Source: a virus. Taken from it: a DNA stretch of 64,000 nucleotides. Made by a program: the position numbers and the translations under genes. Position 1 is the first letter of the stretch. Every line of letters starts with the position of its first letter. Shown in pieces: positions 1 through 64,000 of this stretch. The stretch is taken from positions 64,001 through 128,000 of IMG/VR virus record IMGVR_UViG_3300008108_000039; one strand, written 5' to 3'. The notes under the pieces were generated by a model. The model saw nothing but the letters and a program-made list of their open reading frames with translations, was not told the DNA's origin and searched no databases.

Positions 1-39
1 TTTGATTTTTTTAATAATTCCATATTATATTTTTAATGT

Positions 40-249
40 TTATAATTCTTCCTCTGTCAACTCTATTAAATTCTCAGTATGTAATATAGCAGGTATTCCT
101 GTTTCTATATTTTGACAATAAGAATGACCATCCATACCTTCTACCTCTCCAAAACAGGCAAATACAGCTCCTTCGAATGGATTTGGATTATTCTTTTTCC
201 AATTATCGTCGAAAGAATCATAATCGTATTTAACAAGTTTTATTTTCAT
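40..249 (-). CDS. hypothetical protein
   Basis: 69-aa ORF, co-oriented and tightly packed with neighbours. Confidence 0.6.
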   Translation of the reverse strand: MKIKLVKYDYDSFDDNWKKNNPNPFEGAVFACFGEVEGMDGHSYCQNIETGIPAILHTENLIELTEEEL

Positions 250-388
250 ATTTATTCATTTGATTTACAACATCTTTAATACTCTTCACCCAAGCACCTA
301 TAATATCTCTTCTCCAGTTCCAAATTGAGTTATGCGCATCCCAAATTTCTTTTGGTACTTCTACATATATGATTCTTTCCTTTTTCAT
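230..388 (-). CDS. small hypothetical protein (52 aa, MKKERIIYVEVPKEIWD...), not in ORF track
   Basis: Translated by hand; fills the gap between two minus-strand ORFs. Confidence 0.5.
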   Translation of the reverse strand: MKKERIIYVEVPKEIWDAHNSIWNWRRDIIGAWVKSIKDVVNQMNKYENKTC

Positions 389-389
389 A

Positions 390-695
390 TTAATTGTTTA
401 ATGTTTTCTCAAATAATACTTTCAATTTATCTTTAAAGATTGTCATCACTATATCTTCAGCTATGAGGTACCCGTATGGACTAAGCATATCTTCACAAAG
501 TTGATATCCTAAGAAATAGTTTTCTTCGATGCCTAACAAAGCCATTTTAGTTAAAACTCCTAGTTGGCCAATTGGATAGTGTTCTGATGGTTCTGTTCTA
601 GTCATTTCACCTATAATCTCAACTTCTAAATCTTTATTGACATGTTTCAATAGATTAATGGCGGCTATAATAACAGGACTGATTTCGTTATTCAT
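390..695 (-). CDS. hypothetical protein
   Basis: 101-aa ORF abutting queE. Confidence 0.6.
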   Translation of the reverse strand: MNNEISPVIIAAINLLKHVNKDLEVEIIGEMTRTEPSEHYPIGQLGVLTKMALLGIEENYFLGYQLCEDMLSPYGYLIAEDIVMTIFKDKLKVLFEKTLNN

Positions 696-696
696 A

Positions 697-1587
697 CTAT
701 ACGTTTAATGTTTTATTCCAAGCCGCAATATGCAAACGAGTTAAACCACGGAATCTATATTTCTTTGCCATTTCAAGACAGAATTGAGTACGCTCTTCAA
801 AATCTTTAACATCGTCTAAACCAGGCATACAAACTACATTTTTAAGTGGGATATTGAATGGTTCTACAAAATCACGGAATAGTTCCTTAACATCATCTTC
901 TGTACTAATAACAAATTTGAATTGGTAATTTTTATGTTCCATAATACGCTTAATAGCGGCAGGTACAATACGTTGTTTTTCAGTCATACCTGAGTTTGAT
1001 AACTTAGGTGAGCAGTTGATTTGATCTAATATGTCAAATAGAGGTTGATCGATATAAACTGTACCATTTGTTTCTATTTCATTATATTGGCTGTTTCCAT
1101 TTCTTTTTCTATATTTAATACTCTCTCCATTATATAATGGAACTTGTACATGGTTAGCAAAATCAACCATTGCCCAATATTTAAAGAAATTAACAATAGC
1201 TTCTTGATGACCTTTAATTGTAGGTTCACCACCAGTCCAAATAATGTGAATTAAACCACTCTTGATATCATCATATATACCCTGTTCCTTCCATCTGTCA
1301 ATTAGATATTGAAACTCTTTATCTTCACCTCTCCAAGCCCATTGTGAGAGAGAATCACACGTCCATGTTGCTTTACCTTCAGCATGAAGATCACCAACAA
1401 TTATCTCTCCATCTTCTAATAATTTATCTTTAACTATTTGATTCATATGTTTTTTGGATAGTCCGCAGCTAAGATTGCATATTCCTAGTCTTACAAAATA
1501 TGAAGGTACTCCTGTGCTTATTCCTTCTCCTTGAACGCTATAAAAGTCGCTACTAATTAATAATTTATTTGGGTCTATCTTACTCAT
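697..1587 (-). CDS. queE: 7-carboxy-7-deazaguanine synthase (radical SAM QueE)
   Basis: FYSVQGEG..G.PS.FVRL..CNL.C...CDS, TGGEP, IETNG, SPKL, RLH motifs; clustered with queC/queD. Confidence 0.9.
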   Translation of the reverse strand: MSKIDPNKLLISSDFYSVQGEGISTGVPSYFVRLGICNLSCGLSKKHMNQIVKDKLLEDGEIIVGDLHAEGKATWTCDSLSQWAWRGEDKEFQYLIDRWKEQGIYDDIKSGLIHIIWTGGEPTIKGHQEAIVNFFKYWAMVDFANHVQVPLYNGESIKYRKRNGNSQYNEIETNGTVYIDQPLFDILDQINCSPKLSNSGMTEKQRIVPAAIKRIMEHKNYQFKFVISTEDDVKELFRDFVEPFNIPLKNVVCMPGLDDVKDFEERTQFCLEMAKKYRFRGLTRLHIAAWNKTLNV

Positions 1588-1590
1588 TTT

Positions 1591-1962
1591 CTACAATTTA
1601 ATTTCATTTCTAATTTGTTCTAGGGCAGAGCTGGGCATATGTCTTACGCAGTAGTCCACAATATGCTTCAATTCATGTGGTTGTATAATCATAAATTCTA
1701 GGGAGTATTCTACATTTTCACCTAATTCAACTTCCCTTATCTGTGGTGCTACCTTAGGGTTCAATTCCACTGCTATTTTTTGAATCATGGCATCCTGAAC
1801 TACATTTAATCCATAATGCATTTTAAGTTCTGATACAAGCTCTTTAGGATACTGTACTTTAACAGTGTAGAAGTTATTTTCTAGTACCTTACCCTGTTTA
1901 TAATCGGTTAGAGCTTTAAGCAAGTCTCTATGTAGTTCTATACCTTCTAGATTTACACTCAT
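1591..1962 (-). CDS. hypothetical protein
   Basis: 123-aa ORF in operon. Confidence 0.6.
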   Translation of the reverse strand: MSVNLEGIELHRDLLKALTDYKQGKVLENNFYTVKVQYPKELVSELKMHYGLNVVQDAMIQKIAVELNPKVAPQIREVELGENVEYSLEFMIIQPHELKHIVDYCVRHMPSSALEQIRNEIKL

Positions 1963-2159
1963 TTTCTACGATTTGATTTTTTAGCAGGAGCTTTTTCTTC
2001 AGCTTGTACTTCAGGTTTTGGTTCCGGTTCGGGAGTACGATTAGATGACTTCCACTCTGATTTTGAAACATACTGCCAGGTACGGCCTACCATTTGATAG
2101 GCCTGTCTATCATCTACTCTAACGATGTTACCTGTTTTTGAATTTTTGATACACTTCAT
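1959..2159 (-). CDS. hypothetical protein (probable start MKCIK)
   Basis: ATGA overlap with the upstream small ORF supports the start at 2159. Confidence 0.6.
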   Translation of the reverse strand: MKCIKNSKTGNIVRVDDRQAYQMVGRTWQYVSKSEWKSSNRTPEPEPKPEVQAEEKAPAKKSNRRK

Positions 2160-2281
2160 AGTTTCCTCCATGTTTTTAGATAATTAAATATACAAAATAA
2201 ATTTGGCCATTCAGTAATTGCTATAAGACTAAAATGTTTTTCACCACATAATCCTAATATATGTTCTATAATATGTATCAT
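2156..2281 (-). CDS. small hypothetical protein (41 aa, MIHIIEHILGLCGEKH...), not in ORF track
   Basis: Translated by hand; ATGA overlaps at both ends suggest translational coupling. Confidence 0.55.
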   Translation of the reverse strand: MIHIIEHILGLCGEKHFSLIAITEWPNLFCIFNYLKTWRKL

Positions 2282-2526
2282 TTTTTCTTTTTAAAATATA
2301 CAGTACCTGCAGTACCGATAAACGCACCTAATACAGCTGCTATAATTAATGATTTATCTTCAACATAACTAGTAGTAATAAAAGAACTTGCTACAATAAT
2401 AAGAGAGGACCAAATACCAGCAGCTATTGCTTTACGTTCTTCTACTTTAATAAAATAATAAGTCCAACAAACATCAGCTATAATCATAGCTACCATAACA
2501 CCTATAAAACTTAATATATAACTCAT
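2278..2526 (-). CDS. small membrane protein (about 3 TM helices)
   Basis: Three hydrophobic segments and a basic C-terminal KKKK. Confidence 0.65.
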   Translation of the reverse strand: MSYILSFIGVMVAMIIADVCWTYYFIKVEERKAIAAGIWSSLIIVASSFITTSYVEDKSLIIAAVLGAFIGTAGTVYFKKKK

Positions 2527-2541
2527 AATTTTAAAATTAAA

Positions 2542-2567
2542 AATATCCCCTTAATACAGGGGATATT
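2542..2567 (-). terminator. intrinsic terminator
   Basis: AATATCCCCT-gtatta-AGGGGATATT hairpin followed by a T-run on the minus strand. Confidence 0.7.
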
Positions 2568-2583
2568 ACTTGAAATTAGTGAA

Positions 2584-2793
2584 TTAAGCTAATTCACTGT
2601 TTTTGATTCTACGACGAGACATGTTATACATCGCACTTGCAAGATCACCGTTTACTCCACGTTCACCACGTAACACGTAGTTTACATAACGAGAAGTAAG
2701 ACCAGTTGTTTCTGCAAGACGTGTAGTGTCTCCTTGGCGTTTGCGTGCTGTAAAAAAAGCAAGCTTAGCTGTTTTGTTTAGTCTTCTTGACAT
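2584..2793 (-). CDS. small basic, probably HTH-like DNA-binding protein
   Basis: Arg-rich; RLAETTGLTSRYVNYVLRGER resembles an XRE-type HTH. Confidence 0.5.
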   Translation of the reverse strand: MSRRLNKTAKLAFFTARKRQGDTTRLAETTGLTSRYVNYVLRGERGVNGDLASAMYNMSRRRIKNSELA

Positions 2794-2795
2794 AA

Positions 2796-3107
2796 CTATA
2801 TTTGGTTTTGATTTAAATATTCTTCTATCTTTATTCCTTTTTCTTTCTCTTGATGATGGAAATCTCTATGACAATTGGAACAAAGAATAACACATTTATC
2901 TATTTCTTGTTTTATTCGTTTCCAACTATATCTAAAACCTTGGCTTATTTTAAAATTTTTTTCTTTAGGATCAATATGGTGAAAATCAAGTAAATGATTT
3001 TTATCTTCTCCACATTTTAAACACGACAATGAATTTTTAAAATCATTTATTTTTTCACGTTGTTGTTTTACATATGTCCTTCTATAGTTTTTTTTAACTT
3101 CTAACAT
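2796..3107 (-). CDS. HNH endonuclease (probable homing endonuclease)
   Basis: CxxCG...LDFHHIDP..K...C..LC.NCHR..H. Confidence 0.85.
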   Translation of the reverse strand: MLEVKKNYRRTYVKQQREKINDFKNSLSCLKCGEDKNHLLDFHHIDPKEKNFKISQGFRYSWKRIKQEIDKCVILCSNCHRDFHHQEKEKGIKIEEYLNQNQI

Positions 3108-3978
3108 TGTTTAGTTTACTATGTTCAACTAAAACTTTTAAAACATGATCACGAGCCGTTTCCCAACTTACAGGTCCGTTTTCTAGATCTGCATATGCTA
3201 CAGGATCAGGACGTCCTAGTTTAATAAATGCTTCTATACGTTCTACAGATGCTGCTGATTTATAATCGGAATACCATGTACCTGATGTTACTATGTCTGC
3301 CCAAGCATGTTTAATGAAAATTGGTTTATAAGACGTATTGGTACGGCTATATACTTCATCAAAGTTTAAACCTAATTTTTCACAACATTTCAAACCATCT
3401 TCCAATATTTCAAATTTACTTCCTTCAAGATATGGAGTATAGAAACTAACTAATTCTGAATCCCAATTTCCGATTTTAAATGCTTCAAAATCAGCATCTC
3501 TAAATTCCTGTCTACAATCAGGGTATATGGCATGGTCACCAGCGTGAATACCTAATGCAATTTCTACTGGTTGTTTTTCACCTTTAGTTGCTAATGACAA
3601 TGCTACTGCTTGAATAATTGAACTAAATATCTTATTACGATTAGGAACAACAGTTTCTTTCATATTGTCCTGTTCGTAATGTCCTTCAGGAACATCTTGT
3701 CCACCTGTTACTAAAGCTGAATTTAGTAATTGCTGTAAACCATCTAGTTTGATAATCTGATGCTTAATTGGAGTAGTCCATTTATCTGAATGTTTAGCAA
3801 ATTCAGTTTGAATGTACTTAACTAATTCAGTAGCACGCTCTAATTCTACTTTATGTTTTTGTCCATAATCAAATGATAGAGCTGTTACTTCATAACCGTT
3901 TGCAAGTAGGTGTAATAATAATGAACTGCTATCCATACCACCTGATAGTGATAATACTGCTTTTTTATTTTGTGACAT
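3094..3978 (-). CDS. queC: 7-cyano-7-deazaguanine synthase QueC
   Basis: SGGMDS PP-loop, FDYGQKH, VPNRN, YPDCR. Confidence 0.93.
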   Translation of the reverse strand: MSQNKKAVLSLSGGMDSSSLLLHLLANGYEVTALSFDYGQKHKVELERATELVKYIQTEFAKHSDKWTTPIKHQIIKLDGLQQLLNSALVTGGQDVPEGHYEQDNMKETVVPNRNKIFSSIIQAVALSLATKGEKQPVEIALGIHAGDHAIYPDCRQEFRDADFEAFKIGNWDSELVSFYTPYLEGSKFEILEDGLKCCEKLGLNFDEVYSRTNTSYKPIFIKHAWADIVTSGTWYSDYKSAASVERIEAFIKLGRPDPVAYADLENGPVSWETARDHVLKVLVEHSKLNNVRS

Positions 3979-3987
3979 ATGAATTAT

Positions 3988-4194
3988 TTATTGATTTAAA
4001 TTACCTGCAGCCTTAAAATATAATTCTAAAAATGTTTTTGGATATAAACAAACTTCTCCTGAATAAGATGGGTTTGAAATTGTTCTTGTTTTAATTTTAA
4101 TACCAATTGATGTAGCTACTTCTGCTACTTGTTTTCCTAAATTTTTACCTGCGGCTTTACCTAAGAAATCATAAAGTGATACAAAATTTTCCAT
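3988..4194 (-). CDS. hypothetical protein
   Basis: 68-aa ORF inside the que cluster. Confidence 0.6.
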   Translation of the reverse strand: MENFVSLYDFLGKAAGKNLGKQVAEVATSIGIKIKTRTISNPSYSGEVCLYPKTFLELYFKAAGNLNQ

Positions 4195-4209
4195 AACTTA
4201 ATTTGTTTT

Positions 4210-5001
4210 TTATTTAATAAATGATTTAAACCTTTGTACATTAAAGATAATATCTTCTATTTTGTCTTCCAAATTTTTCTCAAAATAATATTCTAATTTA
4301 TGTTCCGGTTTGAAATTAATTCCACTATCATGATAACGAACACCTTCAGCTCCAACTAAAATAGGATTAGACGTATCTACTGATTTAATAAATGGCCAAT
4401 CTTTATAAGACATGAATTCTTGAGGTAATGAACATCCTAATAAATGATGATATATGTCTTTTCTTATAGTATTTTTTTCAACTAAGCGTCTAATAAGTTC
4501 CATTCTACCATACATTTGCTTTTTTAATTTAGGCATACTACTTTCATATTCTTTCTCATATGCTATACTAGAATGGTTAAAAGCAATATGAGTATATCCT
4601 AAGTCAACCAATGTTTGATAAGTTGTAATTAATTCTCCCATAGTTTTACCCTGGCATACAGCCATTAGATTTGTTTCTTTAGGTAAATATTGTTTGTAAT
4701 TAATTATCCAACTTTTAGCATTAACTAAAGTAGTAGTAGCATCATTCCAGGCATCAGGTACAATGAATATATTTGGTTTAATTAAATTAATTTTTTCTAA
4801 TAAATCTTCTATTGTGTGAGTTACTCCCTCAAATAGACCATTATCACAGATTATAAATGAACCTGGTTTTTCTCTATATTCTAACATATGAGTTTTATAT
4901 TGAGGGTATTGGTCTGTTAAATGAGGTAAAACATATTGATAATCATTCCATTCTAAACTTTCCTTTAAAAAACATAAAGATACTTCATGACTAACCTTCA
5001 T
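4210..5001 (-). CDS. TGT-fold protein, probable DpdA-like deazaguanine DNA transglycosylase
   Basis: DNG..E, VPD, AVCQG, HLLG and SVDTS motifs in TGT order; lies between queD and queC. Confidence 0.6.
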   Translation of the reverse strand: MKVSHEVSLCFLKESLEWNDYQYVLPHLTDQYPQYKTHMLEYREKPGSFIICDNGLFEGVTHTIEDLLEKINLIKPNIFIVPDAWNDATTTLVNAKSWIINYKQYLPKETNLMAVCQGKTMGELITTYQTLVDLGYTHIAFNHSSIAYEKEYESSMPKLKKQMYGRMELIRRLVEKNTIRKDIYHHLLGCSLPQEFMSYKDWPFIKSVDTSNPILVGAEGVRYHDSGINFKPEHKLEYYFEKNLEDKIEDIIFNVQRFKSFIK

Positions 5002-5455
5002 ATATAGCTGTATTTTTACTATGTTCCATAAATTCTACTCTTACAACTTTAACTCTACCACTAGTTTCTTCTTGAATAAATGTATTTAATTTATCATAAA
5101 TAAATTTAGCAAATTGTTCTGCTCCTACAGCTGGTATTATTCTTAATTGTATTATGCCTAGTTGATCCATTGTTTTAAATCCACCTAATCCTGGGTCATC
5201 TTCTGCTACAATTGTAGTATGATCAAACATATAATCCATCCATGCTTTAGGATTTTTACCATCAATAGTACCTTTAGCTCTTTTCATCCCTCCAAAATCC
5301 CAAACCCAGTTTCTTTCATCTAAATCACCTTCAAACCACACTCTAAATGATACTCCATATCCGTGGAGAAATTTACAATGAGTTCCTTCTGCTTTCCATT
5401 GGCGAAATACAGTACTATATCCATCAAACAATTTTGTTGATTGAAATTTTGGCAT
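4991..5455 (-). CDS. queD: 6-carboxy-5,6,7,8-tetrahydropterin synthase QueD
   Basis: HCxxLHGY, WVWDFG, FDHT, AE and C-terminal E..N.A motifs. Confidence 0.88.
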   Translation of the reverse strand: MPKFQSTKLFDGYSTVFRQWKAEGTHCKFLHGYGVSFRVWFEGDLDERNWVWDFGGMKRAKGTIDGKNPKAWMDYMFDHTTIVAEDDPGLGGFKTMDQLGIIQLRIIPAVGAEQFAKFIYDKLNTFIQEETSGRVKVVRVEFMEHSKNTAIYEG

Positions 5456-5458
5456 AAT

Positions 5459-5662
5459 TTAATTTTTATAAGTAACGCTTGGTCTAAACAATATAGTGGC
5501 TAATAAATTTAGTCCTACTGCTTGCCAGAATGAAATAGAAGGCAAACTAAATAAACTAGGCATTAACCAATTCCACAATAGTTGTAATGGTAATCCTAAT
5601 AATAAAACTACTATTAAAACTAAAAATACAACGTACAAAACAGTGTTAAAATTATTCTTCAT
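5459..5662 (-). CDS. small membrane protein
   Basis: Hydrophobic; LWNWLMP.LF.LP.ISFWQA.GL. Confidence 0.65.
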   Translation of the reverse strand: MKNNFNTVLYVVFLVLIVVLLLGLPLQLLWNWLMPSLFSLPSISFWQAVGLNLLATILFRPSVTYKN

Positions 5663-5822
5663 TTTCTATATTATTTATTATTCCATTTAATGATTGTTCA
5701 ATTTTAGAAACAATTGCTAATAATTCATTTAGCATATCCATTTGTTCTTCAGGAGTTGATACACTTATATTTTTTTGTATTTCAAGTACTCTTTCGTGTA
5801 CTGTTTTATCTATTTCTTCCAT
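5652..5822 (-). CDS. small acidic helical protein (56 aa, MEEIDKTVHERVLE...), not in ORF track
   Basis: Translated by hand; fills the gap exactly. Confidence 0.55.
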   Translation of the reverse strand: MEEIDKTVHERVLEIQKNISVSTPEEQMDMLNELLAIVSKIEQSLNGIINNIENEE

Positions 5823-5823
5823 C

Positions 5824-6045
<222 letters not shown>

Positions 6046-6099
6046 CTATAAACACCATTAATTATATTTTGTACAAGATTGTCATGCATAGTTATATAT

Positions 6100-6291
6100 T
6101 TAATCATCTGATTCAACTACATGATTCATCACAGTAACACTATTAATATTACCAAGTGGAGGTGGAGTTCCTGTAGTAATAGTTGCGTGAGTCTGTTGAG
6201 GACAAGCAACACACATAATTGTAGTGGGAGAATACACTCTTTTACATTTAGGACATTCCCAACCTTGTTGTATAAAATTTGTTTGAAACAT
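6100..6291 (-). CDS. small zinc-ribbon protein
   Basis: GWECPKC.RVYSP....CVAC. Confidence 0.65.
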   Translation of the reverse strand: MFQTNFIQQGWECPKCKRVYSPTTIMCVACPQQTHATITTGTPPPLGNINSVTVMNHVVESDD

Positions 6292-6317
6292 ATATTAATT
6301 TTTAAATATTAATTTCA

Positions 6318-6905
6318 TCATTTATAATCCCATTTATAATTTTTATATTGTTCTCTTCTACCTTTACAGCATTGAATAATATATATTTCACTTAATTTTA
6401 AAGAACTAGATGCTTCTTTTATTGTGTTCCACTCTTTAATAACGTTTCCCTCTAAATCTTTTTGATATACTTGTTTATTATTTTTTCTATTCTGGTATGA
6501 TGGGTGGTTTTGTTTAGCTAATGATATTTTAAGATTATGTTCTGGTGTAAATTTTCTACCTTTTAACTTTTTATTTCTGTTTTTAATAGATTGTTCAGAC
6601 CATTTTATTCCTTTTGATCCACTTTCACCACCTTCACTTTTATTAACTAATATACCATTTTCTTCATATCCTACTCTACCATATAATTTAATATAGTATT
6701 GTTCTTTATTAGCAGCTTGTTCTAATGTTAGATCATTATGAACTAATTCAACAATAGGATTACCATGTTTTTTAACATAATTTATCCAATGTTTATTTCG
6801 TCCTCTGCCTTTATCCCATGCTCTTCTATCTAATCCTAATCCAACATAGAATATTTCTTTTGTTATTGGATTACGATGGAAGTAAATATAATATGTATTT
6901 ATCAT
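6318..6905 (-). CDS. GIY-YIG-like homing endonuclease with NUMOD3/NUMOD1 DNA-binding repeats
   Basis: YYIY.H.....IFYVG.G...R, E...I..YG, N...GGE; PEHNLKISLA; VYQ.D..G..IKEW..IKEA; directly downstream of RNR. Confidence 0.8.
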   Translation of the reverse strand: MINTYYIYFHRNPITKEIFYVGLGLDRRAWDKGRGRNKHWINYVKKHGNPIVELVHNDLTLEQAANKEQYYIKLYGRVGYEENGILVNKSEGGESGSKGIKWSEQSIKNRNKKLKGRKFTPEHNLKISLAKQNHPSYQNRKNNKQVYQKDLEGNVIKEWNTIKEASSSLKLSEIYIIQCCKGRREQYKNYKWDYK

Positions 6906-6939
6906 CGATATTTGTTGTTTTAGTCGATAATAAATATTA

Positions 6940-6958
6940 GGGCCCTCAATGAGGGCCC
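6940..6958 (-). terminator. hairpin/terminator after RNR
   Basis: GGGCCCTC-att-GAGGGCCC perfect 8-bp stem; weak U-tract. Confidence 0.6.
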
Positions 6959-6965
6959 ATTTTAT

Positions 6966-8816
6966 TTATATTTCACAGTTATTCCCAGCGCAGGCGAGAT
7001 TTTCCCCTAACACTGTATTGTCGTCAAATTCTACCACCTTACTTAAATCTACAGAATGAAGATGATTTACCATTTTGTTAAATTGTTCTTCAGTGATTGT
7101 TTCAAAAGGTGCTTGAGTATAAGTGTGATCTGAGAAAGGCAAAACTGATAGACCATTAAATGTGTCCTTATATTTCCACATCCATTCTCCTACTTCTTTC
7201 CATTCTTCATTTCTAACAGATATAGTTGCAGATACATTATTTGTATTAGCTCCCTTACGATGGCCTTTTCTTACCCACTCCATATTAAACTTTCTAACAC
7301 GTTCTAATAACATCAATGCTGATTCTTCACTGCGTATAATAGCACCTTCTGGTGCTTTTTGTGGAATAGATATTACAGCTTGGATAGTAGGTTTAAAGAA
7401 ATCGTCTTCTAATAGTTCTGGGTGGTGAATTGCTAGATGAGTATAGATTGCTTCGTTTTTGCCTACTCTAATACGTCTGATATAATGTTTATCATGCCAG
7501 CTATGAATACCACTGCTACTTCCTAATACTAATGATGAAGTACCTGATGGTTTAACTGTAGTTACACGAGCTGCTTTATTTACACCAATAAGTTCAGCAA
7601 CACGAGCATTTTCTTCTTTAGCTAAATCAGCTGCTTTCTTTAAATCATATTTTAGTACAGCTCCTGATCCAATACCTGTCATACCAACACCTAATAAAGC
7701 ATCTTTTTCAGTTGTTTTTTGCCATATATCTCTTAAGTAATGGAAATTAGTATAGGCGGCTTGTAATGTACCAATAAAGGCACCTACACGTACTCTTTCA
7801 TTTAAATCTTCTTGTGATTCAACATTTGAAACATTTATTTCACATAAATTACAAAATTGGAAAGGACGTAAAGCAATTTCACAACATGGATTTGTTCCCC
7901 AATCTTTATCATTGCTAAAGTAAATACCCGGTTCACCAGATCCACTTAATTCAATTTTCTTCCATAATTTATAAAATTCTTCTTCATCAATTTTATGACG
8001 TAATACTACTGCTGAGTTGTTGGCACGGCCACGTTGAGGGTTTTCTTCCCACCAGTTACCAAATTTACAAGTCAACATTTCTTCATCATCCAAATCAAAT
8101 AATGCAATAAGAGCAGCACGACGAATACCTCCACTTAATACAGCATCAGCAATATGACAAGCCATATCATGAACTTCTACTGATGATAATTTTTCACCAT
8201 TTTTCTTGCGCTCAAATATTTTTTGTAAATTAAATAAACATTCTTTTAATGGCTCAGGACCAGGTGCTTTACCACCTACAGTAATTAATTGAGCACCTTT
8301 AGGACGAATATCTCTAAAGTCAAATAGTGGAAGTGGAGCTCCCTGAAAATATGCTTTGCAAAGCATTCTAACAGCATCTGCCCATCCTTCAATACTATCT
8401 CCTACTAAATATCTTTTATGTTTAGTTGGAATTTTAATTTCAGGTAGTTTTTCAATATGATGTGTTTGAACTGAGTATCCTACTCCACATCCTGAAAGTA
8501 ATAAAAACATTATTTCACTAAATGCTCTCCAATCATCAATAGGAAGAAAAGAACAATTAAATATACGAGCATTATTAAGTTCAATGGGCTTACCAGCGAA
8601 TTGCAAACTGCGCATTGAAGGCAAGACTTTTTTAGCATAAACCAATTTATAGGCTTCTTCGATTTCATCTTTTAATTGAGGGAATTTATTTTGATGCATT
8701 TCTTTATTTCTCGTAACCAATTCTTCCCAAGTTTCTCTTCTATTTACTTCAGGTCTGAATTTTGCATACTTCATATAAGTGGTAATATCACTTAATATAT
8801 TTTGTGTTACATCCAT
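6966..8816 (-). CDS. nrdJ: class II (adenosylcobalamin-dependent) ribonucleotide reductase
   Basis: RRETW.E...R, PSMR, NC, G.GVG, GGIRRAA.I, GEPG, TNPC.EI, TTVKPSGT and C-terminal C...C; no beta-subunit gene adjacent. Confidence 0.9.
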   Translation of the reverse strand: MDVTQNILSDITTYMKYAKFRPEVNRRETWEELVTRNKEMHQNKFPQLKDEIEEAYKLVYAKKVLPSMRSLQFAGKPIELNNARIFNCSFLPIDDWRAFSEIMFLLLSGCGVGYSVQTHHIEKLPEIKIPTKHKRYLVGDSIEGWADAVRMLCKAYFQGAPLPLFDFRDIRPKGAQLITVGGKAPGPEPLKECLFNLQKIFERKKNGEKLSSVEVHDMACHIADAVLSGGIRRAALIALFDLDDEEMLTCKFGNWWEENPQRGRANNSAVVLRHKIDEEEFYKLWKKIELSGSGEPGIYFSNDKDWGTNPCCEIALRPFQFCNLCEINVSNVESQEDLNERVRVGAFIGTLQAAYTNFHYLRDIWQKTTEKDALLGVGMTGIGSGAVLKYDLKKAADLAKEENARVAELIGVNKAARVTTVKPSGTSSLVLGSSSGIHSWHDKHYIRRIRVGKNEAIYTHLAIHHPELLEDDFFKPTIQAVISIPQKAPEGAIIRSEESALMLLERVRKFNMEWVRKGHRKGANTNNVSATISVRNEEWKEVGEWMWKYKDTFNGLSVLPFSDHTYTQAPFETITEEQFNKMVNHLHSVDLSKVVEFDDNTVLGENLACAGNNCEI

Positions 8817-8835
8817 TTTTTTATTGTTTTTGTTA

Positions 8836-9096
8836 TTAAATAAGTGAATTAATAGTATCTACATATATAGATTTTGATTGTATCCCAGAAAAACGTTGTT
8901 TAGCAACTCCATCTTTGAAAAATATAACTGTTGGTACACTAGTTATCATATTATTTGATACTTCATTAGGAGATGCATCTACATCTATTGTTTCAAATTG
9001 TACATTTGGAAATAATCCTTCTAATTGTTCAAAAAGAGGAGCAAGCTGTTTGCATGGAGAGCACCAGCTCGCCGTAAATCTTTTAACCTTTATCAT
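8836..9096 (-). CDS. trxA: thioredoxin (probable start MIKVKRF)
   Basis: F.ASWCSPCK, DVD, SVPT; an ATATTTAT motif lies between the two candidate starts. Confidence 0.88.
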   Translation of the reverse strand: MIKVKRFTASWCSPCKQLAPLFEQLEGLFPNVQFETIDVDASPNEVSNNMITSVPTVIFFKDGVAKQRFSGIQSKSIYVDTINSLI

Positions 9097-9134
9097 AATT
9101 TTATTTTGTGTAGTTATAAATATAGCACATATCA

Positions 9135-10442
9135 CTAATCCTTACTAAGTTCAAAAAACTTTTGTTGAAGATAATCTCTATCATCTGTTGTTACATTACT
9201 AAAACTATTAATAGGTTTAGAATCATCTTCATCATCGTCATCTAATGGATTTTCATTTATTTCTATCTTTCCAGTTGAAGTATCTATTCTAGATCCAAAT
9301 GTTAATCCATCGGGACCATATCTATTTCCCATAATATGCCAATTGCCAGTTCCATTAATTCTATCTTTTCTTCCTCTAGCTAGAGATATAAGTATATCTG
9401 CTATCATAATTTTATCATAGGAACCAGCAGCGTGTTTACCTTCTAAAATAGCTTCACCAGCACCAGTTCTATTTGCTTGTGATGGAGATACAAGCGGCAC
9501 ACCTTTTTCTGCTGCTAATGCTTTAGCTTGAATGTAAACATCATCAATTTCATCTTTGGTCCCTTTTTTACTTTTAGATCGAACATAATCTAAATAATCA
9601 ATAATAATTAGATCAGGTTTAAAATCATGTTGAGTTTCTAATTGTTGAATATGAGCTTCTATTGTATCAAATGATGCTCTTTTAGGTGGATAAGCTTTAA
9701 TAATAACTTTACCTTTTACTTTAGTAACAATTTCTGATACTTTATCTCTATGTTTTTCTAATTGATCAACAGGTATCCCAGTAAATATAGCATCGTATCC
9801 AGCAAAAGCTCCCATTGCAGCTACGGCCCATGATTTACCACCTTTAGGATTACCAAATATTAATACTAAATCACCTTTACCGTATCCACCTTGTGTTAAA
9901 TTATTAAATGTTTTCCAAGGAAATGGTATTGGGTTTCTATCATCTTCTCTATAGCGTGATTCTATATCTTTATCATATTCGTGACCTATATTCTTATCTT
10001 CACCTGCTTTAAGTGCATTATTAATTAATGTTCTAATACTATCATAATCTCCCATATTAAGCAAATCGACTGATGTCATAATTGCTTTTTTCATTTGTTG
10101 ATTTTTACAGAAATTAGTAAATTCTGCTTCTACCCATTCTAGATCTTTTGATTGGGATTCTTTATATGCTTCTCTTAATCCTTCAGTAATAGCTATTTTT
10201 AATACTTCATTATCCATTTTTTTAACTTCTGTAGCTAATACTTCTATGGTAGGTACAGTATGATATTTTTGAAAATATTCTTGTATTTTACCTATAATCC
10301 ATTGATTCGATTGATTTTCAAAATATTCTTTTTCTAATGAATCTGATACATTTATTAAGAAATTCTTTTGTGTTAATAATGCACCAATAACTTTAATTTG
10401 AAATTGAGGTCCGTATTGTACTAATTTTGCTAGGGTTGTCAT
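9135..10442 (-). CDS. DnaB/gp41-like replicative helicase with an apparent in-frame deletion
   Basis: Walker A GNPKGGKS, IIIDYLD, SQ.NR, K.M.AD, NRYGPDG. Confidence 0.85.
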   Translation of the reverse strand: MTTLAKLVQYGPQFQIKVIGALLTQKNFLINVSDSLEKEYFENQSNQWIIGKIQEYFQKYHTVPTIEVLATEVKKMDNEVLKIAITEGLREAYKESQSKDLEWVEAEFTNFCKNQQMKKAIMTSVDLLNMGDYDSIRTLINNALKAGEDKNIGHEYDKDIESRYREDDRNPIPFPWKTFNNLTQGGYGKGDLVLIFGNPKGGKSWAVAAMGAFAGYDAIFTGIPVDQLEKHRDKVSEIVTKVKGKVIIKAYPPKRASFDTIEAHIQQLETQHDFKPDLIIIDYLDYVRSKSKKGTKDEIDDVYIQAKALAAEKGVPLVSPSQANRTGAGEAILEGKHAAGSYDKIMIADILISLARGRKDRINGTGNWHIMGNRYGPDGLTFGSRIDTSTGKIEINENPLDDDDEDDSKPINSFSNVTTDDRDYLQQKFFELSKD

Positions 10443-10456
10443 AACTTTTTTTAAAT

Positions 10457-11482
10457 TTACTTAAAAGAATTGAGATATCCAAAAACTTCATTTAACCATG
10501 ACTCTACATTAGATATTGATTCTCCTAATTTATCATTAACATATAACTGATGAAATAAGTATTTATTTAATTCATATGAATTAGTGAATAATTCTTTTAC
10601 TAGTTGTTTATTTTCAGGTGAAATAAAATCACCTTTTAACGACATTAGTTGTTTATTAATTTCTAATTGATGTCTTCGTTCTACAACTGATAAAAATAAT
10701 TTATTATCATTAATTCGTTCTGAAGATTTTTCTATGATACTTTCTAAAGGAACATAATAATTACCTGTTAATTCTGGGAATAGTTTTATTAATTTTTTAG
10801 GACCTAAACCAGTAATACCAGGTACATTATCAGATACATCACCTAATAATATTTTATAATTAATATAGTTGGAACTACTAACCCCATGTTCAGTTAATAC
10901 ATCTTTTGGTTTGTATATTTTCTTTTTAGTAGGAGAATATACTACTGTTTTGTCTGATACTAATTGTAAAAAATCCTGATCAGCAGACATTATAGTTATA
11001 TTTTTAGTATTACTATGTTTTTCAAAAAGTAATGCTAAATACCCTATAATATCATCTGCTTCTAATCCATCAACACTGATAATACTTACTGGAAGACATT
11101 TTAGGTACAAAATCAAACGTTCCATTTGATTATTTATACTTTCAGCTTCTTCATCTTTAGATTGAAACATAGTCTTGTTAACAACACGACTAGTGCTGCG
11201 ATTTGCTTTATATTCAGGATATAAATTTCTCCTTGCATTCGAACCTCCTATTCCATCAAATACAATAATTACTTTAGTTGGATTAGTCATCTTGATAGCA
11301 TAACCTATTGATTTTAAAAAACCAGTTAAACCCCCGATGTGAGCACCATCGGGGTTAACATGGTTTATCATAGTGAAATTTCTTAAGAATGCATTTAATC
11401 CATCTATTATTAATATTGATTCTAATTGAGAACGAGTATCAGGTTGAATACTTGAAATTAATTCAAAGTATTTATTCTTCAT
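10457..11482 (-). CDS. 5'-3' exonuclease / RNase H (FEN family)
   Basis: IIDG.N, VFDG, YPEYKANR, EADD, SAD.D, GD.SDNVPG..G.GPK. Confidence 0.92.
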   Translation of the reverse strand: MKNKYFELISSIQPDTRSQLESILIIDGLNAFLRNFTMINHVNPDGAHIGGLTGFLKSIGYAIKMTNPTKVIIVFDGIGGSNARRNLYPEYKANRSTSRVVNKTMFQSKDEEAESINNQMERLILYLKCLPVSIISVDGLEADDIIGYLALLFEKHSNTKNITIMSADQDFLQLVSDKTVVYSPTKKKIYKPKDVLTEHGVSSSNYINYKILLGDVSDNVPGITGLGPKKLIKLFPELTGNYYVPLESIIEKSSERINDNKLFLSVVERRHQLEINKQLMSLKGDFISPENKQLVKELFTNSYELNKYLFHQLYVNDKLGESISNVESWLNEVFGYLNSFK

Positions 11483-12569
11483 TGTCTACATCTATTATAG
11501 GAGATATTTTACTGCTTTCCTCCCATTCACTATTATCTTCTATTTGTATTAAATCAGCAACATCTACTTGTTCACTAAACCACTCATGAGCATATTGTTT
11601 TTTATACTCTTTAATAGCTTCAGGAGTGTCAGGCATGAAGCCATGAGGTGTTACAATTACTGTTGATGTAGTTGCTATACCATAATCAGCATGAATTTTA
11701 TCAATAGCAATTTTAGTACGTTTAGCAAATTCTACTTTCTTACCTTTATGTTGTACACTAATTTTGGAAGTACCGCTATTAGTTATATTACCAAATGTAG
11801 CAACAATTGTAGCATCCCAATACATTGCATTACCACCTTTATTTGTCATTTTAGGTTGAGACATAGGTGTTAAAGCTGGTTGTACACCTGTTTTATTAAT
11901 TACAAACAATGTATTAGTGTAAGGGTATTTTTCTTTACGTGATAATGGAAACTGTTGATTGATAAAATTACCAAACTGAGTAGCCATTGCTCCGGCATTC
12001 CACATTGGATTATTACTACCCTGTTTAACACTCATTTCACAAGGAATAGAACCAACTGAATCCCATAAAAATAATAAATCAAATGGAAGTTTTCCTTGAG
12101 CTTGTTCATTTAATATATCAGCAATAAATGCTGCTACATCTTCAATTGTATTTAATGAACCTCTATCAGTATATAAGAAAAATCCTTTATAATCTACTAC
12201 TTCTCCAGTAGCAGTATCGGGTATTGCTTCACATTGAAATCCCATTTTTTGAGCATGTGAAAAATCCCATTTCATCTCTGTAATAATAAAAACAGGTAAT
12301 ATTCCCATTTTTTGGGCTGTAGTAGCCGCTTCGATTAATAGAGTAGTTTTACCTGTATCTGAACCTCCTCTAGCAACAAATACATGTCCCATAGGAACAC
12401 CAGGAACAGAAAGAGCTTCTTTTAATGCATCCGAAAATGGTATCCATCGTTGCTTTTTAAACTTAGATGATTCTCCTAAAAATTTTGATTTTTTAAATTT
12501 ATCAATATCAAAGGATTGTTTTAGCGACTCAGATAATACCTGAGTTAAACTGTCTTTACTTTTAGCCAT
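11472..12569 (-). CDS. RecA/UvsX-like recombinase
   Basis: G.SDTGKTT Walker A, WDSVGS Walker B, KGGNAM. Confidence 0.85.
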   Translation of the reverse strand: MAKSKDSLTQVLSESLKQSFDIDKFKKSKFLGESSKFKKQRWIPFSDALKEALSVPGVPMGHVFVARGGSDTGKTTLLIEAATTAQKMGILPVFIITEMKWDFSHAQKMGFQCEAIPDTATGEVVDYKGFFLYTDRGSLNTIEDVAAFIADILNEQAQGKLPFDLLFLWDSVGSIPCEMSVKQGSNNPMWNAGAMATQFGNFINQQFPLSRKEKYPYTNTLFVINKTGVQPALTPMSQPKMTNKGGNAMYWDATIVATFGNITNSGTSKISVQHKGKKVEFAKRTKIAIDKIHADYGIATTSTVIVTPHGFMPDTPEAIKEYKKQYAHEWFSEQVDVADLIQIEDNSEWEESSKISPIIDVDNEE

Positions 12570-12571
12570 TA

Positions 12572-13387
12572 TTATTCGTTAAATAGTGAGTCAAATTTAT
12601 CTGCAGCGTTTTCTTTAGGTTTGATATCTAAAGAATATGATTGAACAGGTGCATTTATTTCTTTAATAAAATCATCCTCTTCATCTTCATCTTTAGATAC
12701 AATAGGTGCTTCAGTTTCTTCCTCAGGATTTAACCATTTTTGTAATACATCTTTAAGCTGATCGTAAGAATATTTACGATTAATCGCTAAAATATCTGTT
12801 TGTTCTTCTAATGCTTTAGTAACAAAAGCAGCATCTTCAGAAATAGGAGTTGATTTTACTTTAGGACGTAAAGTACATTTAACACCTTTTCTTCCTGCTA
12901 TTACATCATCAATAGCTTCAACTGTAAAGTCTCTACCATCAGTAATGTTTGTAAAATCACCATAATCTTCATCAGCAGCAATACCCATTAACTGGTCATT
13001 TACCAATTTACCTACTTCCCACAAACGAACACCTTGTGATTCTTCTCCACGTACAACTACAGGAATAAAATAACGAACTTTAGGAGAAATTTTGTTTGCT
13101 AATGTCCAATCATCTTTATCAGAAGATTTACGTAATTTTTGGGTAAAATCAACAATTGGATCAGCTTCACCCCAATTAGTAAGAGCTAAAATAGGGCCTT
13201 TAGAAAAACCATAGTGCATTTGAACTTCACGCAATGGCCATTCTTTTCTGAATTTGTTAGGTACAATACGAATTTGGTATTTACCTGCTTTTGGTTTCCA
13301 GAAAATTTTTGAATAATCGATTTTTTCGCGCTTAGCGCCTTTGTTGGCATTGTCTGCCAGTTTTTGTTTGACAAATGATAAATCCAT
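12572..13387 (-). CDS. single-stranded DNA-binding protein (gp32-like)
   Basis: FWKP..G...IR.VP, GRDF, acidic tail ending DKFDSLFNE. Confidence 0.8.
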   Translation of the reverse strand: MDLSFVKQKLADNANKGAKREKIDYSKIFWKPKAGKYQIRIVPNKFRKEWPLREVQMHYGFSKGPILALTNWGEADPIVDFTQKLRKSSDKDDWTLANKISPKVRYFIPVVVRGEESQGVRLWEVGKLVNDQLMGIAADEDYGDFTNITDGRDFTVEAIDDVIAGRKGVKCTLRPKVKSTPISEDAAFVTKALEEQTDILAINRKYSYDQLKDVLQKWLNPEEETEAPIVSKDEDEEDDFIKEINAPVQSYSLDIKPKENAADKFDSLFNE

Positions 13388-13411
13388 AACTTTTGTTTTT
13401 ATGTTTAAAAT

Positions 13412-13443
13412 TAAATATACGATCTTTAAGATGAATAACCAAA
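13412..13443 (-). promoter_or_regulatory. Bacteroidota-type -33/-7 promoter upstream of SSB
   Basis: TTTG-N20-TATATTTA versus the Bacteroides consensus TTTG-N19-21-TAnnTTTG. Confidence 0.6.
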
Positions 13444-13448
13444 AATTC

Positions 13449-13790
13449 TTAAGAAATTACTAAACTGTAATCTCCTGCTCCTTTTAAACGATATGTTGTA
13501 CCAGTAACTGCTGCTGCTGGCGTAAAAGTAAAAGATGATATACCTGGAGGAACAACTACTCCGGCTACGTAAGCATCTCTAACTAGTCCCATAGAGGCCG
13601 ATACGTCATATGTTCCTAAAAAATTAGGAGGTGTAATTCCTGTATAGTATAAATTATTAGGACCTGGTATTGTTTCCATTACAAAAAATGATGATCCACT
13701 AAGATTATTAAATTGAAATAATTTCAACCCAGATAGATCTTCACCTATTGTTCCATTTTCACGAAGCTGATTAGCAGTATAACTTGCCAT
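13449..13790 (-). CDS. hypothetical protein (beta-rich, possibly structural)
   Basis: 113-aa G/S/T-rich ORF. Confidence 0.6.
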   Translation of the reverse strand: MASYTANQLRENGTIGEDLSGLKLFQFNNLSGSSFFVMETIPGPNNLYYTGITPPNFLGTYDVSASMGLVRDAYVAGVVVPPGISSFTFTPAAAVTGTTYRLKGAGDYSLVIS

Positions 13791-14209
13791 TATTTAGATA
13801 AATCTATAATTTTATGAATAGATGTGTCTAGTTTTCTTAGATTAGGACCATCAGTTAATAATATACAATTTTTATATTGATTCCAATCAACTATAAAATT
13901 TTTGTCTAATATACCTTCATTTAATGATTTAATAAGTGTATTTAATGCATTAATTGTATATAAGGTATTTGTTTCTTTTTTACGATGTAATAAAATGGTA
14001 TTAGCCATAGGAATTTCATTAGAATTTCCTGTGTCTATATTATAAGTACACATTAATTCATCGCTTTGTTGTGATTCTAAAATAAATATTTTATTAAATA
14101 GAATTGTATAGCGACGATTAATGGTATTTACTGTTTCTTCCAAATCCAATGGAGTTGTGAATGTACAGAATAATTTGTTCAAATCTAGTTCAATTAATTG
14201 TTCAGTCAT
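13790..14209 (-). CDS. hypothetical protein
   Basis: 139-aa ORF in the replication block. Confidence 0.7.
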   Translation of the reverse strand: MTEQLIELDLNKLFCTFTTPLDLEETVNTINRRYTILFNKIFILESQQSDELMCTYNIDTGNSNEIPMANTILLHRKKETNTLYTINALNTLIKSLNEGILDKNFIVDWNQYKNCILLTDGPNLRKLDTSIHKIIDLSK

Positions 14210-14215
14210 AAATAT

Positions 14216-15526
14216 TTATATTTCTTTTAAACCATGATATGATTTACCACATTTTACAGTTACTGGGTATTTTATTATATTTATAAGTTCTTGTATTATA
14301 TATTTTTCAGTATTGTCCAAATCAAATAAAAAGGCATCATAAGTATATAATACTAATTTAGTTTTTTTATATTTTAAATAATCTAATATTGTTGTAAGTA
14401 TTTGAACATTAGTAGATGTTTCATAACTTTGAACAACATAATTCAATAATTTAGCTTGTGTCATACCTTCTAATTCACTACGTCTAAATGTTCTATTAAC
14501 ACAATTAATCATACCACTATGCTGATAGTCGTCCCATAACGAATCAGTATAACTTACTATATCTTTAAAAAACGGTTTATATTGATACTCTTTCCATACT
14601 CCTCCATATAACTGTTTAAATGTTAATTCTTTTGCTTCTTGTTGTGATACACCTAATATTTCACCTAAATAATCATATGTGTTTCTATCTTTAGGAAAAT
14701 AAAAATCAATCAATTCACCAATTAATCGTGGATGATAACCTTGAATGTCTATCTCTACAAAAGAATCGTATTCTGGTTTATAACACATTCTTTCACCATT
14801 TTCCTTATTTAATGCTGCATAGTTAGTACTATTAAATGTGTTAGATGGGCGAGAGGTTGTAGTATATAAATTATATTGAGTGTATATTTTACTGCGAAAT
14901 AAATTAAATTCAGGATATTGCAACTTATCCCGATAAAAATCAATAAAGCAGTTTTTATCAACCTTTATGCCGTTTTTTTCGATTTGATAGAATACGTTTG
15001 TAGCAATAAAATTTTGAAATTGAAATTGTGTATTATTTGGAGTATACTTTTGAACAATAGGTAGAATAACATTAAATATTGCTTCACTCTCTTCATAATG
15101 TTTGCTAATAGGAATTAGACAATTAACATTAGGTAAATTAGTATGTTTATTATAATAATAATTAATACATTTATTATCTAAAGCATCTGTTAAATCAGCA
15201 AATTCTAATAAATGAACATCATACAATTTATCTGCTAATGAATATACCCAATGTAATGCTTCTTTTTTATCTATTACCCACAAATTATCTGTACTATTTG
15301 ACAACCAATTAGTTAATGTTGTTTTATCAATACCAAATGATTCATTATGATCAACACAAAGTATATATCCTTTTTTTGATTTTTGTGGGTTTAAAGGACG
15401 GATGTAAATTAAGCTTAAATCAGTAAGAGCAGGGTGAAAATTATCATTTTTTGGAATGAATCTAATAAAACAATCTTTAAAATGTAATTGTGATAGTTGA
15501 TCAAATTTTTCGATAATATAAAACAT
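14216..15526 (-). CDS. short family A DNA polymerase-like protein
   Basis: TTTSRPS, motif A EIDIQGYHPRL, motif B AKELTFKQLYG, NY.VQ, motif C LYTYDAFLFD. Confidence 0.8.
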   Translation of the reverse strand: MFYIIEKFDQLSQLHFKDCFIRFIPKNDNFHPALTDLSLIYIRPLNPQKSKKGYILCVDHNESFGIDKTTLTNWLSNSTDNLWVIDKKEALHWVYSLADKLYDVHLLEFADLTDALDNKCINYYYNKHTNLPNVNCLIPISKHYEESEAIFNVILPIVQKYTPNNTQFQFQNFIATNVFYQIEKNGIKVDKNCFIDFYRDKLQYPEFNLFRSKIYTQYNLYTTTSRPSNTFNSTNYAALNKENGERMCYKPEYDSFVEIDIQGYHPRLIGELIDFYFPKDRNTYDYLGEILGVSQQEAKELTFKQLYGGVWKEYQYKPFFKDIVSYTDSLWDDYQHSGMINCVNRTFRRSELEGMTQAKLLNYVVQSYETSTNVQILTTILDYLKYKKTKLVLYTYDAFLFDLDNTEKYIIQELINIIKYPVTVKCGKSYHGLKEI

Positions 15527-15566
15527 ATAGCATAACCTTTAATAATCTAAATATAAAAAAGATTTT

Positions 15567-16034
15567 TTAGCCAAACAACCAAGCTTTTAATCCTGGTAGT
15601 TGTGTGTTAGCTTGGTCTATAGTTTGATCATTTCCTATATATGTAGTTTGATAAAGAGGATTTGTTTTAACATTATCATATGTTTCTTTATCTATTTCTT
15701 TTATCAGAATAGGTTGGACTGTAATTTGTCTACAAAAATATCTTATAGCCGAATCAGCTATAAATTGTTTAGATCTAATTAAAGGTAATTGCAAATTTTG
15801 AGATGATATTCCTGATATGGCGGAATAAGTTGCCGTTGAAGATACATTAAGCAATTTATTTGTTTTATTTTCAGGAATAAGTTCAGGAGCATTTTTATTA
15901 TATTTTTTTCCAGCATAGAAAGAACCATTTAATTCATAATAATATCCTTGATAAGGAGTATTTGTAGAAGCTACTCTATACTCTCCACCTTGAGTATACT
16001 TACCTGTTTGTATTATGTTATTTGGTATTACCAT
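15567..16034 (-). CDS. hypothetical protein
   Basis: 155-aa ORF at the end of the baseplate block. Confidence 0.65.
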   Translation of the reverse strand: MVIPNNIIQTGKYTQGGEYRVASTNTPYQGYYYELNGSFYAGKKYNKNAPELIPENKTNKLLNVSSTATYSAISGISSQNLQLPLIRSKQFIADSAIRYFCRQITVQPILIKEIDKETYDNVKTNPLYQTTYIGNDQTIDQANTQLPGLKAWLFG

Positions 16035-16036
16035 TA

Positions 16037-19000
16037 TTAAGCTCCTTTAGTTGTTACATCAAATGATATATGAAAATGTTTACCTGTTGCATGTTTTGTA
16101 GGAGTATCATATTCATTTAAATATCTAAATTTGGGCTGCATTTTATTAAATTCTTCTAACACACTAACTACTTTTTTAATATTATCGTTTGTTGCAGGAC
16201 TTATTGTAAAATCAATTGCTTTACCTACTTGGTGATTACTAAACTGTTGTAAATTTTGATGAAATACATCATTACCTCCTGTTATTTCTAATTTAATATC
16301 AGGATATCTTTGTTTAATAGTTTCTAATACAGATCCTGCTATTGCTGCAATTCCTTGTTCTATTTCTCCCCCACTATTTAATTGATTTTTTTTAACAGTA
16401 GCAATATTTCTTTCAGTTACATATTTTTCTAAATTACTAGCATTTGGATTATTAAATCCAGGAGAAAGTGTTTCTGTTGCTGGGTTTAAAGCTGCTGAAA
16501 GTATTGTGTTTAAATTTAAGTCTTCAAATTTAATAGCATTATTATCATTTTGTAATACTATATTTAGCGAATCTATTTTTGTAACCCAATCCCCACCAGA
16601 TATAGTGTGGCTAATAGAAGTAATAGCATTACCTAATTGAACACCAACTTTTTCTCCTCTATATCCTTTGGGTAATACATTTTTAGGTAACCTAAACATA
16701 TGACCTATTACTAAACCTCCAATACCATCCATATCAATAGATAATTTAGTTGGTATCAAATTTCTATTACTACCTGGAGATTGTGTAATTGATTGGAAAT
16801 AAGCTATAACATCTCTTAAACTGTTTTTAGCATTTGAAAATAAAGATGAAAAATTGGGTGTATTTTCTTTATTATTAACTGGTGTGTTATAATTAAGGGA
16901 TTCAAATGCTTTTATTATGTTAGCTAAAGAATTTATTGAAGTATTGTTATTATTAACACTAATATTATCATTAATTAATTTTTCTGGTATTATTCTATCC
17001 GTTATATTTTTATTAAAATCAATCATAGTATTAGTTTGCATACCTAATTGACCTCCTTTTACTTGAGCTCCTATTGCAATTATTGAACTTTGTTCAGGAA
17101 ATATTTGTGATTGTAAACTATAAGATCTTACTACTGATTGTAAGTTGTGTACTTGTAATTCAAATAATTTATTATAAATTGCTTTTTCAGGTTCAGTGTA
17201 ATTAATGTCTATTACCCTTGCTATCTTGTTATCAACAGGATCAACATGAATTTCAAAATTATTAATATTACCTATAGATGCTTGTATATCTCTAATTATG
17301 GTTTTAATATAGTTATATAAATTAATTTCATTTTTTTCTTTTTTGTCTTGAGCTTCAAGATTAATATCTATTGCTTTTTGATAAAGATAATCAACATTAA
17401 CATAAATATTTTTTATAATTCCTATTTCACTATACTTATTATTATAAAAATAATCTTGCTGCAGGTTTTTTAAAAATTGTAAATTAGATATCGCTTTTTC
17501 AGCTCCCTGGATAATAACTGTTTGAGATTCATTATTAATTTCAATTGCTGGTTCCAATTCAAATTTTTCGATTTTATTAGGATCTCTTTGTGGGAAAATT
17601 TTTGCATTTATTGAAACTTTATTTAATTCTTCTACTAGTTTATTACCAAGATTAATATCAGCATTTTTTAATTTTTCATTAAGAACTTCTTGTAAATTTT
17701 CATATTCATTTTCTGTTTTAATTAAACCATTAATGAAATTGTATATATTTCTATTTTTTATTTGAGAAAAACCTCTTATAAGAGAAACTCTATCATAGGA
17801 AGCTCCAAAAAATCCACTTTCACCTTTATATCCTTTTTTAATATCATCAAATGCTTTTTTTGCTGCTTCATAATCAGGATTTCCTTCAGTTACTTTTTTT
17901 ACATCAGTAACTATATTTTGTGCTTTATCATACCATAATGGACTTTTAATTAAACATACTCTAGGGTCTACAGATACTTGTAATGGATGGGCAATGCAAT
18001 ATAAATCTTTTTTACCATCACTGTCATATTCAGTTGAATATGCTGACAGCTCTAATAGTGTTTCTCCATTTGGTGAGAAAGCTATAATATATTTATTAAG
18101 TACATCAAACATACATTCTAATGTAATATAAACTTGATCATTACTATTATATGATAAGTTAGTATCCGCATTAGTACCTTTGGCATATGGTAAATAAAGT
18201 GATACTGCTTTATCTTTAAATATAGAATTATTTGTATATGATAAATTACCAGTTTGTTTAGCTTCTCTTATTTTAAAATAAGCTTCAGCCCATATACCTG
18301 CTATTGTATTATATTTTCCATATTTTTCTAACCAGTAAGATGACTGACTTCCAAATCCAGTAAATTCATTATTTAATTTACCATCTTTTGGCTCCTGAAT
18401 AGCAGTTGCTGGTGTGTAATTTATTTTAAGAGATTCAATTAATTCTCCTGTAGATATAATAGTTGTTGTACAATCATATCCTCCATCTGGTCTAGCTGAC
18501 CATTGGTAGTTTTTAATATAACCAAACATTGCATCATAATTACCAGAATAATCTATTGATTTTTTATATAATTCTTGAAATAATATTGTTCTGCTAGTTG
18601 GAGTTTTATTAATAATATCATAATAATCAATAAAATTAGATTGATAATTACCTTTATTATCTATATAAGGTACCCATCCCCATTCTACTAATACTGTATA
18701 ACCAGGGCGCATATATAATACTTCTAAATCTTCTAGTTGTTGAATATCCCAGCATTGAAAATTTACTGTTATTTCTCTTAATGAACCATAAGCTGATTTA
18801 GATTTAATTTCAGCCGACGTTATTCCAGGCATTGGGCGAATACCTCTTTGATATGGGTTATTAGGAGTATTTCCTATATTACTGTAAGCGCTAGTTTGAA
18901 AATCACCTAATCCTGATTTTAATTTTGCATTTTTTAAATTTGTACTTTGAGAATCTACATTTAAAGTACCTCCTTGCAAAACATATTTTTTAGCTAAATC

Positions 19001-19159
19001 ATTTGAATTATTTACATTAACACTAGAAGACATTCTAATCCAAGCGTTGCGTGAATTAATATATTGTAAAGCTTGAGGAGTTCTACCATATATAGCATCT
19101 TGACGACGCTTTAATTGTTCTTTTACGTGTTCAGCAAATGTACTTTTGAATATTGACAT
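16037..19159 (-). CDS. baseplate hub-like protein with C-terminal M15-type Zn peptidase domain
   Basis: Follows the LysM gene; C-terminal ITGGND..H...H..GKAIDF...H.TG.HFHIS; probable start MSIFK. Confidence 0.65.
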   Translation of the reverse strand: MSIFKSTFAEHVKEQLKRRQDAIYGRTPQALQYINSRNAWIRMSSSVNVNNSNDLAKKYVLQGGTLNVDSQSTNLKNAKLKSGLGDFQTSAYSNIGNTPNNPYQRGIRPMPGITSAEIKSKSAYGSLREITVNFQCWDIQQLEDLEVLYMRPGYTVLVEWGWVPYIDNKGNYQSNFIDYYDIINKTPTSRTILFQELYKKSIDYSGNYDAMFGYIKNYQWSARPDGGYDCTTTIISTGELIESLKINYTPATAIQEPKDGKLNNEFTGFGSQSSYWLEKYGKYNTIAGIWAEAYFKIREAKQTGNLSYTNNSIFKDKAVSLYLPYAKGTNADTNLSYNSNDQVYITLECMFDVLNKYIIAFSPNGETLLELSAYSTEYDSDGKKDLYCIAHPLQVSVDPRVCLIKSPLWYDKAQNIVTDVKKVTEGNPDYEAAKKAFDDIKKGYKGESGFFGASYDRVSLIRGFSQIKNRNIYNFINGLIKTENEYENLQEVLNEKLKNADINLGNKLVEELNKVSINAKIFPQRDPNKIEKFELEPAIEINNESQTVIIQGAEKAISNLQFLKNLQQDYFYNNKYSEIGIIKNIYVNVDYLYQKAIDINLEAQDKKEKNEINLYNYIKTIIRDIQASIGNINNFEIHVDPVDNKIARVIDINYTEPEKAIYNKLFELQVHNLQSVVRSYSLQSQIFPEQSSIIAIGAQVKGGQLGMQTNTMIDFNKNITDRIIPEKLINDNISVNNNNTSINSLANIIKAFESLNYNTPVNNKENTPNFSSLFSNAKNSLRDVIAYFQSITQSPGSNRNLIPTKLSIDMDGIGGLVIGHMFRLPKNVLPKGYRGEKVGVQLGNAITSISHTISGGDWVTKIDSLNIVLQNDNNAIKFEDLNLNTILSAALNPATETLSPGFNNPNASNLEKYVTERNIATVKKNQLNSGGEIEQGIAAIAGSVLETIKQRYPDIKLEITGGNDVFHQNLQQFSNHQVGKAIDFTISPATNDNIKKVVSVLEEFNKMQPKFRYLNEYDTPTKHATGKHFHISFDVTTKGA

Positions 19160-19166
19160 ATAACAT

Positions 19167-19469
19167 TTATCTAGCTTTATTAAATTCTTCAAATAAATTT
19201 AAAACAAAATTTAAATCCGTTGGTATTCTTAATTGAGTACCAGGTAATGGGATTAAACCATTTGTAGCATTATTATTTGCCACAGATATTATCCACCATA
19301 ATTTAGGGTCATTATAATAAGAATTTGCTAAAGTATCAAATCTATCTCCTACAGTTGTAATAACATACACATCACTTTCCGATAGTGGTATATTAGGATA
19401 ATACTTTTGTTTATAGTAAGGTTTACCCTGATTTGTTTGTAATGTATTTGGGTTATTATAACGTTCCAT
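19167..19469 (-). CDS. LysM-like baseplate wedge protein (gp53/tail X-like)
   Basis: GDRFD.LA..YY.D..LWWII..AN....G.QLRIP. Confidence 0.8.
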   Translation of the reverse strand: MERYNNPNTLQTNQGKPYYKQKYYPNIPLSESDVYVITTVGDRFDTLANSYYNDPKLWWIISVANNNATNGLIPLPGTQLRIPTDLNFVLNLFEEFNKAR

Positions 19470-21553
19470 TATTTAATGAATTGATAATCATTTATATTTT
19501 GAGCAATATGAGATATTTTTTCTGATTTAGAAGATATTAAATTAACACCTTTAGTTTGTGAACCAATAGGGGTAAATGTCATATTTACTTCTACTATATG
19601 AGGTAAAATTAATTCTTTAGTTCCATTAGGTAATGGTTCATTTATTGCTATTTCCCAAGGTGAATCTTGAGGTATATTATACGACAAACTATTTAAAATT
19701 CCTAATTGCCCATCAATCCAGTTACCAACAGTCATTCTTACTAATGAACCTCTCATTAATATTCCATTTTCTCCACCATAATCTGGCATTAAATTACCCA
19801 TTAAATAATTTAATTTTTGATACATTGGTTCCATTTCATCCGCTGATAAAGCCGCTGCTTTAAAACTAATTTGAATTTTACGACCAAAACCATTATATAT
19901 ATAAAAATCTTCACCTCGTCCTATATACTTAACTGAGTTCCAGGTAGCATCTACGCTATCTGATAATTGTGTTAAATATGCTCTAAATACCATCCATTGA
20001 GCTCCATTAGGATTATCTGTATTTAACGATTGAATTCTAAATTTAACTAGATCATTAATATTTATATCTTTTCCATTTATATTTATTACATCAATGCTAG
20101 TACCAGCTTTAGCTGAAAATATAGGTGTCAGATTTATTAAATCTTTTCTCCCACTACCAACTCTTGTTTCACGATTTTTCAATGACCATGAACCATTAAC
20201 AGTAACTACTTCTCCATATCCATTTTTATAAACTATATTTGAATTAGTAGTATTATATGAATTTAAAGAACTAGAAATTTGATATCCTTCAGTACCTGAT
20301 GTTTTAGTAAATATATTATAATTGTTTATTTGTGTGTTTATTTTTTCACGTAATTTTTGATATGTTACTATTTCACCTTGATCTATTTGAGAAGGTATTA
20401 CTGTTGGATTTCTTAAATCAATATTATTTATTATTGAATTTGCGGTTTCAGCAAAAGTAGAACTAGTTGAAGATAAATATTGATTAGATACTCCTAAAGC
20501 TTTTGCATAATTAATTGATACTACAGGTTTAAAGAAATTTTTAGCATATATCTCTGGTGTTTGATCAACTTGAGAAGGTATATTTGTTGGAGTATTATCA
20601 TTAATATTATTATCAATTATTTTTTTATCATTAATAGGAGTTCTAAGAAATAAACTACCTAAAACAGTTCCTATTCTAGATATAGTGTTAGATTTAAGTT
20701 CAAAATTAGAACCTTTTGCAATATATCTATTTGATACTCCTAAACTACCAGCATAGTTTATTTTTCCTCTTTCTTCTTGAATAGGTAATTTATTAGGCCA
20801 GTTTACATCACCAGTAAAATCATAACGCTTAATAAGCGTATTTCCTATACCATATACTGAACCTGGTCCTCCTATATATCGGTCTATAATTAATTCTTGA
20901 GGATTTCGAGTTGGGATTCTAAATGGAAATCCAAGCAATGCAATAGCATTATTTAAAAAACCAACTAATCTTCTTGCTTTAGATGGTGGACGTTCATTTC
21001 CTATTAGTTTACTTTTTAATCCAACTAATCTATTATTTTTACTGTTTTGATTATTTGCTTGAGCTACAGCTAAATACTTAGTGCTATCATCTTGAATAGG
21101 TAATAAACCATGTCTATCAAAATGTTGTCCTAAAGCAGTAACAGGAACTTGTGCTAATGTATTTACACCTAAATTATAAATGCGAGTAGGTTGTAATAAA
21201 CCATTTGTTAAGGGACCTATATCACCTGTTAATAAAGTGCTTATAAAACCATTACCACCTTTTTTAGTTTCTAATCGAGGATTAGTTAACTGCATTCCCA
21301 CTTGTCTAGCTATAAACAATGGGCCTTTAGGTGCATCTTTAAAAAATTTAGAAATGCGTATTTTATCTGTTTTAGAAGCTTCTAAAGCTCCTTTAAATCC
21401 ACCTCTAACAAAAGTATCATCAAAAGGTACAGTAGCATTTGTTGTTGTAGGTATATCTTTTTGAATATAGGGTTGTCCACTAGACCCACCACCAGGTCTG
21501 TCACCACCATATTTAAGTGATTTAAGATTTGTTTTAAGGTCAAGTAATGGCAT
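19469..21553 (-). CDS. baseplate/tail-tube initiator-like structural protein
   Basis: C-terminal FRAYL....D...A.W....Y.GR.E..Y.Y..F.R tube-like domain; lies between tape measure and LysM genes. Confidence 0.6.
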   Translation of the reverse strand: MPLLDLKTNLKSLKYGGDRPGGGSSGQPYIQKDIPTTTNATVPFDDTFVRGGFKGALEASKTDKIRISKFFKDAPKGPLFIARQVGMQLTNPRLETKKGGNGFISTLLTGDIGPLTNGLLQPTRIYNLGVNTLAQVPVTALGQHFDRHGLLPIQDDSTKYLAVAQANNQNSKNNRLVGLKSKLIGNERPPSKARRLVGFLNNAIALLGFPFRIPTRNPQELIIDRYIGGPGSVYGIGNTLIKRYDFTGDVNWPNKLPIQEERGKINYAGSLGVSNRYIAKGSNFELKSNTISRIGTVLGSLFLRTPINDKKIIDNNINDNTPTNIPSQVDQTPEIYAKNFFKPVVSINYAKALGVSNQYLSSTSSTFAETANSIINNIDLRNPTVIPSQIDQGEIVTYQKLREKINTQINNYNIFTKTSGTEGYQISSSLNSYNTTNSNIVYKNGYGEVVTVNGSWSLKNRETRVGSGRKDLINLTPIFSAKAGTSIDVININGKDININDLVKFRIQSLNTDNPNGAQWMVFRAYLTQLSDSVDATWNSVKYIGRGEDFYIYNGFGRKIQISFKAAALSADEMEPMYQKLNYLMGNLMPDYGGENGILMRGSLVRMTVGNWIDGQLGILNSLSYNIPQDSPWEIAINEPLPNGTKELILPHIVEVNMTFTPIGSQTKGVNLISSKSEKISHIAQNINDYQFIK

Positions 21554-21558
21554 GGTGC

Positions 21559-21798
21559 TTACTTACCATATTTTTTATTAGGTCCGTATTTATCTTTGCT
21601 ATCGTTAATATCTAAACGTGACGGAGTAGGTTTAGTATCTTCACCACTAATTTTTCTCCATTTAATTTTAGGAGTACCTGTTGTAGAGTATGTAAGATGC
21701 AGTGAATCCGGTGGAACAGGATCAACACCAAATCGTGCTGGTTTTTCACCTTTTAAACCTAAAAGACTAGATTTTATTTTACTTAATAATTGAGACAT
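21559..21798 (-). CDS. hypothetical protein
   Basis: 79-aa ORF preceded by ATATTTAT. Confidence 0.6.
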   Translation of the reverse strand: MSQLLSKIKSSLLGLKGEKPARFGVDPVPPDSLHLTYSTTGTPKIKWRKISGEDTKPTPSRLDINDSKDKYGPNKKYGK

Positions 21799-21830
21799 AG
21801 TATTAATATTTTGGTATAAATATTTGAGTA

Positions 21831-23918
21831 TTAGGCTAGTTTGTATGAATTTTGCACTAATGTTGATCCTACCTTATTGCTATCCATTTTAATGGATGTA
21901 TCTTTATTATATAGTCTATCTACGGATGCTTTAACTTCTTTTATAGCATTTATCATTGGTGTTAAATCTGTTCCTAACATTCCTGCAGCTCTTGGGGAAC
22001 TTAATGGAATAATAGCTTCAGGACCGGCTTCACCAATAGTAGCATTATTTATTTCACTTGTAACAATACCACCTGATGCAAATTCTTTTTGTTTTTTATT
22101 ACCCATCAGCGTTTCTACACCTAATATAATACCACCTAATGCAGCTAAACTTAATAAACCTTTAATTGGGTTCATAAAAGTCATAATTCCAATAACTGTA
22201 AATAATATTCCTTTTAATATTGATCCAAAAGTATTTGCTGGGCCTAATATTCCGTTAATAGCATCACCTATTAATCTAAATGGAGCCCCAATTAATGTTA
22301 CAACTTGTAAAGCATCTGATAGTAAACTTAGCATTAACCCTAACGGACCTGCTACTAAGTTACCTAATAAATCTTTTAATTTATCTACGGCATTATTAAA
22401 TTTTTCTTGAGATGTTAATTGCTCCATTCTTTGAAGTGCTTCTTTACCACCAAGTGCTAATATTTCCTCTCTTGACTTATTTAAATATTGTTGTTTAAAT
22501 AATTGATCTGATAAAGCATCAGCTGATAATCCTAAAGCTTCAGCTAATGATTTTTGAGCAATAACATTCATTTCAGAGAATGTATTAAAATCAACTGCTT
22601 GTGCTGATAATTCTTCGGCAACTGCTTTTTGATCACCCATTAAAGCAGCCATTCTTGCTCTTTCTAAATTTATTTGTTTACCTGTAATTAATTCTGCTTT
22701 AAGTTCATTCTCAATTGATGATTCAAAATTAAGTAATGATTCAGCTTGAGATTTTGTTTGTTCAAGAGTAGTACCTAGAGCCTGTGTTTTAGCTATTGCT
22801 TCAGCTATAGCAGCAGGATTAGCTTTAAAATTTGCTAATAATTGTCCTGATACTTTACCTGTTTGTTCTAATATTTTTCTATTATCTAAACGTAGTTTAG
22901 TTTCTTGTTTTACTTTTTCAATAGCACCAACAGTATTAATTGTAATTTGTCTTGCATTTTTACCTGTTGCTAAAGTAATTTTAGATAAACCAATAGCTGC
23001 TTCTTCACTAATTTTAACTTTTTGAGTTAAATTAATAAATTCCTGATTAATACCTTGAGAAAGTATTCTTGTAACCCCTAAAGCATCACTTAATTTAGAT
23101 TGAGCTTCTAAAAGTTTAGTTGTTGAAATAGCAGTGTCATTTATAGCTCTACTTTGTTCAACAAATTGTTCTCTTATTAAAAATGCTTCACCTCTAGTTA
23201 TTACTAATGATCTATTAAGGGCAATAATTTGCTTTTCAGCCTCTACCATTTTAGATACTATAAAAGCTAAAATAGTAAGAGGATCTACTAGTCCTTTTAC
23301 TAAACTTTTTCCTAATGAATTTAATCCGGCTTTTAAAGTTGTAAATCTATTTGCTCCTTGTTTAGCAGCTGCTTCTTGAATATTTTCTAAAACTTTTTCA
23401 CTGTCTATTAATCCTCCTAATATAGGTATTTTATTTAGACCTTTTACTATACTGCCTAAATTACCCATTGCTTTTTTTATTTCTTCAGCTTTTTTTCTTT
23501 GCTCTTCTAATTTATTTAATCCTTCATCTATTTCTGCATTTAGATTATTTTGTAATTTTTCCTTTTCACCTAAAGTTATTAATTCATTTTGTAAAGCATT
23601 TTGTAAATCAATTTGTATTAATTTTTGTTTATTTTTTAAATTTTCTATTTGTTTATTAATATCTTTAGAAGTAAGTTGACCTTTATTTAATTTATTTTGA
23701 TTTTCCAAAATTTGTCCACTACTTTTTCCTAAGTTGTTTATAGATGATGTTAAATCAAATTTTATTTTTTTAGTTAATTGTTTAGTAGTAGCATCAGCAT
23801 CTATTAAATTCCTATTTAAATTAGCTCTAAGATTAGCTCCTAAACTATCAAAAGCATCTTTTAATGCTGCTACTGATTCTTGTGTTTCTTGTAATATTTC
23901 TTCTGGTGTTTTAGCCAT
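21831..23918 (-). CDS. tail tape measure protein
   Basis: Long helical A/L/Q/K-rich protein with a hydrophobic G-rich segment and FA.GGIV...IGEAGPEAIIPL motif; follows the tube and chaperone genes. Confidence 0.8.
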   Translation of the reverse strand: MAKTPEEILQETQESVAALKDAFDSLGANLRANLNRNLIDADATTKQLTKKIKFDLTSSINNLGKSSGQILENQNKLNKGQLTSKDINKQIENLKNKQKLIQIDLQNALQNELITLGEKEKLQNNLNAEIDEGLNKLEEQRKKAEEIKKAMGNLGSIVKGLNKIPILGGLIDSEKVLENIQEAAAKQGANRFTTLKAGLNSLGKSLVKGLVDPLTILAFIVSKMVEAEKQIIALNRSLVITRGEAFLIREQFVEQSRAINDTAISTTKLLEAQSKLSDALGVTRILSQGINQEFINLTQKVKISEEAAIGLSKITLATGKNARQITINTVGAIEKVKQETKLRLDNRKILEQTGKVSGQLLANFKANPAAIAEAIAKTQALGTTLEQTKSQAESLLNFESSIENELKAELITGKQINLERARMAALMGDQKAVAEELSAQAVDFNTFSEMNVIAQKSLAEALGLSADALSDQLFKQQYLNKSREEILALGGKEALQRMEQLTSQEKFNNAVDKLKDLLGNLVAGPLGLMLSLLSDALQVVTLIGAPFRLIGDAINGILGPANTFGSILKGILFTVIGIMTFMNPIKGLLSLAALGGIILGVETLMGNKKQKEFASGGIVTSEINNATIGEAGPEAIIPLSSPRAAGMLGTDLTPMINAIKEVKASVDRLYNKDTSIKMDSNKVGSTLVQNSYKLA

Positions 23919-23959
23919 AATATATTATTGTTGTTCCGTATAAATATTAAAAGAAACGC

Positions 23960-24250
23960 CTACTTTCGTGGCGCTTTTGTTGTATATGTTGGTTGTTTTG
24001 GGTTAATAGCAGGACCTTTAGCATTAGTTTGACCTTTATTTTTCAACATATTTTGTTGTTTTTCGGTTTCTTCCTTTTGTTTTTCATAATACTCACGTAT
24101 TGTTTCAAAAGTAAAACGACGCAACCATATAGGCATATTGTAAACCGTTGCCCAATCATAACCGCCTTGACCATGAAAAACTATTTCATGGATTGTTTTA
24201 AATAATGCTAATCTATACTCCCGAGTCAGGCCAAAAAAAGTTAAGTCCAA
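23960..24250 (-). CDS. tail assembly chaperone C-terminal part (gp51/gpT-like), probably made by frameshift
   Basis: Only a TTG start, inside the upstream gene; IHEIVFHG.GG....VYNMPIWLR motif. Confidence 0.65.
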   Translation of the reverse strand: MDLTFFGLTREYRLALFKTIHEIVFHGQGGYDWATVYNMPIWLRRFTFETIREYYEKQKEETEKQQNMLKNKGQTNAKGPAINPKQPTYTTKAPRK

Positions 24251-24953
24251 TATTAAATTCTACGCCCTCCCCAACGTAGTCTGGATCACTAGGAGTAAAT
24301 TTCATTTCTATATCAGGCGATACTTCTGAATAATATTGACGAAGAGCTCTTGCGTCGGGTGCTAATAAAGCTGTGTCTACAAACTCACGAACTGATTTAG
24401 CTTCGCGGTTACCATTAATAGAGGTAATAATATATTTTAAACGAGTTGTAACTTCAGTTGTGGCGTTTGGATTTACTTTTTTTAATCCTTTAATTTCGGC
24501 TTCGATTTTTTGTTCATCACCGTGTGTTAGCAGTTTAAAAGTAACTACATTTCCTGTTTTAGGTAAAGTAAAAGTAAATTCATTACCATTTTTATACAAG
24601 GATTCGTTAAGTTCTTTTTCTTTTAGTTGTGATAAATCAATGGTTTCTTGTTTACCACTATATTCAATAACATAATCTTTACCATAACCTAAAACGCGTG
24701 CTGCAATTAAAATTGCATTTTTATCACCAACTAATAATTCATTATAATCAATTGATGTTACAATCATTGATTGTAGTAATTTATCAATTACTGTTCCGTT
24801 TTTAATATAATTGACATTAGTAAGAATATCTTCTTCCTTAGCTGTCATATATTTTAATTCTACTTCACCTTTAGAAAGTGGTGATTCTTTTGGGTACAAT
24901 AAACCTTTTGAAGGTAATGTAACTGTTTCGGTTGGAATTTTAAATTCAGACAT
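24213..24953 (-). CDS. tail/baseplate hub assembly chaperone (gp26-like)
   Basis: LPSKG..Y, YMTAKEEDIL, GD...L...R...YG..Y; ends NFFWP. Confidence 0.78.
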   Translation of the reverse strand: MSEFKIPTETVTLPSKGLLYPKESPLSKGEVELKYMTAKEEDILTNVNYIKNGTVIDKLLQSMIVTSIDYNELLVGDKNAILIAARVLGYGKDYVIEYSGKQETIDLSQLKEKELNESLYKNGNEFTFTLPKTGNVVTFKLLTHGDEQKIEAEIKGLKKVNPNATTEVTTRLKYIITSINGNREAKSVREFVDTALLAPDARALRQYYSEVSPDIEMKFTPSDPDYVGEGVEFNIGLNFFWPDSGV

Positions 24954-24975
24954 ATAACATTTTAATTTGTGTATA

Positions 24976-25007
24976 TAAATATATGCAAAAACTATTTTTT
25001 AACCAAA
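24976..25007 (-). promoter_or_regulatory. Bacteroidota-type promoter overlapping an ATATTTAT motif
   Basis: TTTG-N20-TATATTTA. Confidence 0.55.
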
Positions 25008-25747
25008 TCTAATAATATTTGCTTAACATATTTAATATTATTATTAATATCATCTTCCCAAAAACGTAGCAATGTATAGCCATTATCTAATGCCCATTGT
25101 GATTTAATAGAGTCTTTAATTAAATTACGTTTTTGTGTTTCATATTTAGGAATATTATGTTTACTATTCGGGTTACAATGCCAAAAATCACCATCTACCT
25201 CAATAATAATATTATGTTTTGGTAAATAAAAATCATAAAATGCTTTAATATCTTTAGCGTAAAAGAATTGCTGATATTCTATATCTAATAAATCTAATAT
25301 ATTAGCAAATGTTTTTTCTAATTTAGATGTGTGATTATGATCAGTTATAAGTACACGTTGAATTGCTGTTTCGCTCATTTTATCTTTAGTAGCCTGGCTG
25401 TGTACTCTACCAACTCCAAATCCATCAGCTTTGGGACGAGATATACCTTTACCACCTTTACTAATTTTTTGTTTGATCTCTTCAGATCGATTCTGTGATA
25501 CTTTGTCTAATATGTGATTATATTCACCTGAAGCGAACTTGGCTTTACGGGTACTTATAATAGCATTTACACGTTTTTCAGATTTGGGGTCACCAAAGTG
25601 ACCAGCTACACGGGATTGATGTCCACTTATCCATTTACAATAATCTTTTAATTTTGCTTCATAACGTGTTTGTTGACCACACCCACATTGGCATGTTGGG
25701 TGGATACCATTGTATTTGTCTTGTATTATTTTATCCTTTTTAAGCAT
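24992..25747 (-). CDS. homing endonuclease (NUMOD3 repeats plus DUF559/Vsr-like PD-(D/E)xK nuclease)
   Basis: C.CGCG N-terminus, HS..TK.KMS repeats, YDFY.....IIEVDG.FWH, D..K...A...GY.LLRFWE. Confidence 0.8.
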   Translation of the reverse strand: MLKKDKIIQDKYNGIHPTCQCGCGQQTRYEAKLKDYCKWISGHQSRVAGHFGDPKSEKRVNAIISTRKAKFASGEYNHILDKVSQNRSEEIKQKISKGGKGISRPKADGFGVGRVHSQATKDKMSETAIQRVLITDHNHTSKLEKTFANILDLLDIEYQQFFYAKDIKAFYDFYLPKHNIIIEVDGDFWHCNPNSKHNIPKYETQKRNLIKDSIKSQWALDNGYTLLRFWEDDINNNIKYVKQILLDLVKK

Positions 25748-25752
25748 AAAGA

Positions 25753-25788
25753 AACCCTCTTGTATACTGATAAATATACGAGAGGGTT
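25753..25788 (-). promoter_or_regulatory. RNA hairpin covering the ribosome-binding region of the endonuclease gene, with the promoter motif across its 5' arm and loop
   Basis: AACCCTCTcGTATA-tttatcag-TATACaAGAGGGTT, ending 5 nt before the ATG. Confidence 0.7.
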
Positions 25789-25836
25789 AAAAAATATGCT
25801 TTGGACGATATTGTTTTTAATTGAGTATAAAGCGCA

Positions 25837-26322
25837 TCAAAAATTTAATACACAATAATCCATAGCGATTGTTACTGATAAATTAATTGCGGCATCACTT
25901 GCCCAATCATAATCACCAAAAGTAGCTGTTTTTACATAAGCTCCTTTAACAATCCACTCACCTACTACATCACCTACAGGACCTAAAATATCTAATGTTA
26001 AATCTTTTTTATAAAAATCAGAATAACCATCACGACCTGTTATTGATTCGTGTGCTAAACGAGCCCACTCCATTACAGCTTGAGCTCCAGATGGAGTTAC
26101 AGGATCATATAATTCTAAAGTCATATCATTCCATCTTACTTTACCTTTTACTTTACGGTAAACATTGATGTGGTCTAAAATAATTTCACCAGCTTCAAAT
26201 CCAGGAGCAGATGCTTTTTTAATCAAATATGCAGGAATACCATCTACATACATGATAAAGCGGTTTTGAACTTTTGGTTCAAAAGCGGTAAACATTATTT
26301 CATTTGCGTCTAATACAGGCAT
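25837..26322 (-). CDS. tail tube protein (gp19-like)
   Basis: FEPK..NRF, KGK..W....L.LYDP, EW, W...GA.....FG..DW; follows the sheath gene. Confidence 0.88.
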   Translation of the reverse strand: MPVLDANEIMFTAFEPKVQNRFIMYVDGIPAYLIKKASAPGFEAGEIILDHINVYRKVKGKVRWNDMTLELYDPVTPSGAQAVMEWARLAHESITGRDGYSDFYKKDLTLDILGPVGDVVGEWIVKGAYVKTATFGDYDWASDAAINLSVTIAMDYCVLNF

Positions 26323-26371
26323 TTTATTTTATTTTTTATTGCTATCAATAAATATTAGCAACTACACCCCC

Positions 26372-28132
26372 TTATGCAGGGAATGTAGCGCCAGTTGGTT
26401 GAATATTAAAGTTTAATATAATGAATTCAGCAGTCTTAGTTGGTTGAATATAAATCTGACCTACTAACTGATTTCTATCAATTACATCAGGAGTGTTATT
26501 CGTATCGTCCATTATTACTCTATATGCAAATAAACCTTGACGTTGAGCTACTGATTCTAAATATGGATTAACTTGTGCTAAGAATCTATTACGTGTAACA
26601 TTTGTATTTTGTTCAAATACTAAGTTACGAGATACTTGACCAATAAATCCTTTTAAGGCAATTAACAAACGACGAACATTTACACGATCTAAAGCTGTTG
26701 CTCTACGTTGTAATGTTTTTTGTCCATATACTACTACTCCTTCACTTGGGAATGTAGCTAATGGGTTAACGTTTGCATTGTATAATACATCACGATCAGC
26801 TTGAGATAATCTTCTTTCAGCTCTTAATACATTTGGTACACCACCACGATTAATACCGGCAGGTGCAAACCAAGGTTGAGCTACTTGATCATTAAATGCT
26901 AACACACCACCCATTACTGTTGATGGAGGACACCATACTGCCTTACCTAAATTAGAACTAAATAATTGAACCCAAGGCCAATAAGTTCCAGCATAATTAC
27001 TAGATTGACCAGCTGCAGATGTTGCAGCACCAATTACTGTGCTACCGTATCCTTTAGTATCAATAATAGCAAAAGCATCACCTCTACTTTCTACAGTTGA
27101 AATCATAGTTGAAGCCGCTGCATTATCTAAGGTAACACCAGGAGCTAATAATACGTTAAATGAATATTCATCACTATTTAATAATAAATTAAAGGCATTT
27201 TGATAATCAGTAGCTGAAAATCCTTGTATATTTGTTGCTGAAATGTTTTCATTCATTAATTGAACTGCATTTGTAGCCGCAACACCACCTGTAAAAGCTC
27301 CACCAATTGAACCACTACCTAAAGCAGGTAAACCACCAGCATATGTAGTACCAGTTCCGTTAGGGATAACAGAACCAGATTTATAAAATCCGTTATTATC
27401 TAAAGAATCTACTTGAGGGTTTACTACTGATCTAACACGAACATATTGAGAAGCGTTAGCATATGAACCTGTAAGTTCCACAAAAGGAAGACCAGTAGTT
27501 GAATCTACTCTATATACAGGTTTAATATCACCAATTACACGAGAAATAAAATTAGGTAAATTTGGATCTAATGATAAATTAGGCCAAGTTTCTAAATAAT
27601 TAGATTGAGCCGTATTGTCGTTACCAGCACGGATAGCTAAAGTAAATGTACCACTACCTGTGTTAACTTGTGTTACTTCCCAACGCACATTAAGTGTACT
27701 ACCACTTACTAAAGCACCAGCAACTATAGAGCCACTATTGTTCATTACATCACCCCAAGCAAGGGTTTCAAGAACAAATGAAGCTTCATTTGCTACTGCA
27801 GGTCCAGAAGCTGTAACTGAAGCTGAAGCATATACAGATACATTTGCACTACCACTAATAACACGAGTTACTAATAATGTTTGACCACCGTTACTAAAAA
27901 ATTCACGAGCAGCTTGTGAAGTTAGATATTCATAGTAATAACTAGCACTTCTAAAGGTTTCACCAAATTGAGCTGCATATTCAGAGTATGAAGTTATAAC
28001 AGTAGGTACTAATGGTTGACCTTTTACTGTAGGACCAACTAATGCAGTTGCAGTACCTTGTATACCTCTTTGTACTAAAGAAGCATCACTTTCATTCTGA
28101 AAAACGCCGGGACTTATAATTTTTTCTGACAT
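26372..28132 (-). CDS. tail sheath protein (gp18-like)
   Basis: SPGV...E.D, PWFAPAG..RG, LY...VNP...FP..G....GQKTL, DRVNVRRL, P..TAEFI. Confidence 0.95.
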   Translation of the reverse strand: MSEKIISPGVFQNESDASLVQRGIQGTATALVGPTVKGQPLVPTVITSYSEYAAQFGETFRSASYYYEYLTSQAAREFFSNGGQTLLVTRVISGSANVSVYASASVTASGPAVANEASFVLETLAWGDVMNNSGSIVAGALVSGSTLNVRWEVTQVNTGSGTFTLAIRAGNDNTAQSNYLETWPNLSLDPNLPNFISRVIGDIKPVYRVDSTTGLPFVELTGSYANASQYVRVRSVVNPQVDSLDNNGFYKSGSVIPNGTGTTYAGGLPALGSGSIGGAFTGGVAATNAVQLMNENISATNIQGFSATDYQNAFNLLLNSDEYSFNVLLAPGVTLDNAAASTMISTVESRGDAFAIIDTKGYGSTVIGAATSAAGQSSNYAGTYWPWVQLFSSNLGKAVWCPPSTVMGGVLAFNDQVAQPWFAPAGINRGGVPNVLRAERRLSQADRDVLYNANVNPLATFPSEGVVVYGQKTLQRRATALDRVNVRRLLIALKGFIGQVSRNLVFEQNTNVTRNRFLAQVNPYLESVAQRQGLFAYRVIMDDTNNTPDVIDRNQLVGQIYIQPTKTAEFIILNFNIQPTGATFPA

Positions 28133-28206
28133 TTTATATTATTATTTTTGGAATTTATTAGGATTAACCTAACAATAAATATCCAAAAACCGTAATAAAA
28201 TGCAGA

Positions 28207-28476
28207 TTATTGTTGAATAGGTGTAATTTCCCCTGTTTCGGAATTAATATCACCAGCTCCGTATTTTTCTTCGAGTGTTTTAATTAATTCTAATTCTTGT
28301 TTGCTGATTGTTGTGATATCAGATATTAAACCTTTTTTTTCTTCTTGAAGTTTTTCAATTTGTTGTTGAAATGCAATAATTTGCGTTTCAGCTACACCAA
28401 TTTCAAATACGGTTTGATTATATCTTGATTGTAAATCTTTAATAGATTGTAATTCTTCTGTTGTTAATGTTTTCAT
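28207..28476 (-). CDS. coiled-coil hypothetical protein
   Basis: Heptad pattern; LEEKYG.G.IN.ETGE end. Confidence 0.65.
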   Translation of the reverse strand: MKTLTTEELQSIKDLQSRYNQTVFEIGVAETQIIAFQQQIEKLQEEKKGLISDITTISKQELELIKTLEEKYGAGDINSETGEITPIQQ

Positions 28477-28483
28477 ATACTTT

Positions 28484-28717
28484 TTATTTTGTCCAAAACT
28501 TTTTAGGGCATGCTTCAGGACCCGGTAATGGTGAAAATACTTTTTTATCTAAGGGGCATCCACATTCTCCACAAATATGAATATTTAAAGCTTTAATGTA
28601 CTTTTTATAAGAACAAGTATCACAAATATTAGCTCTATGTCTAGCTATTTCTTCATCTTCAGAAGATGGATTAGCTGCAGTTACCCATGATTGAAATATT
28701 TCACTAATTTTGTTCAT
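28484..28717 (-). CDS. Cys-rich zinc-binding small protein (probable start MNKISE)
   Basis: R..IC..C, C..CGC.L..K, CP...W. Confidence 0.65.
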   Translation of the reverse strand: MNKISEIFQSWVTAANPSSEDEEIARHRANICDTCSYKKYIKALNIHICGECGCPLDKKVFSPLPGPEACPKKFWTK

Positions 28718-29159
28718 CTTCGGTAACCAATTTAAAAAATACTGGGTAGTTATTGTCTGATTTAAGATCTTCAAACGAGCTAAGAGGAAATGGTTTATAT
28801 TCTAATTCCTTTTCTTCATTTAATAACATCTTAAATTCATTTTGAAATTCCATAAATTTTGGATTTACAGTATTTTCAGTTTGTTCATCACCTTCTGTAA
28901 GGTAAAGTGATATACTATATCCTCCGCTTTCATTAACTTCACCGTATTTTTTAATCAATTCATCTTTCAAAGATTCAATAGCTTGTTTTTCAACAGTTAT
29001 TTTTTTAGCTAATTCTGTTAGCCAATATTTAGTTGTAAGTTTTAAATTTTCACTTAACAAACCAGTACTTAGCTGTTCACCTGTTGATTGATTCACAACA
29101 CCGTTTAACTCCGAATCTAATTGATAAAATTCGAGTAACTTTAAACTAATTGTAGCCAT
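28704..29159 (-). CDS. hypothetical protein
   Basis: 151-aa acidic helical ORF. Confidence 0.65.
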   Translation of the reverse strand: MATISLKLLEFYQLDSELNGVVNQSTGEQLSTGLLSENLKLTTKYWLTELAKKITVEKQAIESLKDELIKKYGEVNESGGYSISLYLTEGDEQTENTVNPKFMEFQNEFKMLLNEEKELEYKPFPLSSFEDLKSDNNYPVFFKLVTEDEQN

Positions 29160-29162
29160 TAA

Positions 29163-29525
29163 TTATTTTGATTTTTTGGTAGGTTTTTTAGTAGTAGCTT
29201 TTTTAGTAGCAGTTTTTTTAACTTTTCTTACTACTTCGTTTGCTTCGGTAACAGCAGATGCTACTGTTTCAGAAGATGTACCTAAAGGAGCACCAAAATA
29301 TTCTACAACCTTTTTATTTTGTACTTCAGAATCAGGAGCATTATAAATACCTACAGGAGCTCCAAAATGTTCTACAACATTTTTTGAATTTTCAGAAGAT
29401 TTTACAGGATTTTCTACAACCACTTCAAATGTGCTGTTAGAGGTTTTTACTTTTTTCGATACAAGTTGTTTTACAACTAAGAAAAATACTGCAGCTGCAG
29501 CTAAAAAGAGAATGAATGTTAGCAT
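29163..29525 (-). CDS. membrane-anchored protein with internal repeat and Lys-rich tail
   Basis: N-terminal TM helix; VVE(H/Y)FGAP(V/L)G occurs twice. Confidence 0.6.
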   Translation of the reverse strand: MLTFILFLAAAAVFFLVVKQLVSKKVKTSNSTFEVVVENPVKSSENSKNVVEHFGAPVGIYNAPDSEVQNKKVVEYFGAPLGTSSETVASAVTEANEVVRKVKKTATKKATTKKPTKKSK

Positions 29526-29551
29526 AAATTTTATTTTTTATTTATTTGATA

Positions 29552-29583
29552 TAAATATATACAAAAGATGGGAGACAACCAAA
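29552..29583 (-). promoter_or_regulatory. Bacteroidota-type promoter
   Basis: TTTG-N20-TATATTTA. Confidence 0.55.
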
Positions 29584-29586
29584 TTT

Positions 29587-29748
29587 TTATTTATTTTTTA
29601 AGATAAATAAAGATTCCTCTGTTTCTTGTATACTACTTTCTAGTTTAATTATTGATTCTAAATCTCCATTACTTAATGCTAGATTTTTCAAATTATATAA
29701 ATTAGCAAGTTTATTCTCTAATATTTTAATTATTTCATCTATTTTCAC
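29587..29748 (-). CDS. small helical protein (53 aa, GTG start), not in ORF track
   Basis: Translated by hand: VKIDEIIKILENKLANL...; follows the fibre gene. Confidence 0.5.
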   Translation of the reverse strand: MKIDEIIKILENKLANLYNLKNLALSNGDLESIIKLESSIQETEESLFILKNK

Positions 29749-29767
29749 CTAAATAAAATTTTAACTA

Positions 29768-32629
29768 TTAATAATATAGCATTGATCTCATAACCTCAAC
29801 AGATGTGTGTTTTATAATCCATAGATATTTTAACCCATCAGGTGTAGTAAATACTTCCATTCTATTACCAATAATAGCAGCTCCCGGGTTTCCAAAAGGT
29901 GCAAATCCTGCACCATGTACTTGATTAGTAGTAACATCTAAATAATAAAATCTCATAGTAGCATCTTTTGTAAAGTAAATTCTATCACCACCATCATAAG
30001 CATACATTGTACCTGTTGTTAAAGTTTCTGGTTGTGGGCTTGTTGCTAACACTTCTACTTTATCTGTTGGAATATCAATGTAATCAAAGTTATTAACTGC
30101 ACCACCTCTTGCTATATAAATTCTTCTTCCACGTAAATTAGGATCTGAATTACCTTGTACCCATTGAGCTTCAATTCCTGTACTTCTAATAGGTTGTTGT
30201 AATATGGCATATGATGAACTTACAAGACCAGGTGCAGTACCAAGTGCAGCAAATGTAAGAGTGTTGTTTGTATTACTAGCTATAGTAGATTCTTGTCCTT
30301 GACCAGTACCAGTTAATATTTTTATTCTTCGACCTGCAAAAAAGTTAGTTAACCAACCAGAAGAACTTATTTGTCCAAGAGCAGCACTTTGAGAATAGTT
30401 AACAAGATATGTTCCTATACTACTACTTTGGAAAGTATTTGGTCCAAAAGCAGTAATAAATGTACCTGGTGCTACAAAACTTCCTGTTATTACTGAGCCT
30501 ATTCCTAAACCTCCTGTAACAAAAGAGTTTAATGTAACTGTTAATACGTTTCCTGCTATTGAACCAGAACCAAGAAAGCTAGTGTTTATGTCTTGTAAAG
30601 TAGTTGTTGATGGAGCACTACCAGTGGCAAAACCAGTATACATAGATCCTATCATTTCAGGTCTTGTTATGATATATCTTGAAACTCCATTAATAGGAGC
30701 AGTATTTGCTACTGTAGCAAATGTTAATGTAGTAGCAGTATTTGATAATATTCTTAGGTTTTGACCTGATACTAAACCAGAAGCAGCAGTCATTGTAGAT
30801 GTTACCATATGTACAACATAGTTAGCCCATTGATTTACTCTCCAGTTTTTAGTTGTATCAGATAATTGTGTTTGACTTTGTAAACCAGTTAAAGTAGTTG
30901 ACGCTGGAGTTCCAGGCATTGTATAGGTAAAGGTTAAAGGGGTAGGTACTGATACAATAGTAAATGTACCATTAAAGTTAGCATCAGTAGCACCTCTTAC
31001 TGTTACTGTTTGGCCTGCTCTATAACTATGAGTAACGGCCATAGTAACAGTAGCTGTTGTAGTTACGTTAGCAAGTGAAGCAATCGCTTGAGGTCTATTA
31101 GAACCAAGTTGAACAGAACCACTGCATGCTAAACCACCATCTTCGTCTCTACCAAAAGTCATTAAATCATCAGATATATTTAATATATGGGCAGTAGCAT
31201 TATTTCCTAAGAAAAGATAATTTTTATCTGTATCAGCAGTTATAGTATAAACAGATGTATTATCTAAAGCTACAGAAGATGAACCATATAACGTTAAAGA
31301 ACTAGAGTTATTTGATAAAATAGGAGCATATAAACCCGTTCCACTACCACTAGTAATACGTACAGCATAATTTTTCCATCTATTTACAGACCAGTTTTTA
31401 GTAGAATCTACTAATAACCCAAAAGATCCAGATGTTGCTCTACCAGCATCAAATCCATCTATGAAATATTGTGAACCAGAATTAGGTGCTACAGACATTG
31501 TTTCATAAGTTAATGTAGTAGCAGTATTTGATAATATTCTAGCTTGTTGACCTTCTCCTTGTCCGCTCCATATTCTTACATAATAACTTCCACTAATACT
31601 ACTACTAGCCCATTGATTTGTAAGCCATGCTTTTGAGGTATCTGTTAAGCTAGATGTAGTACCAGTTATAGTTGCTACACCTCTTTCCCATATTGTAGCT
31701 TGATCTCCTGTTCTTTCAATAGTGGCATCAGTACCAACAGACGCTATATTATTAGTTACTGCTGATCTAACATACCATGTATCTGTAATTATATCATATT
31801 GTTGTAATGTATAGAATGGAGTAGCAGCAGCAGATGATGCTAAAAGTATAGCTCCTCCTTCTACTTTATAACGAGATGAAGAATCAGGTATAATAGACCA
31901 AGGATTATCAAGAGTAGCAATAGAAGCTTCTATATTCACTACGGTTTGGGAACCAGCTGCAGAAGCAATAGCAGGAGAAAATACAGCAGGGTTTGCAAAA
32001 GTTTCATGTGGTACCATTAATGAATCACCTAAAACAAGTAAACTAGATGAATTAGCTAATATTCTTCTTACTTGACCTACACCTGAGTTTTGTACTACTC
32101 TTGCTTGATAACCAGCCCATTGATTTATTCTCCAGTTTTTAGTAGAATCTGTTATACTTATGTTACCAATAGTATTTGATACAGCTGTAGCTACAGCCAT
32201 ATCTTCTATTCTAGAATCATCAATATCAGTAATAGTTCTTCTCTGACCTGCACCAGTACCAGCAACAATAGAAATATCATATCCTCGAAAAGCTTTACCA
32301 AAATATGCAGGAATATAAACACTATTAGCACTAGCTGATATTATATTACCTTCAACTCCTGCAGACATTAAAAATCTCATTTCTGAGAATGTTGTTGGAG
32401 TTATTGGAGGTGATTGTAACTGCATATAAGTATCAGTCCAAGTGTCGTATCTCCAAAAGCTAGTGGCCGCATTTAGATAGTAGATATATCTACCAAAGTT
32501 AATATGCATTACAGGATTTAAAGCAGTACATGTTGCTGATATAGCTGAGCTATTACCTCCTTGTGCATCTCTTAATCTTTCCCATACTGGTAAATCTATT
32601 CCTAATTTGTTGTTGTTTATTACTCCCAT
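29768..32629 (-). CDS. large tail fibre / receptor-binding protein
   Basis: T/S/G-rich, repeated D.(T/S)K.W..NQW modules, Kelch-like segments. Confidence 0.7.
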   Translation of the reverse strand: MGVINNNKLGIDLPVWERLRDAQGGNSSAISATCTALNPVMHINFGRYIYYLNAATSFWRYDTWTDTYMQLQSPPITPTTFSEMRFLMSAGVEGNIISASANSVYIPAYFGKAFRGYDISIVAGTGAGQRRTITDIDDSRIEDMAVATAVSNTIGNISITDSTKNWRINQWAGYQARVVQNSGVGQVRRILANSSSLLVLGDSLMVPHETFANPAVFSPAIASAAGSQTVVNIEASIATLDNPWSIIPDSSSRYKVEGGAILLASSAAATPFYTLQQYDIITDTWYVRSAVTNNIASVGTDATIERTGDQATIWERGVATITGTTSSLTDTSKAWLTNQWASSSISGSYYVRIWSGQGEGQQARILSNTATTLTYETMSVAPNSGSQYFIDGFDAGRATSGSFGLLVDSTKNWSVNRWKNYAVRITSGSGTGLYAPILSNNSSSLTLYGSSSVALDNTSVYTITADTDKNYLFLGNNATAHILNISDDLMTFGRDEDGGLACSGSVQLGSNRPQAIASLANVTTTATVTMAVTHSYRAGQTVTVRGATDANFNGTFTIVSVPTPLTFTYTMPGTPASTTLTGLQSQTQLSDTTKNWRVNQWANYVVHMVTSTMTAASGLVSGQNLRILSNTATTLTFATVANTAPINGVSRYIITRPEMIGSMYTGFATGSAPSTTTLQDINTSFLGSGSIAGNVLTVTLNSFVTGGLGIGSVITGSFVAPGTFITAFGPNTFQSSSIGTYLVNYSQSAALGQISSSGWLTNFFAGRRIKILTGTGQGQESTIASNTNNTLTFAALGTAPGLVSSSYAILQQPIRSTGIEAQWVQGNSDPNLRGRRIYIARGGAVNNFDYIDIPTDKVEVLATSPQPETLTTGTMYAYDGGDRIYFTKDATMRFYYLDVTTNQVHGAGFAPFGNPGAAIIGNRMEVFTTPDGLKYLWIIKHTSVEVMRSMLYY

Positions 32630-32640
32630 TATTTATAATT

Positions 32641-32961
32641 TTATGATATTTTACTTCTTAATCCGGTATTGTACATAATTCTTTGGTTCATCATTTGAAA
32701 ATCTACGTTAGTATAACCACCAAAGTTACCAATTGAGTTTGTACCTGCTGGTAAGGCGTTTGTTATACCTGTGACTGCACTTACAGTACCTACAGTTGTT
32801 ATAGTAGATAATGTTAAACCAGTCGTTATTGCATCTATTGTTATTCTTTGTCTTTGAGCAGCATCTTGCGCTGTAGATGGTTCTAATGCTCTTAATATAC
32901 GTCTTAATAATATTATTGAGTCATCTGTTGAAGCATTTTTTGGTACTTGATTGTATGCCAT
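32641..32961 (-). CDS. fibre-associated small protein
   Basis: TITTVGTVSAVT and LPAGTNSIG fibre-like segments. Confidence 0.55.
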   Translation of the reverse strand: MAYNQVPKNASTDDSIILLRRILRALEPSTAQDAAQRQRITIDAITTGLTLSTITTVGTVSAVTGITNALPAGTNSIGNFGGYTNVDFQMMNQRIMYNTGLRSKIS

Positions 32962-32963
32962 AT

Positions 32964-33530
32964 TTAATATATTATATAGTTAGTATCGTTTGGAGAAATA
33001 TCTATTGAATTATATGGATTATCAATAACTACTATTGTTCCATCATCTATCATGCTAAAGTCACTTACATAAATAGTAGCAGATCCTTCTATTAATTTTA
33101 TTGTGTATTGATTTTTATTCCCCGCAGGAGGTGGTAATATAAATGTATTTACACCTCTCGAAGAATAAATATATCTATCTCCATTACCTGCAGGAGGTGT
33201 TACTGTTGAATTTAGTGTAGGAGATATGTTTACTGTTAGTCCGCCTCCACCACCACCTCCACCAGCTACAGCTAAAGCAAATGATGCTGTAGTAGCGAAT
33301 GATGCTGTACCTTGTAATGAACCTGTTATACTACCACTTACTCTTAGGGAACCTGTTACAGTGTGGATATCGGATATTATATTACCGATTTTTAAACCCG
33401 TATCGGATACTTGAAATTCTATTCCAGAACCAGTAACAATAGTAAAACCGCCTGATACCGCTAAAGATCCGGTTACGGCTGAATTGTTTAAAGAAAATAA
33501 ACCATTTCTGGCTACGAATTCGTTTGGCAT
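32964..33530 (-). CDS. short fibre-like structural protein
   Basis: VTGS repeats and KIGN...DIHTVTGS shared with the 762-aa fibre; poly-Gly hinge. Confidence 0.6.
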   Translation of the reverse strand: MPNEFVARNGLFSLNNSAVTGSLAVSGGFTIVTGSGIEFQVSDTGLKIGNIISDIHTVTGSLRVSGSITGSLQGTASFATTASFALAVAGGGGGGGGLTVNISPTLNSTVTPPAGNGDRYIYSSRGVNTFILPPPAGNKNQYTIKLIEGSATIYVSDFSMIDDGTIVVIDNPYNSIDISPNDTNYIIY

Positions 33531-33590
33531 TGTTTTTCTTTGTTTAGTTCCCTATCCCTAAAATAAAGATTGCTGATAATAAATATGTAA

Positions 33591-34364
33591 TTATAAACCA
33601 AATCTTGATTTTAGTGCATTATAGTTTTGTGATACTTCTGAAGCTGATAATACTTTATTATATGTTAATACTTGAGCTATTGCCCCGTTAAAGTATGTGC
33701 CATTGCTTATCGATACTCCTAAACTGAAAGGACCATTTGTGTCAGCATTCCAATCAGTTCCACTAGTCATAGTCGCTGTATTTAACCCTGTAGACTTATA
33801 TAGATAAACATTAATTGTTTTAGTTTGACCTGTACCTGGAGCGTTGATGGTTACGGTAACAAAATTCCAAATATTTGTATCTACAGCTAAGCCTGAAGAC
33901 AGGAATGTCCAAGCTGCATTTGTTGAGGTTCTCCACTCCACAACAAGAGTGTTTGTATTAAGATCAAATAATAAACCTGGCGTTCTGTATGTTCCGTATC
34001 TATCATAGATATAGGCAAAGTTTCCACTATTATTACCATTTTTTCTTAGCCATAAAGAAAAACTGTGACTTTGACTATTACTAAAAAGAGTGTTACTATT
34101 ATTTACTAAATCAGCATAATCATCTGTCCCGTCAAACACAATATTACCACTATTAGCACTACTAAAAGTAGGACCATTAACTAATGTTCCGTTATTTCCA
34201 TTTCCACTTAAATCAGTCCATGTTGTTCCACTACCGGGATATGATGCTGTATTTCCAGCATCTAAATACAGTACTAATCCATCTGTTATTATTGTGGGTA
34301 AGGGTGCAACTCTAAATCCTCCACTACTAACTCTAAATCCACCACTATTAATTCTAAATGACAT
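33591..34364 (-). CDS. LamG/concanavalin A-like lectin domain protein (paralogue 4)
   Basis: GLVLYLDAGN..SYPGSGTTW.DLSG..N.GTL.NGP...FDG.DDY...YN..LS..E..QNYNA.K.RFGL. Confidence 0.85.
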   Translation of the reverse strand: MSFRINSGGFRVSSGGFRVAPLPTIITDGLVLYLDAGNTASYPGSGTTWTDLSGNGNNGTLVNGPTFSSANSGNIVFDGTDDYADLVNNSNTLFSNSQSHSFSLWLRKNGNNSGNFAYIYDRYGTYRTPGLLFDLNTNTLVVEWRTSTNAAWTFLSSGLAVDTNIWNFVTVTINAPGTGQTKTINVYLYKSTGLNTATMTSGTDWNADTNGPFSLGVSISNGTYFNGAIAQVLTYNKVLSASEVSQNYNALKSRFGL

Positions 34365-34374
34365 TTTTAAAAAT

Positions 34375-34632
34375 TTAAGGTAGAGATCCTGTAATTGGTT
34401 TGCTCCAAAAAGAACCAGTTAAAATATTTAACATTTGAGGATAAGTATACGGCCCCTCTTTAGTTGACATACTTCCTAAAAAAGAAGGTGCAGATCCACT
34501 ATCAAATTTAATAAATGATTTTGTACCATCTACTGATCTTCTAAGTGTGTTAGCTGTACTTTCTTTAACTTCTTCGAAGTCTATTTTGTTAATTTCGCTA
34601 ACATTAAAAATGTAAAAAATTCTGTTTTCCAT
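34375..34632 (-). CDS. hypothetical protein within the lectin cassette
   Basis: 85-aa ORF, TLR.S.DG.K.F.K. Confidence 0.65.
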   Translation of the reverse strand: MENRIFYIFNVSEINKIDFEEVKESTANTLRRSVDGTKSFIKFDSGSAPSFLGSMSTKEGPYTYPQMLNILTGSFWSKPITGSLP

Positions 34633-34644
34633 TGTTTTGTGTTT

Positions 34645-35421
34645 TTATAATTCAAATCTATCTTTATATGCATTAAAATTTTGTGCTATTTCCTTATCAG
34701 ATAATACCCTATCATATACCATCATAGGACCTAAATTACCAGTAAATTGATCTGAATTACCGGTATTAAAATTAGATCCAAATGTTATTGTATTAGCATT
34801 ATTGTTTACCCATGCATAAGAACCTATGTTGGTAGTGCCTATTGTTATACCGTTCCTATAAACTCTAAACTTTAAGTTTACTCTATCTATTGACGCGCAC
34901 CAAAAAGCCCATCTATACCTAGTTTCACAATTTATTACCTGTGGTACTTCGACCTTAATGTTGGGAAAGTACCCAAAACTACCGTTAGAACCTTGTAAGT
35001 CAAAACCTCCTGTTGAGTCGTATGGTTGGCCGTCGAATATCGATTGAATTACTCTATAAGTTACTTGTGGAGAGAATTGGTTACCAGAATTCCATATGTT
35101 CCATATTTCTACGTAACCGTTTGGGGTTCTAGGTCCTGTTCTTTTTATCCAAGCACAAACAGTAAAAAAATTTCCTGTATCTTTGGTTCTAGTGTTGACA
35201 GGCATTGTAGCATAATCATCTGTTCCGTCAAAAGTAATAGATCCACCTCCATCAGTTGAGTAAGCAGGACCATTTTGTAAAGTCATATTATTTCCAACAC
35301 CGCTTAAATCAAATATAGTTGAACCGCTACCAGGGTACGATGATAAGTTACCTGGATCTATTAAAAATATAGATCCACTAGAAGCAACAAAAGGTCTTGG
35401 TCCACCATTTAATGTACTCAT
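34645..35421 (-). CDS. LamG/ConA-like lectin domain protein (paralogue 3, most divergent)
   Basis: SYPGSG...DLSG..N..L.NGP, FDGTDDY, Y.R.LS..E..QN. Confidence 0.85.
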   Translation of the reverse strand: MSTLNGGPRPFVASSGSIFLIDPGNLSSYPGSGSTIFDLSGVGNNMTLQNGPAYSTDGGGSITFDGTDDYATMPVNTRTKDTGNFFTVCAWIKRTGPRTPNGYVEIWNIWNSGNQFSPQVTYRVIQSIFDGQPYDSTGGFDLQGSNGSFGYFPNIKVEVPQVINCETRYRWAFWCASIDRVNLKFRVYRNGITIGTTNIGSYAWVNNNANTITFGSNFNTGNSDQFTGNLGPMMVYDRVLSDKEIAQNFNAYKDRFEL

Positions 35422-36095
35422 AATCCATACCTCCCTTTTTGTGCGTTGTAGTTTTGTAATACTTCTGATGCTGATAAACCTCTATTATAAATTAAAAAAT
35501 TTGATAGGTTTCCATTTAAATTACCTCCAGTCCCGTCAAATCTTACTCCTACTGTTACATCCGAAGTGCCATTAAGTGGATTTCCAGTTCTTGTTCCTGA
35601 ATTGTCAAGTGAATTATTTAAATAGATACTTGATAGATTTGATTTAAAAGTAACTGTACCAAAATACCATATATTTTGAGTTATGTTTGCATTAGTCTGT
35701 AACCATCCTCCTGATGTTCCTTCCACAAAAAAAGATAATTTTGATGAAGTTTGCCCTGAAGGGCCTATTCCTACATACCAAGAGTTATTACCTTTAGTGA
35801 CTATATAATTATCCACATCCTTTTTACTAATAAACCAAAAACATATACTAAATTCAGAAACATTAAAAATAGAATTATGAGATACATTAACATAATCATC
35901 AGTACCATCAAACACAATATTACCACTATTAGCACTACTAAAAGTAGGACCATTTGTAAGAGTACCGTTATTTTTATATGCGCTTAAATCTCTCCATGTA
36001 GTTCCACTACCTGGGTAAGATGCTTTATTTCCAGCATCTAAATATAATACTAATCCATCAGTAACTACATTATTATATCCTACTCTCCCACTCAT
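35418..36095 (-). CDS. LamG/ConA-like lectin domain protein (paralogue 2)
   Basis: Same conserved N- and C-terminal motifs. Confidence 0.85.
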   Translation of the reverse strand: MSGRVGYNNVVTDGLVLYLDAGNKASYPGSGTTWRDLSAYKNNGTLTNGPTFSSANSGNIVFDGTDDYVNVSHNSIFNVSEFSICFWFISKKDVDNYIVTKGNNSWYVGIGPSGQTSSKLSFFVEGTSGGWLQTNANITQNIWYFGTVTFKSNLSSIYLNNSLDNSGTRTGNPLNGTSDVTVGVRFDGTGGNLNGNLSNFLIYNRGLSASEVLQNYNAQKGRYGL

Positions 36096-36781
36096 AGTCC
36101 AAATCTTGATTTTTGCGCATAATAATTTTGAAATACTTCTTTGTCTGATAATGCTCTATTATATAATCTTACTATTGAGATGTTAGCTGCTAGTTCAAAT
36201 CCTGTACCTGTAGAATAACGAGAAATAAAAAGTTGTCGAACAGGTGTAGTAGCACTTCCAATAGCTAAAGATTTGTTTAATATCCCGTTAATATACATTT
36301 TTGCAAAATCCCCGCTTTTTTCTGTTACACATACATGATAATATACATTTGCCGAATAGGTTGAAGATGGCCGTATTGAAGTAGCTGCATCGTAACCGTA
36401 AATCCAACCGCTTCCGTTTCCAAGAAGGGAATTAAAATATCCCTCACTTATTTCTAATCTAATACCTACGTCTAAATCTAAAATCATTTGTTGGTTAGTA
36501 GTATAAGTAGGTATTTTAATAAACACTTCTTTAGTTAACTCTGATAAACCTTGAATGTTTGTAGTGGTGACAGCATAATCATCAGTACCATCAAAAACGA
36601 TGCTACCACCATTAGCACTATCGAAAGTCGGTCCATTCGTTAATGTTCCGTTATATCCATTTCCACTTAAATCAGTCCATGTTGTACCACTACCAGGATA
36701 TGATGCAGGATTTCCAGCATCTAAATGTAAAACCATTCCGCTGGTAACTATGCTAGGTCTTGGTCCAAAACTATATGCCAC
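36092..36781 (-). CDS. LamG/ConA-like lectin domain protein (paralogue 1)
   Basis: Same conserved N- and C-terminal motifs. Confidence 0.85.
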   Translation of the reverse strand: MAYSFGPRPSIVTSGMVLHLDAGNPASYPGSGTTWTDLSGNGYNGTLTNGPTFDSANGGSIVFDGTDDYAVTTTNIQGLSELTKEVFIKIPTYTTNQQMILDLDVGIRLEISEGYFNSLLGNGSGWIYGYDAATSIRPSSTYSANVYYHVCVTEKSGDFAKMYINGILNKSLAIGSATTPVRQLFISRYSTGTGFELAANISIVRLYNRALSDKEVFQNYYAQKSRFGL

Positions 36782-39059
36782 GTATTATTGATTTAATTTT
36801 CCAATTCGGTGTTGATGTAGATCCTGTTACTACAAGGTTACTACCCGATACAAATGCCGCAAAGGTTACTCCCGAGGTATTTCCAAAATCTACGGTAGAG
36901 TAATCCGTGTATTGCGCTAAGGAACCACTCCATGTGGCCATAAATGTTCCTACTCTAACAGAATTATTTAATCGTACGGTATAATCTATAAAAACACCAT
37001 CGTATGATGCCGTAGGTACGCTTGCTATCAAATTCACACTGGAAGTAGAAGAAAACGGTATTAAGTTAGTGGTGTTTAATGAGGGAGCCAAATAACTTCC
37101 CATTAACACTCTACCATCGGAAAATGCTTCTAGTACAGGTAAACCTGATGCATCCGACACTACGAATAATGATCCCGACAAGCTATCTGTTATAGAAAAT
37201 AATTCACCTTGTGAACCTTGTATTAATATTATTGGTTGAGATGATCCTGAACCTACAATTATAAGTCTTTGAGTTCCAGAACCAGAAATATAGATAGATG
37301 AAGCAGATACATTACCTGTCATTACTGCTGAACCTGTTAGTATTAAGCTGCCTGTTATAATTGCTGAACCGGTAAAGGGAAATGCAGATCCACCCCCGCC
37401 CGCTACTGTGATTGGGAACGTAGTTCCGTCTCCTTTTGTAAAAGTAATAGTGTTAGATGCTACAGAGGCTGTTACTAAAGCATTTGGTGTAAATGATGCT
37501 GTAGCAGCTGTTATAGCGTTTGATATTGAACCGCTAAAGAATGAAGCAGATACAGCATTAAATGCCCAACTAGCAGTTCCGAATAATGATCCAGTAACAT
37601 TACCTCTTAGAGAACCAGTTATACTACCACTTAATATTAAAGAACCTGTTACAGTGTGAATATCAGTTAATGCATTTCCTATTTTTATACCTGTAGAAGA
37701 TATTACTAATTCTTCAGGACCACCTAAATTTACCCCAAAAGAACCAGTAACTGATACACTACCCGATAACGAAGTAGAACCAGTTACAATTAGACTACCA
37801 GTAATAATTGCTGAACCAGTGTATGGGAATGATGCTCCTCCACCTCCACCACTTCCTGTGTTAACAGTAATAGGAAATGTAGTTCCATCTCCTTTAGTAA
37901 AGGTGATAATATTAGAAGAAACAGATGCTGTTATAAGAGCGTTTGGTGTAAATGAAGCTGTAGCTGCAAATGAAGCCGAAGTTGCATTTATTGCATTAGC
38001 TATTGAACCACTAAAAAATGAAGCAGTAGCTGCAAAAGATGCAGATATGGTTTGAGATGAACTAATAGCAAATGAAGCAGTTAATGTATTTATTATACTA
38101 CCAGATACAGTTATTGAACCGGATATTAGTACTGAACCTGTTATTGTTTGATTACCTCTGAAAATGTTTGAACCAGTAGTAGCAAATGATCCTGTTCTGG
38201 AGTTTAATGATGATGTAAATGATAATATACTAGCGCTAAAGTTATTTATTGAACTACTAAAGTTTAATAATGATGCTGTTTGAGCATTTAATGAAGCAGT
38301 AGCTAATAATATTGAGCTACTAAAATTATATATTGATGCAGTAGCGGCATTTATTGAACTAGTATAGTTATTGAAAGATCCGGTTTGTATAAACTGAGTA
38401 CTGTCTAATCCATCTAATAAATCAGCATTGTTAGCATATGATGCTGTACCAAATAAAGATGATGTTATTCCTAAAGTTGTTGTTAAAGAACCAGTTACTA
38501 TTACGCTGCCAGAAAATGAACTAGATCCTGTTACAACTAGACTACCAGTAATAATAGCAGAACCAGTAAATGGAAATGTAGCTCCACCTCCACCACCACC
38601 TGAACCAGTATTAACTGTAATTGGAAATGTAGTTCCGTCTCCTTTGGTGAATGTTATTGTATTAGATGTTACCGAAGCTGTTACAAGAGCGTTTGGTGTA
38701 AACGAAGCAGATATAGCATTAATTGCCCAACTAGCTGTACCAAATAATGAACCTGTAAACCCACCTAATGATGTTATACTTCCTGTTACAATTAAAGAAC
38801 CACTAGTTGTTATACTACCAGATATTACTAATGAACCACTAATATTACTTCCTACTACTTGCCAACTAGAATTTAATGATGGTTGTGTTGCGTCTAATAA
38901 AACATATAATGTATTATTATCTTGTTGAAATACGACTAAACCTTTATATACATTAGCAGTAGATAATCCTAACCTAGCGGCCTGATTTGCTAATGCAAAC
39001 CTAGCATCTGCAGGCTCTGTACTTGTTATATTAAAACCACCAGGTAATACAATTGGCAT
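36771..39059 (-). CDS. tail fibre protein with (I/V)TGS repeats
   Basis: Three copies of ASFTPNAL.TASV.SN.ITFTKGDGTTFPITV..GGGG..FP.TGSAIITGSL plus a coiled-coil-like segment. Confidence 0.75.
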   Translation of the reverse strand: MPIVLPGGFNITSTEPADARFALANQAARLGLSTANVYKGLVVFQQDNNTLYVLLDATQPSLNSSWQVVGSNISGSLVISGSITTSGSLIVTGSITSLGGFTGSLFGTASWAINAISASFTPNALVTASVTSNTITFTKGDGTTFPITVNTGSGGGGGGATFPFTGSAIITGSLVVTGSSSFSGSVIVTGSLTTTLGITSSLFGTASYANNADLLDGLDSTQFIQTGSFNNYTSSINAATASIYNFSSSILLATASLNAQTASLLNFSSSINNFSASILSFTSSLNSRTGSFATTGSNIFRGNQTITGSVLISGSITVSGSIINTLTASFAISSSQTISASFAATASFFSGSIANAINATSASFAATASFTPNALITASVSSNIITFTKGDGTTFPITVNTGSGGGGGASFPYTGSAIITGSLIVTGSTSLSGSVSVTGSFGVNLGGPEELVISSTGIKIGNALTDIHTVTGSLILSGSITGSLRGNVTGSLFGTASWAFNAVSASFFSGSISNAITAATASFTPNALVTASVASNTITFTKGDGTTFPITVAGGGGSAFPFTGSAIITGSLILTGSAVMTGNVSASSIYISGSGTQRLIIVGSGSSQPIILIQGSQGELFSITDSLSGSLFVVSDASGLPVLEAFSDGRVLMGSYLAPSLNTTNLIPFSSTSSVNLIASVPTASYDGVFIDYTVRLNNSVRVGTFMATWSGSLAQYTDYSTVDFGNTSGVTFAAFVSGSNLVVTGSTSTPNWKIKSIIRGI

Positions 39060-39072
39060 TTAGTTAGTTATT

Positions 39073-41046
39073 TTAAGTTAATACATAAGTTATTGAATTA
39101 CCAGCACCACCTGCTTGTAATAAATTAGTTCGATATACTTTATAATCTCCAACAGATGAAGAAGTAAATAAACTTAATACCCCAAATCCAGCTGATGTGA
39201 TATTTGTTAAAAATGATAATGAACCATTATATACAATGTAATGATATTTATCTCCTGTCCAGTTTATAGTTACTGATTGTCCTGTAGCTGTTGTTGTTCC
39301 TTTTTGAATAACTCCTACACTACCTCCTATAGTTGTATCCCAAGCTCCAATATGTTCTATATTAGCTTGAGTTAAACTAGCTGACACTATAGCACCTGAT
39401 CTTAAACTTCTAATTTTAGTAAATGTACTAGTTCCAAAAACAGATGCAGTTAATGCAGGACTATTATCAGATCCATTTACACCTGAAGATGAATATGATG
39501 CAGTAGCAGCTATAATAATACTTACTGAACCTGTTAAAGATCCAGTTACATTTAAAGGTGATGCTATTGATGATGTTAAAAAGTTAAATGTCCAACCGTT
39601 ACTAGCTCCTGATGCTGTAGTAAAGGTTATACTACCTGTAGCTCCTTGTTCTATTTGGTTTGAAGTTGCTCCTAATTGTACAGTTGCAGTTGGTGTTACT
39701 GTTGGGTTACCAGGGTTTGTTTTACTTAAAGCTCCTGTTAATGAAGCACTTCTAACAAGTATAGTTCCATCAGCAGGATTACTAGCTGTTACTTGTAAAT
39801 TATATACAAAACTTCCAGAAGTTATTGTAGTATAATTTAATGTAGTTCCGGTTCCAGTTTGAGCTAATAAAACAGAACCTGTAAATATTGAAGCTGAAAT
39901 TAATGTATATCCATTATTAGACCATACAGCTGATGCTGTATAATCATCTAAAACTCTATTAAATCTATCTGTATTAAAAGTAGAATTAAATGAAAATGAA
40001 GTTATTGAATGTGTTGCTGGGGTTCCAAAAATAAGTTTAAGTCTACCATCAACAAAAGTTACTGCTACTTCAGTAGAATAATCTAATACTTCTATTTGTG
40101 ATAGAGTTTCTATACTAGAAGTTACATATTGTATATTCGATAAACCAGCATACGATGATGATAAAGCATAGGACGATGAAATAGGATTTCCATTAGTCCA
40201 TATACTACCACTTCTTACTAGTGATTGTCCTGTAGTTGGACTTGTTATTCTAACATCATGTAATTCATCAAGTTCATAACCGTTATCGATTCTAACATAC
40301 ATAGAACCATTAATTCCCTGAACTCTTAATACTTGACCTAATCTTACTCCATGTAATGGAGCTAATGGAGCTGAACCAGTCATTGATCCGCTTGATGCTA
40401 AGAATAATAATTGTCCTGCTGTATAAAGAGATGTATCTATACCTAATAACTTACCTTCTGTCATTACATAACCAAAGGCTTGATCAGGTATATCTTGATT
40501 AGTTAATCCTAAAGTATTTGCTGAGTTAGCATCGTCAGTCCAATCCGCTAAAGCTATTAATGCATTATCACCTGTAGCTCCTGATATTCTAACAACTTTT
40601 CCTTTATCAATTTGTTGACCTGTAGTATTCTTAACGTATATAAGAACATCTTGGGTATTCATTGATCCCTCAGCAAATGATGCTGATAAAGCATAGGATG
40701 AACTTATTGCATTTGAAACAGAACCACTAAAATATGATGCTGATAAAGCATTGATTGCCCAACTAGCAGTTCCGAATAATGAACCTGTAAATCCTTGTGT
40801 TGCTGTAGCAGAACCTGTTATTATTAGGCTACCAGAAATAAAAGCCGAACCAGTAAAAGGAAATCCAGTTCCTGTTCCTCCACCACCGCTTCCTATTTCT
40901 ACTATACTTTGGACTCCATTATCTTTTTTAAGGAATACCTTACCATCAAAAGTGTTTATGGCTAACTCACCAAGATCTAACGATGAAGTTGTTGGAACTT
41001 TGCCAGGAACGGCACTGCGTTTAAGTTGTAGTTTATTTACAGCCAT
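39073..41046 (-). CDS. tail fibre protein with Mtd_N-like N-terminal anchor
   Basis: LQLKRS..PGKVP....L..GELAIN..DGK; TGSLFGTASWA; GYELDELHDV.I. Confidence 0.72.
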   Translation of the reverse strand: MAVNKLQLKRSAVPGKVPTTSSLDLGELAINTFDGKVFLKKDNGVQSIVEIGSGGGGTGTGFPFTGSAFISGSLIITGSATATQGFTGSLFGTASWAINALSASYFSGSVSNAISSSYALSASFAEGSMNTQDVLIYVKNTTGQQIDKGKVVRISGATGDNALIALADWTDDANSANTLGLTNQDIPDQAFGYVMTEGKLLGIDTSLYTAGQLLFLASSGSMTGSAPLAPLHGVRLGQVLRVQGINGSMYVRIDNGYELDELHDVRITSPTTGQSLVRSGSIWTNGNPISSSYALSSSYAGLSNIQYVTSSIETLSQIEVLDYSTEVAVTFVDGRLKLIFGTPATHSITSFSFNSTFNTDRFNRVLDDYTASAVWSNNGYTLISASIFTGSVLLAQTGTGTTLNYTTITSGSFVYNLQVTASNPADGTILVRSASLTGALSKTNPGNPTVTPTATVQLGATSNQIEQGATGSITFTTASGASNGWTFNFLTSSIASPLNVTGSLTGSVSIIIAATASYSSSGVNGSDNSPALTASVFGTSTFTKIRSLRSGAIVSASLTQANIEHIGAWDTTIGGSVGVIQKGTTTATGQSVTINWTGDKYHYIVYNGSLSFLTNITSAGFGVLSLFTSSSVGDYKVYRTNLLQAGGAGNSITYVLT

Positions 41047-41098
41047 ATATATGGGTCCTTTTTAATAGTATATACTAGGTATAGTAGCTTATATAAGC
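41043..41098 (-). promoter_or_regulatory. three tandem 12-bp palindromes (hairpins with AUAU loops), the last covering the start codon
   Basis: GCTTATATAAGC (41087-98), TAGTATATACTA (41066-77), CCATATATATGG (41043-54). Confidence 0.6.
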
Positions 41099-41116
41099 CA
41101 CGTATAAATATTGCTA

Positions 41117-41344
41117 TTAGTAAGAACCAGCATCAATAATGTCAACGTTTATTGAGCCACTTGTATTTAATGAAGCTGATGCTACAGATGGAGCATTAAC
41201 TATAAAGAATGAACCAGAAACATTTAATGCTGTTTTTGTTGGATTATCTTGTACTGCAGATAATGAGCCTGATACACTAAGTTCATTAGTGTTTGCATTA
41301 TAACTAATATTACTAAGTATTTGTTTAAGTTTTAATCGTGCCAT
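41117..41344 (-). CDS. small structural protein
   Basis: 75 aa, VSGS repeats, ends IDAGSY. Confidence 0.55.
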   Translation of the reverse strand: MARLKLKQILSNISYNANTNELSVSGSLSAVQDNPTKTALNVSGSFFIVNAPSVASASLNTSGSINVDIIDAGSY

Positions 41345-41346
41345 TA

Positions 41347-41673
41347 TTATGCAAATTTTCCTATTGCTATTACTTCATCGTCTGCTTCTAGAGAAAAACC
41401 TATAGAATTTGTATCAAATGTTATAGATACTCCCCCCGAATAATTATTAAATGAAACAAAAGATGATGGAATATTTTGACTGTTTATGAAAAATATAAAA
41501 TTATTTATAGTAGTAGCTGGTAGTAAAGATGATGGTTGTAATATAGTAGCTCCAGTAAATATTGCTGTATTAGGAACAGTAATAATGTCTGCTTTAATAG
41601 ATTTATTTGTATTAATATACAAAATATCTTGTGGAGATAGTGCTTGATTTATATTAATATATGCATTTGCCAT
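41347..41673 (-). CDS. stand-alone duplicate of the C-terminal domain of the gp15-like protein
   Basis: KADIITVPN, LPATTINNFIF and LEADDEVIAIGKF are identical in both. Confidence 0.75.
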   Translation of the reverse strand: MANAYININQALSPQDILYINTNKSIKADIITVPNTAIFTGATILQPSSLLPATTINNFIFFINSQNIPSSFVSFNNYSGGVSITFDTNSIGFSLEADDEVIAIGKFA

Positions 41674-42926
41674 TATTGAAATTTTCCTATTGCTATCACT
41701 TCATCATCTGCTTCTAAAGTATATCCTAATAAATTAGTATCAAATTGAACTCTAACACCAGAACCATCAGCTACGAACGAAGCTACAGATGAGGGTACAT
41801 ATTGTCCATTGATATAAAATATAAAATTATTAATTGTTGTAGCTGGTAACTGTGATGTAGCGGGTGGGTTTAATATTAAAGCTCCAGTAAATAATGCTTG
41901 ATTAGGTACTGTGATAATATCAGCTTTAAGTGGTTTATTTGTATTTAAGTAGGTTAAATCACCAAGAGCCGCAGCATTAATAGTTGTATTATAAACAACA
42001 TTTCCATCACCAATAAATGAAGTGGAACCTACAGTATTATTAGCAGGCATTTGAGCAGCAGGATTAACATTATTAAGATTTTCAACAGTTTCTAAACCAA
42101 ATACAACCTGAGCTTTGGAATAATACATATTAGAGGCAGCTGCTCTTTTATTAATAGTATCTGGTATTAGGTATCCATTTAATGTTAGAGTGAAGTTTGT
42201 TCTTGCTGCCATATCTTCACCTTGTTGCATTATAGTTGTAATAGCAAAGTTATCTATTCTAACTCTAAAATTCCATCGTGAATAATCTCCCCAATATGAA
42301 TCAGAAGCATATTCAATAGCTTCAATTAATTTATTGTTTTGTTCTACAAAGTTTGTAAATAAAACACAATCATAAGTTACGGTTACATAATCAGGTACTA
42401 CAGAAACATAGTATTGTTTTGAAGGTATTCTATTAGTTAAAACAGAAAAATTATCATAAAAGTTTTTAGCATTATATTTAGTTTCAAATACTTGAAATAA
42501 ATGACTTTTATTACCATCTAATTTATTACCTAAATTTCTATCTTTTTCAACATTAGTACGATAATACATGATAAGAGGAGCCATTATCTTTCCAGCAGCA
42601 TCACGATAATATCCATCGTTTTGAACAGCTTTCCATCTTTCAGAACTACCATATAATATAGGTACAGGAACACGAGTATTATTTTGTATTACTGTAGGTT
42701 TAATAACATTACTAAAATAATAGTGTATTGCTTGATCTATATCTGTTAAACTAACAGCCATGTCTTTTACATCATCATTTTTATGTGATATATCTAAAGC
42801 CCTATTTCTAGAAAATACATTTTCCCCATCACCATCTGGTTTGCCCATATTACTTAAATATGGGTCAACAGATGCTTGTGATATTTCAGCAGCTGTACGT
42901 GGTCTTGGTTTTATAGGGCGTGGCAT
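41673..42926 (-). CDS. tail terminator / sheath stabiliser (gp15-like) with C-terminal extension
   Basis: VP..YG..ERW, P.YV.VTY, F.L.L.GYL.P; neck-region position. Confidence 0.7.
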   Translation of the reverse strand: MPRPIKPRPRTAAEISQASVDPYLSNMGKPDGDGENVFSRNRALDISHKNDDVKDMAVSLTDIDQAIHYYFSNVIKPTVIQNNTRVPVPILYGSSERWKAVQNDGYYRDAAGKIMAPLIMYYRTNVEKDRNLGNKLDGNKSHLFQVFETKYNAKNFYDNFSVLTNRIPSKQYYVSVVPDYVTVTYDCVLFTNFVEQNNKLIEAIEYASDSYWGDYSRWNFRVRIDNFAITTIMQQGEDMAARTNFTLTLNGYLIPDTINKRAAASNMYYSKAQVVFGLETVENLNNVNPAAQMPANNTVGSTSFIGDGNVVYNTTINAAALGDLTYLNTNKPLKADIITVPNQALFTGALILNPPATSQLPATTINNFIFYINGQYVPSSVASFVADGSGVRVQFDTNLLGYTLEADDEVIAIGKFQ

Positions 42927-43309
42927 TATATTCTACCTTGTTTTTGTAATGCTAATAATTTATCTAAAGCATTCATAGCTTTAAATAATTGATTATATAA
43001 TTTATTAATTTCTTTAGCTGTATTTTTTATATCAGGATTAGAAGAAAACATAAATACATCAAATTCTCTTTTATTTTGAATTACATCTCTTTTAATTTGA
43101 TCAATTTTAGGTAAACTAATTACTTGAGACGTTGAAGTTTCAGGACGACTAGGATCTGGAGGTAAATTAACTAATATTGATCCTTTTTTTAATAAGTCTT
43201 CATATTCTTCTGGTGTTAAATCAGCTATAGTAATTTCTTTACCTGGTTCTCTATCAGCGTATATCTTTTTTGGTTTCTCTAACTCTAATAAATCTATTAA
43301 TTTTATCAT
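42926..43309 (-). CDS. hypothetical protein with MIKLIDLLE leader
   Basis: 127-aa ORF. Confidence 0.65.
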   Translation of the reverse strand: MIKLIDLLELEKPKKIYADREPGKEITIADLTPEEYEDLLKKGSILVNLPPDPSRPETSTSQVISLPKIDQIKRDVIQNKREFDVFMFSSNPDIKNTAKEINKLYNQLFKAMNALDKLLALQKQGRI

Positions 43310-43311
43310 AA

Positions 43312-43881
43312 TTATAATCTTTCTAAGTTTATACCTAAGGTTTCAACACGAGCATAGTGTGCTGTAACAATAATTGAAATTGATAAACCAAAATTATCAT
43401 TATCAGATGAAAATGAGTATTCTGGTTGTTTACCTACAAAAAGTTGATTTTCTACAACACTATCAACTTCATAATAGTCATTATTCCACACAATAACATC
43501 TCCTACTTCTGGTACTATATTATATGATGTTGATATAGTAGAAGTATACCCTCCAGCTACATATCTTATATTTGTATAGTTAATAGGATCTTCATCATAT
43601 CCTGCTAAATCATCTTTTAAAAATCTACAAGTTATATCTTGATTAACATCAGGACCAAAATTATCTGTAGTCCACTCAGGTGGTGTTCTTTCTATTAAGC
43701 AATTTATTAATACAGGATCATTAAATATTTTAGTACCATTAGCTTCACCATATAAATTATGTTCAGATCTTTCTAAATTTATTTTATAATATCCTACTTG
43801 TTGTTGAATAATGTTGTTTACCAATTCACGATTGATATGTCTAATTAATGAGGCATCACGAGCGGTTCCAAATAAACTCAT
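43312..43881 (-). CDS. neck/head-closure protein (gp14-like)
   Basis: NLYGEA..K.F..PV, FG.D, PEVGD.I.W...YYEV..V. Confidence 0.7.
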   Translation of the reverse strand: MSLFGTARDASLIRHINRELVNNIIQQQVGYYKINLERSEHNLYGEANGTKIFNDPVLINCLIERTPPEWTTDNFGPDVNQDITCRFLKDDLAGYDEDPINYTNIRYVAGGYTSTISTSYNIVPEVGDVIVWNNDYYEVDSVVENQLFVGKQPEYSFSSDNDNFGLSISIIVTAHYARVETLGINLERL

Positions 43882-43885
43882 ATTA

Positions 43886-44224
43886 TTAGTATTGTCCTAC
43901 TTTTTCAATAGTGTTAAAGCGCGGAATAAACTGTAATAAACCTTGTATTTTATTAGCTGATAAAGCATCCATTTTAATTGAGTCAATAGCAGCTTTAGGT
44001 TCTTTTAAAGCAAGATACTTTATTTTAAGTAAAGCATATTGGTGTTTATCAGTACTTTTACTTCTAAGAAAATCATTTTGTTCAACAGTAACTACTACTA
44101 CGTCCTTTAATCCTCTAATTTCATTATAAATAAATACTTGGTTAACATTTTTTGAAGTTTTAATTAATACTTCAATTTTATATAATACAAGAGCTTCTGT
44201 TAATATGTCTATTAATTTAATCAT
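43886..44224 (-). CDS. hypothetical protein with MIKLIDILTE leader
   Basis: 112-aa ORF; EIRGL..V.VV. Confidence 0.65.
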   Translation of the reverse strand: MIKLIDILTEALVLYKIEVLIKTSKNVNQVFIYNEIRGLKDVVVVTVEQNDFLRSKSTDKHQYALLKIKYLALKEPKAAIDSIKMDALSANKIQGLLQFIPRFNTIEKVGQY

Positions 44225-45379
44225 TTAGAAAATATAAATTGGGAGAGGTATATTATTTAGTTGTTTTTGAATATATTCTGTTTCACTAGCTTGATTTTCA
44301 AGTTGTGTTTTACGAGATGTTACATCTAAAGTTGCACGTAATTGTGTTAAAAGATCTTCTTTTTCTTTTCTAGCATCAGTTAATAAATCCTGTTGATTTA
44401 ATGTTACCTCAGCTCCAGGAATAGGTACTGTACCATATTTTCCTCTAACATATGCTAAAGTTTCTTTTATTAAAGCTAAAGCATATTGACGAATCCACTG
44501 TTTACCAATTGAATTAATTTGTAGATAAACTGGATTTTGGTATGGTACATTTGATACATTAGTAACTAAATTAGTTCTACTATCTACTACAGGATTATTT
44601 CTTTCATCTACTAATATATAATGAAACCATAATTTATCATTGTATCCTGGAGTAACTGTTGTAGGTATAGGAAATAATCTTAATTTATTATTTACTAAAT
44701 CAAATGAAAATGCTGATTTTCTAATTTGATCATTAAATTCAATAGCTTGAATTTTCATTACATCAAAGAAAATAGGCATTAATAAAAAGTTAATACCAGG
44801 TGAAAATTGTCCAAACCCAAAGGTTTCAAGTAGTGATTGAATACCAGTACCTGTACCTGCATATGGATCAAAATAACGAACAATTGCAGGAGGAGATTCA
44901 AAAAATACTTTTTTTACTTCAATAGATCCAGTTATACCTGAAGCCGATACAGCTGCTTGTAAATCATAATCTTGTACTCCTGATATTAAGGTACATGAAC
45001 CAGTATATATATTAATTTTTCCACCAGTTCCCGCTTCAGTAGCATATGTTTCTGAGATTCGAATTATGCTACCCATATTAGGTGTTACAACAGCATTATT
45101 TAATGAATTTCCTGTTGTAGTACCTTCTAAATTAAGATAATTTTCGCGAACTTTCCATTGGTATACTTCATTACCATAAGTAGTAACTGCTTCTTCAAAA
45201 GCAGCATAAAATGATCCTGATTGTAATTCAACTTCTACTAAGGGGTATCCTAGACGACTTGCACACCATTGTGCTACTTTATCTGCAGATCCTGAAAATT
45301 CAGTATCTGTATCATAAAATCCAAATGGTGTTTGGCCAGGATTAAATGCTGATGTTCCATTCCAAATTGCTACGTTCAT
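44225..45379 (-). CDS. neck/head-tail adaptor (gp13-like)
   Basis: RLGYP.V.VEL, WIR.YALAL.KE.L..VRGKY..VP.PG..V.LN. Confidence 0.8.
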   Translation of the reverse strand: MNVAIWNGTSAFNPGQTPFGFYDTDTEFSGSADKVAQWCASRLGYPLVEVELQSGSFYAAFEEAVTTYGNEVYQWKVRENYLNLEGTTTGNSLNNAVVTPNMGSIIRISETYATEAGTGGKINIYTGSCTLISGVQDYDLQAAVSASGITGSIEVKKVFFESPPAIVRYFDPYAGTGTGIQSLLETFGFGQFSPGINFLLMPIFFDVMKIQAIEFNDQIRKSAFSFDLVNNKLRLFPIPTTVTPGYNDKLWFHYILVDERNNPVVDSRTNLVTNVSNVPYQNPVYLQINSIGKQWIRQYALALIKETLAYVRGKYGTVPIPGAEVTLNQQDLLTDARKEKEDLLTQLRATLDVTSRKTQLENQASETEYIQKQLNNIPLPIYIF

Positions 45380-45411
45380 TATTAAGTAGTATTTATCACG
45401 TATAAATATAA

Positions 45412-46080
45412 CTACTTTCCGTATTCGTATTCAAGTATTTTACCAACTAAATCGGATCTGTGGTTTTCTTTAAGCTTAACCCACTTAATTTCTTCGATTT
45501 TTTTAGATAATTCGATAACATAATTTAAGCCGTTTATTTCGCCCGTTTTGGAGTTGATATCGGTCTGTTCATTATCACCGTTAATAACAATTTTACCACT
45601 TTTTCCTAAACGAGTTAATATAGCTAACATTTCTCCTTTAGTAAGGTTTTGTGCTTCTTCTACTATTAGAATATCATCAATTGTTTTACCACGAATAAAT
45701 TGTACTGGTAGTGCTTTTATTTTACCTTCTTCTATTAAATTAGGTACTTCATTCTTATTGGTGCAACATTTATTAAGATTTTCAATAAGAGCTTCCATAT
45801 AAGGATCAAATTTTTCATTTAATGCTCCTGGAAGATATCCTAATGATTTACCCACTTCAATTGCTGCTCGTGTATTGTAAATACAATTTATTTGTTTTTT
45901 CTTTAAAAAATCTAGTGCAGCTTGAGCACATACTAATGATTTACCTGATCCTGCTCTACCTGTTATAACTACAATTTGGTTTTCTATTATTAATCGTTTT
46001 GCTTCTTTTTGTTCTTCATTTAATTGAATAGAACTAATAGCTTTAATATCATTTTTTCTTTCCCGGTTAGGTTCTTTCAT
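45412..46080 (-). CDS. phoH: PhoH family ATPase
   Basis: G.AGSGKS, LGYLPG...EK..PY, FIRG.T, EEAQN, LTRLG, GD..Q.D, HRS.LV. Confidence 0.92.
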   Translation of the reverse strand: MKEPNRERKNDIKAISSIQLNEEQKEAKRLIIENQIVVITGRAGSGKSLVCAQAALDFLKKKQINCIYNTRAAIEVGKSLGYLPGALNEKFDPYMEALIENLNKCCTNKNEVPNLIEEGKIKALPVQFIRGKTIDDILIVEEAQNLTKGEMLAILTRLGKSGKIVINGDNEQTDINSKTGEINGLNYVIELSKKIEEIKWVKLKENHRSDLVGKILEYEYGK

Positions 46081-46103
46081 ATAACATTATTTGATATAAA
46101 TAT

Positions 46104-46136
46104 AAAAAAGAAGACCCGAACATTAAGTTCGGGTCT
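46104..46136 (-). terminator. intrinsic terminator after the major capsid gene
   Basis: AGACCCGAAC-ttaat-GTTCGGGTCT followed by TCTTTTTT. Confidence 0.85.
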
Positions 46137-46173
46137 CTTATTTATAGCCTTACGGGGCTAAGTTATATTAGGA

Positions 46174-47805
46174 TTAGACAGTATCTAAACCGTGTACATA
46201 CACCTTAGCGTAGTAGTCAGGACGAATCATTCTCTTAGCGTAACGAGTCATCAAACCTTTACGTGGAGTGAAGGTATTTGGATCGTAAAGCAATGGAGTC
46301 ATGATTAATGGTACATAAGGAGCAAATACAGCACCACACTCTAAGAACTGATTACCTTTGTAACCCATTAAGATTACGTTCTCAGTCATGTATGGGTTTT
46401 TATAAACCTTGTAGCGGCTGTTTAAGCTACCTACTTTCTGAATACCAAAGTTAAACTCTGATTTTTCACCATCACCATCAGAAGCAAATCCAGGGATTGA
46501 TTCAATGATAGTAGCAATTGTCGGAGAGATACACATAAAGTTTGCACCACCTCTTAAAGTTAATTGGTGAATTCTGTTAGATACTTTTTGTAGTTTAGTA
46601 CCTAAAGTTTGATACCAACCACCTTGTGTATTAAAGAATGCAGAAGCAGCTGATACAAATGAAGTACCATTCCATACAATGTTGTTATTAGCACTCCAGT
46701 AATCAACAGTGAAGGCGTTTTGAATCAACATATCTAATAACTCAAGATCAATTTCCATAGAAATATATTGAGATAAGATACCAGTTAATTCAGCTTCAGC
46801 ATCTACACTATGATAAGCGTTAAGATCCTGAGCAAATTCTGGAGTCCATTGTGCTTTTAACTTACGAGTTCTAGCAACAATAGGCTCAGATTTTAACGAT
46901 ACGTTAATTTCAGGAATATTGATAGGTTGAGCTTGAGAAATCTGACCAGCAGTAGCAGATCCGAATGCATCTTCGAAATCACCACGAGCAGCAGGAGTAG
47001 TAGCTTTGTTATATTGTAATACACCAGAACCACTAGCTTGGTTCATACTAACAAGATCAGCAGTAATGAATACTAATGCGTTGTTAGAACCACTAAGTCT
47101 AGTAAACTGTTGTAACAAGTTAACAGTGTTAATGCTACCAACACCACCAGAACCTGAAACAAAGTTAAATGCTCTAATACCTAAAGTATCAAAAGAGCTA
47201 GAAACTAAATCATAAGCAGATCCAGAAATAACAATTTTTCTTAAGCTACCAGTAGCATAAGTGGTATCAAAGAAAACATCAGCACCAGTTACAGAAGCAG
47301 TAGTAAATAATACTGATTGAGTAGCGATGTTCAATGAGTAACCAAATTTACCAGCACCATATAAAGAACCAGTAGGGTTAGTTACGTTAGTAGTAGGATC
47401 AGCACTGTAAAGAGATTGGTTTAAACCTAAAGGCTGTACGTTTGTACCATATTTGAAATCCAAATAGAATACAAGACCAGAAGGTAAGTTCATAGGTTGA
47501 ACGCTAACGAACTCTTTTGCAGCGATATCACCAAATACACGGCGAACTAAAGGTAAAGCAACACCAGCCCAGTTTTCTGAGTTGTAACCACCACCAAGTT
47601 GTGAGTTGGTACCACCAGTTTGGCTAGCTTCTGTAACTAATTGTTTAGCTTGGTTTTCAAGCAAGGTAGCCATGACATTCTTGTCATTTTCACCTTTTAA
47701 TCCTTCTAACAAACCAGATTTGGTCCATTTAGAGGATAATTTTTTAGCGTCATCCATTACAACTTTGTATTGGTTTGAGCTTTCTAATAATTGTTGAATG
47801 TTCAT
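46174..47805 (-). CDS. major capsid protein (T4 gp23-like)
   Basis: LLENQ, PLVRR, VQPM..P.GL.F, A.TRKLKA.WT.E.AQDL.A.H..DAEAEL, APY.PL, F.P..G..TRY. Confidence 0.96.
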   Translation of the reverse strand: MNIQQLLESSNQYKVVMDDAKKLSSKWTKSGLLEGLKGENDKNVMATLLENQAKQLVTEASQTGGTNSQLGGGYNSENWAGVALPLVRRVFGDIAAKEFVSVQPMNLPSGLVFYLDFKYGTNVQPLGLNQSLYSADPTTNVTNPTGSLYGAGKFGYSLNIATQSVLFTTASVTGADVFFDTTYATGSLRKIVISGSAYDLVSSSFDTLGIRAFNFVSGSGGVGSINTVNLLQQFTRLSGSNNALVFITADLVSMNQASGSGVLQYNKATTPAARGDFEDAFGSATAGQISQAQPINIPEINVSLKSEPIVARTRKLKAQWTPEFAQDLNAYHSVDAEAELTGILSQYISMEIDLELLDMLIQNAFTVDYWSANNNIVWNGTSFVSAASAFFNTQGGWYQTLGTKLQKVSNRIHQLTLRGGANFMCISPTIATIIESIPGFASDGDGEKSEFNFGIQKVGSLNSRYKVYKNPYMTENVILMGYKGNQFLECGAVFAPYVPLIMTPLLYDPNTFTPRKGLMTRYAKRMIRPDYYAKVYVHGLDTV

Positions 47806-47835
47806 CTTAAATTGAATTAAGGGGTTTAAAATTTT

Positions 47836-48993
47836 TTATTTAATAATGTTTGCAAGTTTTTGCATACGAGTAATAACATCATTTGATTCAACTATTGTTG
47901 CCTTAGGAGCAACACCAGCAGCTTTAGAAGCAAATCCTAATGATTCTTTAATTTGAGTTTTCTTAGCACCAAAATTAGATTTTTCAATAGATTCAAATAA
48001 TTCTTTAGCTTGAGCCGGAGTAGTTGCTTTATCAAACGAAGCAATTACTTTTAATTTTTGTGATTCATTTAAATTTTTAGCTTTGAAGATTTTGTTAACA
48101 TAAAGCAACTTAGCATTTAATAAGTTTACTTCATTTAACTCATTACGAAGAGCATTGATAGTATCGATTGCTTCTTTCATTTCGTCTTTTTCTTCTTTTT
48201 CTTTTTTGTCTTTTTTCTTAGCTTCGTACATATCATCTTTATCATCGTCGTCAGCTTCGTCTAAAGCATCTAATTCAGCTAATAATTCTTCTAAATCAAC
48301 TTCTTCTTCATCACTTACACCTACTTCTTCACCAGCATCTCCCATATCTACACTCATTTCTTCTTCACCACCGCCCATTTCTAGTTCATCACCAGGAACT
48401 CCTAGTTCATCACCAGCATTAGCATCTAGTTCAGCAGAAATAACATCTTTGATAAGGTCTTTTAACTGATCAACTGTAAGGTCAGTAATTTTTTCATCTT
48501 CAGCTTCAACTTCTTCCTCGTCATCAGATTCTTCATCTTCTTCAGATTCTTCATCTTCATCTTCGGATTCGTCTTTAGCTTCTTTTACTTCTTTTTTTTC
48601 TTCGTCTTCATCTTTTTTCTTTTTAGCTTCGTCTAATGAATCTTCTTCATCTAATTCAGCTAAAATAGCAGATAAATCGAAATCTTCTTCAAGATCTTCA
48701 TCGCCTTCTCTTTTCATCATACCATTTACATCACCTTCTCCTGGATTTCCTTGTTCAACACTACCAAATCCTGTGTTTTGTTGTTCATCAGATGTATCGT
48801 AAGGTTGCATATAATCAATCTCTTCGATATCATCTTCTTCTAATTCCATTTCTTGCAATTTTGCAGAAATCATGGATTGTAGTTTTGGTGATAAGGCTTC
48901 TTCAAGAGCAGCTTTGGCATTTGCAAGAGCAGCTTCGCGTACTTGTTTAGCATCAGCGATGGCTTCTTTGAACAAATCTTTGTTTGTACTCAT
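47836..48993 (-). CDS. prohead scaffolding/core protein (gp22-like)
   Basis: Highly acidic coiled coil between protease and capsid genes; ends RMQKLANIIK; preceded by AAGGAG. Confidence 0.8.
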   Translation of the reverse strand: MSTNKDLFKEAIADAKQVREAALANAKAALEEALSPKLQSMISAKLQEMELEEDDIEEIDYMQPYDTSDEQQNTGFGSVEQGNPGEGDVNGMMKREGDEDLEEDFDLSAILAELDEEDSLDEAKKKKDEDEEKKEVKEAKDESEDEDEESEEDEESDDEEEVEAEDEKITDLTVDQLKDLIKDVISAELDANAGDELGVPGDELEMGGGEEEMSVDMGDAGEEVGVSDEEEVDLEELLAELDALDEADDDDKDDMYEAKKKDKKEKEEKDEMKEAIDTINALRNELNEVNLLNAKLLYVNKIFKAKNLNESQKLKVIASFDKATTPAQAKELFESIEKSNFGAKKTQIKESLGFASKAAGVAPKATIVESNDVITRMQKLANIIK

Positions 48994-49144
48994 TTTGTTT
49001 TTCTCCTTAAATTTTTTGTGGAAGTAAGCTTATTAGATCAAGCTTAATAGTGGGTTTATAAATACCAAGCTACCATAAATGTAAGTGGGTAGCTATTATA
49101 GGATATCCATAAATATATGCAAAAATTAAAAACCGCAAAAAACA

Positions 49145-49759
49145 TTAACATAGAGGACATACCCCTGTACTTGTGCAAATAATTTCTGTAATTAAACTAT
49201 TAACTTTACTATAATCTTTGACAGTTTGTATTTGTTTTCCCTCAGCTAATTTCATATATGCTTGAGGTGTTGAAGGAACACTAACAAGATCCCAACAAAG
49301 TAATTCAAAATCGTCTTGTACTTCAACAGTTTCGCCTAATTGTTTAACACTTCCCATACCACGTGATGAAATACCAAGAGGAATGTTAGACATTACTAAT
49401 GCTTTAGCTATGTTACCTGATGGTGTAGGTAATAGTTGTAGTTTACCCATTAGATCATTACCCTTCCACCATACTTCTGTTACAATATGTGAAGCATTAG
49501 ATAAATTTACAACAGATGATTCAGGGTGATCAAGTTCTCCTAAAGCAGTACGTGTTTTAACAGGACCCTCTACATATTTTTTAACTTCTCTTTCAAGAAT
49601 TTCACGAGGATACACACGACCATTACCATTCTTTTGTTCTGCTTCTTGTAATTTACCAACAAGGGTAACAAGAGATTTACCTTCACCTAGTTGCTTATTT
49701 TCAGCAATAGTAAATTTAGCACTATAAAATGGGGTATGATCTATTAATAAGGATTTCAT
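49145..49759 (-). CDS. prohead protease (gp21-like)
   Basis: N.NGRVYP...L, ALGELDHP, SH, GISSRG.GS, D.V..PS...A. Confidence 0.93.
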   Translation of the reverse strand: MKSLLIDHTPFYSAKFTIAENKQLGEGKSLVTLVGKLQEAEQKNGNGRVYPREILEREVKKYVEGPVKTRTALGELDHPESSVVNLSNASHIVTEVWWKGNDLMGKLQLLPTPSGNIAKALVMSNIPLGISSRGMGSVKQLGETVEVQDDFELLCWDLVSVPSTPQAYMKLAEGKQIQTVKDYSKVNSLITEIICTSTGVCPLC

Positions 49760-49760
49760 A

Positions 49761-50711
49761 TTATTTATTTTCAGCATCTATATTATCACGTCCATCATAA
49801 TATTCATTTATTGCTTCATGAACCATTTCTTCAAGTTGTTTTTTAAATTTTTCAAATGAAGCACCTAAATTAACACCAGGACGAAATTCTTTTGGTTTTT
49901 CAACTTTTTTATCATCTTTTTTATCAGAAGATGGTTGAGGATTTGTTTCTTCTTTATTTTCCTTTATTTTCTTTTTTTCAACTTTAACTTTTTTCATTCC
50001 TCTAGCCTTATCAACAGCATTTTTTTCAGTATAAAATTTCATTTGGTGATCTTCAGGTTTTGAAGAATCCATTGTTTGCATTTCATTTCCTGGTGTACCT
50101 GTTAATTTATAAATTGTATAATAAAATGAATCTTTTTTAAGATTTTTCATTACTATTTTAACAATTTCATCATATGATTTTTCAGGATGGCATTCATGTT
50201 CAATAGTAATACCATCTACTAATTCGTTAAAATTAACATTGGCTTTTTCATCAAATTGACCGTATTCTGTTTTTCCGTTAATATTTACAGATTTATTTAT
50301 TGATTCACTAATTCCACCTTCAAAATCATCAAATTTAGTATATTTACCACTTTCTTCTTCTTCACCTTTTTTAATCATATTATTAAATTCATCATCATTT
50401 TCAGGAAATATTTCAGAAGCAATAGCAATAGCTTCAGCTTGAGATAATCCCATTTCATCTTCTAAAGCAGCAACCGCACTAATATAGTCCCCCATTTGTT
50501 TAGCTAATTCTTCAGCAGTAGCACGCATTGCTTCTTCAGGCCCCATTGACTCAACTAAAATTCCTTTGTTTTTAAGAATTTTTATAGAATCATCAAATGA
50601 TGTTACATTAGTAACATATTGAGGAAAAGTCATGCGAATATTTCTCATAAAATTCGCTTGGGATATTTTACCTTCTTTTAAATCGCGGTATTGGTTTGCT
50701 ATACTTTTCAT
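49761..50711 (-). CDS. hypothetical head-associated protein
   Basis: G..IE.E.H....KNLKKD..YY; several (I/L)xE sites. Confidence 0.6.
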   Translation of the reverse strand: MKSIANQYRDLKEGKISQANFMRNIRMTFPQYVTNVTSFDDSIKILKNKGILVESMGPEEAMRATAEELAKQMGDYISAVAALEDEMGLSQAEAIAIASEIFPENDDEFNNMIKKGEEEESGKYTKFDDFEGGISESINKSVNINGKTEYGQFDEKANVNFNELVDGITIEHECHPEKSYDEIVKIVMKNLKKDSFYYTIYKLTGTPGNEMQTMDSSKPEDHQMKFYTEKNAVDKARGMKKVKVEKKKIKENKEETNPQPSSDKKDDKKVEKPKEFRPGVNLGASFEKFKKQLEEMVHEAINEYYDGRDNIDAENK

Positions 50712-50717
50712 GTTATT

Positions 50718-50846
50718 TTATTTTCCTTGTCCTCTATAATTTTTTTCAGTTCGGTCGTGTTTATTATAAGATTTTTGTGCTTTTCCTCTTTTACGTTTAC
50801 CAAAAGATATTTTTTGGCTACTTCCTGCAGATTTAGATTTTGCCAT
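50718..50846 (-). CDS. small basic protein (42 aa) ending KNYRGQGK, not in ORF track
   Basis: Translated by hand: MAKSKSAGSSQKISFGKRKRGKAQKSYNKHDRTEKNYRGQGK; ATG overlaps the upstream stop (TAATG). Confidence 0.75.
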   Translation of the reverse strand: MAKSKSAGSSQKISFGKRKRGKAQKSYNKHDRTEKNYRGQGK

Positions 50847-51388
50847 TATTGTTTAAGATTATTTACTTTATTATTTAAATGATTTACCATCTCTGCTATT
50901 TGAGTAACTGCTTTTTCTGTTCTTCCCCAATATTTTACACCATCTCCTTCACTTAATTCTTGCTTCATGCGTTGGGTATAATCAACAATACGATCAATTT
51001 CATTTAATTTACGCTTTACTTCACGCATTGCTTTATGAAGTTGTTCAGCTTTAGTTCTGTATTTAACTTCATTTTTAAATTGTTTATATGTTGCTTCGTT
51101 TAGCAATTCTTGCTTAATAATATCTTGAATATTCATATGTTCTTTATATAGTTTGTAAGTTGGTTTTTTACCAAAAAATGATTTATAGTCGTATACTTTA
51201 GAATCACTTGGCATCCCTTTAGGTACTCTTTTCATTCCTTCACCTTCAGAAGCTTTTGTAGCAGCGTTTGTTTTTTGTCCTTTTTTAGAGAACGCGTATG
51301 GAGTAGAATAACCAGGCACATTGGCTGTTGTAGATTCTTCATCTAACAATTCGCGAACAATTTGCTTTATATATTCTTTAATGTTCAC
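50846..51388 (-). CDS. hypothetical head-associated protein
   Basis: IKQIVRELLDEE leader, GYSTPYAF, C-terminal coiled coil. Confidence 0.65.
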   Translation of the reverse strand: MNIKEYIKQIVRELLDEESTTANVPGYSTPYAFSKKGQKTNAATKASEGEGMKRVPKGMPSDSKVYDYKSFFGKKPTYKLYKEHMNIQDIIKQELLNEATYKQFKNEVKYRTKAEQLHKAMREVKRKLNEIDRIVDYTQRMKQELSEGDGVKYWGRTEKAVTQIAEMVNHLNNKVNNLKQ

Positions 51389-52246
51389 CTATTTTACTGC
51401 TTTTAACTCATTAATTAATTGGTGAAACTGTAAAAGAGAAACAATATTCTCATCTTTTACATTTTGATTTTTATCTAAAGGTTGCAATAATGTAACTACC
51501 TCAGCTAATTTAATTTGAGTAGTTTTATCTGTTACAGTTTGAGCTAAATTATTTAAAGTTTTTTTAATTAAATTAAATTGCTCATTAACAAATTCTTTTA
51601 GTTTAGTAGTATTAGACACATTATTAATATATTCTTTCAATATTAATTTTTGAACATTAGATAAAACAGTATATTTTTCATTAAATTTTTCTAACATTAT
51701 TTTATAAGCTAAAATGCGGGTACCAGTGTCCATTTTACTATATTCTTCTAATACACGATCTTTAACACCTTCAACATTAACTTCTTTACGAGTAATATGT
51801 TCTAGTAATGTTATCTTATTATCTATAATTTGAGAAGGTTCAATAAATTCTAATGATCCATGTGCTTCAATTAAATTAGATACAGCAGCATATTGTGAAT
51901 AGTTATTAATTTTTGCTTTAAAGAATACCTCAATATCGTAACTATTGCGAATTTCTTTAATCAAATTATATTTTTCTTTGCGTAAAGCCGTTTTATTTAA
52001 ACGTGAAGATATTTCAAGTATTGATGTAATTAATAATTCTGCTTTACCTTCAGTTAATGCCTTGCTGGTTATAACAGCTTGGTATAATTTATGTTCTTTT
52101 GCTAGTTCAGTTTTATTAAAATATTTTTTAACAATGTTAATTGCTGCAGAATCTTTACCAGATACTGTATCAGATGCAATCTGTCTAACTAAAAGTTCAA
52201 ATAAAATACCAGTGTTTTTGTACTTTGAATGTTTTATTTTATTCAT
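51389..52246 (-). CDS. conserved hypothetical head-module protein
   Basis: 285 aa, KHSKYKNTGILFELLVRQI; directly after the portal gene. Confidence 0.7.
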   Translation of the reverse strand: MNKIKHSKYKNTGILFELLVRQIASDTVSGKDSAAINIVKKYFNKTELAKEHKLYQAVITSKALTEGKAELLITSILEISSRLNKTALRKEKYNLIKEIRNSYDIEVFFKAKINNYSQYAAVSNLIEAHGSLEFIEPSQIIDNKITLLEHITRKEVNVEGVKDRVLEEYSKMDTGTRILAYKIMLEKFNEKYTVLSNVQKLILKEYINNVSNTTKLKEFVNEQFNLIKKTLNNLAQTVTDKTTQIKLAEVVTLLQPLDKNQNVKDENIVSLLQFHQLINELKAVK

Positions 52247-52287
52247 AATGTGTAGTAGTATGGCACTATCTATAAATATGTTATTAT

Positions 52288-54171
52288 CTATAGTCCTTTA
52301 ATATTATTTTCATTAAGTAGTGATGGTTCTTGATCAGGTCCAAATACAATTTCTTTTCTCATTTCTTTAGGTATAGAACCTAATGAATTTTTTATTTTAT
52401 AAGATTCAGCTATTGCTATTGGTGACCCACCTTTTGGTGTTCCTTCACCAGTTTCATTAGGAGTGGATAAAGTATTATTACCAATTCTACCAGTTCTATC
52501 TTTACCTAATGGATCTTCTTGTGTATTAATAATAGATGCTTTTTCTTGAGGACGACCAATTGGACGTTTTTCATCATATCCACCAGGTACTTCTCCATTT
52601 TGTCCCATTCTACCTTTACCATATAATGATGCTAAATCGTGTGGTGTACCATATGATTTACCTGTTCTAGCAGGATCATTACCCTCATTTTCAATTTGAC
52701 CTAATCTAAAGGCACGCATTTTATCTTGAATTACTAAATCACGGTATTCATCGTATTGATCTTCACTAAATTGGAATACATTATCATATATCCAATCTGA
52801 TGGGAGTAAATTTGTATCTTGAATATTTTTTGCTAAATCAACCTTTTCTTTCCATAATGCTACTTTTTCTTGTTCAAATATAATTGAAGAATTAGTTAAT
52901 TGTAATTCAAAATTAGTTAAAGAAGCACCATCATATCCTTGAACATATAAATGCACTAAAGCAATTTTATATAATTCAGATAACATAATGCGTTGAATGC
53001 GTTCAACGGTACGAGCAAAGCGAATATCTTCAGCAGCTAATGTAGCTTTACCTTCAAGATCTTTTTCAAATCCAAAAAATGCTTTAGGTACTTTTAATGC
53101 TGCTAACATTTCATCACGTAAAAAGTTAACATCATCTATAGCTTGATATTCTAATCCTTTTAATGTATCAATTTTAGTTGTACTATCATTACCACGAGTA
53201 GGTAAATAATAATCCTCCATCATATTCATTAGGTTATACTTTAAATTGTATTCACCTGTTTGATTATCTACATAAGGAGTTTTTTTCATTTTTTGCATTA
53301 ACTTCTGCATATACCCATCAACTTCATTAGCGGGTATATTACCTACATTAACTGTAAATACACGTTTTTCTGGGGCGCGTACAATACGATGCAATAACAT
53401 TGCATCTTTCATTAGTACATATTGTTTATATGTTTTACGAGCAGGTTCAATATATGATCTACCATAAGGTAAATAATTAGCATCTGTTATTAATCTAAAG
53501 TGAGCTATTTCATAATTTTCAAATGTAATTCTACCTTCTCTATCTGCTAAACGTGTACTTACACCACCAGATGCTATTACTGATGGGTTAATTTTAAATG
53601 TTACTGAAGAAGGGTTATTAGGATCTTGACCTTCTTCACGTACCATATCATAAACGGATAATGGTGTTACACTATATACTCCAAATTTTTCTGCAATTTC
53701 TAAATGTAAATAAAAATCTCCATATTTACACATATTGCGAGTCCAAACCCAAAGATTAAATTCAATATTTAAAATATCATAAAATAAATTGTATAATATT
53801 CGTTGTATATTTTCATCTGAACTTTTAATTTGTAATACTTCTCCTACTTCATTTTTTAAAGTAGATTCATCTGCTATAATATCTAAAGTAGAAGCAATAA
53901 TTGACTCAGTATCCATAGCTTCATAATCAGTATATAACTGAAGACGAAGTGTTTGATAATTCATTGTAGGATTATATGGCATATTAGCGCCATAACGATG
54001 TAATTTAGTAAATCTATCAATTAAAGCATTTGTTTTAACATTGCCATAAGATTGAATGTTGTCTACATCTACAGTTTTTAATTGTTTACCTCCAACATTT
54101 CTTATAATAACATCTGTGTTAAATAAGCGAGATAATCTATCAAATAAACCGCTATTATTTTGTTCGGCCAT
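52288..54171 (-). CDS. portal protein (gp20-like)
   Basis: YG.S.IE.AR, DA.L..RI.RAPE.RVF...VGN.P, EDY.LP.RG, I.TL.G, ALKVPK, EDIRFAR...R.Q. Confidence 0.95.
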   Translation of the reverse strand: MAEQNNSGLFDRLSRLFNTDVIIRNVGGKQLKTVDVDNIQSYGNVKTNALIDRFTKLHRYGANMPYNPTMNYQTLRLQLYTDYEAMDTESIIASTLDIIADESTLKNEVGEVLQIKSSDENIQRILYNLFYDILNIEFNLWVWTRNMCKYGDFYLHLEIAEKFGVYSVTPLSVYDMVREEGQDPNNPSSVTFKINPSVIASGGVSTRLADREGRITFENYEIAHFRLITDANYLPYGRSYIEPARKTYKQYVLMKDAMLLHRIVRAPEKRVFTVNVGNIPANEVDGYMQKLMQKMKKTPYVDNQTGEYNLKYNLMNMMEDYYLPTRGNDSTTKIDTLKGLEYQAIDDVNFLRDEMLAALKVPKAFFGFEKDLEGKATLAAEDIRFARTVERIQRIMLSELYKIALVHLYVQGYDGASLTNFELQLTNSSIIFEQEKVALWKEKVDLAKNIQDTNLLPSDWIYDNVFQFSEDQYDEYRDLVIQDKMRAFRLGQIENEGNDPARTGKSYGTPHDLASLYGKGRMGQNGEVPGGYDEKRPIGRPQEKASIINTQEDPLGKDRTGRIGNNTLSTPNETGEGTPKGGSPIAIAESYKIKNSLGSIPKEMRKEIVFGPDQEPSLLNENNIKGL

Positions 54172-54203
54172 TTTTATATTTTATTATGATTATAAATATT
54201 TAT

Positions 54204-55790
54204 TTATCCTATTACCCATGTTAAATCTTCAATGTTGCCATTTCCTAAATCCATTTTATAAGGATTGTTAAAATTTGTAGGACCCGGCATTATTACTGCT
54301 GAAGTTTTAGTTATATTATTTATATTTTGACGAGTCATATTCATTCCTTGTTCATAAAATTTCATTGCTGTATCACGAGTAAATAATCCTATTCCTAATG
54401 ACATTACTAAATCATCGTTATATCCATTTTGTGCTTGTGGTTTACCATTCATCCAAATAAATACTCTTAATTCTTCTAATAATCGTTTTGAGTGAAAAAT
54501 AAATTGTCTGTCTCTAATATACGCTTCTGTTTTGGAGACAACAAGAGGTCTTGTTTTAGCGGACATAGTAAAGCCAGGAACTGTTTGCTCAGAATCCATT
54601 TTAGCCATCCATTTATCTATATGCATTTCTCCATAGACACGAGGTGAATAATATAAATTAGGATATTGTTTTTCTATAATAGTGTTTATAACATCCCATC
54701 CTACACTTGCATTTTCAACTACAAGTAAAGCATTATTATATTCAGTAGCAACAGATACCAACATATTTCCATAAGTACGAGTATCAACTTGTGATTTATA
54801 TTCAGCAACTTGTTCACACGTTGTTGCATCAATAATATGAAACGCTGAATAGTCCGAACCATCACCGCGAGCCACGTCAGCGCAAACCAAATACTGCTTA
54901 TTATAATCAGGATACTGCCAAATCCAAAAATCGCCACCCATAAAACGACGTTCAATAGGATCTTGTATAAATGTTTGTTCATAAAAAGATAATGTGTCTG
55001 ATTCAATAACAGAATTTCCAGAACCTAAAAAGTCACAGTCATACTCTTGAGCAAATTCTCGAGGAGACATGTTTGATCTTTCTGTTTTTTCCCATTCTTC
55101 ATCTCTATCAGGATGTAAATTCCAAGGCAATCTAATTGCTTTAAAACCTTTACCTTCACCAGTTCCTGATTCAGCAGATGTATACATTTTATGAAACCAA
55201 TTACCAATTCCATTAGGAGAAGATAATGCAATAATTCCTCCCCCTGTTGCAATTGTAGGTTTAATACTTGTATAAATTTTATCAATTCCTTCAATAAAAG
55301 CAGCCTCATCTACTAATAGTAAAGATACAGCATAGGATCTACCTGCATCTGATGCTGCTGATGTTGCAATTATTTGAGAATTATTAGCTAACTTTAAAGA
55401 TAATTTATTATCTGATAATGGTTTTTCTTTACCTTTTAACCAAGAAGGTAAATTATTGTACATAAATTGTACTTTATCTACCATCCCTTTAGCTGTTTCT
55501 TGTTTTGTTGCAATACAAAGTATAGTTTTATCTTTATTAAACAACATTGTCCATAAAGAAAATCCTGCAACTAAAGTAGATATACCTAATTGGCGTGATT
55601 TATTAATAATAGAAAAACGATTATTTCTAAAATCATTTAATACTTCTTCCTGGAATGGGTATAAATGGAATAATATTCTTCCTTTTTGAGGGTGTGAAAT
55701 GTAGCAATATTTGCGAAAGAAATGAACAGGATCCATGGCGCATTTGATATATTCCTGTTTGATTATTTCTTTAATATTAGTTTGTGTCAT
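54204..55790 (-). CDS. terminase large subunit (gp17-like)
   Basis: LYPFQ, KSRQLGIST, LLVDEAAF, S.PNG..NWF, QEY.C.F, DVARG.G.DYS, DDLVM. Confidence 0.95.
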   Translation of the reverse strand: MTQTNIKEIIKQEYIKCAMDPVHFFRKYCYISHPQKGRILFHLYPFQEEVLNDFRNNRFSIINKSRQLGISTLVAGFSLWTMLFNKDKTILCIATKQETAKGMVDKVQFMYNNLPSWLKGKEKPLSDNKLSLKLANNSQIIATSAASDAGRSYAVSLLLVDEAAFIEGIDKIYTSIKPTIATGGGIIALSSPNGIGNWFHKMYTSAESGTGEGKGFKAIRLPWNLHPDRDEEWEKTERSNMSPREFAQEYDCDFLGSGNSVIESDTLSFYEQTFIQDPIERRFMGGDFWIWQYPDYNKQYLVCADVARGDGSDYSAFHIIDATTCEQVAEYKSQVDTRTYGNMLVSVATEYNNALLVVENASVGWDVINTIIEKQYPNLYYSPRVYGEMHIDKWMAKMDSEQTVPGFTMSAKTRPLVVSKTEAYIRDRQFIFHSKRLLEELRVFIWMNGKPQAQNGYNDDLVMSLGIGLFTRDTAMKFYEQGMNMTRQNINNITKTSAVIMPGPTNFNNPYKMDLGNGNIEDLTWVIG

Positions 55791-55803
55791 ATATATAAAT
55801 ATA

Positions 55804-55834
55804 CAAAAAAAGGTCTAACCTTGCGGTTAGACCT
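55804..55834 (-). terminator. intrinsic terminator
   Basis: AGGTCTAACC-GCAA-GGTTAGACCT followed by a T-run. Confidence 0.85.
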
Positions 55835-55855
55835 AATTTTCACGGGTGTGTTGGA

Positions 55856-56470
55856 TTATTTTAATTTAAGCTTCCAATAAGATGAAACACCATATACTAC
55901 ATTTCCATTATTGTTTAATCCTATAGTAGCACCAAATATTTGATCTTTTTTAGTTTTATATAATAAACCTGAATTTAGTTGGTTTATATTAGTTCTAGTA
56001 GCTTCTAATCCTCCACCTATATAGAGTTGACTAACAGGTTTATAAGGAATAGTTATAGTTTCTTTTATAACAGGATATTTAATATTTACTTCTGTAGATC
56101 TTCCTACAATAAGATTTTTCTGTACACTATCAGTTATTTTTACATACCCATTTGTATCAATTCGTAATGAATCTTTATGGATATTAATTGCAAGTAGTTG
56201 ATTTACAACTTCTTGATATTGTTTAACTAATTTTCCATAGTTTGTATCTGGTGTATAATGATTTATAATAGTAGTGTCATGTGAACCTATAGTAATAGTT
56301 TTAATTACTTGAGGTTTACTAATTATTAAAGAATCTTTAGTAACCCAAATTGTATCTCTCTTTACAGTAGGTAAAGAAGGAGTTGATTTTTCACAACCTC
56401 TTTGTAATAAGATAACTACTAAAAGAACTAAAACAACAAAACTTAAAAAATTATTTTTTATAAATTGCAT
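55856..56470 (-). CDS. membrane-anchored protein, spanin-like candidate
   Basis: N-terminal TM/lipoprotein-like signal (LLQRGC), DT/DS-rich stalk, C-terminal amphipathic beta strands ending YWKLKLK. Confidence 0.55.
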   Translation of the reverse strand: MQFIKNNFLSFVVLVLLVVILLQRGCEKSTPSLPTVKRDTIWVTKDSLIISKPQVIKTITIGSHDTTIINHYTPDTNYGKLVKQYQEVVNQLLAINIHKDSLRIDTNGYVKITDSVQKNLIVGRSTEVNIKYPVIKETITIPYKPVSQLYIGGGLEATRTNINQLNSGLLYKTKKDQIFGATIGLNNNGNVVYGVSSYWKLKLK

Positions 56471-56475
56471 ATATT

Positions 56476-57438
56476 TTATTTTATAATACCGGCATAGTAT
56501 TGTAATTTATTTAATGTCCATTCATCTAAAGGTTCTTCTGTTTCTTCTTCAGGAGCAGCAGTTGGTGGTTCTGGTATTTCAACACCTGCTAATTTTTTAA
56601 CATAATCACTACTAGCAACCAAGCTATTAATACGTTGTTCTAATGATGTTCTTAAAGCACGTAAACGCTGTAATTCTTCAGACGGTTTGTCTTTAATGTC
56701 ACCTGCAGTGGCTTTTGATCTTTTTAATTTTAAAATATTAGATTTAGTAGCATTTAAACGGCGTTCTAATTCTCTATATTGTGTAGCTGCTTTATAATCT
56801 TCATTAGATGCCTTTGAAGAAATAGGTTCTACTTTTTCAAGTTCATCTTCACCAGGTTCAACAAGATCCTCAGAACCATCAGCATTTGGTTCACCATCAA
56901 AATACATTGCTAATGGATTTTCTGTACTACCCATAAACATATCTTCAGGTTCAGTAGCCTGACTAGGTGCTTCTTCACCAGGTTCTGGTATAGCTTCTAC
57001 TTCACCACCTGCTCCTAATCTTACTACTACTCCAGCATCTAATAATCCATTTATAACAGCATTAGCTATTTGTGGGCGAACAAAATTAAATTGTGTTTGA
57101 ATATCCTTTTTCTCAGCCCCAGGATTTTCACGAATATAATTAATAATATCAGCTAATGATACTCCACTAATACGTTTATTAGTATAAGGTTCAGTATTAA
57201 TATTATTATCAGTTAGTCTATATCCTTTAGCTGTGCGAGCCATTTCTTCAATTTCTCCTTCAGCAACTTCTGCTCTACCAGAAGATATATCGTTTTTCTT
57301 AGATTGAAGTGCTTTTATTCTAGCATCTATTGCTTTTTTTTCAGCATCTTCAGCTGCTTTTTCAATAGAAGATTCTGATTCTAATAATACTTCTTTTATA
57401 GCTTCGCGTATAATTTTACGTAATTCTTTACTTTTCAT
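56476..57438 (-). CDS. acidic hypothetical protein, probable internal head protein (probable start MKSKELRK)
   Basis: LRKIIREAIKEVLLE leader; ends KLQYYAGIIK. Confidence 0.65.
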   Translation of the reverse strand: MKSKELRKIIREAIKEVLLESESSIEKAAEDAEKKAIDARIKALQSKKNDISSGRAEVAEGEIEEMARTAKGYRLTDNNINTEPYTNKRISGVSLADIINYIRENPGAEKKDIQTQFNFVRPQIANAVINGLLDAGVVVRLGAGGEVEAIPEPGEEAPSQATEPEDMFMGSTENPLAMYFDGEPNADGSEDLVEPGEDELEKVEPISSKASNEDYKAATQYRELERRLNATKSNILKLKRSKATAGDIKDKPSEELQRLRALRTSLEQRINSLVASSDYVKKLAGVEIPEPPTAAPEEETEEPLDEWTLNKLQYYAGIIK

Positions 57439-57472
57439 TTTATTGTCATTCAAATTGTTCATCATATAAATA

Positions 57473-57991
57473 TTAAATATTTTGTAAAATTATAGCAATA
57501 CGTTCATCAGTTGTACCTTCTACTTGAATTAATTTTTTAGGTTTATATTCTTTTAAAGCTTCTTGTATAGTCCAATCAATCTTCATACGATAATTTAAAT
57601 CAGTTTCACGAACTCCATTATCTTCCATATCAACCCCATTAGGAGATACATAAATTACTACATCATAATAATCACGAAGATGCATAGCTGCCTCAACAAA
57701 TGCACGTTTTTCCCATTCTCCTATTGACTTAGATGATAGTGTAAATGAACATACATCCCAAATAGTTCGATCTGTAATAATATTAGGTTGTAATAATTCA
57801 GTAGCACGTTCTGCTAAAAATATAAATTGACCTGGTAATGTCGAATCAGTATTCAATGAAATACCTAGATTACTTAGGTATTTACTTCGTTCAGTTTGTA
57901 CGCTATGATCTTTAAATTGGTCTAATTCACCTAGTGCTTTAGCTAATGTAGTTTTACCTACACTCATAGTTCCTGTCAATCCTATTTTCAT
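57473..57991 (-). CDS. NadR/AAA_28-like P-loop nucleotide kinase
   Basis: IGLTG..SVGKTTL, ITDR...D, EDNGVR. Confidence 0.78.
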   Translation of the reverse strand: MKIGLTGTMSVGKTTLAKALGELDQFKDHSVQTERSKYLSNLGISLNTDSTLPGQFIFLAERATELLQPNIITDRTIWDVCSFTLSSKSIGEWEKRAFVEAAMHLRDYYDVVIYVSPNGVDMEDNGVRETDLNYRMKIDWTIQEALKEYKPKKLIQVEGTTDERIAIILQNI

Positions 57992-58197
57992 TTCTTATTT
58001 CTATTGTTTATTTTCTTCATTTGACGTGCTATTTTCTTTTCTTGTTTTGCATCTTTAGCACGTTGTTTAATACGCTTTTCAGCTCCCGCTTTATATTTAA
58101 TATCAACATTAATAGGACCTCTAATAAATTTATCTAAATCAAATGTCCAAGTTTCTGTTGTATCTTCATCTTCATATATACGAGTAAATTTTGCCAT
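57988..58197 (-). CDS. hypothetical protein
   Basis: 69-aa ORF with a basic tail. Confidence 0.6.
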   Translation of the reverse strand: MAKFTRIYEDEDTTETWTFDLDKFIRGPINVDIKYKAGAEKRIKQRAKDAKQEKKIARQMKKINNRNKK

Positions 58198-58224
58198 AAA
58201 GTAAATGTATGAACTTTATTTTGA

Positions 58225-58482
58225 CTATACTCTGGCTCCTGCTGCCTTTCCTGCTGCAGTTTTGTAAAAGGGTACTCCGTTACCATCTTTTTTAAGATCT
58301 TCCCATTGTTCTTTAGTATATTTTATACCAAACAAATAATATTCAGCAGCTCGTTTATTACCTTGAGGAATAAGGGCTGCTGAATCCCAGTTATGGAATT
58401 TATTTTTCCCGTCTACATTAATGTAGTGTGCTATTGTTCCGTCTGCTAATTTAATTTTTCTTGTTCCCATTTGTATTTCCAT
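58225..58482 (-). CDS. hypothetical protein
   Basis: KFHNWD.AA.I....EYYL.G. Confidence 0.65.
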   Translation of the reverse strand: MEIQMGTRKIKLADGTIAHYINVDGKNKFHNWDSAALIPQGNKRAAEYYLFGIKYTKEQWEDLKKDGNGVPFYKTAAGKAAGARV

Positions 58483-58525
58483 TTAAATTTTTTATATGTT
58501 TTTTGTCTGCTATTACAACATCTAA

Positions 58526-59830
58526 TTATATTTTCTTTAAAATACTTTCAGCTACATATATGGCTTGAGCACCGCTAACTGTTATTCCCCTTGCTGACAA
58601 TGCATCACCTACAAAGTGTACATTTGGATAAGTTGTTAATGATAAATCTTGATAGTTAACTAGTGGTTCTGGTGATAGATATTTTACCTCAGGAATATAC
58701 ATTCCCCAATCATCACCAAATTCAAATACTTTATTCATTTGGTCGATGAAATCAATAATATATTGTGCATATTCACCAAATGCTTCTTTAAAAATATCTA
58801 ATGTATCTATTTGATAAGCTTCAACATTTATTCCTTCAGAAGTTTTACTTACTCCTCTACGTCTTTTAGGAGAATAATATATTCCTCTACCTTCTATTGT
58901 GTTGAATTTTTGTACTACATCTCTACTCCATTCAAATGGATTATCAATACCTTTAATTTCCATTAGGATACCAAAGTTAGTCATATCGTTTCTAAATTCT
59001 TCACCTTTTTTCGCATGGCCATTGTACGTAATATCCCCATAAGTTTCCTCCACGGCCACGTAAGCGGCATTGTTATTAGTACAAAAACTACGTAAAGAAA
59101 CATTATCGAATTTTTGATAGAGTTTAAAATCATAACTAACATCAATTAATTTTTGAAAATATTTTTGTGGTGCTTCAAATCGAACACCAATTTGTACTGA
59201 TTTAGGTTCATTAGGTAATTTATAGTCATCTGCTAGTTTTTGAGCGAAATCAATACCTGATTTACCTACTGCGAATATTAGGGTATCATATGATATACCA
59301 TTAATGCTGTATTTTTCGTCTTCTGTATGTACAATATTATTATCAAATAATATGTTTATTACTTCCGTTTCCCATAAAAATTTAACACCTTTATCAACTA
59401 AATAATCATACCAACGTTTTCCTATTTCATGTAAATAATCTGTACCAATATGGTATACTGGGAATAAACGTAGTCCAAAGTGAGGTTTGATGAAGTCTGG
59501 TTCTGCTTGTGGGTTTGAATACATTATCTTAGATGGATCAGGGTGAAAGCGTTTCCACATTTCAATAGATTGATCCATTAGATCATATGCCTTTTCTTCA
59601 CCACAATACTTTGATAATTGACCACCAATTGATGTATGGTATGTAAGTTTGCCATCTGAGAAGCCTCCAGCTCCTGCAAATCCGGTCATTACTTCTTCTG
59701 GTTTGCGAACATAAGGATCATTACCTTTATCTATAATGGTAATTAACTCACCAGGATAGCCATTGTCTACTAATTTGGTTGCAGCATTTATACCTGCAAC
59801 TCCTGCTCCTACAATTACAATTTTTTTCAT
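58526..59830 (-). CDS. FAD-dependent oxidoreductase (uncharacterised FAD dehydrogenase family; probable start MKKIVIVG)
   Basis: GAGVAG Rossmann motif, G.GGFSDGKL, HIGTD, IGVRFE, RSFC, NGH, PEVKY, FVGD...RG. Confidence 0.85.
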   Translation of the reverse strand: MKKIVIVGAGVAGINAATKLVDNGYPGELITIIDKGNDPYVRKPEEVMTGFAGAGGFSDGKLTYHTSIGGQLSKYCGEEKAYDLMDQSIEMWKRFHPDPSKIMYSNPQAEPDFIKPHFGLRLFPVYHIGTDYLHEIGKRWYDYLVDKGVKFLWETEVINILFDNNIVHTEDEKYSINGISYDTLIFAVGKSGIDFAQKLADDYKLPNEPKSVQIGVRFEAPQKYFQKLIDVSYDFKLYQKFDNVSLRSFCTNNNAAYVAVEETYGDITYNGHAKKGEEFRNDMTNFGILMEIKGIDNPFEWSRDVVQKFNTIEGRGIYYSPKRRRGVSKTSEGINVEAYQIDTLDIFKEAFGEYAQYIIDFIDQMNKVFEFGDDWGMYIPEVKYLSPEPLVNYQDLSLTTYPNVHFVGDALSARGITVSGAQAIYVAESILKKI

Positions 59831-59836
59831 ATTATA

Positions 59837-59868
59837 TAAAAATAATTTAATTTTTTTGATTTTCCAAA
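59837..59868 (-). promoter_or_regulatory. Bacteroidota-type promoter
   Basis: TTTG-N20-TATTTTTA ending 6 nt before the ATG. Confidence 0.5.
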
Positions 59869-59874
59869 TATAAG

Positions 59875-59899
59875 GTGGCCCACCTTTTGGGTGGGCCAC
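59875..59899 (-). terminator. GC-rich hairpin, probable terminator
   Basis: GTGGCCCACC-caaaa-GGTGGGCCAC followed by CTTATATTT. Confidence 0.7.
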
Positions 59900-59959
59900 T
59901 ACTCCAATTTATTTTTTAGGCGAACAGGCAATGAATCTGTTCTATATGTTTATTTCATA

Positions 59960-60553
59960 TTAATCTCCAGTATATTTTGCTCCACTTGGAACATCATATC
60001 CACCACCAGGACCAAAACGACTTTGCCATGCTTGTTTATCAATTTCTTTTTCTTTTGGAGTTCTTTTATCTGCAGGAAATTCTTTTGTAGGTTCTAATTT
60101 AATTGTATTTCCATCAATTAATATATCTGCAATTGGATCTTTTAAATCTAAATAATCAATTGTAGTATTTTCGTCTTTTAAAGTAATAGTACCAGACATT
60201 GTATTAATTTTCTGAATAGGTTTACCTTGTACAGTTACTGTTTGTCCTGCTTTTAAAGCAGCATCTACTTTTCTCATTACTTGAGTATCATTTATTTCGT
60301 TTATAACTGATTTAGTTGAAATACCAGCTAATTGTTGCATTCTTTTAATTTCATCCATTGTTTGTTGATTTTTAATAATACTGTCGTATTGATTCATTGT
60401 TAATGTTTTTCCAGTTTTACTTAACTCTAAAATATTTTCAGCTACTGTATGTAAATCCATATCAGTTTTTGCATCTTCACGAGCATATTCTAGTAAACGA
60501 ATAAATAAAGGTACGTCTACTGTAATTTTATCTGTAGGGTTAAATTGTATCAT
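59960..60553 (-). CDS. hypothetical protein with internal RMQQLAGI motif
   Basis: DVPLFIRLLEYAREDA; EIKRMQQLAGI. Confidence 0.65.
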   Translation of the reverse strand: MIQFNPTDKITVDVPLFIRLLEYAREDAKTDMDLHTVAENILELSKTGKTLTMNQYDSIIKNQQTMDEIKRMQQLAGISTKSVINEINDTQVMRKVDAALKAGQTVTVQGKPIQKINTMSGTITLKDENTTIDYLDLKDPIADILIDGNTIKLEPTKEFPADKRTPKEKEIDKQAWQSRFGPGGGYDVPSGAKYTGD

Positions 60554-61035
60554 TGGTTGTTTTCAATAAATATCCACTTAGGTGTATTTCCTAATTTTTT
60601 CCAATTTAATCCTTTAATAGCAATTTTATCTTTTACATAAAAATTACGATATGCTTTAATAGTATCACCCATTTTATATTCATCAGGCATACATTGTGGT
60701 GGAGGTATAAATTCTTTATTGGGAAGATTGGGTTCATTGTCACGAAGCCATGTAAGAACTTCTTGAGTTTTATGAGGTTTACCATAACGTTTAGTAAATT
60801 CTTTACAAATTTCTAAACCATGTTGTACAAGCCAGCGGTAATGTTGTATAGATTCACGTACCCATTTAGTAGATGGGTGATTAACGTGAGCACGCTTATA
60901 AGGTGCTTGTGAACCTGATTCCCAATGTGCTGTTGAGCACATTTGAGCGGATTCAATTTGCATTTTACGAATATGATCGTCTGCTAGTTGTTGGGCGGCT
61001 GATATTGGGTCAGCGCAAATATAAAATATATTCAT
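60550..61035 (-). CDS. pyrimidine-dimer DNA glycosylase / endonuclease V-like protein
   Basis: MNIF....P...A....D.H..KM..E.AQM.STAH, H.NHP...W.R, EF..RYGK.H, AYR.FY. Confidence 0.75.
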   Translation of the reverse strand: MNIFYICADPISAAQQLADDHIRKMQIESAQMCSTAHWESGSQAPYKRAHVNHPSTKWVRESIQHYRWLVQHGLEICKEFTKRYGKPHKTQEVLTWLRDNEPNLPNKEFIPPPQCMPDEYKMGDTIKAYRNFYVKDKIAIKGLNWKKLGNTPKWIFIENNQ

Positions 61036-61073
61036 ACAATAAATGTATGAAGATTACTTTGCCTTTTTAAATA

Positions 61074-61712
61074 TTATAACACATTATACTCATTATTACC
61101 AATTTTTAAATTAGTAATTGTATTTAAATTTACTATTCTATAAGCACGTTTTGGGATATCAAATACAGGAATTAATCCTTTAGCAGCCGCATCATAAGGT
61201 AATTCACCACCTTTAAGATATGCTTTAACACCTAAACGAGCATTCATTACACGTGTTGTACCATCTTTTTTAATAAAAGTTACTGTAAAAAATTTACCTT
61301 TGGTATCTCTAATTAATTGCTCTGCTTGTTCTTTATTAATAGAACCAGGAGGAGTTTCAGGAGTTGGTGCTTCTTCTGGAGTTGGTTCATCTGATGTTTC
61401 TTGAGGGACTTCTTCATCTTGTTCATTAACAATTCCTGCTAATTTTTGTAAACGTTTAGCCTCAGGAACTAATTGTTCAAAGTCATCATTTATATCTAAA
61501 TAAAAGGTATCTTTAACACCTTTAGAATTGGATAAATGTAATTCAACATCATTTCCAAAAGGAAGTATATCATCAACACTAACTTTTTCACCTTCTTTAA
61601 AATTACCTATATCCCCAGATAATGTAAATGTTTCTCCTACTGTAAGAGAAGTAGCTTTTACTTCATTTAGATATTGTTTTATTTTTTGAATTCCATTAAA
61701 AATTTTTTTCAT
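61074..61712 (-). CDS. multi-module protein with C-terminal SH3/WYL-like beta-barrel
   Basis: KRLQKLAGI motif, PE-rich linker, FFTVTFIKKDG..R.M.ARL...VFD.....YR. Confidence 0.6.
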   Translation of the reverse strand: MKKIFNGIQKIKQYLNEVKATSLTVGETFTLSGDIGNFKEGEKVSVDDILPFGNDVELHLSNSKGVKDTFYLDINDDFEQLVPEAKRLQKLAGIVNEQDEEVPQETSDEPTPEEAPTPETPPGSINKEQAEQLIRDTKGKFFTVTFIKKDGTTRVMNARLGVKAYLKGGELPYDAAAKGLIPVFDIPKRAYRIVNLNTITNLKIGNNEYNVL

Positions 61713-61721
61713 ACATTTATG

Positions 61722-62264
61722 TTATATTTGTGGAACTTCTTCTTCAGGAGATGGAACTTCAGGGGATGGTATTTCAGGAGCTGCTGTTTCAGGTGATGGT
61801 GGTTCGGAAGCTGATGATATATCTGCTGCTAATTCTGCGTTTTTAGTAGGAGATGATGCTCCTTTTGATGATTGTTGAATTTCTTCTTTAGGAGCATAAT
61901 TTAATTCTAATAAATTAACTATAGCTTGAGAAGCCCTTTCAGATTCTCCTACATTGTCAGGATGATATTTTTTACCAGCTATTTTAGCTGTGTAATTACC
62001 ACTACCAGCATAATAAATTGTAAAATCTTGACCATTAATAAGATCAATTTTAAATGTAGTTGGTTTTGGTGCTATAACACTAACACTTGATATATAACGA
62101 CCAAATGAAGGAGACATTAATTCTTCTATAGTTTTTTTCAATCCGGGAAAACGATATATTAGATACATTGCTTTAGTAGCTTTCTTTTCTTTAGCTTCTT
62201 GTTCAGCTAAAGCTTTACGAACTGCTACTTTAATGTATTTTTCTAATAATAATTTTTTATTCAT
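61722..62264 (-). CDS. hypothetical protein with Pro/Glu-rich tail
   Basis: [12 protein letters not shown] leader; APKPTTF.I.L.NGQ.F. Confidence 0.65.
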
Positions 62265-62541
62265 TTTTTTTCAATTCAGATACTAAAGTCTCAATAAATG
62301 GTTTAAAAAGACGAGTGCCATAATCTTTTTTAAGAATATTAGCTACGGCAATAGCAAAATCTTCATATGATGTATCTTCAGCAATATCTATTGATACTTC
62401 TTCTTTTAAATTTTTAGCTATTGCTTTGCGACGTGCAGAAAGATATTTATCTGTTTTGTTAGTTTTTCCATCATTATTAATATCAGCATCTTCTTGACCT
62501 ACTGAATCAAGTTTTTCTAATATGTCAACAAGTTTAATCAT
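62257..62541 (-). CDS. hypothetical protein with MIKLVDILE leader and EF-hand/dockerin-like loop
   Basis: [14 protein letters not shown]. Confidence 0.65.
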
Positions 62542-62546
62542 TGCTA

Positions 62547-63035
62547 TTATTTTTTAACTGCTGGTTTCTTTTTGCTGTCTTCAGCTTTCGGTGTAATTTC
62601 CTCTTTGTCTTCAGCTTTAGGTTCGTCTTTTTTAGTAGGAGCTTTTTTACCGTCTTTTTTAGTAGGAGCTTTTTTATCTTTCTTAGCTTTTTCGATAAGA
62701 CCCATCATTTCTTTGATCTTTTCAGTTTCAGAAGCTACTTTACCTTCTACTTCAGAGATTTGACCATCAAGCATTTCAGCTAATTTACTATGAGCAGTTT
62801 TAATTTTTTCTAATTCGTTTACGAATTTTTGCATATGAGCATATTCGGCTACAAATCCTGACTGTTCGCCACCTTCAGTAATTTGATATTGACCTAAAGA
62901 TTCTCTCATACTTTTTAAACTTTTTAATTCTTTTTTAAGGTGTACTAACTTTCCACCACTTTTAGGTAATCCACCTTTTTCCATTGCTTCTGCAAGTACT
63001 TGGCGAATAACTTTACGCACTTCTGTAATATTCAT
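62547..63035 (-). CDS. hypothetical coiled-coil protein with Lys-rich tail
   Basis: [11 protein letters not shown] leader; KKAPTKKD occurs twice. Confidence 0.65.
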
Positions 63036-63074
63036 AATTTGGGTTTTAATTGTTTATGTATATAAATATGTTAA

Positions 63075-64000
63075 TTAGTTTAAATCTTCAAGACCTGTAT
63101 CGTCTTTAGTTAAGTCTCTAGCAATGTCGCGCATTGTATCATTTGCCCATTTTCTTTGTAAGGGCATTAACTTATTATTAATGGCATTTTCAACAAATGG
63201 AAAAAATTCATCATCAGATAATTTGTATATTTCTGTAAAAAATAAATCACGTACGCGAGCGTCATCTATATTACTATCAGCATATATTTTAGTTAAAGCA
63301 TCAAATATAAATTTACCATATTGTAAATCACGTGGTTCATTCGATACTTTATCTACAGCTCCTATAATAGATTTATTCTGTTCTCTATCACGACCAAATC
63401 CTTGTGTACCCATAATTTCATACAATCCTTTAATAATTTCATGTACTAACATAGGAAAACATAACGCACGAGCTTTAATTACAAATTGTTCTTCTTGTTC
63501 ATCATATTCCATTTCACTTTCTCCACCTTGTATTTTTTGTCCTTGTGCTAATAATGCTAACAACATAGCAATAGCATCTTCATTATCATATATACCAAAA
63601 GCTAATTTTAATACTTCATTGTATTTACTTACTAATTCAGGATTAATTTGATCTAAGTATTCTTTAAACATTAAAAACCAAAATGAACCTCTAACAGAAG
63701 CACCTTGAGTAATACCATTAATAATACGGCGTTTTGCTTTTAGTTTTTCAGGATTACCTTCACCAAAATTAGGGGATGCAGGATCTTCCTGAGGTGGAGG
63801 TTGTTGTAGTTTAAATTCTCCTTGAGATGTAACTATTTTAGCATCAATTTTAATATTAGCATAGTCTATAATAGGAAAAGCATCAGTTACCATCTGTGCT
63901 GCTACCATTTCAAGTTCATCACGATATCCATCTTCGGCAGTCATTATTTCATCTAATACTTCTTGAGTACGTGTCATTACCTGTATTAAATCTTTATTTC
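63075..64000 (-). CDS. hypothetical protein, probably 5'-truncated by the window edge
   Basis: Frame stays open upstream of the ATG at 63977; KRRIIN.ITQGA, FP.LVHEIIKG.YE. Confidence 0.65.
   Translation of the reverse strand, partial: NKDLIQVMTRTQEVLDEIMTAEDGYRDELEMVAAQMVTDAFPIIDYANIKIDAKIVTSQGEFKLQQPPPQEDPASPNFGEGNPEKLKAKRRIINGITQGASVRGSFWFLMFKEYLDQINPELVSKYNEVLKLAFGIYDNEDAIAMLLALLAQGQKIQGGESEMEYDEQEEQFVIKARALCFPMLVHEIIKGLYEIMGTQGFGRDREQNKSIIGAVDKVSNEPRDLQYGKFIFDALTKIYADSNIDDARVRDLFFTEIYKLSDDEFFPFVENAINNKLMPLQRKWANDTMRDIARDLTKDDTGLEDLN

Follow-up and report, generated by a model that had tools for sequence, protein, structure and literature searches.

Portable peptides on unrelated proteins of a T4-like freshwater phage as candidate prohead-addressing tags

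Introduction

In phage T4, the capsid-targeting sequence (CTS) of the internal proteins IPI-III and of Alt, as well as the 10-residue propeptide of gp24, is removed by the protease gp21 (Mullaney and Black, 1996; PMC9026906), and both the function of the CTS and the L/I-x-E rule of cleavage have been described (PMC9026906). Read from the T4 sequence, these peptides are MKTYQEFIAE in IPII and IPIII, MELITELFDE in Alt and MAKINELLRE in gp24. A different precedent comes from phage 80alpha, where the scaffold tail, a coat-binding helix-and-hook with RIIK, is copied on the CpmB protein of SaPI1 (PMC5644958). CpmB is the size-redirecting scaffold of a satellite rather than cargo, and its tail has neither a protease-site boundary nor an N-terminal version.

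In herpesviruses, the scaffold and the protease-scaffold fusion end in a common capsid-binding tail that is released at the M-site; the shared tail draws the second protein into the procapsid, and the protease cleaves just upstream of it. Encapsulins use short terminal cargo-loading peptides to direct diverse cargo inside an HK97-fold shell. Finally, among injected phage effectors, ART-PolyVal, Acb1-like and zeta-type kinase domains are typical (PMC5512222).

Here we describe three peptide tags in a 64,000-nucleotide stretch of an uncultured phage genome (IMG/VR record IMGVR_UViG_3300008108_000039, positions 64,001 to 128,000; hereafter the window), and compare them with these systems.

Results

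The phage has the T4-type head set, consisting of a gp20 portal (Portal_T4, 2e-65), an S77 protease, an acidic scaffold and a gp23 capsid protein (Table 1). The scaffold gene sits between the gp21-type protease and gp23-type capsid genes, and the C-terminal part of its product matches the same-position proteins of phage immuto, a cultured clade member that grows on Flavobacterium sp. LMO8, and of Mel-JY01. Its N-terminal helix resembles the N-terminus of T4 gp22 and the T4 CTS (T4 gp22 and IP N-termini from NC_000866). The cleavage site of T4 gp23 aligns with a V-x-E that is conserved across the capsid proteins of the clade.

Table 1. Tags and head genes of the window (positions are those of the window).
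Feature	Position	Strand	Remarks
Major capsid protein, gp23 family	46174..47805	-	Pfam Gp23, E = 4e-74
Predicted capsid maturation site	47614-47646	-	T4 FLTE/A aligns with LVTE/A
Acidic head scaffold, 385 aa	47836..48993	-	directly upstream of capsid gene
Scaffold tail A, last 19 residues	47839..47895	-	hydrophobic-x-Glu site, then RMQKLA(N/G)IIK helix-and-hook
Scaffold N-terminal helix with I-A-D/E site	48925..48993	-	kept in ~70 clade scaffolds
Prohead protease, T4 gp21 family	49145..49777	-	Pfam Peptidase_S77, E = 1.6e-34
Leader B, ORF 42926-43309 (127 aa)	43277..43309	-	orthologue in locus L166 keeps exact clade leader
Leader-B-like start, ORF 43886-44224 (112 aa, neck/structural module)	44195..44224	-	
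Leader B, ORF 62257-62541 (94 aa, EF-hand/dockerin-like loop)	62515..62541	-	
Leader C, ORF 50846-51388 (180 aa), conserved head-module gene, portal-protease interval	51338..51388	-	
Leader C, ORF 56476-57465	57379..57438	-	
C-terminal tail A, ORF 56476	56479..56529	-	L-D-E site, then ...YYAGIIK
Internal A-type site, ORF 56476	56569..56604	-	..KKLAGV.., then I-P-E
Internal A joint, ORF 59960-60553 (197 aa)	60296..60358	-	x-Glu sites on both flanks
Internal A joint, ORF 61074-61712 (212 aa)	61422..61469	-	V-P-E, motif, V-N-E
Leader C, ORF 61722-62264 (180 aa)	62202..62264	-	orthologues have varied C-type leaders
Leader C, ORF 62547-63035 (162 aa)	62988..63035	-	
Possible diverged A-type site, ORF 62547	62691..62723	-	..KEMMGLIE, weak match to A

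The first tag, tail A (core RMQKLAGII), forms the extreme C-terminus of the scaffold, whose gene adjoins the capsid gene; it is the most conserved part of that protein and recurs in 3-4 other proteins of the window. Three ORFs of the window and two beyond it (at genome positions 131590 and 131974) start with leader B (MIKLIDLLxE). Leader C, an amphipathic helix of ~20 residues with hydrophobic-x-Glu at its end, starts four in the window and two outside (128103 and 159641); a further variant lies at 133602. The peptides quoted in the original prediction are all present at their positions on the minus strand, and its assignment of one leader to three ORFs and of another to four holds, with two more copies of each in the rest of the genome. 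It had also proposed that most tags end in hydrophobic-x-Glu, and this ending proves to be nearly universal among the copies.

We counted the tags in the whole genome (167,479 bp, 219 ORFs of at least 60 aa) against residue shuffles. The tail A pattern occurs in 3-4 ORFs and in none of 300 shuffles, leader B in five ORFs (shuffle mean 0.0005) and leader C in five (shuffle mean 0.03-0.07). As the patterns were built from their own hits, the real proof is their replication in immuto and IMG/VR; the recurrence of one peptide on unrelated ORFs, as first proposed, is confirmed. The head module is the focus of 13 of the 14 tagged ORFs (P = 6e-11).

The tag copies have unrelated upstream DNA and differing synonymous codons, and codon use in 90 non-redundant copies of leader B is the same as the background of the genes that carry them; on these grounds a DNA-level repeat or a common promoter is rejected. 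Selection on the tags acts at the level of the peptide, not of the DNA.

The tags are portable, being the sole common element of dozens of unrelated proteins and swappable on a single passenger. For example, the passenger of ORF 62257 carries leader B in two related loci (L213 and L210) and the tail A peptide as a leader in two others (L011 and L175). Orthologues of ORF 50846 from many clade loci, and from Mel-JY01, have leader C where this phage has it. ORF 56476, which probably starts at 57438, has homologues in three loci (L016, L018 and L062) that combine an N-terminal leader C with a C-terminal tail A, and its internal A-type site aligns with the C-terminal tail of homologues. ORF 43886 had been counted among the tagged cargo; its leader-B-like start is real, but the L166 orthologue (68% identical) opens with another helix of this type, which continues into conserved sequence. 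Because the leader is continuous with a conserved structural-module protein, its removability is doubtful, and it may not be a removable tag at all.

Internal A sites are joints between fused modules; the L213 orthologue of ORF 59960 has only 79 aa and ends there in a C-terminal tail A. An AlphaFold2 (AF2) model of ORF 59960 from eight homologues has a confident three-helix module (residues 10-60), followed by a low-confidence linker and a short helix at the motif; a Foldseek search of the model against the PDB gave no match. In ORF 61074, a Pro-rich, acidic linker separates the A site from a WYL_2/SH3-like domain, which occurs alone in L140 with a leader-C-type start; a single-sequence AF2 model (mean pLDDT 45) does no more than suggest that the motif is helical. 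The weakness of the AF2 models counts against head loading. The site in ORF 62547 that had been called weak does match A weakly, yet it is conserved in two orthologues (37-58% identical) and so may be a diverged A.

Degenerate-DNA scans of IMG/VR for tail A and for leader B returned at least 120 matches each, and the tags are present in this T4-like freshwater phage and in uncultured relatives that number a couple of hundred or more. The exact tail A 9-mer stands at the C-terminus of at least 100 IMG/VR ORFs, ~80 of them full-length acidic proteins. Among the listed tail-A-ended loci, 95 of 100 match the C-terminal part of the scaffold and 94 of 100 a gp23-type capsid protein, and the 9-mer is kept although the capsid proteins encoded there share only 42-65% identity with that of this phage. 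As an N-terminal leader, the 9-mer is found on at least 19 unrelated proteins, with x-Glu next in 19/19 of those listed; 18 non-redundant passengers of this kind, aligned together with three window proteins, have only the leader columns in common. Leader B starts ORFs of at least 66 unrelated families, which have only positions 1-8 and 10 in common, and Glu occupies position 10 in 7/8 copies from loci recovered with tail A.

Given a genome of ~30% G+C and leaders with much Ile, Lys and Leu, one could suppose that the tags have no targeting function and that their common starts stem from AT-rich codon bias, from selection on the efficiency of translation initiation or from repeated recombination that copies 5' gene ends. 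This view is already disfavoured and seems to us highly improbable. Shuffles give essentially no matches, synonymous sites of the leaders are at background usage with unrelated DNA upstream, tail A is also C-terminal and internal, and conservation is exact in no fewer than 66 families and at capsid identities as low as 42%.

Several observations count against loading into the head or against cleavage. Among the listed matches, hydrophobic-x-Glu lies upstream of C-terminal tail A in 97/98, at a fixed six residues ahead in 78, but these are Glu-rich proteins and the background in scaffolds is 0.62 such sites per 14-residue window, which weakens the cleavage reading. The scaffolds of Mel-JY01 and RM378 end in the same type of tail, yet leader B was not detected by pattern in either, and this counts against head loading; nor was a second Lys/Arg-LAG site found in Mel-JY01 with a pattern that is blind to CGN-coded Arg. 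The core is almost invariant and so offers no demonstration of co-variation between the scaffold tail and its cargo copies, which also counts against head loading. Literature searches with the motif strings returned no relevant paper and none describing these tags, and none was found on virion proteomics of immuto or Mel-JY01.

Pfam and PHROGs searches of the tagged window proteins gave almost nothing, and Pfam on the A-leader passengers and PADLOC on the leader B passengers were nearly empty. The T4-type late promoter TATAAATA is neither enriched on the coding strand nor linked to tagged genes, and is thus uninformative on the timing of expression. Enzymes occur both tagged and untagged, and one and the same passenger can bear different tags in different loci.

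The original prediction spoke of about ten diverse proteins loaded into the prohead. Tags are indeed on unrelated proteins, but some of these are ordinary nucleotide enzymes: 5'-nucleotidases, NMN-adenylyltransferase-like proteins and P-loop kinases, which are cytoplasmic in other phages. Moreover, acidic proteins make up about half of the passengers, whereas T4 internal proteins are basic. Both observations count against head loading. The enzymes, together with the location of many tagged genes beyond the strict head module, speak instead for docking or oligomerisation helices of a cytoplasmic assembly (for instance a replication factory or an enzyme complex for nucleotide precursors), with the likeness to the scaffold tail arising through a shared hub protein other than the capsid. 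We think this quite unlikely, as it leaves the near-invariant boundary Glu without a role. It is also at odds with a tail A that closes the scaffold and has a Glu site at a fixed position upstream, with leader C on a conserved head-module gene and with the T4 CTS register in leader B.

Discussion

Portability, tag swapping, a gp21-family protease, the conserved capsid site and the T4 register together make loading into the head, followed by trimming, the best reading. We therefore propose, with a probability of roughly 0.65, that in this T4-type head the tags serve as prohead-addressing propeptides. Tail A would be the helix-and-hook by which the scaffold docks on coat or core, and accessory proteins bearing its copies, or the CTS-like leaders B and C, would co-assemble with the scaffold core in the growing shell. 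Upon closure of the shell, the protease would cleave after the Glu of the boundary hydrophobic-x-Glu, freeing the passenger in the head while the tag peptide exits along with fragments of the scaffold; the internal A sites would be cleavable joints between modules. The docking partner, packaging in the prohead, the cut behind Glu and delivery into the host are inferred.

Where tail A docks is a separate question. A tentative possibility is that cargo docks on the inner face of the capsid through its copy of the scaffold tail, much as in encapsulins, and that the tags mark the whole set of injected proteins. In T4, the gp22 core is the presumed target of the CTS, and internal proteins purify together with gp22 (PMC9026906), which would fit head addressing in which tail A docks on the scaffold core, portal or protease instead of the capsid inner face or N-arm. 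The helix-plus-IIK-hook layout of the tail, which matches 80alpha, argues against such docking, and we regard it as unlikely.

Returning to head addressing as a whole, the tags appear, as judged from sequence, to vary the T4 capsid-targeting principle in a new way. Both systems have T4-type head genes and a leader of ~10 residues with a hydrophobic-x-Glu end, placed on unrelated, fast-changing passengers that include an ADP-ribosyltransferase; leader B even keeps the CTS register, with an acidic residue at 6, hydrophobic residues at 7-8 and Glu at 10. They differ in that three tag classes take the place of one, that one class copies the C-terminal tail of the scaffold, that tags are also C-terminal or internal joints, that many passengers are acidic or enzymes, and that the clade tags are known from sequence alone.

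For tail A, P22 had been put forward as the precedent, but the 80alpha scaffold and CpmB are the better structural match. The last ~16 residues form an amphipathic helix with an -IIK hook in 80alpha and fit that layout by sequence here, and in both cases the tail is also found on a second, non-scaffold protein, which in the case of CpmB uses the docking site of the scaffold. The sequence likeness is confined to the layout and the IIK hook (..QKLAGIIK here, ..QKRIIKN in 80alpha), and the helix that AF2 predicts at internal copies is short and of low confidence. Unlike the herpesvirus tail, tail A is on separate genes rather than nested translation products of one, and is also N-terminal. Encapsulins offer an analogy of mechanism only: instead of a portal-less shell and a Gly-Ser-Leu-type motif, we find a DNA-packaging gp23 head with portal and terminase, a different motif and a putatively removable peptide. 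The passenger repertoire resembles that of polyvalent and injected effectors, with ART-PolyVal, Acb1-like and zeta-type kinase domains and phosphoesterases, though here on separate small tagged proteins rather than giant multidomain chains.

If the tags load the head, they would provide a label, readable from sequence, for packaged and probably injected proteins across a large clade of T4-like phages from fresh and marine waters, hardly any of them in culture, pointing to dozens of unknown effector families alongside the Acb1-like, ADP-ribosyltransferase and zeta-kinase passengers. They would also join the T4 capsid-targeting sequence with the coat-docking tail of scaffolds, until now treated apart, suggest that a targeting signal may originate by copying the end of a scaffold, and serve as natural, interchangeable tags for putting foreign proteins into phage heads. 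Should direct docking on the capsid hold as well, the tagged set would amount to a catalogue of the largely unknown early effectors, including anti-defence enzymes, of an abundant aquatic clade.

Three peptide tags cluster around a distant T4-type head module

The single 167,479-bp contig, of which the window forms bases 64001-128000, has a G+C content of ~30% and carries nearly all of its genes on the minus strand. Its terminase, portal, protease, scaffold and capsid genes are a distant T4-type head module (see table), with three small genes between portal and protease and with Pfam matches that include Portal_T4, alongside Gp23 and the family of gp21, the T4 prohead protease. Identity of the capsid protein is 57% with the cultured Flavobacterium phage vB_FspM_immuto (MW353175), 48% with Microcystis phage Mel-JY01 and 38% with Rhodothermus phage RM378, and thousands of T4-like phages give weaker matches. 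In Mel-JY01 (locus L248), the head module includes a gene annotated as ribosomal protein S21 (3185-3412).

Head-module genes and other features discussed in the text (window coordinates unless marked genome)
Feature	Coordinates	Observation
Terminase	54204-55790	
Portal	52288-54171	
Protease	49145-49777	Pfam Peptidase_S77
Acidic scaffold	47836-48993	
Capsid protein	46174-47805	Pfam Gp23
108-aa ORF	41347-41673 (-)	
417-aa protein	41673-42926 (-)	
ORF 56476	56476-57465 (-)	Middle resembles a winged-helix domain, by eye from sequence
Three-helix module	60359-60553	Residues 1-65 of ORF 59960
DenV-like glycosylase	60550-61035 (-)	Pfam Pyr_excise, 1e-7
ORF 62257	62257-62541 (-)	
489-aa protein	genome 133602-135071	Past window end; NMN-adenylyltransferase-like

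Three peptides recur on many unrelated proteins: tail A, the scaffold C-terminus (core RMQKLAGII); leader B (MIKLIDLLxE); and leader C, an amphipathic helix (e.g. ..ELRKLIREE..) with a hydrophobic-x-Glu end. The original prediction was that such portable peptides load diverse proteins into the prohead, where the protease then trims them, and all of the peptides it quoted were found in the sequence. Across the whole genome (219 ORFs), the A pattern matches 3-4 ORFs, B matches 5 and C matches 5, compared with 0, 0.0005 and 0.03-0.07, respectively, for shuffled proteins. Thirteen of the 14 tagged ORFs lie in a 29-kb region that surrounds the head module (P = 6e-11), and further tag copies are found just past the window end. 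Because the DNA upstream of tagged genes shows no relatedness and synonymous codons vary between copies, conservation of the tags is at the peptide level. The start of ORF 56476 is probably the ATG at 57438 (Met10) rather than the annotated one, a start that gives leader C the register typical of the clade.

The 489-aa protein begins with a fourth tag variant, M-N-L-G-x-Y-I-x-x-I-I-L-E-E, which is kept in relatives immediately ahead of the nucleotide-binding fold's first strand. Separately, the last ~100 residues of the 417-aa protein occur a second time as the 108-aa ORF immediately downstream of its gene, and the two share an identical ~15-residue C-terminus; the arrangement suggests duplication of a fibre or baseplate tip module.

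The tag system extends to the whole clade

Phage immuto carries the same tag system: its scaffold ends in ..RWQKLAGIIK, a 22-residue leader with the tail A core opens two small ORFs (25061-25456 and 111675-112139), and an exact leader B and a leader C each stand at the start of one ORF (24569-24994 and 81525-81944, respectively). When IMG/VR was scanned with degenerate DNA encoding the exact nine-residue A core, at least 120 loci matched, against a roughly estimated chance expectation of ~1 match. Among the A matches listed, 100 lie at the very end of an ORF (its final 9-12 residues), 19 fall at residues 7-12 as N-terminal leaders on unrelated proteins (94-357 aa) and one is internal. About 80 of the 100 A-ended ORFs listed encode full-length acidic proteins with lengths of 285-498 aa, the others being shorter or cut by contig ends. 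In 94 of these 100 loci there is also a capsid gene, its product sharing 42-65% identity with the capsid protein of this phage.

The scan for leader B also yielded at least 120 loci. Upstream of nearly all of the matches listed, in-frame start codons are few or absent, and we therefore read these matches as ORF starts. They represent at least 66 families with only positions 1-8 and 10 in common, their codon use is that of the background of the same genes, and 103 of the 120 loci listed have other genes in common with this phage. In ~2,000 ORFs of the scanned loci, the density of the leader-C pattern within the first 40 residues is tenfold that in the remainder, and the pattern almost always starts at residue 4-8. 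The recurrence of the tags is confirmed, and holds for the clade as a whole. One IMG/VR contig (L210) has five leader-B genes within 8 kb (662-8296), a cargo island upstream of terminase that is syntenic with 56-63 kb of the window and the first 7 kb past its end.

One passenger can carry different tags

The tags act interchangeably, as a single system. ORF 62257 encodes a passenger that has leader B in the window and in two related loci (L213, L210), and leader A in two others (L011, L175). In a basic family with Cys residues, the conserved domain is directly preceded by B, C or an intermediate helix, every one with an L-x-E end. 5'-nucleotidase and NMN-adenylyltransferase-like enzymes are tagged in a subset of phages; elsewhere, this phage included, they begin directly with the catalytic core. 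Homologues of ORF 56476 combine leader C at the N-terminal end with tail A at the C-terminal end. The L213 orthologue of ORF 59960 is a 79-aa protein with a C-terminal tail A; the A site of ORF 59960 is internal because the window gene is a 79-aa-type protein fused to a further domain. In the AF2 model of ORF 59960 (eight homologues), a three-helix module is predicted with confidence; the linker that follows it has low confidence and includes a short helix at the motif.

This 65-residue three-helix module (18 invariant residues, AF2 pLDDT 83-90) had no fold match in the PDB, and recurs in at least eight proteins that otherwise differ, either terminally or in the middle (loci L213, L062, L016, L028, L033, L218, L205 and L168). 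An EF-hand/dockerin-like loop (Asp-x-Asn-x-Asp-Gly; weak Pfam Dockerin_1; PHROGs 3326 and 4359) is present in the ORF 62257 passenger, which is also found in much longer proteins of relatives.

Leader B is like the T4 CTS, and tail A is laid out like the 80alpha scaffold end

Leader B is like the T4 protein starts read from NC_000866 (IPII/IPIII, MKTYQEFIAE; Alt, MELITELFDE; gp24, MAKINELLRE) in both length and register, with an acidic residue at position 6, hydrophobic residues at 7 and 8, and Glu at 10. The part lost from T4 gp24 is precisely residues 1-10 (PMC9546572); the N-terminus of the T4 scaffold protein, gp22, is a shorter helix with a ..LIAE end. The ten-residue T4 capsid targeting sequence (CTS) suffices for packaging of foreign proteins, and in T-even phages CTS-like leaders precede a varied set of internal proteins (PMC9026906, PMC3012670). 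Based upon this match and the function of the T4 CTS, leader B is best read, by analogy, as the CTS of this clade. The gene for the DenV-like pyrimidine-dimer DNA glycosylase is located between tagged genes of the window; T4 denV adjoins ipII and ipIII.

Tail A (..QKLAGIIK here) has the same sequence layout as the 80alpha scaffold C-terminus (..QKRIIKN), the last 16 residues of which form a helix and hook bound to the capsid protein N-arm, and a copy of which on SaPI1 CpmB competes for the same site (PMC5644958). Tail A is kept in Mel-JY01 (..MKKLAGIVK) and RM378 (..IKRLAGL). We found no description in the literature of a tail-A-type peptide as a putative removable N-terminal leader and internal joint.

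Predicted head loading and tag trimming

T4 gp21 cuts after L/I-x-Glu (PMC9026906), and the T4 gp23 maturation site, FLTE|A, aligns with LVTE|A in this capsid protein (V-x-E clade-wide). Among the matches listed, x-Glu directly follows ..GII in 19 of 19 N-terminal A leaders, and scaffold tails have an upstream hydrophobic-x-Glu in 97 of 98 cases, exactly six residues before the motif in 78. Both internal A sites of the window are flanked on each side by hydrophobic-x-Glu-type sites. In loci fished with A, a sample that is therefore unbiased for B, Glu occupies position 10 in seven of eight B leaders.

Almost all of the window's tagged proteins are without annotation. Clade-wide, the B passengers listed include zeta-toxin/AAA_33 kinases (four), ART-PolyVal (two) and Acb1-like (two) proteins, and one each with HD, 2H-ligase, alpha/beta-hydrolase and methyltransferase domains; they split evenly between acidic and basic. 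Several of these domain types are characteristic of proteins that enter the host together with phage DNA (PMC5512222).

Head loading and trimming are made less secure by some passengers being housekeeping-type enzymes, by the frequency of hydrophobic-x-Glu in these proteins and by our finding neither leader B in Mel-JY01 or RM378 nor a second copy of the tail core in Mel-JY01. Predicted loading into the head followed by trimming of the tags is the best explanation, to which we assign a probability of roughly two in three (0.65). On this reading, the tag system is a variation, not previously described, on the capsid-targeting principle of T4.
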